This document shows positions 1 through 64,000 of a DNA stretch of 64,000 nt, one piece after another (position 1 is the first letter of the stretch; every line of letters starts with the position of its first letter). Below the pieces are notes generated by a model that saw nothing but the letters and a program-made list of their open reading frames with translations, ran no database searches and had not been told where the DNA came from. The DNA comes from Phallusia mammillata (taxonomy: Eukaryota). Location of the stretch: contig OZ281494.1 of the NCBI GenBank assembly GCA_965637545.1, forward strand, positions 12,400,001 through 12,464,000, read 5' to 3'. The position numbers and the translations under genes were made by a program.

Positions 1-336
1 TTGTTTCTCTCTAAACAAAACACGTTTAAACGCAGCGAAAACCTCAAATGGACAAAGTGCGATGCACGAATACCCGTAATCAGAGGTGTAGTAAAAAAAA
101 TGTTACCGTCACAAAAAATATTTAGGTGCAACGATAACGGGATGTCACCAAGTGTTTTGTCATACTTATATTGTTAAAACAAACGCTAAACTTCAAATCG
201 TTTTGCTTAATTAATTATCTTGGAAAGAGAAGGCCAGACAAGACGTGCCTACATCCCAAATGACGTCACTCTAGCCAAGTGTTTTTAAACCTTTTTAGGT
301 CTCAGACTTAATTTGCCTCAGAATACGTTTTGTGGA

Positions 337-996
337 CTACATAACTGAGAAGTAATGAAAACAGTAGAAACTTAAAATAGATGCACTATATCGTAACATA
401 GTTGTGGCTGTGTTTTCTGCCGTAGTTGAATTTACCGAGAGGTAAACGTAGACAGTTGAAATAGTTAAAGTCCCGTTGGTTGAATCTGAAACGTTGCCGA
501 CATTTTCAATCGACGCATGAATGACTGAAAATACTCCGCCAACTGGATTTGGAATCCATTGCCGGCCTGCCAAACCTCTTAGCGGACCCTGTATAAAAAC
601 CATGGTCAATTGAGTGTTTATGAGACATTTCAAAGGTTTTGACTCGTAAGTTTCTTAGTTTGTTTTATTTTTTAAACAAACATTAAAATTCCATACCCCA
701 CGAATATTTAAACTCATCTCAAATTAAAATTCATTGTCGCTGGTTGTTTACAAATTCTGTTGTGTTTCATATTCAAAGGGCGGCCTTATCGTAACAATAA
801 TTTTGTGATTATATACATTTTATTCTTTCTTACAAACAACAAATTTACAGGTTTTAACACACGATTTGGACTTTTTCGTTAATGTATAGTGCCCACAATA
901 AATTTATCGAAAAAAGTTACTTACTGTAAATTGTGGACTAGATGGAGAAATCCACAGAATAAAGCACGAAGTCGCAAGAAGCACCGAAGCTTTCAT
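337..996 (-). CDS. Putative small secreted or surface glycoprotein (~107 aa, two exons: 996-925 and 588-337)
   Basis: The minus-strand exon encodes MKASVLLATSCFILWISPSSPQFT (signal-peptide-like) and ends at ACA|GTAAGT. A phase-0 acceptor tttttatacag| at 588 continues in frame into GPLRGLAGRQWIPNP...YFSVM*, with NVS, NGT and NST sequons and a hydrophobic end. No homology recognised. Confidence 0.3.
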
Positions 997-1875
997 CCTT
1001 CCAGAGTAACAATCAGAGTAACGACTGGACATCAAGTTTTGCCCACGAAGAAACACATGAAGCATCATATGGGGGTTACCCCTTCGTGACGAATGCCGAC
1101 GTCATTTTAGCGACAGAATCTTCAGACATTAGGCTGAGCGCTGAAGTCGATTTATCACGATTTAAACTTTTCTTTCTCGTGTCCTTTTTAAGGCTTCCAC
1201 TACCGGGAATTCAAGGTTGGTGACATGAATTGACAATAAATCACTGAGCATTTAGATTAGTACACAAAAATGTTTTGCATTGTCCAGGAAATCGTGTTTT
1301 TTCTCACGTACTTCTATAGTATAACTTTTCACGTTCTGAGCTGCATGCTGTGCATTCGGGTTTATCACGTGTTACAAGCCTCCCACAACGGCTTTTTGCG
1401 TGAATACGGACGCCGGTTCACATAGCTGGGTTGGAATCTTTCAATGGACTTTTTGTATTCATGTTTTTTAATGATATTGGTTAAAGACAATGCATGATAT
1501 GTAATATGTGTTTTGACAAAATGACGTCAATTTGTTTTTCCATGAAAAATATGCAACATTTGGTAAACCAGAGTGTTTTTTTTCAAAAGTCTATTGTGGA
1601 AACTAAATATTTTCGTGGCGTACCATCGACCAAGCAGGAAAACTGTGTCAAAGACCTTGACAGGTTCTGTATCAAACTTCCCCGTTCCCTTCAACACGAA
1701 ATCGCCCCGATTTGTCAGTTATTTTACCATTATCCGATGAGCAAACAACGAACGCTCCCACAATAAGTGATACGGGTTTTCCGATTGCTTGTCAACAAGA
1801 CCTGAGTACACAGAAGCGGGGTGACTAACCAGGACGAACTATGTGGGTCAGAACGAACCGGGAGTAGATATCTTT

Positions 1876-1891
1876 ACACCTGAAAAGACCT
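1876..1891 (-). promoter_or_regulatory. Imperfect DR4 (TRE-like) element upstream of TR
   Basis: The minus strand reads AGGTCT-tttc-AGGTGT, ~0.8 kb upstream of the TR ATG. Both half-sites deviate from AGGTCA. Confidence 0.2.
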
Positions 1892-2697
1892 GAACTGGGA
1901 CAAGGGACCTGAAAAGTTGAAATGAGTTCGTTTGGGTTCTTTTTGCCGTCAACTTTTATGGCGTAGTCTTTGGGTGATGTGTTGCAATACAAAGAGGATT
2001 TTTTCTTATAGCTGCGGATTAAATTTAAAATAAGGCTTTAAAAATATCCCTTTGTGAATTTTATTGCCCAACACATTTGACGCCTCGTTAGCTTTTAAAC
2101 TTTCACTTCGTTTTTTTTTCATCAACCCGGATTTTTTTTAAATTTTAGACTCACCAATGTGGTTCGAAAACATAGTTGCATAGATGACCACTCTTACACC
2201 GGGAGTGAACTGTTCCCAAATTCTTTTCAGCTTTGTTATTTTAATTTGCACTGGTTATAACATTCCAAACGTGATCAAAACATTTTCTTCCCGATCAAGA
2301 ACGATGACGAGCGACACAGTATCAATAGTCGACACAGGGAAATCAGGTAACTGGGTTAGAACCAGGTACAAAGTACACAAGAACAATAAGGTGGAGAGAT
2401 CTGGAGTGTTCGGGTCGTCGCCGGGAGAAGAAATGGAGTCGGCCTTCCACCAAGACTGGCACAAGGAACCACGTGCCAGTTGAAAGATTGTAAGAGTCAA
2501 GGAAGGCTTGGACTTGGTTTCAGAATATGTTCAGATTGTTAACAGCTCGTTAACTTGAAAGAAAACAATTGTTTTACTCAAAGGGCCGAGGGCCGCAAAA
2601 TTTACACTCTGCAATTCATTTTGTTTTCGCTGACAGAAAAAAAAATTAAATTTGTTGCTTGGAATTTTAAGATGTGAAAGTTAACAAAACATCGAAC

Positions 2698-5378
<2,681 letters not shown>

Positions 5379-7044
5379 TCAACTGCCACAATAAGTAAGC
5401 GCGATATGCAAACTACATGTATTCATTTAAAAAAAAAAACACTAGTATTGATTTCAATCCATGTTAGGTATGTTTGCGATCTGTTTACTTTTTCTTTGTG
5501 TTGTGGATATTTTTACAAGCTGAACTACTGTGCATGCTTTGCATAAATAGGTCCAAAGAACTTCGCTCAACTTTCAACCTTGCCATTTCAGTGAGGGGAA
5601 GTTTTGCCCCAGGCATTGTTTCACGTAAGAATCCCCTGTACGTTTCCTGATAGCAAGTGATGTGTGATCTTTGTCTTTCTTGTTATGCATTATTTCCAGG
5701 GTGTTGCTGATGCTTGGCAGGTGTTTTGAAAGTAAGGAAAGTTGAATCTTTAGTCTTTTAAGTACGGAATAGAATGTAGGTCAAGGTTACTGCTGGGTTT
5801 TTTCTGAACAACAAATGAACACTGTTGCTATCAGTTATAGGGCAAAAATGGCAGATTATCTGATTACATGCATAATATATAAACAATCATTAATATTAAC
5901 AACACATCTATGATTAAAGAAACACAGGGCTTCAACAAAGGCTTAGCAAGCTGTCAGTTTATGCTTCAATCCATAAAACATTTGCCCCGACGCAGGCGAG
6001 ACGTAATAGAGAAAAAGGCGTATAATACAAAAAAATACATCAATCATCCGTTTTTGAAAAGCATGGTTCTAGTTTGTTTAACAACGACAAGCCCCAACGT
6101 TTTTGTCACAATCCGAGAAAACCGATCCGTGTACCAAAGAACTGGACATCCTACTTTGGCAAAACATACGGCGTGCAATTTGAAACTTGATCACATTTCA
6201 AAGGAAACAGGATTTTGTTATTGTCTGTGTTGCCACCATGTTAGATTTCACAATATCACATCATGTTGGATTATGCAACAGTGTGTGTGTTTTTCTTTCC
6301 CTCAAATCAATTTTTTGCACCTCATTCTTCTTTTACCGTAGGTGAGCAGTTTCAGTTTTCGCTTTCTGTGCCATTTGTGTGGTGTTATTTTTACAAACTG
6401 CATCCCGAATATGCATTGTTTTAAAGTGCGTGGTACAATTCATTTTCAAAGAGGTTTAGCTTGTAGTGCGAACACTTTGTCGGATAGACCACTTTAAGAA
6501 TGCAAATGACTTGCAGACAAACAGAGCAGCAGTATAGGTGTACAGAGGACAAATCTAATTGGACTGTGACAATGCAATTTAGTTGGACCGTATTTATTGC
6601 CGCCAGAAGCAAACAGACAAGCCCAGACTGCATCCGGCGGGTTACTTGTTGACGATCAAAGGTTAGTGCATGGTAACTTTGCAAACAGCGTGGGTATAGT
6701 GGGGCAAGTGGCGTGAGCATGTTTTACGATTTTGATATGCAAGGAAACACTATGATCAGGCAACAATTACGTGTGCATGTGCAAAATCTGGGACTTGTTT
6801 CTTCAATTTAATAGCAAAATATTTTATAGCGAACAGCAATGAAGTTATTGTTTGCGTAATGCGTACATATTTGACGCCAATATGGACGATTCTGACAAAC
6901 TTTTGAAAATTTATTTGATTTGGCGATTTTAATAAATATTATTCATTTATTGACGCTCCCGAATGCGACGTCATAATGTAGTTTTGATTACAGTTATTGT
7001 TTTTATATCGATAACTTGCCTTGCAGGATTTTCTACCGGCTAGC

Positions 7045-10000
7045 ATGTTGGCTGGTGGTAGATTGGGAATGAGAGGTTTTCTAGCCTTGTTTCTGGTAGC
7101 AAGTTTTGATTGCGCAACTGCTGCAGGTAAGTTGAAATTTGTAATTTCCATTTTAACTTGTTTCCGTTTTCTTAACGTTATTTGAAAGCTACAACTTATT
7201 CCTTTGCCGGCAAAGTAAAAACTGACAACACTATGCATTAAGGCTAATATCTCCATAAAATTAACTGTTTACCTGTGGTGGTTTTAACGTTTTTATTACA
7301 CGTATTTTTATTGTTGTTTTTTCGTTTAATCCTTTTTATTTGATCTAAACGCATGGTTTTAGGGGATTTAAATCCAAATGATAGTTATCAATTTGACACA
7401 TTAACAACTAAATGGTTTACAATTAACGTTACTAAACTCACTAAGTAATAGATTCATTGAAGCTAGGTTCCAATCAACGTTCAGTAACAAATACTGCTTA
7501 CTGTTTTGTTGCTTAAATTTGCGATAGAACGCACATATAGGTTTGATTCAACTAGTAACTTACTTTAACGTAGAGTTGTATGGAGTTCTTATATGAAAAG
7601 TATACTTGACGTTTGTTCTCCAGAGCAAGGACGGACGGTATGGGAGAAGTTTCTTCGTCAAGATCCAAGAGAAAGAGACAGCATGTACTATGGTGATTTC
7701 CCTGCTGATTTTGGGTGGGGAACAGCAACGGCCGCTTACCAGATCGAAGGGGGTTGGGACGCGGAAGGAAAAGGCGAAAGTGTTTGGGATAAATACACTC
7801 ACGACTCCCGATGCAGGTATATGTGTTTTGGGTTCGTATAAAACTGAAAAGAATATTTAGGAGGTTTAAGCAAGATGTTTTGGTTGAAGTCCTGTTCTTT
7901 ATGATTTATGAAGCTACAGACAAACTATCAAGAATTTGAAAAACTTTTCCCGCAGATACTTGAAAAACCAAACAGGTGACGTGGCATGCGACTCATACCA
8001 TCGATTTGACCAAGATCTGGAAGTGATTAAGCAAGTCGGCCTCACACACTACAGATTCTCAATGAGTTGGACACGGTTATTTCCCGACGGGAAAAACACC
8101 TCAGGGCCACTTCAAGGGGGTGTCGATTACTACAACTACGTTATAGATAGCCTTCTGGCGGCGGGAGTAACGCCCATGGTGACTCTGTTCCATTGGGACT
8201 CTCCACAAGTCTTGCAGGAAGAATTCGGTGGATTCAACAGCACTCAAATAATTCCACATTTCCTGAATTACGCTGACTTCGTTTTCAGAACATTTGGTGA
8301 CAGGGTTCATCATTTTTTCACTTTTAATGAGCCTTACAATTATTGTGGTTTGGGTCACGGAATAGGCGTCAGCGCTCCCGGTCTTCTTGAACCCGCAATC
8401 GGAACATACCTGTGTGGACATCATATGTTGCTGTCCCACGCCAATGCGTACAGAAGGTGAAATCGATAAGTTGGTATTAACACTGAAGGGTTGTTTATAT
8501 ATAAACAATGTGTGTGACTTGTTTAAAGTCGCGGTCAAGTGGGTTTGACCTTGTTTGCAGCGTCAAGAGTAGTATTCTGATGCGTATGCAAGTGTCTTTT
8601 ATGTGTTTTCGAACCAAATTCCTTTCTCATAAACCTTCGTGGTTCGTTTAAAACTTTGACATTGCAAAAAAAATTCGAACGCATATCGAACAATGTTAAG
8701 CACCGTTGTGCTAAAACATTATCGATTTACTAAACATACTTATGTAAATGTGCACAGATATCACGAAATTTATCCAGGAAGAAACAGTACTGGTGAAGGA
8801 GTGTCAATAACAATGAGCACAGAATGGCTGGAACCACGTGATCCCGAATCAGCTGCTGATTGGGACGCGACAGATCGATTTATCCAATCAGAGATCGGAT
8901 GGTTCGCTCATCCAGTCTTTGTCAATGGCGATTATCCGGAGTTGCTCAAAGGTGTGAGATTGTACAGTTTGTGATAACCTTTAAGTAAACTAGTAAGAGT
9001 CTTTGTTGGCTTTTATTGTCACAATGTTATACCATACCAAACTGTTCAACAGTCCAATGTTAAATATGTTCTCAGCTTTAGGCATGGATTACAAGCAACG
9101 TTTAAAACGTTTCCTTGTGCAACTATTTTGCAGAAATGGTTTACAACAAAACCCAAAGTCAGCCGAGTTGGGCCTGGATGGGAAGCCGTCTTCCAGAGTT
9201 CACTGAGGAGGAAAAAGCTCTACTTAGCCATTCCGCTGACTTCTTTGCACTACAGATGTACACGACAAGATATGTGGAACCGTTCTACAACTATCCGGAG
9301 CTTGACGCATTTGTCAGTTTTATCTTTGACATGGATGCAATCAAAAGCTGTGACACTAGATGGGATCAATCGCCAGGTGGGAATTATTTATAAATTGCAT
9401 GGAAAGCAAAAGTTACATGACACATGACAAATACCAAAAGTGTTCGATTCTAAAAATAGACTGAAGTAATTCCAAAGATTCGCAACGTTTTCTTTGTAGG
9501 ATCCGGTTGGCTTCGACCAGTGCCATACGGGATACGAAGGCTTCTAAACTACGTCAAAGCCGAGTTCACAGATTTGCCTATTTGGATAACCGAGAACGGA
9601 TTTGAGGAAAACTATATCTACGACGATTTCCGTCGGATTTACTATCTTAAATCACATCTTAACGAGGTCCTAAAAGGTAAGGTAAAGTTTTATAGGTGCT
9701 TCTCAGTCAAAACGATTGTAAATTTACAGTACAAATGCTTACTTTCTTTTTTAACCTTTTTTGTTACAATCGTTGTTCTTTGTTACAATTAAACTTTGTT
9801 GTGTAGAGTAAGATCAATAAGCAAACATATGCAAACCAAGCATGTAGTTACTTTTACCGCAAACTGCTTTTTAATGCGTTGTGAAATTTCTTTTTGTAGC
9901 ACTACTCAATTTAAATCGTTTACAGAAGAAACTTACAAGTCAACTTAAGGCAACCAATCCAATGATAGAACTTTTTAGGCCATAGTTCAGTTGCTTCCTG

Positions 10001-13000
10001 GCCTTTGTCGCATTGTGTGGTTGCACTTTGCTTTGAAACTACAAAAGGGGACAAAACGCGGTAGTGATTGTTTAAAGGGTGGTCAATAACTTCTCATGGG
10101 AAACAAAAGACATTTTTATGATCAGCAGTTTGCATTGCAGTTAGTTCAAAGCGCACCGACATTTGAGTCAATGTTTGCTAAAATCCATGCATCACAACGC
10201 AAATGTCTTTTTCACGACAAAAAAAATTTCAACAGCTGCGCCGTTTTTAGAACGTTAACGACAATGCTGTGCACATTTAAGGAGGGAAGGTTAAATTTTA
10301 ACAGCTTTGTGCTCTCGGAGGGTGCATTAAGTTTAAAATGCCACAACCCTTAAAAATACCACAAAAATTGCGTTAGGTCGCTATTTTCTTCGCGCTTTGT
10401 ACTTCATTTTAAACATAACAAAAACATCGATACTTCATTAAACAACCGTTTAAAAATTATCGCGATAGTCAAGCTATTGAATTGAATAAACCGCTAATTT
10501 ACAAAATTAGAAAAGAAAACGAACCTTCATAAGAACAATCCTGTCAAAGGGTACAACCATGGACAATGATTTTTAGTTATTGTTGGGCGTGTTTGAGCGA
10601 CAAACCTTTTAAACACTGCTGTTCAAAATGAATTGAAGGTATAACACTTTTGTGCCGCAAAAATATAGACCCCCTCAGTAATCTGCAACCGAAATCTAAG
10701 GTAAAAGTATCGGAATACTTGTGTAAAAGGCGCTATAAGCAATTTAGTGGCGCTGTTTTCCATGCAACCACATACAACGCACGAACCTTCCCGACCCAAA
10801 AAACAAATATCAAGGTAACTGAATCTGGTCGTTTGTGCTGATTCATGATTATCCGACTAAATATGTGTTTGTGCCGAGTAATTATTTGTGAAATAATCAA
10901 ACCAAAGCGCCATGCGGAACCAAGCACTGCAATGTTGTAAGTGTTTTACAAGCACACACTGGGAGCCATGCGTCCTTGAGACGAATTGCGTCACAAATTT
11001 CCACTAATCAAATACGTTATTTGCAACCAACACATGGCTGTTGCCCAGTCTCAACATAATTGATAGCTAAGCGTACAAACATCGCAAATCATCCGTTGGT
11101 TAAAATCAAGTGTTTGGTATTAGGCAATTTGCACAGTACAACCAAAAGCGCGTTCTGTACTCGTTTAGGTGTTTGTAAAACTAATTTTGACAAGGTCAGC
11201 GTTTATTACAAATCCATCATGCAATTTTTTCAGCAAACTTCCATTTCCATAGCTCAAACTAAACACCAATAACTTATATTAGCATCCAGCCGCTTAAAGC
11301 TGATATTTATACTACGCTGTCCGCTTAATAGTATAAATCAACAAACCACGTGACATTTTGCAGCAATCCGATTGGACGGTATAAATGTACTTGGTTACTG
11401 TCAGTGGTCTTTGATTGACAACTTCGAGTGGGGATCCGGTTACACTCCGAAGTTCGGGAACTATTACATGGATTTCGAAGATCCTGAACTCGGTCGGCAC
11501 CAGAAGAGATCGTCGGAATGGTTAGAAATGTCTTTATTTGTATACATTGAGCCTTGTTTCTTTATCTTACATGTTATAGCAGCACATTTACAAAAAAAGT
11601 TATTACCAGTTGTTTAAATATTCAAGCAAACTGGTCTCACCATTCGTGTTAAGTATTGTTATTTGAAATTTAATTTGTCGACTAGGAAATCCTTTAATGC
11701 TCCGCTTTTTCTTTGCAGGTACAAGTACATGATTGCCAATAACGGGTTTTCGCAACCTCCTCAGGAAGTTTTCTACTACGGAACTTTCCCACGTACTTTC
11801 GCATGGGGAGCATCGACATATGCATACCAGGTTCTTTATGCTACTTCATATTTGGCCCCATTAAAATAAAAAAAACCTATCCTAACCCGCTCACCAAAAA
11901 ATATGGACGGTAAATTGAGTAAGTGGAAAATGGTACATTTTCTGGACGCTGTCACTACAGTAAGGGCCCATTGGGTCCTGGTCAACCATCACTGATGCGA
12001 AACAAAACTCTAAAACTTAAACTGATCTATCCATTGTATCCAATGGACGCTTGATACAGGCAGTACTTCAAGTTTTTTTTCAAGAACTTAAACTTTAAAT
12101 TTCAAATCGCATTATTTTCTGCTTTGATGTCTCGGACACCAATTTCCTTCTTTTCTCTTCAATTTTCACAGCGACAAGCAAATAATTCAAGTTGCTTATT
12201 TAGAAACATCAATTATTAGCATTTATATTTTTGGGTATTTGATTACTTTTATCGTAGGTTGAGGGGGGCTGGAATGCAGACGAAAAAGGCAGGAGTATCT
12301 GGGATGACTTCACCTTTATTCAAAGCCCAACTGAGGATGGCTCGAACGGTCAAAACGCATGTGACAGTTACAACAGAATTGACGAAGATATAAAGATGTT
12401 GATAGAATTAAGGGTGACAACTGAGTTTGTTTAAAACTAAAGTGTTTGCAAAAGTAAAACTTAACGCATCTTAGCAATCGCCAAAGAGTGTAAATGTAAA
12501 GATTTTTAAAAACAATGCGCAAAATACACTAAGTCATGTTTTAATTTGGAAACCTTTAGTTAGAAACCTTTTGTTATTTACAGGTTTCGCACTACAGTTT
12601 TTCCATATCCTGGTCACGTGTCTTGCCTGATGGTCACGTGAGCAACCTAAATAACGCGGGAATCGATTACTACAACCGTCTGATCGACGCTTTACTTTCA
12701 AACGATATACGCCCAGTTGTAACATTATACCATTGGGACCTTCCATCGGTAATTTACTTATTCCATAGAATCTGAGAGTTCAGTAAATACTTTCCAGAGT
12801 AAAGTCACTAGAACTAGTTAACAAACAAGCTGTTTTTATTTTTCCGAATATTTCCATTTACCTAATAACATCATTGACTTTTTTGCACAATTCTGCATTC
12901 AGAGATTCTGCATTAGTGGTCCCCATTTTTTTCATGAACGGGTCAACATCAACTACAAATAAGGCCTCTGGAATTCCCAAATGTTTTGAAACCTTCTCAT

Positions 13001-16000
13001 TCATAATTAAAAGACCAGTTTATGTCTTTAAAATAAATAATATTACGTTAAAAAAGATTTATTTACAGTGTATGTTTTGTAATGTGTTTTAATGGAACCC
13101 AATTTTATTCACGATTAACCCGTTCATAGAATTTACATATAATTACAAAAAAATGCAGAAACTGCAAAGCGAATACAATGGATGGGAAAATGGTCAGATT
13201 GTAAGCGACTTTGCGGACTATGCAAGACTATGTTTCGAAACGTGAGTACCAAGAATAAACTAATTAACAGTACGGACAATGTTATGTGCTTGAAGTTAGA
13301 TTTTAACATAGAAGTCATGTTGGATTGCTGTTAAAATAATAGGTTCATAAAAAAAGTTTAGTTATTTTTTTTTGGTATGCTGCAAATCGTTGTAAGCTGG
13401 ACTGTCAAGTTTTGCAACCCGTTTTCGTTACAGATTTGGTGACCGTGTTAAGACATGGATTACTTTAAGCTCACCTCAAACAGAAGCAACTAAAGGCTAC
13501 GACACAGGAGAATTCCCTCCTGAAATCCAGGTAAGTGAACAAAAACAATAAACAACATCATAACAATGCTCTGGAGATATCACGAAATGTTTCCTAGGGC
13601 AATGGCGAAACCTCCTACACAGTGGCTCATCATATGATTCTTGCTCACGCCAAAGTCTGGCATATGTACGATGCAGAGTTCAGGTCAAAACAACGTGGAC
13701 AGGTATGTCAAGATTTGGACGTCTGAGAATTTGAACTTCTCTGGCACTGCCATTTATCAGTCATGTCACAGACCCCTTTAATAATGTAAAATTGTATTGG
13801 TTTCAACGTAGATTTCTATGTCATTGGATTCTGACTGGGGTGAACCCTTTAACGGATACAAACAACGAGATAAGGATGCAGCCAACAGATTTATGCAAGT
13901 AAGAAAGTTCTCTTTGGCAAATAAAACATGTTAACGCCAATTTAAAAAATACTCTTTGAATGGTTATGCTTTGTACGCTGCCGCAAATGGCAATACGAGA
14001 ATGAATTCTATTGTTAAAACATAGTGGTCCCTCGGTTGGTTTTTGGCGCCTCTTGTGTTCGGCGATTACCCAGGAGTTATGAAGGACCGAGTTGCTCAGA
14101 AAAGCATGGCGGAAGGAAGGTCAAACTCAAGGTTACCGCAGTTCACTCAACCACAGCAAGATTACATTCGAGGTAAACAGATGTTCCTTTTTTCAATCAG
14201 TTTCCGGCCATATTCATGAAGTAATGTTTTATGTAACAAAGCGACATATTTCAGGTACTTTGGACTTCATCGCTTTGAATCACTACACAACCTGGTATGT
14301 CAGTGAATCTGATATTTACGGAAATTTGACAGCCCCTTTTATGGGGGTGGATTGCAATGCAAACACATCCCAGTATACGGAATCCCAATTATGGGCAATG
14401 CAACAGACAAGCTCCAGGGCTTTACCACAATTTGAAACTGACAACAATGAAAAGGCTGAACCAGTTGGTAAGAAAGTTATGGCTATTATAAGAATCTAAC
14501 CTGCAACTTAACGCAACATATCCCCACTAAAATAATACCGCACACTGTTTTTTCCATATTTTTTATAACTTGTTTGTTCGATTAGTTATATAGATAGTTG
14601 GAGCGGGTCTCCGTTTGATAACATTACTAATTCATGCCAATCTAATTTATCAACCTCCATCATTTCTAATATTCAAATCACGTATCTCGTTGCAAAGATT
14701 TTCCAAGATACCTTAAAAAAATAATAATAAAACTTCTTAGTGTTGCCACCAAGCGTTAAGAATGACCAGGACACGTGGTTACATCAAGATTGGACTTGGC
14801 AAAAAACTGGAAATATTAACCAAGCTGTTGTACCGTGGGGACTCCGTCGAGTTCTCGGATGGGTCAAAGGTAGTAAAACATACTTGGGATTTTTTGTACT
14901 GCATTAGTTAATAAAAGCCTTATGGATCTAAAAGGCAAAAGACGTTTCTTAAAAAAGGCGAACCATCAAAGACAAAAAAGGTGTAATGTGCAAACCATTA
15001 TGGCCTTGTGGTCAGTTGGTATTCTCTATGAAAGTCTTTTGCGGAAATCTCATCCAACAAAGCTAACCGTTACTGAGCAGATAGGAAATATAAGTTTACA
15101 TCAGATGACCAGGGTTCAAATAAAAATCGGCTATTTTAATTTCGGGTTTAAAGGGAGGCTATGCTTGTTTAACTCTTCTCACTTTAAACAGTTAAATTTA
15201 TTGTCTTGGCCTTTGTATAGATAACTATGGTGACATTCCGGTCTATGTGACTGGCAACGGATTGTCGGAACCTGTTAGAACTTCCATCACGGCTGAATGT
15301 ACATTTGGTCGGAACCCATTAACAAGGTTACCTTTGGTTTGAATTTTTGAAGTGAAATGATTTTTTATCAACCCTGGCTGCAAAAAACATGTAATACACA
15401 AAATAGGGTCGGTATGAGCAACTGCTTTTCACTCCTGACTATCAGTTCGAATTCATCCTTGGTTTGTTTTTGTAAACCTTTAGCCTAATTAAACATGAAG
15501 CTGTAACTAGAAGCTAGCGATATTATCGTAACTCCTCCAAATTGAAGTCAATTAAATAGTCCAACAATCAATAAATGATCCTTGTCTATAGGTGGAGAGA
15601 TATCGGTTTAAATGACCGCGACAGATCAGAATACATTCATTTGTACGCGGATGAAGTTTTGAAAGCAATTGACCTCGACCACGTGGACGTTCGTGGTTAT
15701 TTCGCTTCATCTCTTATGGACGGTTTCGAATGGCTTGCAGGTGTGTGTGTGTGTCCAAATTTAGGCAATTTCGATAGGTGGCGCAAAGAGCTGAATTTTT
15801 TGGTAGAGCTACTAACACAGGAACTCACAGCACACCCGATTTGCTAAATATCGATGGAGGGCGTAAAGAGCGCAGCTATTTTTTAAAAAATAGTGAAACT
15901 GGAAGAAGGTTAGGGACTAAATTACATAAACATCTAGGTTTTTAGGTTAATTTTATTGTTATTAAACCTCAGACTAACCAATAGCCCTAACCGTTAGCAC

Positions 16001-19000
16001 ACAAACTACATTTAAAATATTTTAGTGCGCCACCTACCGGAATACCTGCGTGCTGTGAGTTCCTGTGTTAGTAGTTTTACCGAATTATTTGTTTAGCAGA
16101 TGAAGAGGGGTAGGGTTATGATGTAAGTTTTTAATAATTTTAAATTAGAAACTAAGTTTTGTTGCTAGTTTTTTTGAACTGTAAATGCTAATACCTTATC
16201 TTGACCCTAATAGTCCCAACCGCGAGTATTTTAGAGATATATCGTTAAAATGGGTAAAGTGCTCTTTGCGCCACCTTTTTAAAAAATGGCTAATATTCCC
16301 GTATAAACGTTTGTTGAACGTATGGTTAAAGCAACAGTGTAAATAAGTCACGTTCTTTTTTTTAAAAAAAACGCGTTTTTTCAGTTTATTTGATTAATTA
16401 ACGTTACCACATGTTTTAGGTTACACCGAACGACATGGAATGTACAGAGTAAACCGAAACGACTATACCAGGACAGCTAAACAATCCGCGTGGTTTTACG
16501 CTGATTTGGTGCGTGAAAACCGTCTCACAGGATATAAAAGTCAGTGTCCCTATGACGACGACAGGGAACGGTTTCTGTACGGGGAATTCCCAGCAGGTGA
16601 CACAAATTTTTCATTACTGTATCTATTTTTCTAATTTACGTATTTTTTGGCCGAACTATTTAAGAAAATAATATCACACATTCCAAAGCAAAATATGACT
16701 AAACGTTCTTGTCGATTTTCTGAAAATGCTAAGTAACTAAAAATTCATTACGTTGGGTTGTGTTTGCATCATGTTTCAACAGGTTGGTTTTGTAAAGTAC
16801 TGCACATAAACCTTGATGTCTGTATTTAAAAATTAGGTTTTGCTTGGTCTTCTGCAACGTCTTCATATCAAATCGAGGGCGCCTGGAACGTCAGCGGAAA
16901 GGGCGAGAGCATTTGGGACGTGTTTACCCACGCAGGAAAATCGCGTAATAATGACACAGGAGACGTTGCATGCGACAGTTATAATAAATATCAGGTACAA
17001 CACACAAAACGCCATTAAATCCCCTAGTTTTTTTAATGCTGTCTTTTAAACAATTAACAAACAACATGTGCTATTGACTTAATCAGGCCGGCACTAATGA
17101 TAAGCCTGTGTATTTTGAAATATTGTGGACATTTCGTTTTACGATTATTGTGAACCCACGATTTTAGCATAACAAACATTCGTATTTACACCGTAGACGG
17201 ACGTAGGACTGCTTAAGAACTTGTCGGTGGGTTATTATCGATTCTCACTCTCCTGGCCTCGTCTTATTCCTACCGGATTTTACGAAAACGGAACCAATCC
17301 TGATGGCGTCCGCTACTACAATGCTTTGATCGACGAATTACTGAGCAATGGAATCCAACCGATGGTAACACTTTACCATTGGGACTTGCCACAGGTATTT
17401 ATCATTTAAAATGTTGTGACTGTTTTTTCAATCATATATCGTAATGTAATACTTTTGGTGACAAAAATGAGATATTGTCTTCTGGTGTGTCTTTCACAAT
17501 GATTTTGCTATTGATTTACTGGGTTTATACTCCATAACTAACGCGTTTTTAGGATTTGGAAGCGCTTATTGGAGGTTGGCTTGACAAGAGCGATACGATC
17601 GTGGATCAGTTTGAAAAATACACAGATTTCTGCTTCCGGATGTTCGGGGACAGAGTGAAGTTTTGGATCACCTTCAACGAACCTTTTATCACAGCACAAC
17701 TAGGTGGGTTTGTATGGTCTGCAGAGAACTAAGGGAGTCAACATGCTTTCCAACATAGCTTTATACTTATTTCATAAATGCATGACAAAATTTTTCTTTA
17801 GGTTATGGAGTAGCTGCTTTCGCACCAGCCATTTATAGCCCCGGGGAAGGAGTTTATCAAGCTGCACATAATATTATCAAATCACATGCTCGGACCTTCC
17901 ACCTCTACAACAATACATACCGAGCTACACAAAACGGACAGATTGGAATAACCCTTAATTCTAACTGGGTTGAACCTGCGATTCCCCTTGACCCAGAATA
18001 CATCGAAGCATCGGTTAGTTGAATACAATTAATATAACATGCGGGGTCCGACAAAATATATGCCTGTGAACTGGTTTTAAAGAAGGGCTAAGATCTGCTT
18101 TTGAAATTTTACAATACTCCGTCAAATATAAGGTCAGAAAATAAATCGAAAACTTGTTCGAAAATAGCTTTGAAAAGAGTTTGCTTATTTTATGGCAAAC
18201 TAGCCTACATTCAATTTACGACAAATTATTACAACATTTTCAAAAACAAATTTGTGTTAAAACTTTCGTCAAAATTTCATTTGTGAACATATGCCTGCAA
18301 ATAATATCTAACAATCTTTATTTTTCAGCAACGAAGCTTAGCTTTTGCCACCGGTTGGTTCGCAGAGCCGATTTTCGGTTCTGGTGACTATCCGGAAGTC
18401 ATGCGATGGAATGTAAGTTGATTCTTCCTTGATTTTAACAAGGCAATATCAAAAACAATCTTTTACTAGGCAGTTTATTGAATTTGAGAAAGCTAATTAT
18501 TCTTTTATTGACAGTTCTCAAGACCGAATAAAGCGTTTTTTTGTTACATTGTTTATCTATGTACCTTACGTTGTGTGTTTTGCGTCAAGGTTGGCAATAG
18601 GAGCGAGTACTACAATATCACGACGGAACGACTTCCATTTTTCACAGAGGCGGAGATGATCTTGAACCGAGGCAGTTCCGATTTCTTCGGTTTAAATCAT
18701 TACACCTCCAACTTAATTGTTCCTTGCTCGTACTATCCTGCAGAAGGTCCAACTTATGATTCTGATCAAGTAAGAAATGAATCTTTTGGTCTATTCCGAT
18801 TTATGTCCACAACAATACCAAGTTAATTTGCAAAATTATATTTTAACCGTCTGAGGGTACTGTTTATATTTGATAAAAATACCAAAAAAGATTTGCGCCT
18901 GAGTGATCAAAAGGTCAGCCTTACTTTTTAACTTTCTCTAGAGAAATAATTTTAAAAACATTCAGTTGATTAAGGAACATTCATTTCTCAGTCATCCTGT

Positions 19001-22000
19001 TTGAATACTTGTGAACCAGAGGCCATGCAATTTCAAAAGCATAGAGTAGATATAATACGACTTCACTGCAGCGGCTGTGGATGGTTGGCGCTCTGAAATA
19101 AGTAATATTATTTTAATCAATGTCATATTTTTACCATTAAGGAAGCATGTGGGCCAGAAGACTCCTGCATTTGGCCTGGATCCGCGTCCAGTTGGTTATA
19201 CCAAGTTCCCTGGGGTTTGCGTAAATTACTGAACTGGATAAAGCGTACCTATGGCGACCCTGTCATTTATATCACTGAAAACGGTATCTCTGGTCACGAT
19301 TACGATGGAATTGATGACGAGTTCAGAACAAATTACTACAGAAACTACATCGGAGAAGTCTTGAAAGGTAGGTTAAGTTTTTTCTTCTTTAGGCCGCTGT
19401 GGATGGCTTACTGTACTGAAGGTGTCCACAGCTCGTCTAAAGTACACATACATTTTTACACATGATATATATTGATAAACAAAAATGTTGGATGGGTTTT
19501 GTTTTTAAATTGAAACATATTTTCAGCGATTAACATCGACAACGTAAACGTTCGAGGATACACGGCGTGGTCCCTGATGGACAATTTCGAGTGGGGTGAG
19601 GGCTACAGTGAGAGGTTTGGGTTACACTGGGTCAACTTCAGTGACCCGGAACGAACCCGAATACCGAAGCAGTCAGCTGCTTACTACAAATCACTGGTTG
19701 AAACCCACGGCTTTGAACGAAGCAGTACTGAACCCTGGGAATATTTTTGGGCAAAGTAAAATAAACTTTGTCGTAGTTATATAAACAAAAGTATATTTAA
19801 CAACAGCAAAATAGTCAAAGAACTTGTATTTAGAGATGTCACCGTAATATAGACGCTTCAACAGTCGCTGTTGTCATCATGCGTGCGAAGCGATTGTTGA
19901 ACGGTCTGTAACCTACGATTGCAACCTTTGGTGTTGTTTTTTTGTCAAAAATTTTTAATGATGCAAAGGGTTTGAAACTCTTGGTTTGGCAGAAAACAGT
20001 TTTTTACAAGATTTTTGTTACACAGAAGCGACATTGACACAAATGCCTTTATTGAGGGAAGATTTGACGATGAGTTTGTGTGGGGAGCTGAATCATCTGC
20101 TTATCAGACTGAAGGAGCATGGACAAAGTTCGGAAAAGGTACTAAAAAGTATTTTTGCAGCAAGTCTTGATACTCGCTGATTTACAAACATGATTATTTG
20201 TTCATGACAATATTTGTCCCGTTTTTTTTTCAGGTCCAAGTTTGTGGGATAACTTCACACAAACGTCAGGGATGATTCCAGTATCAGATTTCATGAAAGC
20301 GAATCACGTACAAGAAAGTATAGTTGATGACAATTCCAGCTTGTCGACTGGAAATGTGGCAGCAGATTCCTACTTTAAAGCACCTTATGACACACAGGTA
20401 AAAGTCATACAGAATTGTTTTTTATTTATTTTGTGACTAGCTAAATACACTACTTGCATTAAATATTCTGATTGAACCCCGAAACAATTTCTAATTTGTA
20501 AATTTGATTGTCCTTTAGCTTTTAGCGGGTCTCGGTACCACGCATTATCGTTTCTCGTTGTCATGGTCACGTATCTACCCGGGAGGAAATTCTGACGGTA
20601 CGGAACAAGCAAATCAGCTTGCGGTCGATCACTACAATGAAGTCATCAATGAACTGATTGCGAAGGGCATCATCCCAGCAGTAACATTGGTTCACTTCGA
20701 TATGCCTCTGGATTTAGCTGAACTTGGAGGTGATCTTGAAAATTTTTATTTTTGGTTTATATAGGGCACAAGTGGTAGACACCCAGGGTAATAGAGTACT
20801 AGAAACACAGGTTGAGAATGATTAAAAGCTTATAGAAGTACTCGCATTTCACATGAAAATCTCATAAAAGTCTTAAAAATACGCTTTGCATGAAAAATTG
20901 TGTTTCAACCTTTAGTTTTATATTTTGCAAAACCACATTGTATTGATTTTCAGGTTGGCTCAACGCTGATGCCCCAAGCTGGTTTGAAAAATACGCCGAC
21001 TTCTGCTTCAACACATTTGGCGATCGCGTAAAGGACTGGGTGACGATTTACGATCCCTATACAGTGGCATGGAAGGGTTATGGAAGCGGGGTACATCCTC
21101 CGGGTAAAAAAATCTTTAGTTAAAAGTACAGTATCTGTTAAAAAAGTGTTCGATTTTTTTAAAAACACAAAGCTTTAAAAATCGTAGAATTAATAAACCG
21201 ATTTTTTAAAGGTCCGAATTCACCGGAAAGCGACACATATGAAGTTGGAAAGAACTTGTTGTTGGCGCATGCTTCAGCTTGGCAGACTTACAACAACGCC
21301 TACCGTGCATCACAAGCTGGAAGAGTAAGTGTGCACATATCTGGGTCCAAACAGTTTGCAGAAGTTTTTAACGCAGAAATACCAGACGTGGGCAGGTTTT
21401 TTTTTAAGGTTTGGTTTGGGTGACCGCTAAGTAGTTTTAAGAGACCGCAAGTGTTTCATTTAAATACCAAAAAATAGCCATATTTGCTTAAACGAATTAT
21501 TTATTAGGCTACTGGCAAATTTTGGGAAACCACTGGAGAAATTTGAAACACCTTAAAAAAACACACTGGACATGGGTGTGAAAAGTAACTTAAGTAACAC
21601 AAATCTGCCAGAGAGATTGTGTAATGCAAACGTTTCGAAAATCGCTGTTGTCATTTATTAGTATCAACTGAACTGAACCTAAACCTGATCACACTGTATC
21701 CCTGTTGCAGTAGAAACAACGATAAAGATTTTCTGTGTGACAATCAATCGTTCGTTTAGGTTTCCATCGCCCTTTCTTCCGACTGGTATGAACCTGCTGA
21801 CGCCACCTCGCAGCAAGATGTTGACGCCGCAATTCGAGCCTCGGAATTTCGACTCGGATTTTTCGCAAACCCGGTATTTATAAACGGCGATTTCCCGCAG
21901 ATTATGAAAGACCAAGTAGCGGCCAAGTCAGCTCCGGGAGCCAGCTTCCTTCCAACTCTTTCAGTAGATGAAACAAATCTCATTAAAGGTAATAAACGAC

Positions 22001-25000
22001 AACCTTTTTAGCATAAAAGTTTCCTACCACAAATGACCAATGAGATTGTGGTATATTCTACAGTTATGTCAAGATTAAGATTTGAATATACACATACCAA
22101 AACAGTCTTTTTCAGTGTATTATAACACCTTTTATGAATGCAAGGTTCTGCCGATTATTTCATCCTAATACCCGGCACTGCCCAACTTGTCTCATACCAA
22201 GACAATTCAGCTGCATCACCACAAAACTACTGGACACACCAGGTAGATTTTAAATACAACAGTAGCAAAAAGTTGATATATGCATTGAAAATATTGTATA
22301 ACCACAACCAAATTGAACAGCCATTACAAATTTAAATGCGATTTTTGTCACATAAGTGAGTTTTGGAATTTTTGTATTTAGCAAGAAAAAATATTTGTGA
22401 TATAGGTGCGACAACATGACATTAGTTTGTCACTAAGAATCAAATATTTCACTGACTAAAAATACCTTGCCTTACTTATCAGGACATAGCTTTGTCACAA
22501 GACGCCACTTGGCCCCAAATTGGAGCTGATCCAACTCAGTCCCCAGTATCTTGGTCGATTCGTCGCATTCTCTATCTCGTCCACGGCCGATACGTCTTGC
22601 CATCGTCATCACCCACCGCGATGACGTCATCCATTGTGGTTCACGACCCTGGGTTCGCAACCGATGACGTCACGCAGCTGGTTGACGATTGGGATCGCAA
22701 GGAGTATTACAAGTCGTATTTGAACGAAATGTTGAAAGGTGAGTTGTGTACAAACAAGGGCTTTGCGACACAATCGTTCAAAGCTAGGTTCCGTGCCAAC
22801 ATACACCAGTAAATGTACAATCGATTTACGAAACTGCTTTAAGTCTTGCATCAACAAGTCTCTTACATGCTAACGCTTCCTTGTACTTTTAGCCCAATAT
22901 CGCGAGGCTGTACCCGTTGGAGGCTTCTATGCCCAGTTGCTGGACAGTTTTGAATGGGAACACGGTTATACGAGAAGAGCTGGTTTACATTACGTTAACT
23001 TTAACGATCCTGACAGGTGCATATCATGTTGTGATTGGGTAAAATTTATGTCTAAACAATGTCCCAAAATCTACCTGTCGAATAACAATCTCTCCAACAA
23101 CTTATCAAAATAAAACTAGCGTTTAGTTGGAAAACAAACATGTTTGCATACCCTTGCTTTCTCTCCTATTCAGACCTAGAGTTGCGAAAAGTTCAGCGAC
23201 CTTTTATCAAGGGGTTGCGAGCGAAAACGGTTTTCCAACTTCTGAAGCCGACAAGATGTTGTACGGAACCTTTCCATCCGGTTTTATGTGGGCAGTTTCG
23301 TCAGCTGCTTACTCGGTATGTTTAAGTTTTACTTGTCTAGTAACTGGTAAATCTCAATAGTCAGATCAGTCAGATATCTGCCTGAAGAGATAATTTAAAG
23401 GCACGTTTTGTCAGATCGAGGGCGGTTACTCTGCAAAAGACAACGACAGCATTTGGGATCAGTGGACACATGGCCTCAGTGGTGACAATGCGGACGTTTC
23501 AGCCAACCAGTACGAGATGTGGGCCGATGACATTAATCTTCTGAAGTATCTTGGCGTAACACATTATCGCGTGTCGATCTCATGGAGTAGGTAAGTAAAT
23601 GAAAAACCGCCGAAGTTACCACAACGTACCAATAAAATAAAACAGCTTAAGGCAAGAAAAGACAAAATAAGTTGGACCCTATGCAACCAACTAAACCTAT
23701 ACAATAAAATTTTCTTTAGATTTCTTAGCGCCACCGGCCAACGGTATTACCAGGATTTCTTTACCGAACTAAAAAACAACAACATATCAGTGATAGCTGA
23801 CCTTTATCATCACGATCTACCAGCGAACTTGTTTGCCAATGGGTGGGCTGATGGTGGAATCGTAGCAGAGTTTGAGAAATACGCGCGAAATTGTTTCGAT
23901 CTACTTGCTCCAATGGTCGATATGTGGATAACGATTGCGGCCCCTTACGAAGAGGTTGGGTTGAATATTGTAACAATATCTTATATATGTTCTATGGCAT
24001 AATTCTTGTCTTGAAGTGTTGACTTGACACCGCAGTCAGTACGAGTCATAGCTTTTCAACCACTCTTCGTTGGATACACTTATTACAAGCCATTTTTATG
24101 GAGTTGAACTTACAGATCTCGCATTGCCACGAAGTTTTTAGTTTTCCAGCCATTCAAATATATCATAGAAATGTTTTGTTGACTAGGTAATAAACGGATA
24201 CATGGGCAACACTTGGCCTCCAGGTTTAAACGACGCACAGATGGGATATGATGCTGCACATAACATGCTGTTAGCACATGCTGCTGTTTGGACACTATAT
24301 GATACAAATTACAGGTAAACTATGCTTTTATAACTCATTTTACTGAGGCATTGCAAGTTTGCTCTCTGTATTGTTCTAAGAAGCGTTTCAAAACTCTTCT
24401 AATCAGCAAAATATAGTGTAATTTATTTTTGTCTCTAACAGATCGGTGCATCAAGGTCAAGTTGGTTTCTCTCTTCTTGCTAATTGGGCGGAACCCAACA
24501 ACCCGAGCATACAAGAAGATTACGACTACAGGGAACTGTTTCTAAATGACGTCATCGGGTGGTTCGCCAACCCTCTCGTATCCGGGGATTACCCTCAATC
24601 AATGAGAGACAGACTGGGAGCTTCCCTGCCCGTCTTCAGTACGGACAATACGGGAAAGTTTGATTTTTTCGGAGTGGATCATTACACAACTTATCTGGTA
24701 GGTTTAGTGTCAGTTTGGTAGCCGAGGTAGGGTATTAATTTAAATGTCTTTTTCATGGCTTTTTTTGATCATTTGTAAAGGGGGGAATAAGTTTTTCTAA
24801 TTAATCCTACTTAACTAGTTGCGACCTTCCAAGGACGATTTTCGGTCGTTATTTTTTTGCTTACGATTTTAATGTCACCTTGGCTCAGATATGTATATAT
24901 GTTTAATTTTCATTGGGTTATTACTTTTTCTGTTGTTCACCAATCGAATTATACCTCAACTCAACCGATTTGGTCATAGGTCAACAGCGAAGGCGCCAGA

Positions 25001-28000
25001 CAAGATATTACATGGCTTCCATTAATTGACCCTGATATAAAACCAAATCCCAATGGTCTCCGAAAAGTGGTAAATTGGATTTCACAAACTTACGGACAGG
25101 ATAAAGGACTTTTTGTTTCCGCTACCGGTGTACCGGATTGGAACACTGCACCACTAGAGGGCAACACAATCATTACGGACTATAAAGGAAATTACGTTAA
25201 CGAGGCTTTGAAAGGTATTGTGAATATTAATATTGTTAAAACAGGCATTTTGGAGATATCTTGGATGGTGTTTTTTTAATAACAGCGCATTTACTGGACG
25301 GAGTCAACCTACAAGGATTTGTGGAGAGATCGTTTCTGGACGGATTTGAGTGGGACCTCGGGTATACGGCAAGGTAATGTCTTTGTTTAGTGTATATCAA
25401 TGCATTCATAAGGTTTTTATTTCAGACTACAAACTGTTTGCGTGTGACCACTGAATTTTGCAATAACCAATAAGTCTAGTGCCAATCTTGAATTATTTTA
25501 AAATATTGTTTATGATATAACAGAATAAAACTCAAGGGTCACTTTAGTATGTTCACTTCCACGACAAGTCGTTTCAAAAATATCCTCTAAATTTGCATAA
25601 AAATGCTCAAGTACCAAAATGTGAGTATGTGCTTACGCAGATACGGCCTATACCACGTAGATTTTGGTTCTTCATTTCTCAACCGGACCATCACCACATT
25701 CGGCGAGCAATACAAACAAATTGTAACCGACAACGGATTTGCCACTGACCAACTTATCAACATGCTGCCCATTACGTCATCTGAAAGCGACGTCACCGCT
25801 TTGACAGATTCCCCTTTTGTTCCAATGGAGGCGTCGGCCATTCCGTCGTCAGCAGGTGTTTCGATTTGGGAGGTGGGTACAAGTTTGGTCACAGTACGCT
25901 GACACAGTCTCCAAGATAGCATTGAGTTAACAGTAAACGTTTGAGGATAAGTCGCTTCTTAAAAGTATTAAATAATATATGTTTTCAACATGGCTTTTGT
26001 TGCAGGAATTTAACGCAGTTACAGCTTGGGAAAGAGATCAGTTCTACTACGGAACATTCCCTGAAGGTTTTACTTGGAGTGCATCTACGTCATCTTATCA
26101 GGTAAAGTTACTTCATGAACTTTTTGTCGTTAAAGATTTACCCGAGCAATATGTCTTTTAGATCGAGGGAGCTTGGGACGAAGATGGCAAGGGTGAAAGT
26201 ATATGGGACAGATTTGCACATACTCCTAACAAAATTTACAACAATGAAACTGGGGATATTGCGTGTGATAGTTACCACAAGGTAAAACAGAAGTTGCTTA
26301 CTTTAAACTAAAGGTTTAAGATTTTGGCAACTCATTCTCATTTTGCTTGCTTTTGGCATTTGTTTTAATATTTGCACTTAATGACCTTTAAAATAAACCT
26401 TGGTTTTAGACTTCTGAAGATGTGAACCTCATTAAAATGCTTGGCGTGAGCCACTACCGCTTCTCAATTGCGTGGACCAGAATTTTTCCCGATGGAACCA
26501 ACGCTAACCTGAACCAGGCTGGTGTTGACTATTACAACCAGCTAATTAACTCTCTGATTGAACATGGAGTTGAACCAGTAGTCACTCTTTACCACTGGGA
26601 CTTACCACAGGTATTTAGATTTTATGCAAAAAAATTTATAGCACAAAGTTTAAACAGTCGATAAAATGAGTGTGTGAAATTAAATCAACATGTGAGTCTT
26701 GATTCAGCTTTTGCCTAAGACATTTTTGTTCAGTTAACTTACCCACTATCTTCCATATTTTGTGAATAGGCCCTTGAAGATATCGGAGGTTTCCAAAACG
26801 AAGTCTTCGTCCAACATTTTGTCAACTATGCGGATTTTTGCTTTAATGCCTTTGGCGACAGAGTCAAGTTTTGGATCACATTCAACGAGCCTTACGTCGT
26901 AACTTGGCTGGGGTTAGTCAATCGAGAAATATGTTACTACATGGTATATAGTGAGACCAAAAATCGCTTGTAATTTTCCAATCTAAACTTTATTGCATAT
27001 AAATTCTTCGGAGATAGCGGCAGTGCCCTCAATTAGTGTGCTATGATGTGTAATCGCATGGCCCAACTAAATCGATAAAAGGGGCATTGTGGGTGAATAA
27101 TATCTTCAAACCAAATCCATTTTACATGGGTAGATATGGAATTGGCGTCTTTGCCCCTGGAATTTACCAACCTGGTACGGCCCCTTACCTGGCTGCCCAC
27201 AACCTCATCAAGGCACACGCAAAAGCCTATCGTCTTTACGAAAGCAAATACAAAGTTTTACAAGCTGGAAGAGTTGGGATGACCATGAGCAGCGAATGGG
27301 CTGAGCCTAAAGATCCAAACAATCCACTTGATGTTGCAGCCGCTGATAGGTTCATGCAGGTACGACTGTAATTACAGTGTAAGGTTCAACAGCGACAAAT
27401 GCCTTTTCTTGCAGTCTGTGCTGGGTTGGTTTGCACATCCGATTTTCAAAAACGGGGATTATCCGGAGGTTGTCAAAAAGCAGGTGGCAGACAAGAGCGC
27501 CTTGCAAGGTTTGTCACCAAAGTTTTTCTTGGCAAAGAAATTTGCCGGTTTGCTATTTAATAGGGGTGATTTAATTCTTGCTTTAAAAAACGTTTTTTTA
27601 AATCAAAGTAACACAAAATAAGCAACCGACTATAAAACTCGTCAGCTGTCGGGAAATAATATATTTTAAAGTAAATGATTTTCTTGCCATTTTACATTGT
27701 TTTTTTTTACATTAGGTTACGCAGAGTCACGATTGCCGGCATTCACTGAAGCGGAAAAGCAAGAAATAGCAGGAAGTTATGATTTCTTTGCTTTGAACGG
27801 TTACACCTCACGCTACGTCAGCCATGAGGTTAAGGATTCGACCGTTCCCAACTATGAAAATGATCGAGACACACATGAGGTGAGAAATTGGCCTTACCAA
27901 CATCCATAAGTTTGTCGCCAAAGATTGCCATCGAGTGGCCGAATACATAGCCTCTCTGTATACGTGTTTTAAAGCTTTTTGGCGTCTGTCCTTCAGTTCG

Positions 28001-31000
28001 TGCATACTCCTTGTATCGACGGGACAACATCATTAGGGTTCTCTTATGATCAGACCTCCATGTCTTCTAGGAACCGATTACGGGTGCCATTCAAGCCTTT
28101 CCCGATTGGTTGCAAATCGTTCCCTGGGGTATGCGGCGTCTCCTAAACTGGGTGGACAGGGAATATGGTCATCCCCCGGTTTACATAACTGAAAACGGAG
28201 TTGGGACAGCAGACCCTACTATTGATGATCAAGTTCGAGTCAATTTCTTTAAAGCTTACATTAACGAGGCGTTGAAAGGTTTGTTCAGAGGAAAACGTTG
28301 ATTATTATATTTGAAGTTGTTTGCTTGTGTGTTGCGAGTGAGACATTTATAGCATTTTGACTGGTTTGGTTCGAATTTGTTTCACTTTCTTCTACACAGC
28401 GTACCATCTTGACGGAGTAGATCTGCGAGGCTACACGGCTTGGTCGTTAATGGATAACTTTGAATGGTCTTCCGGTTACAGCGCGAGATTCGGACTTTTC
28501 CAAGTTGATTTTGAAGATCCAGCACGCCCAAGAACACCAAAACGATCTTCTATGTTTTACAAGTACGTAGTAAGGAAACAAACAGTTTGGTATTCTGTCT
28601 TTTGAGTGTGCTGCACATAGATATAACTGAGCCCAGGTCCAGTCAGACTCGGGCTTAACTTGGAACAAATCGGGCTTGATTCGGGCCTGAATTTACCCTT
28701 CACCACATGCGTGTTGTATAAAATGTACTTTTTCGAACTTCTATATTATATTATTTTTTCGAAAAAAAGATATATCTTGCAGCGACAAGACGAGTGTATT
28801 TAACTTTTTTCAGCGAGGTGATTCGAAACAACGGTTTTCCTCCCTTAGAACGCGACGAACGATTAGTTGGGGATTTTCCTTCAGACTTTATATGGGCAGT
28901 TGCAACTTCGTCATATCAGGTATACGCGAGTAATTTGAAGTTTCAAATCTGATACTTTTGTGTTTACCGTAACGCAATATGTCTGGGTTGACTGTAAGTA
29001 AGGTTGAGATTGGATTGTGAAAGGATGTTACCAAAATTAACAGACTATGATCTGTAGTGTCCTTTTCAGCATTTAGTATGTTATGTTTCATTACATATCT
29101 AGATCGAAGGAGCTTGGCGAAGTGACGGAAAAGCTGTTGGAATTTGGGACAAAACATCTCACACCCCAGGATTAATCTCGGTAAGCAGAAGCTCACAGTA
29201 AAGTTTCGTTGTACAATCAAAGCGATTTCACGGCGCGAGATTTAGGAGGATAAGTAATTCGCTTATGTCTTGGTATTTCCAGGATGGAACGACTGGTGAC
29301 ATCGCTTGTGATAGCTACAACCAAGTCGACGTAGATGTGGAACTTTTAAAAAATCTTGGGGTTTCCCATTACAGGTACTGAATCAAATTATCAAACTGTT
29401 TACGATCAAAATCTGGTGATTTCCTCGGCTGGGACCTTCCACTAAAGGAGGGTTTTTGCCACAAATGTTTCTAATACTCCCTTTACGATTATTTCGTTTC
29501 TTGCAGATTCTCTCTATCTTGGCCACGTCTAGTCCCAACCGGTGACGTTTCGGGTGGATTGAACCCTGCTGCTGTGGATTACTACAATCGTCTAATTACC
29601 AGTCTGCTCGCTGCCAACATAGAGCCCATGGTCACTCTTTATCACTGGGATCTACCATTGGCGTTTCAGGTGGGAAAATATTTTTGTTTAGCTTGTCCGA
29701 GAATTGTAAACTTACTAACAAATACACGTATGAACAGTCACCACAAAGTGTAAAATTTAATCCCTTTCTTAGGATACATTCGGTGGATGGCCAGATAGTC
29801 AGATCATCGATTTGTTCGTGGCATATGCTGATGCCTGTTTCAAAGAATTTGGACCGAGAGTAAAGAAGTGGATCACATTTAACGAACCTTGGGTATTCAC
29901 GGTGCTCGGATATTCTGATGGAGTTCATTCGCCAAACGTAAAAGACCCAGGTCGTTCCGAGTACCAAGCCGGACACAATGTGATTTTGGCACACGCAAGA
30001 ACTTACAGGCAAGACGTTTTTTTAATCGATTGATTACTATATCTGCAAATATAGTCTTCTATGTATACTTGAGCTGGCACTGCGTGTTTATGTGTGTATA
30101 CCAACTAGAAACAGGTGTGTTTATAAATTTTTCATCTGTTTCCTTCCATTCGCGTAGAAACAAGATAGCTGGTCAATAAAGTAAGCTTTTATTTTACGAC
30201 TGCAGCCAAAAGATTCAACCAACCTATCAGATCTTATGACTCATAGACACCATTCCATTTAACCACAATGACATTTGCGTTGTAGATTCCCGTTTTTTTT
30301 TAATAACTAGCGTTTTACTTGAATGAGAACGTGACTTCCTATGTTTTTTTTTGCTTCTATAGATTATACTATAGCACGTACGCAGCAGCCCAGGGAGGTG
30401 AGGTCGGTATTACATGCAACTCTGATTGGTCCGAAGTTAGAAACATATATCGTGAAGTCGATTATGATGCAACCGATCGCGTCATGCAATTCTTCTTGGG
30501 GTGGTGGGTTCACCCAATCTGGGTCAACGGGGATTATCCAGATGTTATGAAGGTTCGAAAATAAACTCAAAAACAATTGATGCTGACTGTAGCAAAGTGG
30601 TCCCAAATATAGTACAGCAAAATACATAAAACACCATTTTATATTATAAAGGAATATGTGGACGCAAGAAGTGCCGCCCAAGGCGAAGCCGAATCCCGGC
30701 TTCCGAAGTTCACCGAAGCAGAGAAAAACATGATTAAGGGTAGTGCAGATTTCTTCGGATTAAACCATTACACCACCAACCTTGCGTTTGACTCGTTTGA
30801 TCCAGCGTCAGTAAACGACGTGGGCTATTATCAAGATCGAGAAGCAAATACTGTACAAGATTATACGTGGCCACAAGCTGCATCCTCTTGGCTTAAAGAG
30901 GTAAGAAACATACTAAAAGAAAATGAGCAACGCTTAATCCATTTTGAAAAAAAACCTAAACAGAATTCGCACTTCAAGCGCCCGGGCACAAAAATCAACT

Positions 31001-32640
31001 TTTGAAAGCATTTAAGTTTATTTTGAAAACAGACCTTTAACGTTCGTGAATTACCTATGATTCATTGCTTCTCCATAAGAACCCGGGAAATACACGGTTG
31101 TTTAATTAAAACTTAGCTATTCGGAAGTTCAAATATAATTCCTACACAGTCTTGTATCTGTGCTTTATACAAGTACACAGTAGTGCTTGACTTGTGGGCG
31201 CATTGTTAGGTTCCCTGGGGTCTTCGTCGTCTCCTGTCTTGGATTAAGGATCAATACGGAGATCCCCCGATCCTGATCACTGAAAACGGATTGTCAGAAG
31301 AAGGATCATCAGAGGAACTCAACGATTTTTGGAGAAAGGAATATTACTATAGTTACATTAACGAAGTGCTTAAAGGTAAAGCTTTTCTCGTCAAGCAAGT
31401 ATCACTTATTACTGCAGTATTTGGTTTGTATAATTCCAATTTGTGTTGATGTTTTATAGCTATCAAAATTGATGGTGTAAACGTCATCGGTTATACTGCC
31501 TGGTCCCTGATGGACAATTTTGAGTGGGCAGAGGGCTACAGCGAGCGATTCGGGTTACATTGGGTCAACTTCAGTGACCCGGCACGACCCCGAACACCAA
31601 AGCAATCGACTCTTTGTCTGAAGGAAATTATGAGTAAATCCTATCCAGCTTCTGGACTACCTGCGTGCATGACATTCAACAATGTAACAGCAACAACCAC
31701 TCCCGCTGTTGAGCAAACCTCCGCTGATACAACAGCAGGTGGCACTGCTGATACCACGGCAGAAAGTCGAAGTAAGTACCTAATATCAGACAGAATACAC
31801 AGATAGGCATAGAAAACAGCTTCTTTCCATAATTCGAAATTATATATGAAACAACACCATAGTTACAGCATTTTTGTTTGTTTCTTTTTAAGTATGTAAT
31901 TGTTTCCAACTAAGTAACCATGCCAAAAGCGACAATGTGTTGTTTGATAATTAAGTTAGTTTCAAAGTGCAACAGCAATTGTTGAACTACAATAGATATA
32001 TCGACGTGTGTACGAACTGGGGCTGTTTTTAAAATTCTGCCAAATTTTTCGTTATTTGGGAACCGCGTTTAACAAACCAGTTATATTTTAAAGTTTACCC
32101 TTGGTCCTTTTCATTTGTACATGCTCACAATCCAATTAAAATCATACGTAACAGTTGTGTTAAACCGCAATATTTCTTCAGCGACTTCAACTCCTGTTGT
32201 CATAACGACGACCACGTCGACACAGGCACCAATCACGACCACAACAAGTAAGGGAGGTGGAGACCTAACAGGAAAACCAAAGTTCCTTGGCCTATCTCTG
32301 GATCAGCAAAGTTCCGAGACCGCACTTAATGTCCTCTTCGCATTTACCATCGTGTTTTTTGCCACAACCTTATTGGCTGGTATGTTTACGCGTTGTGTCA
32401 AACTGAAGTACTTTTGTAATGTGTAGATCTAAGTGGATACTTGGAACTATGAAAAATCTTGAACCGTAGTCGCCTTTCTTTGCTTAGATCTAGTTGCGTG
32501 TGTAACCTGAACTTGTATTTTCAGTGTTGCAAATATGGAGACTGGGCAGTAAAGGCAAATCCTCCAAACATTCTCCACTCTTCAATTCCACGAGCAAGGA
32601 AAACGGTGTAAACGAATATCACGAAGTCTCTGGTCTATAA
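7045..32640 (+). CDS. LCT: Lactase-phlorizin hydrolase-like type I membrane protein with seven tandem GH1 domains (~65 exons, ~11 kb CDS, ~3,700 aa by hand sum)
   Basis: Signal-peptide exon 7045-7126 ([27 protein letters not shown]). A continuous in-frame exon chain runs through seven repeats of the GH1 motifs (F..G.F..GF.W..AT.AYQ.EG; YRFS.SW.R; TLYHWDLP; W.TFNEP; ITENG; W.L.DNFEW..GY..RFGL). Each domain-to-domain junction is coding with no stop. The stalk, TM and TAA end at 32640. Confidence 0.93.
7576..11760 (+). other. GH1 domain 1, predicted catalytically competent
   Basis: TFNEPY at ~8326-8334 and ITENG at 9586-9600. N-terminal VWEKF...[10 protein letters not shown] extension. Boundaries approximate. 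Confidence 0.9.
11770..16520 (+). other. GH1 domain 2, pseudo-enzyme domain lacking both catalytic Glu, with two loop insertions
   Basis: NEP is replaced by SSP (WITLSSPQ, 13465-13476) and ITENG by VTGNG (15247-15261). Boundaries approximate. Confidence 0.88.
15809..16074. repeat. Intronic fold-back (MITE-like) element with a perfect 25-bp inverted repeat
   Basis: ctactaacacaggaactcacagcac (15809-15833) is the exact reverse complement of 16050-16074. A taggtggcgc/gcgccaccta inverted pair lies nearby. Confidence 0.7.
16570..19720 (+). other. GH1 domain 3, predicted catalytically competent
   Basis: WITFNEPF at 17676-17684, GLNHYTS, ITENG at 19271-19285 and [18 protein letters not shown]. Confidence 0.9.
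20045..23240 (+). other. GH1 domain 4, divergent, with Asp at both catalytic positions
   Basis: WVTIYDPY at 21046-21057 and IVVHDPGF at 22633-22653. NHYT is replaced by IPGT and HWD by HFD. Confidence 0.85.
23255..25745 (+). other. GH1 domain 5, pseudo-enzyme domain
   Basis: SAAYS replaces [12 protein letters not shown] at 23934-23945, LFVSATGV at 25115-25129, and HHD replaces HWD. Confidence 0.88.
26035..28840 (+). other. GH1 domain 6, predicted catalytically competent (position of mammalian LPH domain III)
   Basis: WITFNEPY at 26884-26892, ITENG at 28185-28199 and [18 protein letters not shown]. Preceded by SIWEEF...[10 protein letters not shown]. Confidence 0.9.
28860..31640 (+). other. 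GH1 domain 7, predicted catalytically competent (position of mammalian LPH domain IV)
   Basis: WITFNEPW at 29881-29889, GLNHYTT, ITENG at 31276-31290 and [18 protein letters not shown]. Confidence 0.9.
30009..30362 (+). other. Non-canonical GC-AG intron in LPH-like domain 7
   Basis: The exon ends ACT TAC AG|GCAAGA and the next exon starts ctatag|A TTA TAC, giving [12 protein letters not shown]. No in-phase GT donor exists before the next stop. A GT donor occupies a nearby homologous position in domains 1 and 5. Confidence 0.8.
31670..32640 (+). other. Thr/Ala-rich mucin-like stalk, transmembrane helix and ~33 aa cytoplasmic tail of the LPH-like protein
   Basis: Exons 31460-31771, 32182-32379 and 32525-32640 give [19 protein letters not shown]...[15 protein letters not shown]...[46 protein letters not shown]...YHEVSGL*. 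Confidence 0.85.
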
Positions 32641-33672
32641 AGGAACAACTGTCAAACTCGAAAAGCTCAAATTTTTCACTCATATAGTAAATTGTGAAAA
32701 GTATTAAATGTTGTTTTACAAAACTTTTTGTGCAAATGCAGTAGGATAAACAGAAAATGTTTCCATCAAAGCCAAAAATTTTTAATTATCTCGTTCATGT
32801 CATTTATGCTTGCAATGCGGGTATGTTTTTTAAGTTTGTGCTTTTAGTTGTCACTGTTTTCTTACGTGACTAAATGATTAATTACAGCACGAAAAATGAA
32901 ATTTTGCAAACAAAACAAGAATACAAAACCTTTTTTCGAAAGTTCTTGTCCGTAAATTAAGCCTAGAATGCTTACAACAAAAGTTTCTGTGGGATAACAA
33001 ACCTGGTTCCCACGATCAGCTTTAAAAGACGTATTTACACAATTATAGGCAAGAAAGACGAAAATAATGCAAAAAATAAGCTTGTTAAAATGAGTGTATA
33101 CTGTGTATAAATAACATTGTCCAGTTTCCGTCTGATGTTACAGGTCTCGCAACAGTATTTAATCTATTGAAATAAAGATACGCAGCCTGTAAGGACGTTT
33201 CACTTAATTATAAACTCTTGGTAGGTCGGTAAACGGCCTTTTTTCCCTATGAAAGACTATCCCTATCTGGATGGCAGACTTTTACTGTTTTAGGCTTTTC
33301 GCAAATACCAGTTGGTATGTTACCTTGTTTATAAGAGTGATTAGTTCCATGTTTATAGGCTTTGGTCAAAAGGACCAGTCAGCAAATAATCGGCACTGGA
33401 AAACGTTCGTAAAGGCATGATGTAGGGATGGGGAAAATTGTTATTTCGTAAGACGAAAAACGATCTGTTTTCGCACACGTCATTGACATGGACATGTGGT
33501 AAAAGTGTGCGCATTAAACTTATTAATCCTGTAAACCGCATAACTGTAAGCAAAAACTTCTTTGTGCGGACAGCATGGCTTTTAAAAGAGCATGATCCCA
33601 GTTATCATATTCACACAGTTACAAACTACTTTCGTCGGAAAAGACACAGGAAAGCACATAAACAGATCTGAA

Positions 33673-36600
33673 ATGGATGATGATAAAGGTAGTTATACTG
33701 AAGTTAAAGAAACTGAATTGAAAAGTGTGAAAGTAAAAAAAGATCGAAAGTTAAAGCGACAGCAATGGTCAAAGTCATGGGATTTCGTGTTCGCTCTTCT
33801 CGGAGGATCCATTGGCCTCGGAAATGTTTGGAGGTTTCCCTATCTCTGTTTCAAAAACGGCGGAGGTAAAATTTATCAATGAGTTTCTTTGGGTTATGTG
33901 CGTGTATTTTTAGCTAAAACTCTTCCTATATGGTTCAATCAGGTACACTGGTGAGATTAATAGGCACCAACATTTAAAAGGCCGAAAAATTAAAATTCAG
34001 ATAGGTATTGAGCAATAGAACATATTGAGGTAGATTTGTAACTACAAAACAGTTTAATATCATTAACAACATTATTAAACTTGAATATTTAACTTTCCAG
34101 GGGCATTTCTTATTCCTTACATTTTCTTTGTTGTGATTTTGGCCATTCCTATGGTAATTCTTGAAACTTCGTTCGGACAAAGAGTGGGTCGAGGGGTGAT
34201 GCAAAGTTGGTCAGGAATTCCAATCATGAAAGGTAAAAACTATGGATTGTTGTAGTGATCCGAGACAAAGAACGGTAGCAAAATATTCCAGTTAACCATG
34301 AACCGTTGTGACAGATTACTTTTAAGATTAAAGGAATGTTTGCCCTTCATACAATGTTGACACGCAGTGGATGTTTTACAACATTTTACTGAGTTTAAGT
34401 CGGTTTGTGCTCTACTGCTGGGGATGGCGACCTAATAAACCAATTTTCTAGTGGATAGCTATATAATTTTATGGGTAATCAAAGAACACTCTGTTTGACT
34501 GCTCTTAAACACCTAAAATGAGTCAAATGTTTGATATTAATGCGGTTCAGAAAATACAAATTTGTTCAACCAATACCCGCAACTACAAAAATCCACTGTC
34601 ACATGTATCCATATACCATCGGTTTATAAAGCACTGGGCCATTGAGTTTTACGTAAGTGTATGTATATCAATAAAAAACCTGCATTTCTTATTGGCGCAG
34701 GAATCGTCTTCGCCCAGGCGGTCGTGCTCTTCCACAGCAGCACCAACTATCAGGTCATCCTTGTGTGGGCATTCAAATACTTTGTGAAGAGTTTTTCTGC
34801 CGTTTTACCGTGGTCAACATGCGGAAATCCATGGAATACACCAAACTGTATTACCACCGAACAACTAGGAAATGCACCCAACCTACAAAACGTCAGCATC
34901 TTGTCTAACATAAGTAGCGGTGACGTAAATCAACCCAATGGCACCACCTCATCGGCAACAGAATATTGGCTGTACGTGACGTTAATACATATTACGTTTC
35001 CGAAAAATATAAATGAGTTGAATTTTAATTCTATGAAGCAACTTATTATTGTCATTTTTTATTAAAAAAAGCTCTACAAAGTCAGCGTTTCCCAGGCTAA
35101 AGATGTAACTTTGGGGCTATATAAAACCAGTCACTCCAGTACCTATCTTTTTTTTGCACAGTTTTACGCAATCGGTGCCACACTCCTTGATTCCAATTCC
35201 AAATAATCGTTAATCTCACCTAGGTACGAAGTTCTTGGAGTTTCGTCAGGAATAGACAAACCAGGAAACTTCCGACCAGATTTAGTTCTGTATCTCATTA
35301 TATTGTGGATCGGAATGTTCCTTGCAACGTTCAAGGGTATCAAATGGACGGCCAAGGTTGTTTACGTTACTGCAAGTCTTCCATTCGTACTGATTATGGC
35401 AGTTCTAATCAGGGGAGCAACCCTTGACGGTGCGGCAAACGGTATCAAATATTATCTTATACCCGACGCTGCAAAACTGCTGAAAGTGGAGGTAAGGTTG
35501 TAATTGTTTGCAGATGTAGTCTGAAATACAATATTGCCCACAAAAACACATTCTGCCGAAATAACAACCTAAATTATATTTAGCTGAGCATGTTTTAATT
35601 CTTCGTTTAGGTTTGGGTAGCAGCAGCCACACAGGTGGTCTACTCTTTTTCAATAGGTGGACCTGTTTTAGGGACACTGGGGAGTTACAACACTTATCAT
35701 CACAACTTTTGGAGGTTTGTTTATCATGCAGATAATTTCATTCGAAAATTGCTCTTAAACCCTCTTTCACAGAGATTCTTGCATCTTTTGTTTTGCCAAC
35801 TCCTTTACAAGTTTTGTCACTGGCTTTGCGGTATTTTCGACACTTGGCTTCATGGCAAAATTTCAGGTTAGTCCAAGAAAACGTAGTAGAGATTTTTTAC
35901 AATTTGTTTTTGCAATTATTATTTCAGCAAAAAGTTTTACTACTGTTGAAAGCACAAAAACTGACAGAAATACGCATTGCATTCAAAAGCATTTTTTAGC
36001 GGAACAATGTGATGGAAAGATATGGTCATATCCGCGCAAAACTGACCCCATATTTGCTAGGATTTATAATTCTTGTTTTATAACATTGTTAAAGTACGAG
36101 TCTCCGCAGTCTTGCCATAAAAATACAAATCTTTTTTTTATATCTGTGTTACTTTGTGAGTCAACTGGACCGCACTTTGTTGTAGAACAAAATTTTGCCG
36201 ACATATGTAATGGCTGTCCGAAAAAGCTTCTAATATTTGTTAATACTTTACTATCACAATCGGCGACCCCTACTGGCGACCCAGATTCCTTTATAGGGTA
36301 CTTGTTACAAAGTAGTGTCCACTGTTAATAAACTCTAAACAAAATATTTAGTGCATTGAACTGGATATTACATATAGTGCAATAGAAAAATGTGCAATCT
36401 CATATGGTAAAGAAGCAAAGTTTATTTGGTCGAATTTCCTTTGCAGAACACCACTGTGGAACAAGTGGCGAGCTCTGGACCTGGGTTAGCTTTCATCGCA
36501 TATCCACAAACCTTATCACTGCTTCCTCTGCCACAGTTCTGGTCAGCAATATTTTTCCTGATGCTTCTGCTGCTTGGTTTTGACACAAAGGTAAAAGGAG

Positions 36601-38060
36601 AACTAAAGTAAATACAATAGACATTCCCTTAAAAGTGCAAAAACCTAGTAAAATGCTTAGCAATAAAAACCTTGTAAAATTATGCGTTTTCGTGCATCTT
36701 ATAAAAATTCGACGTTCTCTTAAACAAAAAAACAGGAAGTTTCTATTTTCACTGAGCTATGATCAAAAAAATTGTATCCGGTAAGAATGCAGCCATTTAA
36801 TCTAAACCACGCTTGATCAATTCATGGTGGTATTCGTTTTAGCTTTCAAAATGAAGCTGAAGACAAAAGAACCAACGTATGGTGCCAATAAATGCATTTT
36901 GCTGTATTTTTTACAGTTTCTTCAACAAGAGAGCCTAATGGCTTTAGTTTTTGACAATTTTCCACATTTACGAAGGAGAAAGGAGTTAGTCCATGCAGTT
37001 GCCTGCTTTTTCCTAATGCTTGCCGGTCTATCAATGGTTACAGAGGTAAACAACTTGAGTAAATTCTGGAAGTTTAGTTGTCAAAAATACGTCTTCTATT
37101 TTCTGTAACTTCACCAGTTTACTGTATTTCCAGGGCGGGGTGTACATATTTGAAATCTACAACAATTACGGAGCCGCTGGGTGGTGCTTGTTTTTCATTG
37201 TGACTTGCGAATGTTTGTCAATTTCCTGGCTGTACGGATTCGATCGATATTGGGAAGAAATGGAAGACATGATCGGACGGAAACGGGGAAGACTGTGGAT
37301 CAAATGGTCATGGAAGTTTTTGGGACCAGCTATGTCATTTGTAAGCATTTTGTCACAACATTTACACTGAATATAAAAACTAAAAAACCTATTTTTTTTA
37401 ATTTGGTGTTTCAAACGAAAACATAGTTAATTGATCTAAAAATATACTATTTTTGTTTAAAACTGTCTGGCAGTCGATAGAAATTTAGACTGCATGCGCA
37501 AAGGTCCTTATACTGTGCAACCGTTAGCATATTTCCAAAGTAACTATTTAGCAACTTAGACGTGACGCAACGAAAACCCGTAGATTTCCGCTCTTGTGAT
37601 TGGCTGAAAATGCCTGTGGTTTTCGGCCATTAGAAACATTTTGGACATATGCTAACCGTTAAGTAGTTTTAACAAAATGCAACTACTTTTCTATTTCTAG
37701 GCTATATGCATTTATTACTTGGTCATCAATAAGCCACTGACGTATAAAGATTACGAATACCCGGGTTGGGCTCAAGTAATTGCTCATATGATGAGCTTGA
37801 GTTCAGCCTTGTTTATTCCCGGCTACGCGATCTACAAAGCCATTACGACCTACTTCAGTGACGGAAAACTGACAAAAGTAAGACATTTACTTTTCCTTTA
37901 AAAGTCATGTTGTACCCAGTTTTAAAAAGTTTGTTTCAAAACCGTTTCTTTATTTTTAAAATAAGCGAACAAAATTTGTTTTGATTTGCAGGCAATTTAT
38001 CGTCAACCTATCGAATTAAAATCGGTTGAAAAAGAAGATCTCAACTCAACATCGGTGTAA
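33673..38060 (+). CDS. SLC6 Na+/Cl- dependent transporter, GABA/taurine/creatine subfamily-like (~594 aa, 11 exons)
   Basis: Exons 33673-33865, 34101-34232, 34701-34971, 35224-35490, 35611-35714, 35772-35866, 36448-36590, 36918-37045, 37134-37340, 37701-37877 and 37992-38060. Motifs: [69 protein letters not shown] (TM10 spacing of the GABA subfamily). The C-terminus is STSV*. Confidence 0.93.
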
Positions 38061-38569
38061 CTGAACATCAGTTGATCAGTAGTTGCGTTTATTATGTATT
38101 ATTAGTGTTCAGCGAAAGTGCGAATAACAGTGCTCAGTCGACAACCCAATGTCTTCAGTGTATCTTTAATCATAATTTCTTGTATTTTTAATCAGTTTGT
38201 TATAAAACAGTTTGAATCGGTACAAACATGTCGTTTGATTATTTGAGGGTCCAACAAGTTGCGAAACATTTAGGTACGTTGTGTATACGGAAGGTCCTTG
38301 GTATTGTACCAAACCAATTCGCATGCAGCAACCAAACACTGGACTGCGTATGTCCTAAACCGGATAATTTCGCTGTACAGCGCAATTAACAAAGCAAACT
38401 CTAATTCCAAACTACAAACTGTTGTTTGGAATTCAAGCAAACCTCGTGACAGTTTTTTTTTAATTTACAACAAAAAACGTTGGTTATAATAACGGGCGAG
38501 GACTTTTTTCATTGACAAATACCTCGCGGAGCCTTGAGCATAAACGCCAAAGAAAGCATTGGAACTCAT

Positions 38570-40688
38570 AAATCCAAACTCAAACTTGAAGTTAAATATC
38601 GCTGTAATTAATCTTGCTTTTGTAACAAAAATATGCCTTGATTAATTACACAGTGACAGGATGGTTAAGACATTAAAATCTGCACGATTTTCGTGGTAAC
38701 GCATCCGTTCATCAAACACGAAACCCAAGTGACTGCCAAAAAATAGCCACATCAAATCCTCATGACCTTTCATACCAAAGAATCCCGTGTTGCAAACGAC
38801 ACGACACGCTGGTGAATGCATCAGCAGTACAAAGGTTACTACATAGCCCTGTTCTTCGTTGGTTTCCGCAATTACCTTTTATGTACTTTAACCCCGAAAA
38901 AAGTCCAAGCTGTGACACTTGCGTAAGACCTACATTCTATGCAAAATTAAATATCTAAATCTAATGCGGTTTATAAGCTGCTAAAACTACGAACCACTTT
39001 AAAACTGTTGCAAAAAGAAAAACGATGTAATTGATCGCTATTAAAAAAACCAAAACGACAGTCAACGTTTCGCAGAAGACATAATATAAGTAGCACATCA
39101 CCTTAAATGGGTTTAGTCAGTCATTTTTTACAAGCCATTAGAACTTTGGAAGAAATTTTAGCTTTGAAATATAATTTCGTAGAATTAAAGACAAAAAACA
39201 AACTGTTTCTTAACATATCGTGTAAAACTCTGCTGACTTGGCGGGTTAAGTCCGGAAAATGCAGAAAAATGACTACATGAAATCGTGAAGAACAAATAAA
39301 GATAGGGGACGGATGCAAACCGTTTGTGTTGACTTTTAAGGTAAAACGAGAGCGTTTGATGTCCTTCGCATTTGACACATGTGCAAAAAATGTCATACAT
39401 CGTGCTGGTGCGAAGTTCGCAAGAAAAAAGTCGCACAAAATGCAGCGCATCGATAAAGATCTTCACTTTTTGTAACAGGCTTGTTCAGATGAATAAAAGT
39501 CAAGTTCAGCATTTTGGAATTGTTTTCTCAGTGAAAGCTTCATTTTCCCAGTACGTTCCCAGTATTGTTTTAAAGAATTTGTTTTGTGAAATATTGCTCT
39601 CTATATAATAAAAATAGGTGAACAGTTTAAATATATGAGAGGCGTGTTTAAAGAACAGAGTTTTAATCGTAAGATTTTTTAAAGAACAAATGTTCATTTT
39701 AGGCATTTCTAACCGTTGTATAGTTGCTAACAGAAATATTTAATAAAGGAAGTTATTAAATTTGATTTTGCAGCGTTAAACGTTTTAAAGCAAATGTCTC
39801 TAAAATTGTACGGTATACTCAACATCATTTATCCGTATAAGTAAACAAAACTCTATACTTGGATGACAATGAGGTCTTCATGTGAAGTGCATGTACTCGC
39901 TGGCGAAAGGTGACGGGTTATCGGGTCAGAAATTCTGATTCTGACTCAGAATCACTGCAAAATCATGTTGTTTTGCTATTTTATCGCTGATTCATAAGTC
40001 GTGAATCAAAATTTTAGTGGTAACAAATGCATAACAGTCTTAAGTGCCTAAAGGTTTGCTGATGTCGATTTTGGCTATGTTTATCTTTATTAAAAACTAA
40101 AAACATTTTATTTAACCTTTTTATCGCATTATTAAAAACACGGTCTATTTAAATAAAATGTAGGTAAGGTAAAAATGATAGGAATAAACTAATCTAAACT
40201 ACTTTCTTGATTTTTTTGCAATATACGAAACTAGGTGAAAAACTCTCTCTGGAACTTGCTACGTTTGCGCTAAAAAGGACCCAATGTAAATCTAATTAAA
40301 ATGTAAAAACACAAACTTGTTTCCTGGAACGCAACGACCAATAAGAAATTACCGGGTTAACTTGATTTGCCAAATAAATGTTGATTTAGCGGTTACAAAT
40401 AAGTTTCCGAACCGCGCGTACGGTCTCCACTCACTGCAGAAAACCGCCAATGTTATATTTAGTAGCGATGTCTCTTATTTAACTTTGTACAATGGCGACA
40501 TTTTAACAAAGAGTGTCGATATGTCGATACACCGAATGAAAGGATTGATGTCACTGCAAAATATTTCCATATTTTAGCACATTTCGAAATCTTTTGGTAC
40601 ACAGTTTTGTTTAAACATTGTTATTGTTTTTTGGGCCTATATTATTCTAAAACGTTTTTGGGCCTATATTATTCTAAACCTTTTTTGA
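38570..40688. repeat. Unclassified ~2.1 kb dispersed repeat, copy A
   Basis: Colinear, visibly diverged homology to 61465-63604 (e.g. ctcaaacttgaagttaaa; gacacgaaacccaagtgactgcc; ggcgaaaggtgacgggttatcgggtcagaa; gttaacttgatttgccaaataaatgttga). Confidence 0.85.
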
Positions 40689-41410
40689 ATACCCAGCGTT
40701 TTTAATTGAATAAGAACTCGACTTCCTATGTTTTTTGTTTCTGTAGATTATACTTTAGTACGTACGCGACAGCCCAGGGTGGTGAGGTTGGCATTACATG
40801 CAACTCTAAATGGTCCGAAGCTAGAAACATATATCGTGGAGTCGATTATGATGCAACCGATCGCGGTATGCAGTTTTTCCAGGGTTGGTGGGTTCACCCT
40901 ATCTGGGTCAATGGTGATTATCCAGATCTTATGAAGGTTCGGATATAAACTCAGTTACAATTTCTCACTAACATATTACAGCAAAATACATAAAATACCA
41001 TTATATATTATACAGCAGGATGGGCAACTTAATCAGTTGACTAAAGGTTGTGCGGCCCTCGGGGACGCTTGGATTTCAAAGGTATTGGTAAACGAGTCCA
41101 TCTTTTATAAATTTTTGAGCCGATTAATGCGCTCGGTGCTATTATTCCGCGACCTGGCAATTTGTGGCAATAATCAAATGCGAATTTTACTTGTAGTTAC
41201 ACATGTTTGGTAAGCAACAATTTTTGGCAATTGTATTTGGCCCCACAGCAACAAAGGTTGCCCACCCCTGTTATACAATACGTTGACGCAAAAAGTGCCG
41301 CCCAAGGCGAACCAGAATCCTGGCTTCCGAAGTTCACCGAAACCGAGAAAATCCTCATTAAAGGAGTGCAGATTTCTTCAGATTGAACCATTACACCACC
41401 AACCTCGACG
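40682..41410 (+). pseudogene. Orphan genomic copy of two LPH-like domain-7 exons with flanking intron sequence
   Basis: Matches 30305-30790, including intron sequence (gacttcctatgttttt; cagcaaaatacataaaa). It encodes [23 protein letters not shown]...GDYPDLMK. The second exon is truncated and frameshifted (aaa gga gtg versus aag ggt agt), and its acceptor is split by a MITE. Confidence 0.9.
41016..41270. mobile_element. hAT-type MITE inserted at the splice acceptor of the orphan LPH exon
   Basis: TIRs caggatgggcaac / gttgcccacccctg. 8-bp TSD ttatacag / ttatacaa. Confidence 0.85.
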
Positions 41411-41539
41411 TTAAATATGTATGTGTAAACAAGCATAGAAATATTTTGTTTCTTCTTCCCATTTTTGCAAATAGTTCTGTAAACGAACTATAAATTGTGT
41501 CGAATTTTCGTCTAACTTTGGTTTATCGCCACGGAATTT

Positions 41540-42849
41540 AGACCTGTAACCATACGCGGTTAGATCGTATCTGTTTAAAAGTGCTTTCTTGAGAACATGG
41601 TAGTTGACTGCGTCAGCGTCAGATAATCTCGAGAAAACTTCCAGCGCTCTACCTGTAAGAAGCGCACTGATAGAGGTTGCCCAGTCGTTCCTGTCCCATT
41701 TGTTGCTAGAAGCAAATCGTTCGTACCTGAGAAACTATCGAGCTCATCTTGACCGTCCACAAACGGTGGCAGCTTCGGCACCTTCGCATGAATTGTTGTT
41801 GTGACCTCTTTAGCAGACTTTAACTCCGCAAGTTGTAAATCCATTTTTTAAGCTCCATTCTATGTTCACGTTCAATTTTCGCCTCGACCATTCGCCGTTC
41901 TTCAAGCTTGCGCGCTTCATTAATTTCAAGTTCTCCAAGCTTGCGCGCTTCATTAATTTTAATATCTTCTAGCCTTCTTGCTTCACGTTCGTTTTTACGC
42001 CTCTCTTTGCGTTCGTCGCAATCACGTAACTGCTGGTCATTGACCCACTTCCTGGAATTTGAACGGTGGTCCTTATGACAGCATCTGTTCGGCATCAGAG
42101 GTCGTCTTTGCGCAGATGACTAAATGCCTAAGGCTGCTGTCATCCCTGCGCATCGTCACTGGTTGCCTGCGCCCCACACCAGTCGACCTCCTACCCATTT
42201 TGGCAGGCATCCAGCCGGCTGACCTCCGCCACAAAGGAGCCACCTTGCGTTTAGGACGCCACGCTCTAACGGAACAACATATTCTCCATCACAAGATCAA
42301 AGAGCCGGCCCACCTTAATCAAAGATTAAAATCAAGGAGCCCCTTCGTGCCGGCTGCCGTTAAACTACTCGGCGACAATAACGGCTCAGACGCAACCGAC
42401 TGGGTGACCACTCGATGGAAAATGAGATGGGGAAACACCAGCACCCCACTCCACTACTACTTTCCCGACCCATCAAACAAACCATCAGGGTTCGGCCTGC
42501 CTCGGTGGGCCTGGACCCGCCTGAACAGGCTGAGAACAGGGGTGGGCCGCTATAGATCATCCATGTACAGGTGAGGTCTGGCTACTTCTGCGGTATGTGA
42601 GTGCGGCGTGGAGGGACAGACAGCCGACCACATAATATCACGGTGTCCGCTATTCCGTCCACCAAGTGGAAAGAGCGGTCTGGCGGCCTTGGATGACGAG
42701 ACAGTCCGCTGGTTGCTCGACAACTGCCCCGACATTTGAACGACGATAACATGTCCAACAGAAAGAAGAAGATTGACCCACTTGACCAATGCTTCCCCTG
42801 AAAGTCCCATTGCCTTCCCAGTTTCACTCAAAGCTTGAACTGTTGACAT
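41540..42849 (-). mobile_element. Gypsy LTR-retrotransposon gag remnant (frameshifted, split by a LINE)
   Basis: MSTVQALSETGKAMGLSGEALVKWV (from 42849) rejoins NDQQLRDCDERKERR... after the LINE is removed. It continues through a coiled coil and KVPKLPPFVDGQDELD..., then W...ALLTGRALEVFSRLSDAD..Y..LKKALL.RYDLT in a shifted frame, a typical Gypsy Gag N-terminus. Confidence 0.8.
42051..42771 (+). mobile_element. 5'-truncated non-LTR retrotransposon 3' end (RTEX/I-group-like; clade uncertain)
   Basis: LRIVTGCLRPTP..LLPILAGIQPADLR...LNRLRTGVGR..., CECGVEGQTADHIISRCP (CCHC) and a 3' (AGA)n tail. 12-bp TSD attgacccactt at 42039-42050 and 42772-42783. Confidence 0.9.
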
Positions 42850-43483
42850 TCTTCGTCTGTCGGTATAGAAAAGATTCGTAGTAAGGTTATCCCGGACGAG
42901 CCCCCAGATGTCGCGTTTATAATACGGTGTAATTGTACGCGATTTTGTGAAAAATAACCTTGTGAGCTTTTCTGCTGATACCACGAAGCTGTCAGTCAGT
43001 TTCAATGCATATATTTTCTTAAGCAAGGTCCACACACCACAGTTTCCCAAATAGAATGACTGACGCCACACAAAAAACTGCAAGGTTCAGAACATAACGT
43101 GCGCCTCAGGAAAGACACGGGCAGTCACAGGCATGCTGCCATCAGCCACTTGTGCCGTAACCACGCACTACCAATTTGCGCACACACACAATGTAAATAA
43201 ATTTGTGACATGAACAAACAAAATTAATTTGCTATATATCTCAAAACATATAGGAGTATAAAACAAACAGGAGTATAATATTTGTATCATATAAGTTAAC
43301 TATTAACTGCAGTTTAAATTATCCAGTAAGCCTGGGTTATTGAATTTTATTTTGAACGTTCAACACTGCCATTGTCCAGAAGGTAGCAGTATGGAAAGAT
43401 GGTTGCAGTACTTATATCCAGTGGTGGGATTCAGTCATTTCGTACCGGATCTATAGAACGGTCTCACGGTTGAGCGAGATCGG

Positions 43484-46400
43484 TTACGAGGAGAGCAGAG
43501 TTTTCACAAAGTCCACGCTCCCCTTATTGTTCATTAGTTTCAGCAGCTTCGGACATTTCGACGACTGGCAACTTACAAAGTTCGGGTCACACTCACTATT
43601 TGTGGCTATAATTTCCCTCCCCTTGGCATATGAAGTCGCCAAACGGGCAACTATTCCCATAAACAACACATCAAGCTCATCATCCGTTAGAGGGAAGGCC
43701 TGTAAATAGCCCATCAGCACCTCCTTGGCGACACCAACTGGACATGCGTTAGACGATACCGCTTGCGTCATCATGTAGGCTATACAGACAGCCATATCGA
43801 ATACAATATATCCGTGGTGAGATTCTCCAAAGTCAATGACTCCCAGATCAGAAAGAAGCTGTTCCTCACTAAGACGACTTGTAGTGACTGTTGTGCGATC
43901 AATCAAAAGGATATTGGTGTCACTGTAGTCTCCGTGGACGTGGGCTGTAAAAATGGGATTGAGTTGAGTTTGTTTCGCTTGGAACAGAAAACATAGCGAC
44001 ACATTAGCACTATAACAATCACTAAGACGGAAAGATTTAATTTTAACGATTTTTCATCTGTGACCCACATAAGTTCGAGAGTTGTAAGTCGGGACGGATT
44101 CGGGTTCGGGCTTAGTTTTTTTTAAAACGGGTTTCACTCAGACGGGTTTCATTCAGACCTGACTTAACATTCTGTGTCCGCGATGTTTTGTCAAATATAA
44201 AATACCTAGCTTAGTAGCTAGTTGCTGGATTTAAACTAATGCCTAACAGCCCTAAAACGTCTTATTTAAACTATGGTATATTATTATTCCAGTACCCCCT
44301 CGACTGGTCCCACCAACGTTCCCCCAGTCGTGATATACTCACAGTGAAGCAAACACACTCTTTGGTGAGCTCCTGTCACACAACGCTTCATAGTACGGTG
44401 TAGCTGCAACGCGTTTAATTATGATCTACCAATTGTGCCATTCACTATTTTGTACTTCGTAACGTTTTAACGTTGCGCAGCTATTTCGAGCTTGGTGATT
44501 GTTTAGTATAATTGTGTCGCTATATGTTCTTTCACCAAGCGAAATAATCTCAACTCAACAAAAATGCATGTATTTTTTGTAATAGGCGTGTCAATCAAAC
44601 GGGCTTTTAATAGCCTGGGTTCAGGCAGGGTTTCGGGCTTATACTTTCGTGTTTGGGCCGGGTTCGGGCTCGAATTTTAGAGTCGCTTACAACTCCCTTC
44701 GGGCAATACTCATCGGTTTCAAGTGCTTAACTTACCTTTGCGCAGTTTGGCAAGTTTTGGAGTGACCTGGACTTCAAATTGGTCAATGAATTTTTCGATA
44801 ATGGATCGAAGTTGCATATCTTCGACGAAAAACAGCGTTTCGCGGAGGTCAGAAAAGTTCTCCGTGTACCAGACCGAACATTCCTTGCACTGTGCGCGTT
44901 TGCCAGGACACGTCTGAAGTAGAATTGTGAGTCTCGCTTTTCGGGTCATTTTGGGTCCTGATCAGGCTTAGGATTTTAAACAAAACTGGCCGGAAACGGG
45001 TCCCAATGTAATGTGCGCGTACCCACATTGTTATTTTCTGTGTTTTCTTGCACAACATTTCTTTATCTTATTTATGCACAAAGTTGTATTTCTTATGATT
45101 TTCTACACTTCTTGTTTATGTGTAACTTGTTTTGACAATGTTGTTCATATTTGTTTATATGGTGTTAATATTATCCACGTACACTTTTGTTAATATTAAC
45201 TACGCACACTTTTGTTAATAATTATCACGTACATTTTTGTTCAACTTTATTGTTGGTTGTATTTGCATTTCACTTTTTGTATTGACACGCTCTCATGTAC
45301 CGCTTCATTCACTTCCTTAATCAATTGCTGTCTCGCACCAATGATTTTGACATCGACGTGTCGCGATTGTGCATTGTAATTGAGTGTTCAGATCACGTGA
45401 CTTTGTGACTGCCATGTTTCGTTTTTGTTTTGGGGCAGTTCTCGCTTGGGCCTCGTGTTGTACGCAGTGTTGTGAGTGCGGTGGGAAAACGTGGTAACGT
45501 TGTGATTTTGTGTCGTGTTGCATAGTATTGGAACGTTGAAAGGCGCTTTGTCGTAAACTAATGTTATCGCCTTTGTATATTTTAATAAACTTGTTTTAGT
45601 TGAGGCCCTGTTCGGTGTGACCATCTCAACTTTGGCTTTAGCGGTAAGCCGTTAGTGCGGGGTGACCTGGTTTTTACCAAGTTAGGGGCGGTGATCCCGC
45701 TATAATTGTGGTTAGGGTTGGGTAAGCTTGTTTTATTTGGTAAAAGATAACTATCTCGCCTTTCCCAAAAATCCTAGGCCAAATTCGGGACCACCTAACT
45801 AATTTCGGTTGCACCAATACCAACTTTGCTACATAAGTATTGTGTGTAAGTTGTTTTTCATTTTTTCACGAGTGTTCACATAGGGTGTGTCTGATTTGTT
45901 TCGTCAAGCTGAATAACCTGTAGATCTTTATTCTATACAGGCAAATTTGCTTAAATGATTTATTTGATTAACATTCTATTCAACTCGGGCATGTACTTTA
46001 GGGTTCGAACCCGCTTATACAATCATGTTCTTATGACCAAAGTATCAGGCCTGAAACTATGGACTTGGCAATCTTCTCAGATCAACATTTAAAATCAAAG
46101 ACATTTTAAATAGAACAATTTGCGGCGGTTTTAATTGCATGACTGTTTTTTGCTTTCTGTATCTACACGGATTGTGCAGAAAGCCTGCTCAGTAGACCCT
46201 TTAAAATCGCCACGTCTGTTTGACCAAACCTTGCTCTAACACTTGGTATTCATTCTTACCAAAAGTCGTTTTTGTAACATTCCTCCGTATACCCCCACAT
46301 TCCGAGATACGGTTAATAATTCTTCCGCTGTACAATGTGACTGAAAAATGGTGTTTCCAGGAATATACTTCAACATTACAAACGGAAACGTCGACGTTGT

Positions 46401-46882
46401 GCCATCTTCACAGTCTGTAGACAATAAATTAAACATTACCCCCGAGAAGTTTTGGAAAGAAGTATATCTACTCATTAAAACGTGTTGTTTAAAGATTTTT
46501 ATTTAAGTTTGTACTCATTTCAAGTGTTTGGTAAGTTTCTCCGCTTTGCGTGCGAATTGGATATGGAACTCGAAAACCGCCTTCGCGTAGATGTTGCATC
46601 ATTGAAGTAACCATGTCCTCTACAACAAAAGAGTTTGAATATAACTAAAAACTGGATGAAAGAAGATTCTGCCACGAAACGGACATGTTGGGAGTTATTA
46701 CCAACTTCAACGTCGAAAGCTTCAAGTTTGAATTTAAGAAGAAATTCCTCGTCGTTTTGGCTTTTAATCCATACATTCTTGTCAATGTAACTTGGGTATT
46801 CTTTTATTTTCACCACTTCCAAATTGTATATGGAGTTGGTTATTTTTTGTACAAGTTTTAACGTTAATCTTGGTACGGCCAT
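43484..46882 (-). pseudogene. HYKK: Hydroxylysine kinase / aminoglycoside-phosphotransferase-like gene, apparently disabled
   Basis: Exons 46882-46702 (YPSYIDKN, EFLLK), 46619-46515 (MMQHLREGGFRVP) and 46414-46260 (MLKYIPG) are open. The last exon (~43945-43484) has HGDYSDTN and IDFGE. The intervening exon near 45800-46010 reads GFE.PKVHARVE*NVNQINHL with a frameshift and stops. Confidence 0.7.
44077..44697. mobile_element. MITE-like element in an HYKK intron
   Basis: Terminal inverted repeats gagagttgtaag / cttacaactccc and internal ggttcgggct-type repeats. No clear TSD. Confidence 0.5.
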
Positions 46883-47426
46883 TCTATTTTTTCTTTAAAC
46901 CTGCTTAGTGTTGAATGTCCGGGCCGTTCCTGCGGAAAGATGTGAATCCTAAAATTGTCTGTAGTAATCATATCTCTACCACACAAGACGTTTGATAGGT
47001 TGGTTAGAACTAGAGATGTAGCGAAAACTCGGTTCGCCGAATTTACTTGTCCGAAACGGTCTTTTTCACAAAGATTCGGTTTCGGCCGAATAATTTGTTG
47101 GCATTCGGCCAAAACCGAATCTTTTACGAACAAAAATTGTAAAACGTGTCCTTTCTTATTAACAGGGTACCACGCACTCTTCAAACCATGTCCCAACAAA
47201 AATCTAATTAACATTTGTAAAACACTATCGTTTTTACAACTCGAGACAAAAAGTCAGTAATTAATTGACAATAATGGCCGAGGCAACCTAAAACCCCACA
47301 TATATTACACCATATTAGCTTTCGTAAAATCGTATTTTGCTGAAGTTTGCACCACTTTCAGTCAAACAATCACGGATGAAAAAATTTACGTTACGCTACC
47401 AGAAATAAACTTACGTCCCTATGTTT

Positions 47427-47934
47427 GGCGATACTATAAACAACACGGCTCCATTACTGAATATTTGCGTACAAGCCAAGTTTGCTTAACTGTTTAATTC
47501 TGAGTGTTGAACTCTTTCTTTGTTAATTCAGCTATTCAGTCGGTTGAAGTAATTTGATCGCAAACTAACTTAGGCTACTGCAATCAATGTTACAATTGAA
47601 ACATAGGTTATAACTAACTACGCGACTGTAAAGCAAAACCTATTGAAAGGAATCAAAACACAAGCACAGGAAGTTCATTTCAATTAAAATGCTTCTACGC
47701 TGCAATGTGTAGTCTAGCTGTATGCACCATCGTATCCTGTTCACAGCCGTTTTTCAGATCAAGGCAACTACGTTTTGTCAATAGCTGAAATTACAGTAAA
47801 CAAACCTACTAACTGCCTTACTGTGTTACTTCTACTTGATTTTTCGACACTGTGTAACACAGCATGGCAAAATCATTGCACCTTACTTTTCGCAAAGGAC
47901 TTACACAATAGCCTGCAGCAATAGTGGGACCAAA
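47427..47934. repeat. ~500 bp near-identical direct duplication, copy 1
   Basis: tggcgatactataaacaacacggctcc...agcctgcagcaatagtgggaccaaa recurs at 52331-52834, differing by a few SNPs and a 5-bp indel. Confidence 0.9.
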
Positions 47935-48037
47935 TAAATTGGAATTTTTCTGTAGCAGTTAAAGTAGCGGTTAAATCTTTATGTGATCCTGCGCACGACT
48001 GTGACCGAACTTATTTACCATTATTTTAGCTTTAAAG

Positions 48038-48410
48038 CAGTGGTTCTCAAACTTTTTCATTATTTTTTCAAAACTGCCCCTTTGCCATTATTTCGAGGGA
48101 TCGCGGTCCTTAAGCCTAAATGTGTATTTCAAAAAACGAAAGTTGATTTAGCATAATAATGATCCAAAGACAGCTTGTGACATCACAGACAAGACAAAAA
48201 CACATTACGATTGTGCGCGAACAATTGCATTTTTGTTAGTTGTCATGCAATCGAGGCTATTGTTAGCAATGGAGACAGTCGATTTTCAACTCTACTTTGA
48301 TTTAAACTTATTTACGGGCACAATCTGACGCCAAATAAGATTATAGAATTACTTCAACCTATTCGCGGTCCCCCAAAATTGCCTCACGGACCCCAGTTTG
48401 AGAACCGCTG
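48038..48410. mobile_element. hAT-type MITE (same family as 59343-59766)
   Basis: TIRs cagtggttctcaaac / gtttgagaaccgctg. TSD ctttaaag / ctttagag. Confidence 0.85.
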
Positions 48411-48579
48411 CTTTAGAGAGAAGGCCTGTAAATAGCCCATCAATGCCTCTTTGGCGACACCAAGTGGACATGCGTTAGATCAGGGGTGTCAAACTCATGG
48501 GGCTTCGAGGGCCACATTGCAGTTGGAAATTATGCCAAGGGCCGCATGTGATTTTTAATCTAGTTTTCTCAACTTTAAC

Positions 48580-49057
48580 CAGGGGAGCACAACCTTTTCG
48601 GCTGCATTGCATATCCTTATTTCACCTTGTTTTAAAATTACAGATGTAAAGAAATAGGTTTATATCATATGTATACCATCTATTGACGCCTCAAAAGCCC
48701 AGACTAATTTCCAACTTGATGCGCAGATTGAGCTGCACAGTGTGAAGATCAGTCCTAACTGTTTATGACATCATAATCTATATTGTGATGCCTGTGGTAC
48801 CTGTTTTTTCGCATTGTTTGTACACAATAGGCGCACAAAAGTCTGACGCATATGGCTATTTCGGATGGTAATACTACTCTTTTCAGTACCACAAAATCTG
48901 TTCAGTGCAGTTTGAAAGTCAAAATATTTGGCAAATGAGTTTTATTTACGTCACGGCCGCCAGTACATATAACGTATTTTAATAAACATGTTCATGACCG
49001 CACAAACTCGTCTCTGTGGCCGCATGTGTCCGTGCGGCCGCAAGTTGTGGACCCCTG
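48580..49057. mobile_element. Nested hAT MITE 1
   Basis: TIRs caggggagcacaac / gttgtggacccctg. Decayed TSD actttaac / actgaaac. Confidence 0.7.
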
Positions 49058-49087
49058 ACTGAAACTAAACGCCTTTTTTAGTTAGAG

Positions 49088-49544
49088 CAGGGTTGTCCAA
49101 CACGTGGCACGCGTGCCAAAAGTGTCACGCATCGCATTTGAAAATGGCACTCGAGCTGTTGCACATTTAGATGGTAAACATTAGGATTTGGCATGCAATT
49201 AATTTTGTGTCTATTAATTCTTCTTGGTCTTTATTCTAACTTCAGCAAAGACTACACAACCCACTAACTAAATTGTTCGTTTCTTTACAAAACATAATCC
49301 CCGTTGCAAACTATTTGTATCTTGGGTCGCATAAACGGAGTATCATAAACAAGTTTACTCGCATCTGACGACATATTTTTTTCTAAACATTTAATAGGGT
49401 TCTCTATATTGGCCAAATATTTGTACAGAACCCGTACCGGTAAGACAGTTAAGACATGGTTTGGAAAAAGTACCAAACGTTGGTACGCGAGGATATTTTG
49501 AAACCAAAATTGGCACGACGGTGTGTACGAGTTGGACACCCCTG
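49088..49544. mobile_element. Nested hAT MITE 2
   Basis: TIRs cagggttgtccaac / gttggacacccctg. Perfect TSD agttagag. Confidence 0.9.
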
Positions 49545-50120
49545 AGTTAGAGGAACGGTTTACTATCGTTTCTATTCATAACATATGAATTTTCATTTCT
49601 TTAATAAAGTTCTAGCTGTAAATGTCTGTTTAATGAATAGCTTCAACTTTGAATAGTTAAAACCTAAATACTACATTTTTTGTTGATTGGTTGAGGGCCG
49701 CATTAGAGGGCTTGGTGGGCCGCATGCGGCCCGCGGGCCGCACGTTTGACACCCCTGCGTTAGATCATACGGCTTGCGTCATCATGTAGGGCTTGTAGGC
49801 TATACCGACAAAGTCAATAACTCCCAGATCAGAAAGAAGCTGTCCCTCACTAAGATGAGCTGTTCCTCATTAAGATGACTTGTATTCTATTTGAATAAGG
49901 TAAGCATACGCTTATCTTTGCACTTCATCTAGAATCAAACCAACTTGCATGTGTTTTTGTGCTACCTTTTTTGCATGTTTTTGTTGTGCTAACCTTTAAC
50001 TATCAGGCAGTTTATTTAGTCTTTTGTTGTTCAGTTTAGCGCTTTTGTGGCGCAAAGGCGCTTTCCATTTTTGTTTCGTTTTGTTTTTTGTGTAATTTGC
50101 CTCTAAGGCTTGTCGCGTCC

Positions 50121-51466
50121 CACTAGTGTTCTTTTCTCTGTCTCTTCCACCCTCTTTTGGTTTCTCGCTTTTGCCTCCGCTCCCAAAGCGGCGTCGGAAG
50201 AGGATAGCACAGGAGCGCTCCTTCTCTTTCTAGGCGAGCATGCCTGGACTCCGCTTCTCGACCTAGCGTCTGCGAGCGGCTCTCCGGCTCCTCCCCGATT
50301 TTTTCTTTCACTTATCGCCGTGGGCAATCAACCAACTAAACTGTCGGCTTTTGCTTTTTTGCTTCTTTTTTTGCCTTCGCCGTTCACAGTCACAACGCAC
50401 CTCCACGTCACTTAGTACAAACTCTTAAATTTACAAACACACGTGCACAAACAAGCCACACCCCTGCAAACCCACAAACGTAAAAAGTTTGCCCAAAACT
50501 TAAGTTATAACAAACCAAACAAATCAAAATGTTATCCGATCAAACTCTCGTTAATCTTCTAAATCGCTTTAAATAAAATAACTGTGTAACCCTCACCTTT
50601 TTTGTTTTATTAGTGTTTAAAAACTCTTTCGTAAATCCCCCTTTATTAATCTTTCTTGTTATTGTCAAACGTGCGCTACCCTCCCCTTTCCAAAAATTAA
50701 ATAATGTTCTTACCCCCCATTAAGTCCACTACAAATACATGAACCTGGAACAATACGTAGAAAAGGATAGATTCTTGCATATAACTGTCACCTCAAAAGA
50801 TTATTTTGACATCGTTGACTTCATATCCTTTTTTACACGAAATGAGGTTCTCCATTTTTACGAAAAGCGTTACAAGTTGTTAGATGCGTTAACAGGAGAA
50901 AATCAATTTTTAAGATCACCTTTCGCAACAATACCTATCCAAAATACAGCGAGCTCTACCGTAAACTCTGTAGGGGTCAAACTTTCGAAAGCCACGGAAA
51001 GGAAGAAGTACCTTTACTTGCCGAAAAAACATCAAAATCAATGACAAAACTAACTCTGTACCCGGTCCCTCTTGAGCTAAACAAAAACACTGGATACATA
51101 TCTGCGACTACCCCGAATGGGGAAGGTACTATAAACATACCTTCCTAACCCACAAAAACTTTCCCACACTATGCAATGGGTACATGCACCTTTTCATAGA
51201 GAAAGCAGAACTGGACAATACAATAAGTGAAATTAAAGTTTTTAGTCACAAAATCCAAGTTGTAAAACCTGGCGAGTCTTTTGGGTCACTTTGTCAAACA
51301 TGCAAGACTAGAAGGCACTGGGCAAACCAATACAAAGAAAGACAAATGTCAACTGTGTGAATCCTGTGACCACAAGCTCCCAGACTGTCATTTTGCCTCC
51401 CCAGTTAAAAAAAAACGGACTCAAGCACAAACAAACAGACACAAAAACCAAAAAGCAGGAAAAGAG
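50121..51466 (+). mobile_element. L1/Tx1-like LINE 5' UTR and ORF1 remnant (partial copy)
   Basis: Near-identical to 52844-54027. ORF1-like MNLEQYVEKDR... and CCHC knuckle remnants (C..C...GH; CDHKLPDC). Confidence 0.75.
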
Positions 51467-52330
51467 GGGGTGGCAGGGTTGGCGTGGCTCCCCACTAAAA
51501 ATCTCAGGGTGGCAGCCACTATAAATTTGCTATGCTGCCACCCCAGAAATTGCCTGACTGTATTTATATTCGTACATTACAGATATGGGTGTCTTTCATT
51601 TACATGCGCTCTTTCTAAAGGTCGGTATATTTCGAGCAAGAGAAAAGCAAGCTCCGCGAAATCTCTTCTGTTTTTAAACAACACATGGGGAAAACCCGTT
51701 TTGCGTTACTCGCTTCAGTGATTTCAAGTTTGCTCCACCAAAACAAGTCTGAACAGGACGTAACAACGGCAAATTTCACGTTTTTATGTGTTGTGTATGT
51801 TAATTAGCAGTTGGAGATAATATTGTTACACAGACTTCCATTTCCATGCACGAAAAATTTAATTGCAGCGGCCACCCATGTGCACGAATTTCGTGTCGAA
51901 ACTACAATGCCGATTCGATACTTTTGCAAAATTGAACATGTAAAATTAATTTACAGATCTCTGTTTATGTATCACATGCTACGTTTGCGTTTTGTGCATT
52001 ATGTTACCTTTTGAACCACACTACTACCCAGCACGAGATACACTTTTCCCGCCACTAACCAGTGCACTGTTGTGATCACATAACTAACGCATTGTGACGT
52101 CACACATATAGATGGACGATTTGTGACGTGACTTTCATAGTTGTTACGTCCAAGTTGAGCTTAGTACAGAGTTTAGTACAGAGTAATATACGTGTTTATA
52201 CCCTGCCAATATCCGCGAAACGCCATCTACAAACCTTAACGAGTATCGTGGTGTGGTTTGATCACGTAAGGAACCTGACCAAATTTTGCCACCCCACAAA
52301 AGAAAATTTATTCTAAAAAATCGACGCCTA

Positions 52331-52834
52331 TGGCGATACTATAAACAACACGGCTCCATTACTGAACATTTGCGTACAAGCCAAGTTTGCTTGACTGTTT
52401 AATTCTGAGTGTTGAACTCTTTCTTTGTTAATTTAGCTATTCAGTCGGTTGAAGTAATTTGATCGCAAACTAACTTACTGCAATCAATATTACAATTGAA
52501 ACATAGTTCATAACTAACTACGCGACTGTAAAGCAAAACCTATTGAAAGGAATCAAAACACAAGCACAGGAAGTTCATTTCAATTAAAATGCTTCTACGC
52601 TGCAATGTGTAGTCTAGCTGTATGCACCATCGTATCCTGTTCACAGCCGTTTTTCAGATCAAGGCAACTACGTTTTGTCAATAGCTGAAATTACAGTAAA
52701 CAAACCTACTAGCTGCCTTACTGTGTTACTTCTACTTGATTTTTCGACACTGTGTAACACAGCATGGCAAAATCATTGCACCTTACTTTTCGCAAAGGAC
52801 TTACACAATAGCCTGCAGCAATAGTGGGACCAAA
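52331..52834. repeat. ~500 bp direct duplication, copy 2
   Basis: Copy of 47427-47934, fused directly to the LINE 5' end at ~52844. Confidence 0.9.
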
Positions 52835-52843
52835 GTGTTCTTT

Positions 52844-55800
52844 CACTAGTGTTCTTTTCTCTGTCTCTTCCACCCTCTTGTGGTTTCTCGCTTTTGCCTT
52901 CGCTCCCAAAGCGGCGTCGGAAGAGGATAGCACAGGAGCGCTCCTTCTCTTTCTCGGCGAGCATCCCTGGACTCCGCTTCTCGACCTAGCGTCTGCGAGC
53001 GGCTCTCCGGCTCCTCCCCGATTTTTTCTTTCACTTATCGCCGTGGGCAATTAACCAACTAAGTCTGCCGGCTTTTGCTTTTTTTTGCTTCTTTTTTTGC
53101 CTTCGCCGTTCACAGTCACAACGCACCTCCACGTCACTTAGTACAAACTCTTAAATTTACAAACAGACGTGCACAAACAAGCCACACCCCTGCAAACCCA
53201 CAAACGTAAAAAGTTTGCCCAAAACTTAAGTTATAACAAACCAAACAAATCAAAATGTTATCCGATCAAACTCTCGTTAATCTTCTAAATCGCTTTAAAT
53301 AAAATAACTGTGTAACCCTCACCATTTTTGTTTTATTAGTGTTTAAAAACTCTTTCTTAAATCCCCCTTTATTAATCTTTCTTGTTATTGTCAAATGTGC
53401 GCTACCCTCCCCTTTCCAAAAATTAAATAATGTTCTTACCCCCCATTAAGTCCACTACAAATACATGAACCTGGAACAATACGTAGAAAAGGATAGATCC
53501 TTGCATATAACTGTCACCTCAAAAGATTATTTTGACATCGCTGACTTCATATCCTTTTTTACACGAAATGAGGTTCTCCATTTTTACGAAAAAGCGTTAC
53601 AAGTTGTTAGATGCGTTAACAGGAGAAAATCAATTTTTAAGATCACCTTTCGCAACAATACCTATCCAAAATACAGCGAGCTCTACCGTAAACTCTGTAG
53701 GGGTCAAACTTTCGAAAGCAACGGAAAGGAAGAAGTACCTTTACTTGCCGAAAAAACAACAAAACCAATGACAAAACTAACTCTGTACCCGGTCCCTCTT
53801 GAGCTAAACAAAAACATTGGATACATATCTGCGACTACCCCGAATGGGGAAGGTACTATAAACATACCTTAGAGGGCACTGGGCAAACGAATGTACAAAG
53901 AAAGACAAATGCCAACTGTGTAAAATCCTGACCACAAGCTCCCAGACTGTCATTTTGCCTCCGCATTTAATGAAACGGACTCAAGCACAAACAAACAGAC
54001 ACAAAAAAACTAAAAAGCAGGAAAAGAAACAAAAAAACAAACAATGGACTCCACTTGGCTTCAAATTCAACTTAAAGGAACTAGACTATCTTCTTCCACT
54101 CATGCTGAAATTTTAAGACCAAAAAGTAAGAATTCTAAATCAAAACAAAAACCCTGAAGCAGAAACCCCAAAACAGGCAATCGAGGATCTCACAAAAACA
54201 GATACTTCAAAAACCCAATCATCAGAACGCTCATCTTCAAAAGCAAATACAGAATCCGAGTCTTCTTCTAAAAAAGGTCAGCCCAACCTTAAGGAATCTT
54301 TTCGTTTTCGGAGCAGCAAAAAATATCCATTTTCGGACTTACTCCAGTCTTCCAATTGTGATACACCTTGCCTTATCCTCCGCTTATCGTATTAAAAACG
54401 ATACCTTAATTTGGCGACAAACTATAAAAAATTACTCCTAACTGACTGTTTAAGACACTTTTACCCCACCAAAAAAATCTATACACGAATAGCAAATACC
54501 TCTGCAACACGACTGGACCGCATATATTGCAATACAGACCTTCTGAGTAAACTATCCAAATTTAAACACAATCAAATCACGTTTCTCTGATCATCGTTAC
54601 GCACCAACGGCCACTTTCATTTTTAATTGAAACAAAAGATGGGCAAAATCTCATTGGAAACTAAATTTAAGTCATTTCAACGACCCTTATTATATCACTT
54701 TAATAGGAAACCTAATACTAAATTTCGAAAACGAAAAAGATGAAATAGATGACACCTTAAAATGGTGGGAAACCTTAAAACAGAAAATAAAGAAAGCATC
54801 AATTACGTTCTCAATTGAAAAGAAAAAGAGCGAAAACAAAGTCAACGCACAAACTCAAAACGAACTCGACAAATTAGCCGCAAATTTAGACCCAAACAAT
54901 TTGGAAAACAACATTGAATTCGTAACACTTAAAAAGAAAATAAAAGCGCAACAAGATAGTACAATCCCAAATAATTAATGACATCCATAACTTCTATTTG
55001 AAACTTTGGCAAAATAAAAGTCTTTTCCTATCAAATGCTAAAACTGACCCCGAACATAACCTATCCGAATTTAAAACGTTAACTCTAAACGAAATAGAAC
55101 TTTCAATCAGCGAAATGAATTTAAATTCATCGCCAGGCAAAGACGGCCTCCCAATTGAATTTTATCGTAAATTTTGGCCCGCACTTAAATTAAATTTTCG
55201 AAATGCCCCCTTCATTTAGAAACGCGCTAGCAAAACTAATTTCAAAACTCAATGTAGCTGTGCTACTCTAAGCTGTGACCGAATCCCTCATCACAACAAT
55301 TAATAACAATCCAAAAATCAACGGAATTAAAATTGGCCCAATACAAACAAAATTACAACAATACGCGGACGATACAACTTTTATTATTTCGGACCACTCT
55401 TCACTGAATGAAATTTTTAATCAAATGAAATTATACGAATTGGCGACTGGTCAAAAATTAATAAAAATAAAACTGAAATTATCTCTTTGTCGAACAATTT
55501 GAGATCAGACATTAACTTAATTTTCCCGCAATTCGTTGAAATCGAAGTAAAAATGTTAGGAATAATTTGCACAAATCAAAATTGGCAAACAACCAAAAAT
55601 TGGAAAAAATTCATTAATTATGCCCGCAATATTACGTCCAAATTCATTAATCGTAAACTGACGCTAGTAGGAAAAAAAAATTATAAACACTCTAATAATC
55701 CCGCGAATCTTATTTTTGGCGCGACCCTTTTCCCCTCCCTAAAACATTTTAAAAGAACTAAATTACATTATATTCCAATTCTTTTGGCAACCAAATAAAA

Positions 55801-56520
55801 TATAACAACTCTCCAGAAATAAATTAATAGCGCAATTTAATGACGGTGGTTTAAAAATGACAGACTTACAATCCAAAATTAACGCAACTCAAATAGAAAA
55901 ACTATTTACACTTAGGCTTCAAACTACGAAACATCAAACCGACCCTTTTTGATAATACTAAACCCAGTGCTTGGAAAAAATAAAGATTGGCAAAATATTT
56001 ACGACCTCTACAAAATTTTAACCGAAATAAACGACGACTTTAATTAGACAATGAAACCAATTTTTAATAATTTGAACCGTCAATTCATTTACCTTGCGAT
56101 ACACAACGCATTTAAATGGGAAGAATTTCGGCAAAAAAGTCAAATGTACCAAACAAAAACCGGAAGAACTCTTTAATATACTGTAAATTTTGTAGGCAAA
56201 GTACGGATAATATAAAGCATCTCTTAACGCAATGTCGTGTTTCAAATCCAATCCTTACGCATCTCAAATGGATTCTTTCCAATTGGCATAATTTCAAATT
56301 CGAACCCAATCCAAATTTAATTCTACAATTTTTTTACGACAATAATGTCCCGTTACTATCAGTTAAAACAATTGCGACACAAAATTATATATCTTTAAAT
56401 TCAGACAAGGCTACAGACATACTTTCAGTGACATTACGCTTACCAAGCTATTAAAGGACCGGAGTCATTTCAATGCAAGCGATCAGTAGAAGGTCTGTAA
56501 ACACAGAATCAAATAAACAT
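52844..56520 (+). mobile_element. Degenerate, internally deleted L1/Tx1-clade non-LTR retrotransposon
   Basis: ORF1 remnant, then ORF2 pieces SSPGKDGLPIEFYRKFW, INGIKI...QYADDTTF (RT), GGLKM.D and a C-terminal CKFC......IKHLLTQC zinc motif. Many frameshifts and stops. Confidence 0.88.
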
Positions 56521-57543
56521 CACTTAATCACACTAGCGACGGACGGCAAAACTTTAAGCAACAATAATCTTACTGGAATAACACAGTTCGGTTCAGACAA
56601 AACACGTGGGTGGACGACGGCGGAATTCACGTCTGAATAAAGGTTTCACATAAATTCAAATCCGAAATGTTAACAACAAGGTTTAAACATATGCTTACCG
56701 GTCACTAAGATGTACAAGTCACACATTGGACGATTCAGTTTTTAAACAGCATAATTTTCCTGTTTATTACACACACAAAACAAACACAGCTGACCAGTTA
56801 TAAAACGCATGCACACGCTGTAAGTTCCAGGCACTAATAAACAGGCCTCGCTTTCAAGACGTGATACCAACAAACAATGCCAAGGTTGTGACATCACTGC
56901 GTCATACACAGGAATCAAGGCTACTGGCCGGAAACATAGAAAACATAAACATATGTATGTACAAGGCGATGTAACACCAAACTCGACTAGAAAAAAACCC
57001 ATCTGATTTGTTTTGGGTTTCAGAGGAAATTGTTTTCGAGCACGTTACATATACTTCCTTAGCTATAAGCCAATGCCACTAACATACTTCCAGGAACAGT
57101 TTCTTGTTTTTTTGTTTTTGGGCGTTGGCAGTAGTCGGTAATATCAGCAACTCGATAGGTGCCACAAAACGGTACCTAGGGCCGAATGCAGCCACCAGGA
57201 TTATCACCAAATCTCGGATAATTTACGATCGGTTGATACCGCTAAACTGAGTTTCTGCATATTTTCTGCATACCGAGCAGGACAGGCTTTCGACCTGGGG
57301 ATCGGCTGTCCCTTGATTAGCACAAAGCCATGATAAGAGATAATCTGTATTCTGACCACCGGTGGCAAAATGGGCAAATCGGCAAAATTTGCATTCTGAT
57401 TACTGGTGTCAAAATATGCAAAACAGAACTAGTTTGGTCAAATCAAACATTTTATTTATTTAGGAAATATGCATCAGTTTGGAGTTGTGCTAAAGACAGG
57501 CATGTTCAAAAACCAACCAATAGGAGCATTTAATTGTTGAATC

Positions 57544-58041
57544 CAGGGAGAACCGGAACTGAACCCGAGCCCGCGAACCGGTTTGAGCGGTTAATTTCAT
57601 TAAACCCGAACCGAACCCGAACCGCAAATTACGATTTCCTAAAAACCCGAACCGGAGTTGAACCCTATATTTTGTTTGACGTTAAACCCAAACCGGAACC
57701 GAACCAGTAAAAGTGCAGTTTGTTTTATATTTTTGGATTTCTTTTTCAACACAGCCCACTGAAGAATACGCAAGATAACACTTATAGGGCGTTTCAAATA
57801 TAACAGTACACGGTCAACTTTTTTTAAAATTTTATAAGGCCGGGTAGATGATGGGTAGAATTCAATTAAAGCAAATGAACATTTGAACCGGTTCGGACCG
57901 GATAATTTGCCCAAACCGGAGCAAAACCCAAACCCGAAAATAATCATTTTTAAAACCTGAACCGAACCCGAACCCCTAAAAACAAATCAAAGTAAACCCG
58001 AACCGAACCTAAACCCATATGACAAGCGGTTCGACTCCCTG
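57544..58041. mobile_element. hAT-like MITE with internal AACCCG/AACCG repeats
   Basis: Ends cagggagaaccg / cggttcgactccctg. Perfect 8-bp TSD gttgaatc at 57536-57543 and 58042-58049. Confidence 0.85.
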
Positions 58042-58099
58042 GTTGAATCACATCTATAAAAACTTACATTCGGGTTGATGTTGAATAGTCAAGTGAACA

Positions 58100-58660
58100 A
58101 TAAAGGATGAAAAGGGTTTGTCTCTGAGTCAGAGTGAAGTAAAAGAAGAGGAAACAAGAGCAGTGGACGAAAAAGGGATCAGAGATCGGCCGACGTGGAG
58201 GAAGTCTTTGGACTTTTTAGTTTCGGCGATTGGGTTGAACGTTGGGCTTGCGTATGTTTGGAGGCCTTAATAGCGAAACATGTAACATAATTCCGTTAAT
58301 CATCCGCGCCATACCGCAACATTGGAGTAGGATTTTTTTAAATGTGCTTTGATTTAAAATAAATCGGACTCTACTTTTGCACATTTAAGGGTATTGGCCG
58401 GTCTTCGAAGGTAAAATTTGAAATATTATTCCCTTCATATAACAACAATTTTCGTTTACGTCATAATGCAGATTGTCTACGTCACAGCGACTCTTCCCTT
58501 TCTTTTTATTTTCGTCATCCTCATACGGAGTTTGCTGCTGGAGGGCGCTAGTGAGGGGATTAAGTTTTTCTTTTCCGAAGTTCCTCTTCAAGGTCTTTTA
58601 AGCAAAATCGTTTGTCATTTTTTATCAACAACAAAGAAGAAAAGCTTTGTCCGCACAAGT
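58100..58660 (+). pseudogene. Second SLC6 paralogue, fragmentary pseudogene
   Basis: DRPTWRKSLDFLVSAIGLNVGLAYVWRP* (TM1 with the Phe codon lost and a stop) at ~58180-58270. IVYVTATLPFLFIFVILIRSLLLEGASEGIKFF (TM5-EL3) follows acceptor taatgcag| at ~58471. TM2-TM4 exons are not found between them. Confidence 0.75.
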
Positions 58661-58733
58661 AAGTTGTGCAGAAATGAAGCAAAATTTCAGTAGCTGCGTT
58701 CAAATTTTTTCGAAAGATTAAAAAGCATTAAGC

Positions 58734-59289
58734 CAGGGGTATCAAACTTCTTTGAGGGCCAAAAACATTTTTTACGTTAGTCAAGGACCACATCATTGGA
58801 ATTTTTTGTAAACGTAATATGAACAAAAATATTATGTGCCTAAAAATGTTGTGCGTTTATGCCATTTAATGTTCATAAAACATTTGTAATGCAATAAACA
58901 AGAAACTGATACACAGGACAGGATAGCAAAGTTTAAAAAAGTGCAATAAACTAATGGACAATGGCACACAATGACGAAACAATTAAAACATTTGACGCAA
59001 CAATTGGAATTGCTGATTCTCAAAAAGATGGGTTATTTCCATTATACCAGTGGTTCCCAACCGGGGAGGAATTTTATGGGTTCAGGGGAGGAATTTTATA
59101 AAAACTGCAAAAAAATTACATTGAAAATGTTACAGAAATTTTGTATATACTAGTGGTTCCCAACGGGGAGGAATTCCTCCCTAGGGAGGAATTTTATGAG
59201 TTCAGGGGAGGAATTTCATAAAAATAGTTCACGAGCCGCATTAAAACCCTCTTAAAAGGCCACACCGGGTCGCGTGTTTGAGACCCCTG
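58734..59289. mobile_element. hAT-type MITE containing partial cagtggttcccaac ends of another element
   Basis: TIRs caggggtatcaaac / gtttgagacccctg. Perfect TSD cattaagc. Confidence 0.88.
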
Positions 59290-59342
59290 CATTAAGCCAA
59301 TATAAAGTATATTACGACGTGACAAAACATGAGTGTTTGGTC

Positions 59343-59766
59343 CAGTGGTTCTCAAACTTTTTCATTATTTATTTTCTAAACTGTCCATTTGCCATTATTT
59401 CGAGGGCTAGCGGTCCTTAAGCCTGAATGTGTATTTCAGAAAAACGAAAGTTGATTTCAGGATTGTAGCTGGGTATGCAAAATTGCGCATAACAATGTTG
59501 CAAAGACAGCATTTGACATCACAGACAAGACAAAAAAAACTTTACAGGTGTCTGCGACCCATGCATTTTTGTTACTTGTTATACAAAAAAGGCTATTGTC
59601 TAGCAATGGAGAAAGTCGATTCTCAATTCTACTTTGATTGAACTGATTCAGTGGCACAAAACTGACGCCAAATAATATTGTAGAATTACTTCAACCTTTT
59701 CGCGGTCCCCCAAAAATTGCCTCACGGACCCCTAAAGGACCGGGGACCGCAGTACGAGAAACACTG
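59343..59766. mobile_element. hAT-type MITE (same family as 48038-48410)
   Basis: Left TIR cagtggttctcaaac, colinear internal homology to 48038-48410, TSD gtttggtc / gtttagtc. Confidence 0.85.
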
Positions 59767-61464
59767 GTTTAGTCAGTAGTGTAGCTTCAGTTTGGTGTTG
59801 TAAACTGTATCATTTACTATAATGTTAAAATACACAAAAACCAAAATTTCAAAAGCTACGGATTTGGGGCGGCACACCCAGCATCGACTTGCGACACAGC
59901 GGTTGCGGAGCACTGGTATAGGCGAAGGTAATGTTTGTTTTATCACAGTATACCTGGCCTATAAGATGTGAAATTAATCGTGGTTAACAGGAATTTTCGT
60001 TACCATCCTAGGCGCGATATAAAATATGATTGTGTCGTTATCGTAAAATACGCCCTCATATGTACTATGCACATCTGTTTTTTTTGTAGAATAAGATTTT
60101 CTTGTTATGCGCAAAATATATCATTATCTTCTGACATGGTTTGTTACTTAAGGTTAAACGCAAAGCAAATATTTGTATCAGCCATAACAATTTTTGCCCT
60201 ACCTATCACAATGCACTTTACGGGAAAACTTTTTAGGGAAAAAATTATCATTTTATACCCTTGTTATATTCACAAGTGAGGTTGCTGAGTGCCATCATCG
60301 TTAGTTTTTTTCTGGTTTTTGTGTTTTCGACTAAAACGTTTTTGTGTGTTTGATTTAGTTACTGGCTGCACAGAAGATAGACGATGAACCAGCATCCGGG
60401 TTACCAACCACATCTGCATCTAATAACAAAGAAACGCTGCTGTGGCCTCAATCTTACGTTCAGTCTTATCAACTATACTGGCTTACTATTACCTGGATGT
60501 TATGCTTTACATAGTTTTTGAGCAGGAAAAAGCTTTAATTTTGGATTTTCTGAGAACATAAAGCTATTTACAATTAGGTCTAGTTTAGCCGTTTGCACTA
60601 ACAAAACAAGCATTTATTCAAATTATTTCTGCAGAATCTTTGGACTGTTGCAGAATCTTTAACAAACGCCTTTAAACGGAACAAACTTGGATGTAAATTG
60701 TCTTTGATGTAAGTGACTATGGTGTTTTTCCAATGAAGTTCCAACACTGTCACACCCTTTTCTTCAAACGTCGCAAATTTCGTTTTAGTTGGTCGAATGT
60801 CAAACACATAAACTTGACTGTTTGACTTGTTACTGACTTGTAAAACTTGTTACTGATTCTCAATATTTGAACTTTAGAGTTTTTGGAGTGGAGTTTTTAG
60901 TAAAAATAATATGTGAATGAGGTTTGGTCGAAATGTATTTGGACAGGATGAAAACGCATCATATCTTTCTACATACGAAAAATGCTCTCCGCACTCGAAA
61001 CAAAACATCGATATTGTAATGAATAAAAACGCAGTCGCAGTTGGCAAAACACTAATTAAACATATTTCAAAATTGGTTCCGTTGTATTCGCGGTAACCTG
61101 TTTTTTTACCCTTAGAACAGAGGAAACACAAAATTTTAATACTCGTTTTCCTCTGATTGATTTTCATAGTTGAAGAAAGTTTTCTCTAACTCTATCTTAT
61201 TTTTATCACATTGTTGCATAGATAAGAGACGACGAAAATTACTTTCGCCGTTTTACGGTTGGTCGAATATGAAAATAATACAGTCACGTTCTTAACCAAT
61301 CACATGAAACTTGCTGAATATTTAAATTCTTATGACTGATTTTAAGCACCTCTTGCTTAATATCGCAACCATGTAAAGTTTGCAGTACATGTTGATAAGT
61401 TTGTCTTTGGTTGACATGCATTGCATCTGGTGGAAAACGCATCGTAGTTTGTCTTATCTCAAAA

Positions 61465-63604
61465 TCCAATCTCAAACTTGAAGTTAAAAAAGCGGTGTAA
61501 ATAATCTTGCTTTTGTACCATAAAAAATTGCTTTGATTAATCGCCACAGTGACAGGATGCTTGAGACATTAAAATTTGCACGATTTTTGTGGTAATGCAT
61601 CCGTTTTTGACACACGAAACCCAAGTGACTGCCAAGAATTTAAAATAGCCACATCATATCCTCATGACCTTTCATACCAAAGAATCCCGTGTTGTAAACG
61701 ACACGGCACGCTGGTGGATGCATCGGCAGTACAAAGGTTACCACATAGCCCTGTTCTTCGTTGGTTTCCGCAATTACCTTTTATGTACTTTAACCCAGAA
61801 AACGTACAAGCTGTGACACTTCGTGTAAGACCTACTTTCTATGCAAACTTAATTAATGTCTAATAAATGCGGTTCATAAGCTGCTAAAACTATCAACCAC
61901 TTCAAAATTGTTGCAAAAAGAAAAACAATCGAACTGACAGCTATGAAAAAATACCGAAACGACAGTAAACGTTTCGCAGCAGACATAATATAAGTACCAG
62001 GTCACCTTAAATGGGTTTAGTCAGTCATTTTCTACAAGCAATTACAACTTTCTAAGAAATTTTAGCTTTAAAACATAATTTCGTAGAATTAAAGACAAAA
62101 AACAAACTGTTTCTTAACAAATCGTGTTAAAATCTGCTGACTTGGCAGATTAAGTGCGGAAATTGCAGAAAAATGACTACATGAAATCGTGAAGAGCAAT
62201 TGTCCGCATAACGATAGGGGACGGATGGTCTGTGTTGTCTTTTAAGGTAAAACGAGAGCGTTTAATGCCCTTTGCATTTGGCACAAGTGCAAAAATTGTA
62301 ATACATCGTGCTGGTGCGAAGTCCGCAAGAAAAAAGTTGCATAAAATTCAGCGCATGGATAAAGATCTTCACTTTTATGTACAAGGCATGTTCAGATGAA
62401 TTAAAGGCAAGATTAGCATGTTTTTGAATTGTTCTCTAATTGAAAGCTTTATTTCCCAGTATATTGGACCTGTTTGATTTCCAGTATATTGGACCTGTTT
62501 GAAGAATTGTTTTTGTGAAATATTGCTCTAAAAATAGATGAACAGTTGAAATATATAAAAAGGCGCGTTTGAAGATCAGAGTTTTAGTAGTAAGAAAGAA
62601 TATTTTCTTTAGACTGTTACTAAGCGTCGCATTGTTGCTAATGGAAAGTTATTGTTGATTGCATTGTCAATAATGGAAGTTATTGTTGATTTTGTATCGT
62701 TTAAAAGCAAATGTCTCCAAAATTGCTTGGTGTACTGAACATCACATATGCGTTTACGCAAGTAAACAAAACTCTATACTTGGTAGCAATGTTACTCATC
62801 TAACGTTTCACGTGTAATCAAAACGAGGTCGAATCACAGTTACAAGTGCATATGACGTCTTCATGTGAAGTGCATGTGCCCGCAGGCGAAAGGTGACGGG
62901 TTATCGGGTCAGAATCACGCTGTTTTGCAAATTTATCGCTGATTCATAAGTTGTGAATCAAATTTTTAGTTGAAACAAATGTATAACTGTCTTTGGTGCC
63001 TAACGGTTTGCTGATGTCGATTTTGGCTTTGTTTTTTTCTTTACTTAAATCTAAAAATATTTTATCTAACCTTTTATTGCAAAACTTAAAAGTCGGGCTA
63101 CTCCAATAAAAAGCGAATTGGTAAAATGATAGAAATAAACTTACTTATCTAATTTGTATGCATAATATACGAAACTAGATGAAAACCTTTCTTCGGGAAT
63201 CTTTCAGTTTATGCTAAAAGGACCCAATGTAGATCTAATTCAATGTAAAACCACAAACTTGTTCCCTGCAACGCAACGACCAATAATAAATTACCGGGTA
63301 AACTTGATTTGCCAAATAAATGTTGACTTTAGCGGTTGGAAAATAAGTTTCCGAACCGCGCGTGCGGTCTCCACTCCCTGCACAAAACCGCCAATGTTAT
63401 ATTTAGTAGCGATGTCTTTATTAAACTTTGTACAATGGCGACATTTTAACAAAGAGCGTCGTTATGCCGATGCACCGAATAAAAAGATGATGCTATTGAT
63501 AATGTCATTGCAAAACATTTTCCCTATTTTAGCACTTTTTGAAATCTTTCGGAACACAGTTTTGTTGAAACATTGTTATTGCCCTTTGGTCCTACTTTTT
63601 TTGA
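61465..63604. repeat. Unclassified ~2.1 kb dispersed repeat, copy B
   Basis: Colinear homology to 38570-40688. It may extend further left (60500-61460) as an unaligned internal part. Confidence 0.85.
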
Positions 63605-64000
63605 AACGTCACTTTTTATAAATGTCAAGTTGTATTGCGTTACGAAAATAGAAATCCTTGCAAAATGATTTCAGCTGATTGCCATTTTCTGAATATAAAT
63701 GTCAACAATCTATTTTTTTTTTATTCGCAGAGGTATGACTCACCAAGGTGAGAGATCAAACCGATGGGTCAAAACCTTGCCGATTTGTTCGCTATGACGA
63801 GAGCAAATTAGTGATGGCGCATGTGGCAAGGCTGGTACGCTTATGTCGCTGACTCATAACGGATGAAGGAAAAAAGTTTGCGTTGCTTATAAACACGACT
63901 TTAGGGCTGGATTAGCACAGTTGATTAGTAAAGTGTCGAAAGCTTTGCAACAGGAAATTTGTCTGGCGTTTTTAACACGTTGTTTCTTGTTTGTCTGTTT

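What the first reader, a model, noticed from the sequence alone, without database searches (positions are those of the whole stretch)
7045..32640. A seven-barrel lactase: one giant membrane-anchored polypeptide with seven GH1 domains, four predicted active
Seen: an unbroken spliced frame runs from a single signal peptide through seven complete GH1 repeats to one stalk/TM/tail. All six inter-domain junctions are coding (e.g. [15 protein letters not shown], 11719-11830; [15 protein letters not shown], 23174-23315; [15 protein letters not shown], 28814-28919). There are no internal stops or extra signal-peptide exons. The catalytic pattern is active-dead-active-(Asp/Asp)-dead-active-active. Established: mammalian LPH has four homologous domains with only III and IV active, and Klotho has two. 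Inference: domains 4-7 mirror the LPH I-IV layout, and three extra N-terminal barrels add two more active sites. That would make a ~400 kDa multi-specificity beta-glycosidase, plausibly on a gut or feeding epithelium. I am not aware of a characterised GH1 protein with this architecture, but I cannot check databases.
Basis: partly seen in the sequence, partly recalled or inferred. Interest (0 to 1): 0.9.

Follow-up and report, generated by a model that had tools for sequence, protein, structure and literature searches.

The report
Seven-domain membrane-anchored lactase-like glycosidase gene
One sea-squirt gene of 65 exons encodes a 3,660-residue membrane-anchored protein built from seven lactase-like (GH1) enzyme domains, four of which look active. 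The same gene is already predicted but unstudied in other sea squirts, and a six-domain relative is a known digestive enzyme of shipworms.

Summary
My spliced model (65 exons, 7045-32640, + strand) gives one open frame of 10,983 nt and 3,660 aa (415 kDa). It has one signal peptide, seven full GH1 domains, a Thr-rich stalk, one transmembrane helix and a short tail. Every domain boundary lies inside coding exons. Spliced RNA contigs from four runs of one study show 15 of the 16 modelled introns in 17500-23499, including D3->D4 (19755->20026) and D4->D5. A tandem gene array is therefore very unlikely.

Collinear seven-domain orthologues with the same dead/active pattern are already in RefSeq as "uncharacterized protein" for Ciona intestinalis, Clavelina lepadiformis and Styela clava. 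Bivalves have 6-8-domain GH1 proteins, and the six-domain shipworm LpMDGH1 has been purified and assayed.

In the domain trees D7 groups with LPH IV and D6 with LPH III. The linker pattern and the membrane-proximal motif also match LPH. D4/D5 correspond to LPH I/II by position only, and D4 groups with Klotho KL1.

Verdict: a real, expressed, unstudied variant of a known kind, of moderate interest.

The parts
7045..32640 (+). Whole coding span of the gene: 65 exons, CDS 10,983 nt, 3,660 aa, stop TAA at 32638-32640
   Evidence: Spliced alignments and assembled model. Collinear with the Clavelina, Ciona and Styela orthologues at 55-63% identity.
7045..7126 (+). Exon 1: start codon and signal peptide (27 aa, hydrophobic core [10 protein letters not shown]), phase-1 donor G|GTAAGT
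   Evidence: Sequence read. It joins in frame to exon 2 (7624-7816), which carries the VWEKF...ERD...YYG motif. No RNA check.
7674..11752 (+). GH1 domain 1 (aa 45-527), NEP at 8326-8334 and TENG at 9589-9600: predicted active. Contains the longest intron (9677-11363).
   Evidence: Profile hit of 789 bits over HMM 1-474. Motifs.
11719..11830 (+). Junction exon D1|D2: the C-terminal ...NNGF of D1 and the N-terminal YYGTFP of D2 lie in one exon
11762..16529 (+). GH1 domain 2 (aa 531-1069), SSP / TGNG: both catalytic Glu lost. It has two lineage-conserved insertions (exons 14255-14467 and 15221-15326).
   Evidence: The insertions appear only when ascidian orthologues guide the alignment.
16420..16596 (+). 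Junction exon D2|D3
16563..19717 (+). GH1 domain 3 (aa 1081-1558), NEP / TENG: predicted active
   Evidence: 818 bits. Five of its introns are confirmed by RNA joints.
19527..20138 (+). D3|D4 junction: exon 19527-19755 (end of D3 plus the ...PWEYFWAK linker), intron 19756-20025 (phase 2, AA|GTAAAA...ACAG|A), exon 20026-20138 (start of D4). An in-frame TAA and an AATAAA lie at the start of the intron.
   Evidence: The joint 19755->20026 (GT..AG) is seen in contigs of runs X1 and X2, with 97 nt on the D4 side and 231 nt or more on the D3 side. Sequence.
20039..23237 (+). GH1 domain 4 (aa 1576-2078), YDP / HDPG: Asp at both catalytic positions, and the Asn of NEP replaced
   Evidence: Asp/Asp is conserved in Ciona, Clavelina and Styela. 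Introns confirmed by RNA.
23174..23315 (+). Junction exon D4|D5
   Evidence: RNA joints 23013->23171 (X2, X3) and 23314->23414 (all four runs)
23247..25743 (+). GH1 domain 5 (aa 2082-2511), AAP / SATG: both catalytic Glu lost. It is the most divergent domain (32-39% identity to the others).
25641..26101 (+). D5|D6 junction: exon 25641-25872 (end of D5 plus a 52-aa Ser/Thr/Pro linker ending in VSIWE) spliced to exon 26006-26101 ([16 protein letters not shown]..., start of D6)
   Evidence: guided by the Ciona savignyi fragment P0003 and by bird LPH.. No RNA check.
26033..28841 (+). GH1 domain 6 (aa 2564-3035), NEP / TENG: predicted active. Groups with vertebrate LPH domain III.
   Evidence: 850 bits. 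Tree 98/99. LPH III scores best against the D6 profile.
28814..28919 (+). Junction exon D6|D7
28851..31647 (+). GH1 domain 7 (aa 3039-3515), NEP / TENG: predicted active. Sister to vertebrate LPH domain IV. Contains the only GC-AG intron (30009-30362).
31648..32640 (+). Thr-rich stalk, FLGLSL...ETALNVLF juxtamembrane motif, TM helix (about aa 3604-3627, in exon 32182-32379) and a 33-aa basic tail (exon 32525-32640)
   Evidence: The TM lies inside exon 32182-32379 whichever last donor is used. The last splice site (G|GTATGT ... TTTTCAG|) is inferred.

Best explanation
This is a single, expressed ascidian gene for a type I membrane glycoprotein of about 3,660 residues. A signal peptide is followed by seven tandem GH1 (beta/alpha)8 barrels, an O-glycosylation-type Thr-rich stalk, one transmembrane helix and a short cytoplasmic tail.

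D1, D3, D6 and D7 keep the acid/base Glu (NEP), the nucleophile Glu (TENG) and the other glycone-binding motifs. They should act as retaining beta-glycosidases held at the outer face of a membrane.

D2, D4 and D5 have lost the catalytic Glu pair but keep full-length barrels. They most likely serve as folding helpers, spacers or sugar-binding modules, as is proposed for the pro-region of vertebrate lactase-phlorizin hydrolase.

The C-terminal part (D6-D7-stalk-TM) is the counterpart of LPH III-IV-stalk-TM.

Shown here: the architecture, splicing across D3-D4-D5, and conservation among ascidians. Inferred: enzyme activity, membrane topology, the digestive (gut epithelium) role, and the fate of the precursor.
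For: - Pfam GH1 hits on single exons.
- One uninterrupted 65-exon frame whose independent overlapping alignments agree.
- Seven full-length profile hits of 312-850 bits.
- All six domain boundaries lie in coding exons.
- RNA contigs with GT..AG joints at 15 of the 16 modelled introns of 17500-23499, bridging D3->D4 and D4->D5.
- Only one signal peptide and one TM.
- Orthologues of 3,592-3,703 aa in Ciona intestinalis, Clavelina and Styela, each with seven PF00232 stretches (Pfam run on the Ciona and Clavelina proteins; Styela counted with my own GH1 profile). They align in register at 55-63% identity against 36-45% out of register.
- The same dead/active pattern in all four species.
- Each domain forms its own 100%-supported ascidian clade.
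- Motifs YQxEG, HWDLP, NEP, NxY, TENG and WSLxDNFEW are intact in D1, D3, D6 and D7.
- D7+LPH IV at 90/94 and D6+LPH III clade at 98/99.
- Shared juxtamembrane motif and linker pattern with LPH.
- Characterised relatives are digestive enzymes: shipworm LpMDGH1 (PMC5840672), and mollusc LPH-like GH1 genes expressed in the hepatopancreas (PMC7560691).
Against: - No contig or read spans the whole mRNA. RNA evidence covers only 6 kb of 25.6 kb, comes from one study, and the runs are labelled RNA only by guess. The spliced contigs themselves argue that they are RNA.
- The tissue of expression is unknown.
- No activity data exist for any ascidian member.
- An in-frame TAA followed by AATAAA sits at the start of the D3/D4 intron, so a short isoform cannot be excluded.
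- The protein may be cleaved after synthesis, as LPH is.
- A few exon ends (D2, D5, last intron) rest on homology alone.
Confidence: 0.8

Rival explanations
1. A tandem array of separate GH1 genes (for example a three-domain gene followed by a four-domain LPH-like gene) that merely looks continuous.
For: Domains 4-7 resemble the LPH layout. A stop codon and an AATAAA lie just after the D3 exon. Several database 'giants' from frogs, fishes and Physella are merged tandem genes, with two TM helices or two signal peptides.
Against: Four boundaries lie within single exons. RNA contigs splice D3 to D4 and D4 to D5. There is no internal signal peptide, Met-initiated hydrophobic exon or TM. The frame is kept across all 64 introns. 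The architecture is the same in three other ascidians.
Confidence: 0.03
2. One gene, but the seven-barrel chain is only a precursor. As in LPH, it is cut after synthesis (most plausibly in the long D5|D6 linker), and the dead domains act as an intramolecular chaperone that is removed. The working enzyme would then have fewer barrels.
For: In LPH the pro-region (I-II) is cleaved off and assists folding (as summarised in PMC5840672). The D5|D6 linker is the homologous place, is 52 aa long and is Ser/Thr/Pro-rich.
Against: No RX[KR]R furin-type site occurs anywhere in the model. Shipworm LpMDGH1 keeps all six domains in the mature protein. Active domains D1 and D3 lie upstream of the dead ones, so removing a 'pro-region' would discard active sites.
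Confidence: 0.25
3. Alternative use of the D3/D4 intron (retention, stop at 19757-19759, polyadenylation after the AATAAA) gives a secreted three-domain enzyme alongside the membrane form.
For: TAA overlaps the donor and AATAAA follows at once.
Against: The two runs that cover the site show the spliced form. No contig piece is listed inside the intron, and bin depths there fit the exon parts only. AATAAA is frequent in AT-rich introns.
Confidence: 0.08
4. The central dead pair D4-D5 is a Klotho-like binding module (KL1/KL2-type) with a receptor or lectin role, so the protein is not purely a digestive enzyme.
For: D4 groups with Klotho KL1 and a Lymnaea 'klotho' domain 1 (97/92; SH-aLRT 97 after removing other fast-evolving domains). 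D5 and D2 group loosely with KL2 (90/89). Asp/Asp in D4 is conserved in four ascidians.
Against: These are the longest branches of the tree, so attraction is possible. Only two Klotho sequences were sampled. There is no functional data. Four neighbouring domains look like ordinary enzymes.
Confidence: 0.15

Closest known systems
Predicted ascidian orthologues: Ciona intestinalis LOC104266271 (P0283, 3,592 aa), Clavelina lepadiformis LOC143462503 (P0282, 3,646 aa), Styela clava LOC120331019 (P0284, 3,703 aa)
   Same: Seven GH1 domains in the same order. Same dead/active pattern, including Asp/Asp in D4. Signal peptide, Thr/Pro stalk, FLG...E.AL..LF motif and a single C-terminal TM. Collinear at 55-63% identity.
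   Different: They come from other species: the window's protein is only about 63% identical to the nearest. All are automatic predictions named 'uncharacterized protein'. No paper in the searched library mentions the Ciona locus.
Vertebrate lactase-phlorizin hydrolase (LPH/LCT), e.g. P0001, 1,927 aa
   Same: GH1 multi-domain type I membrane protein. D6 and D7 group with LPH III and IV. Same linker lengths at II|III and III|IV. Same juxtamembrane motif and TM anchor. Dead domains lie upstream of the two C-terminal active ones.
   Different: LPH has four domains, the first of them a truncated remnant (profile positions about 70-230 only). The ascidian protein has seven complete barrels and two further predicted active sites (D1, D3) at the N-terminus. 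LPH II keeps the acid/base Glu in tetrapods (HEP), whereas D5 has lost both catalytic residues. The synteny differs: here the neighbours are a nuclear receptor and an SLC6 transporter.
Shipworm multi-domain GH1, LpMDGH1 (Lyrodus pedicellatus, P0178, 2,752 aa; PMC5840672), and predicted 6-8-domain bivalve relatives
   Same: A long chain of GH1 barrels joined by short linkers behind one signal peptide, mixing active and dead domains (four of six predicted active). The shipworm protein is a proven single polypeptide and the major digestive beta-glucosidase.
   Different: It is secreted and has no TM, with six domains rather than seven. There is no domain-by-domain orthology with the ascidian protein: in-register and shifted alignments score alike at about 40%, and the mollusc domains form their own clade. 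The expansion was probably independent.
Alpha/beta-Klotho (e.g. PDB 5W21, 5VAN; Latimeria P0046)
   Same: Type I membrane proteins made of catalytically dead GH1 domains. D4 groups with KL1 in trees. Klotho chains are the second-best solved matches.
   Different: Klotho has two domains only and acts as an FGF co-receptor. KL1 keeps the nucleophile Glu and KL2 keeps the acid/base Glu, whereas D4 has Asp/Asp and D5 has neither.
Two-domain beta-glucosidase, PDB 8IN1 (994 aa)
   Same: Best solved-structure match to both D4-D5 and D6-D7 (E-values 3e-188 and 9e-281). Two GH1 barrels in one chain.
   Different: Two domains only.

Membership tests
Glycoside hydrolase family 1 (Pfam PF00232) | Significant match to the GH1 profile over the full (beta/alpha)8 domain | tested here: met
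   Single exons hit PF00232 at 1e-12 to 1e-58. Seven full-length hits to a GH1 profile, 312-850 bits. The orthologues tested against Pfam (Ciona, Clavelina) have seven PF00232 stretches each.
Glycoside hydrolase family 1 (Pfam PF00232) | Catalytic pair: acid/base Glu in NEP and nucleophile Glu in (I/V)TENG | tested here: met
   Met in D1, D3, D6 and D7. Not met in D2 (SSP/TGNG), D4 (YDP/HDPG) or D5 (AAP/SATG). The protein as a whole qualifies, but three of its domains are pseudo-enzymes.
Glycoside hydrolase family 1 (Pfam PF00232) | Measured beta-glycosidase activity | not testable with these tools
   Needs expression and assay.
Lactase-phlorizin hydrolase (LCT) orthologue | Four-domain I-IV layout with a truncated domain I | tested here: not met
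   There are seven complete domains. D4 covers profile positions 3-475, whereas LPH I covers about 70-230.
Lactase-phlorizin hydrolase (LCT) orthologue | The C-terminal active pair is orthologous to LPH III and IV | tested here: met
   D7+LPH IV at 90/94. D6 lies in a 98/99 clade with LPH III, which also holds a sea-urchin and a snail domain. LPH III scores best against the D6 profile, about 700 bits against about 600.
Lactase-phlorizin hydrolase (LCT) orthologue | Stalk, conserved juxtamembrane motif, single C-terminal TM, short tail | tested here: met
   FLGLSL...[10 protein letters not shown] here, against FLGLDL...EIALYVLFAL in bird LPH.
Lactase-phlorizin hydrolase (LCT) orthologue | Dead domains D4 and D5 are orthologous to LPH I and II | tested here: inconclusive
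   D5+LPH II is not recovered but not rejected (AU p = 0.48). LPH I and II show no preference for the D4 or D5 profiles. LPH I joins another long branch. Positional and linker evidence favours the correspondence.
Lactase-phlorizin hydrolase (LCT) orthologue | Lactase and phlorizin hydrolase activities; proteolytic removal of the pro-region | not testable with these tools
   No furin-type site was found, but that does not settle processing.
Mollusc-type secreted multi-domain GH1 (LpMDGH1-like) | Six or more GH1 domains in one chain | tested here: met
   Seven domains.
Mollusc-type secreted multi-domain GH1 (LpMDGH1-like) | Soluble, with no membrane anchor | tested here: not met
   A TM helix is present here and in all ascidian orthologues. 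None is present in Lyrodus, Ruditapes, Crassostrea or Haliotis.
Mollusc-type secreted multi-domain GH1 (LpMDGH1-like) | Domain-by-domain orthology | tested here: not met
   In-register and shifted alignments score alike. Mollusc domains cluster together at 97/98, apart from the ascidian domains.
Klotho family | Two dead GH1 domains (KL1, KL2) plus a TM; FGF co-receptor | tested here: inconclusive
   D4 groups with KL1 and D5/D2 group loosely with KL2. The architecture differs, and receptor function cannot be tested here.

The most novel reading that the evidence does not exclude
The ascidian seven-barrel protein may preserve an old chordate arrangement: a Klotho-type dead pair (D4 like KL1, D5 like KL2, with Asp at the acid/base position as in LPH I) sits directly upstream of the LPH III-IV-type active pair and the membrane anchor. 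Vertebrate LPH and the Klotho family would then be pieces or partial copies of one multi-domain ancestor rather than independent duplications of a single-domain enzyme. Asp/Asp in D4 is conserved across ascidian orders. According to unchecked scan notes, it also recurs in two more paralogues about 400 kb away. It would then mark a functional, non-hydrolytic or altered-chemistry site.
Probability: 0.15. Interest if true: 0.7.

Novelty: new variant of a known kind. Interest (0 to 1): 0.45.

Why it matters
**Largest anchored GH1 chain.** Among the proteins examined here, this is the longest well-supported chain of GH1 barrels that also carries a membrane anchor. It is conserved in four ascidians, three of them from genera usually placed in different orders.

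**Bearing on lactase evolution.** Tunicates are the closest living relatives of vertebrates. The protein therefore bears on how intestinal lactase-phlorizin hydrolase, and perhaps Klotho, acquired their domain layouts. The C-terminal module III-IV-stalk-TM evidently predates the tunicate-vertebrate split.

**Pseudo-enzyme domains.** The protein gives a natural series of four live and three dead barrels in one chain, useful for studying what pseudo-enzyme domains do in such polyproteins.

**Practical limit.** It is a candidate digestive beta-glycosidase of a filter feeder. It is not a new kind of enzyme.

Tried and rejected
1. My first splice-aware aligner gave spurious micro-exons. One cause was a float32 rounding bug in the gap step. 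The other was a linear gap cost that made two introns cheaper than an insertion. I fixed both with float64 and affine gaps.
2. A GT-only donor rule mis-modelled D7. The true donor at 30009 is GC (GCAAGA), so GC donors were added.
3. Distant references (bird LPH, the window's own D6-D7) dropped two D2 insertions. Ascidian orthologues restored them.
4. An exact look-up of the Ciona savignyi fragment P0003 found no contig.
5. The D1-like protein P0015 is a chimeric metatranscriptome contig and gave no context.
6. The search of 1.84 billion representatives with a D1 exon showed nothing longer than 1,927 aa. That turned out to reflect which cluster representatives were listed. The length-windowed search with longer queries found the giants.
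7. Frog (3,323 and 3,352 aa), fish (3,583 aa) and Physella (3,917 aa) 'giants' were rejected as true parallels. They carry two TM helices or two signal peptides and repeat a four-domain pattern twice, so they are merged tandem genes.
8. A tree on the 167 columns that LPH I covers only joined LPH I to another long branch.
9. Paper searches for Ciona with lactase, for LOC104266271, and for Klotho with Ciona found nothing relevant.
10. A findings search by words gave nothing.
11. I made no structure prediction.

Full report
**What is in the sequence**

The window has no N runs and is about 38% G+C. Between 7 and 33 kb the + strand carries dozens of short open frames with unmistakable GH1 motifs. 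Ten of them were scanned against Pfam. Eight hit PF00232 (Glyco_hydro_1) at E = 1e-12 to 1e-58. The first-exon and TM-exon frames hit nothing, as expected.

**Gene model**

No spliced aligner was on hand, so I wrote one: a protein-to-genome dynamic programme with phase-aware GT/GC-AG introns and affine gaps.

It was guided by several references in turn:
- a Ciona savignyi fragment (P0003);
- bird LPH (P0001);
- a D1-like protein (P0015);
- the window's own D6-D7;
- finally the full-length Clavelina orthologue (P0282).

Overlapping runs agree on the exons. Joined, they give 65 exons from the ATG at 7045 to the stop at 32638-32640. There are 63 GT-AG introns and one GC-AG intron (30009-30362). 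The CDS is 10,983 nt with a single terminal stop, encoding 3,660 aa and 415 kDa. A first version, guided by distant references, lacked two D2 insertions and had 3,597 aa.

**Architecture**

A GH1 profile finds seven full-length domains:

| Domain | Residues |
|---|---|
| D1 | 45-527 |
| D2 | 531-1069 |
| D3 | 1081-1558 |
| D4 | 1576-2078 |
| D5 | 2082-2511 |
| D6 | 2564-3035 |
| D7 | 3039-3515 |

- The domains are 32-54% identical to one another.
- The N-terminus is a signal peptide encoded by exon 1.
- After D7 come a Thr-rich stalk, one TM helix and a basic tail. No other TM-like segment exists.
- The linkers between domains are 3, 11, 17, 3, 52 and 3 residues long.
- Four boundaries lie inside single exons: 11719-11830, 16420-16596, 23174-23315 and 28814-28919.
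- At D3|D4 and D5|D6, the exon that ends one domain runs on into the linker, including part of the VWE.F...ERD...YG.FP lead-in of the next domain. It is then spliced to the next exon.
- Several intron positions and phases recur across domains, for example position 412 phase 1 in D1, D3, D6 and D7, and position 23/24 phase 0 in D2, D5, D6 and D7. This is what duplication at the genomic level would leave.

**Catalytic residues**

| Domain | Acid/base motif | Nucleophile motif | Reading |
|---|---|---|---|
| D1, D3, D6, D7 | NEP | TENG | predicted active |
| D2 | SSP | TGNG | dead |
| D4 | YDP | HDPG | Asp at both positions |
| D5 | AAP | SATG | dead |

D1, D3, D6 and D7 also keep the YQxEG, HWDLP, NxY and WSLxDNFEW motifs. 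That the four intact domains are active is an inference from conserved residues, not a measurement.

**Transcript evidence**

Four runs of one study hold 13-28% of the sampled words of 17400-23399, which is what exons alone would give.

Their contigs were laid on 17500-23499. They lack the introns and show GT..AG joints at 15 of the 16 modelled introns: 14 in the joint table and one more in the table of pieces. Four further joints were not listed by the tool.

- The key joint is 19755->20026, which links the last D3 exon to the first D4 exon. It appears in X1 and X2, with 97 nt on the D4 side.
- The D4|D5 junction exon is joined on both sides: 23013->23171 in two runs and 23314->23414 in all four.
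- The contigs are at most about 1.1 kb long, so they prove local continuity only, not one 11-kb molecule.
- An in-frame TAA overlaps the D3/D4 donor and is followed at once by AATAAA. A short secreted isoform is conceivable, but nothing shows it.

**Relatives**

The nearest protein first found was a Ciona savignyi fragment, which pointed to a tunicate genome. Length-windowed searches then found complete orthologues:

| Species | Locus | Id | Length (aa) |
|---|---|---|---|
| Ciona intestinalis | LOC104266271 | P0283 | 3,592 |
| Clavelina lepadiformis | LOC143462503 | P0282 | 3,646 |
| Clavelina lepadiformis | second paralogue | P0176 | 3,139 |
| Styela clava | LOC120331019 | P0284 | 3,703 |

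- The three named loci are called 'uncharacterized protein' by RefSeq; the second Clavelina paralogue is an unnamed protein product.
- They align with my model end to end at 55-63% identity. Out-of-register alignments reach only 36-45%.
- Pfam counts seven GH1 stretches in the two proteins I tested.
- They share the signal peptide, stalk, juxtamembrane motif and TM.
- They share the dead/active pattern, including Asp at both catalytic positions of D4.
- The window's species is none of these.
- In a careful IQ-TREE analysis, each of the seven domains forms its own ascidian clade with 100% bootstrap. The seven-domain layout therefore predates the split of these lineages.

**Is the architecture new?**

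No paper in the searched library names the Ciona locus or links Ciona with a lactase-like enzyme. But long GH1 chains are not new:

- Bivalves and gastropods have predicted proteins of six to eight domains.
- Shipworm LpMDGH1 has 2,752 aa and six GH1 domains, four of them predicted active. It is secreted. It was cloned as one ORF, purified as a protein of about 300 kDa, and shown to be the main digestive beta-glucosidase (PMC5840672). Those authors thought six domains unique to the shipworm, and the databases now show otherwise.
- Some database 'giants' (two frogs, a wrasse, Physella) contain two TM helices or two signal peptides and repeat a four-domain pattern. I read them as merged tandem genes.
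- The mollusc chains are not orthologous to the ascidian one domain by domain.

**Relation to LPH and Klotho**

- D7 is sister to LPH IV (90/94). D6 lies in a 98/99 clade with LPH III.
- LPH III scores about 100 bits higher against the D6 profile than against any other.
- The 52-aa D5|D6 linker with its ...IPS.A.VSIWEEF...ERD motif corresponds to the 47-aa II|III linker of LPH. The 3-aa D6|D7 linker corresponds to III|IV.
- The motif before the TM helix is shared with LPH.
- The C-terminal module is therefore homologous to LPH III-IV-anchor.
- For the dead domains the evidence is positional only. LPH II stands alone in the tree, and forcing D5+LPH II costs 1.4 log-likelihood units (AU p = 0.48). 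LPH I is a 150-220-residue remnant that cannot be placed.
- Unexpectedly, D4 groups with Klotho KL1 and domain 1 of a Lymnaea 'klotho' protein (97/92). It still does so after the other fast-evolving domains are removed (SH-aLRT 97). D5 and D2 group loosely with KL2 (90/89).
- These are the longest branches in the set, and only two Klotho proteins were sampled. I treat the Klotho grouping as a lead, not a result.

**Solved structures**

The best matches are a two-domain beta-glucosidase (8IN1), then alpha- and beta-Klotho, then human cytosolic beta-glucosidase. No LPH structure is in the copy searched.

**Mechanism I commit to**

A single precursor enters the secretory pathway and is anchored by its C-terminal helix, with all seven barrels outside the cell. 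Four barrels hydrolyse beta-glycosides by the retaining double-displacement mechanism of GH1. The three dead barrels act as folding aids, spacers or binding modules. A digestive role at a gut epithelium is the most likely one, by analogy with LPH and with the mollusc enzymes. The tissue was not tested here. Whether the chain stays whole or is cut is open: no furin-type site is present.

**Verdict**

The LPH comparison is half supported. The novelty claim is overstated. This is an unstudied seven-domain, membrane-anchored variant of the known LPH-like multi-domain GH1 proteins, of moderate interest mainly for the evolution of LPH and Klotho.

Noticed in passing
window 2815-5375 (+): A nuclear-receptor gene lies upstream. 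Two ORFs carry the C4 zinc-finger DNA-binding domain (PF00105, E = 2e-8 and 4e-16), and a third has a weak ligand-binding-domain hit.
   Followed up: partly
window 33586-37900 (+) and 58415-58690 (+): An SLC6/SNF sodium:neurotransmitter symporter gene lies just downstream (PF00209 in three ORFs). A second SNF fragment lies about 23 kb further on.
   Followed up: partly
It lies beside retroelement-like ORFs at 41.4-43 kb and looks like a gene fragment left by a duplication.
   Followed up: partly
window 38565-40655 and 61458-63609: A segmental duplication on the same strand, 83-85% DNA identity over about 2 kb. Together with the second SNF fragment, this suggests a duplicated block downstream of the gene.
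   Followed up: partly
window 21300-21700 (intron of D4): RNA-contig depth is 1,400-2,800 here against about 5 on the exons, with many loose ends and a non-canonical 32-nt joint. This is a dispersed, highly represented repeat inside the intron, not part of the gene.
   Followed up: no
window 50107-51145 and 52812-53869; also 47718-47921 and 52618-52821: Near-identical repeated ORF-bearing blocks, probably tandem copies of a mobile element. A lysine-rich retroelement-like stretch follows at 54-56 kb.
   Followed up: no
window 23016, run X2: One contig continues after 23016 with a variant of the junction-exon sequence (PRTPKSSAT in place of PRVAKSSAT). It is either an allele or a close paralogue that is also expressed.
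   Followed up: no
same genome, about 406-410 kb beyond the window's end: Scan notes report two more GH1 paralogues whose first domain has Asp at both catalytic positions, like D4 here. I could not see that DNA.
   Followed up: no
database proteins P0168, P0170, P0289, P0288: Frog, fish and Physella 'lactase' predictions of 3,300-3,900 aa contain two TM helices or two signal peptides and a repeated four-domain pattern. They are likely mis-merged tandem genes in public annotation.
   Followed up: partly
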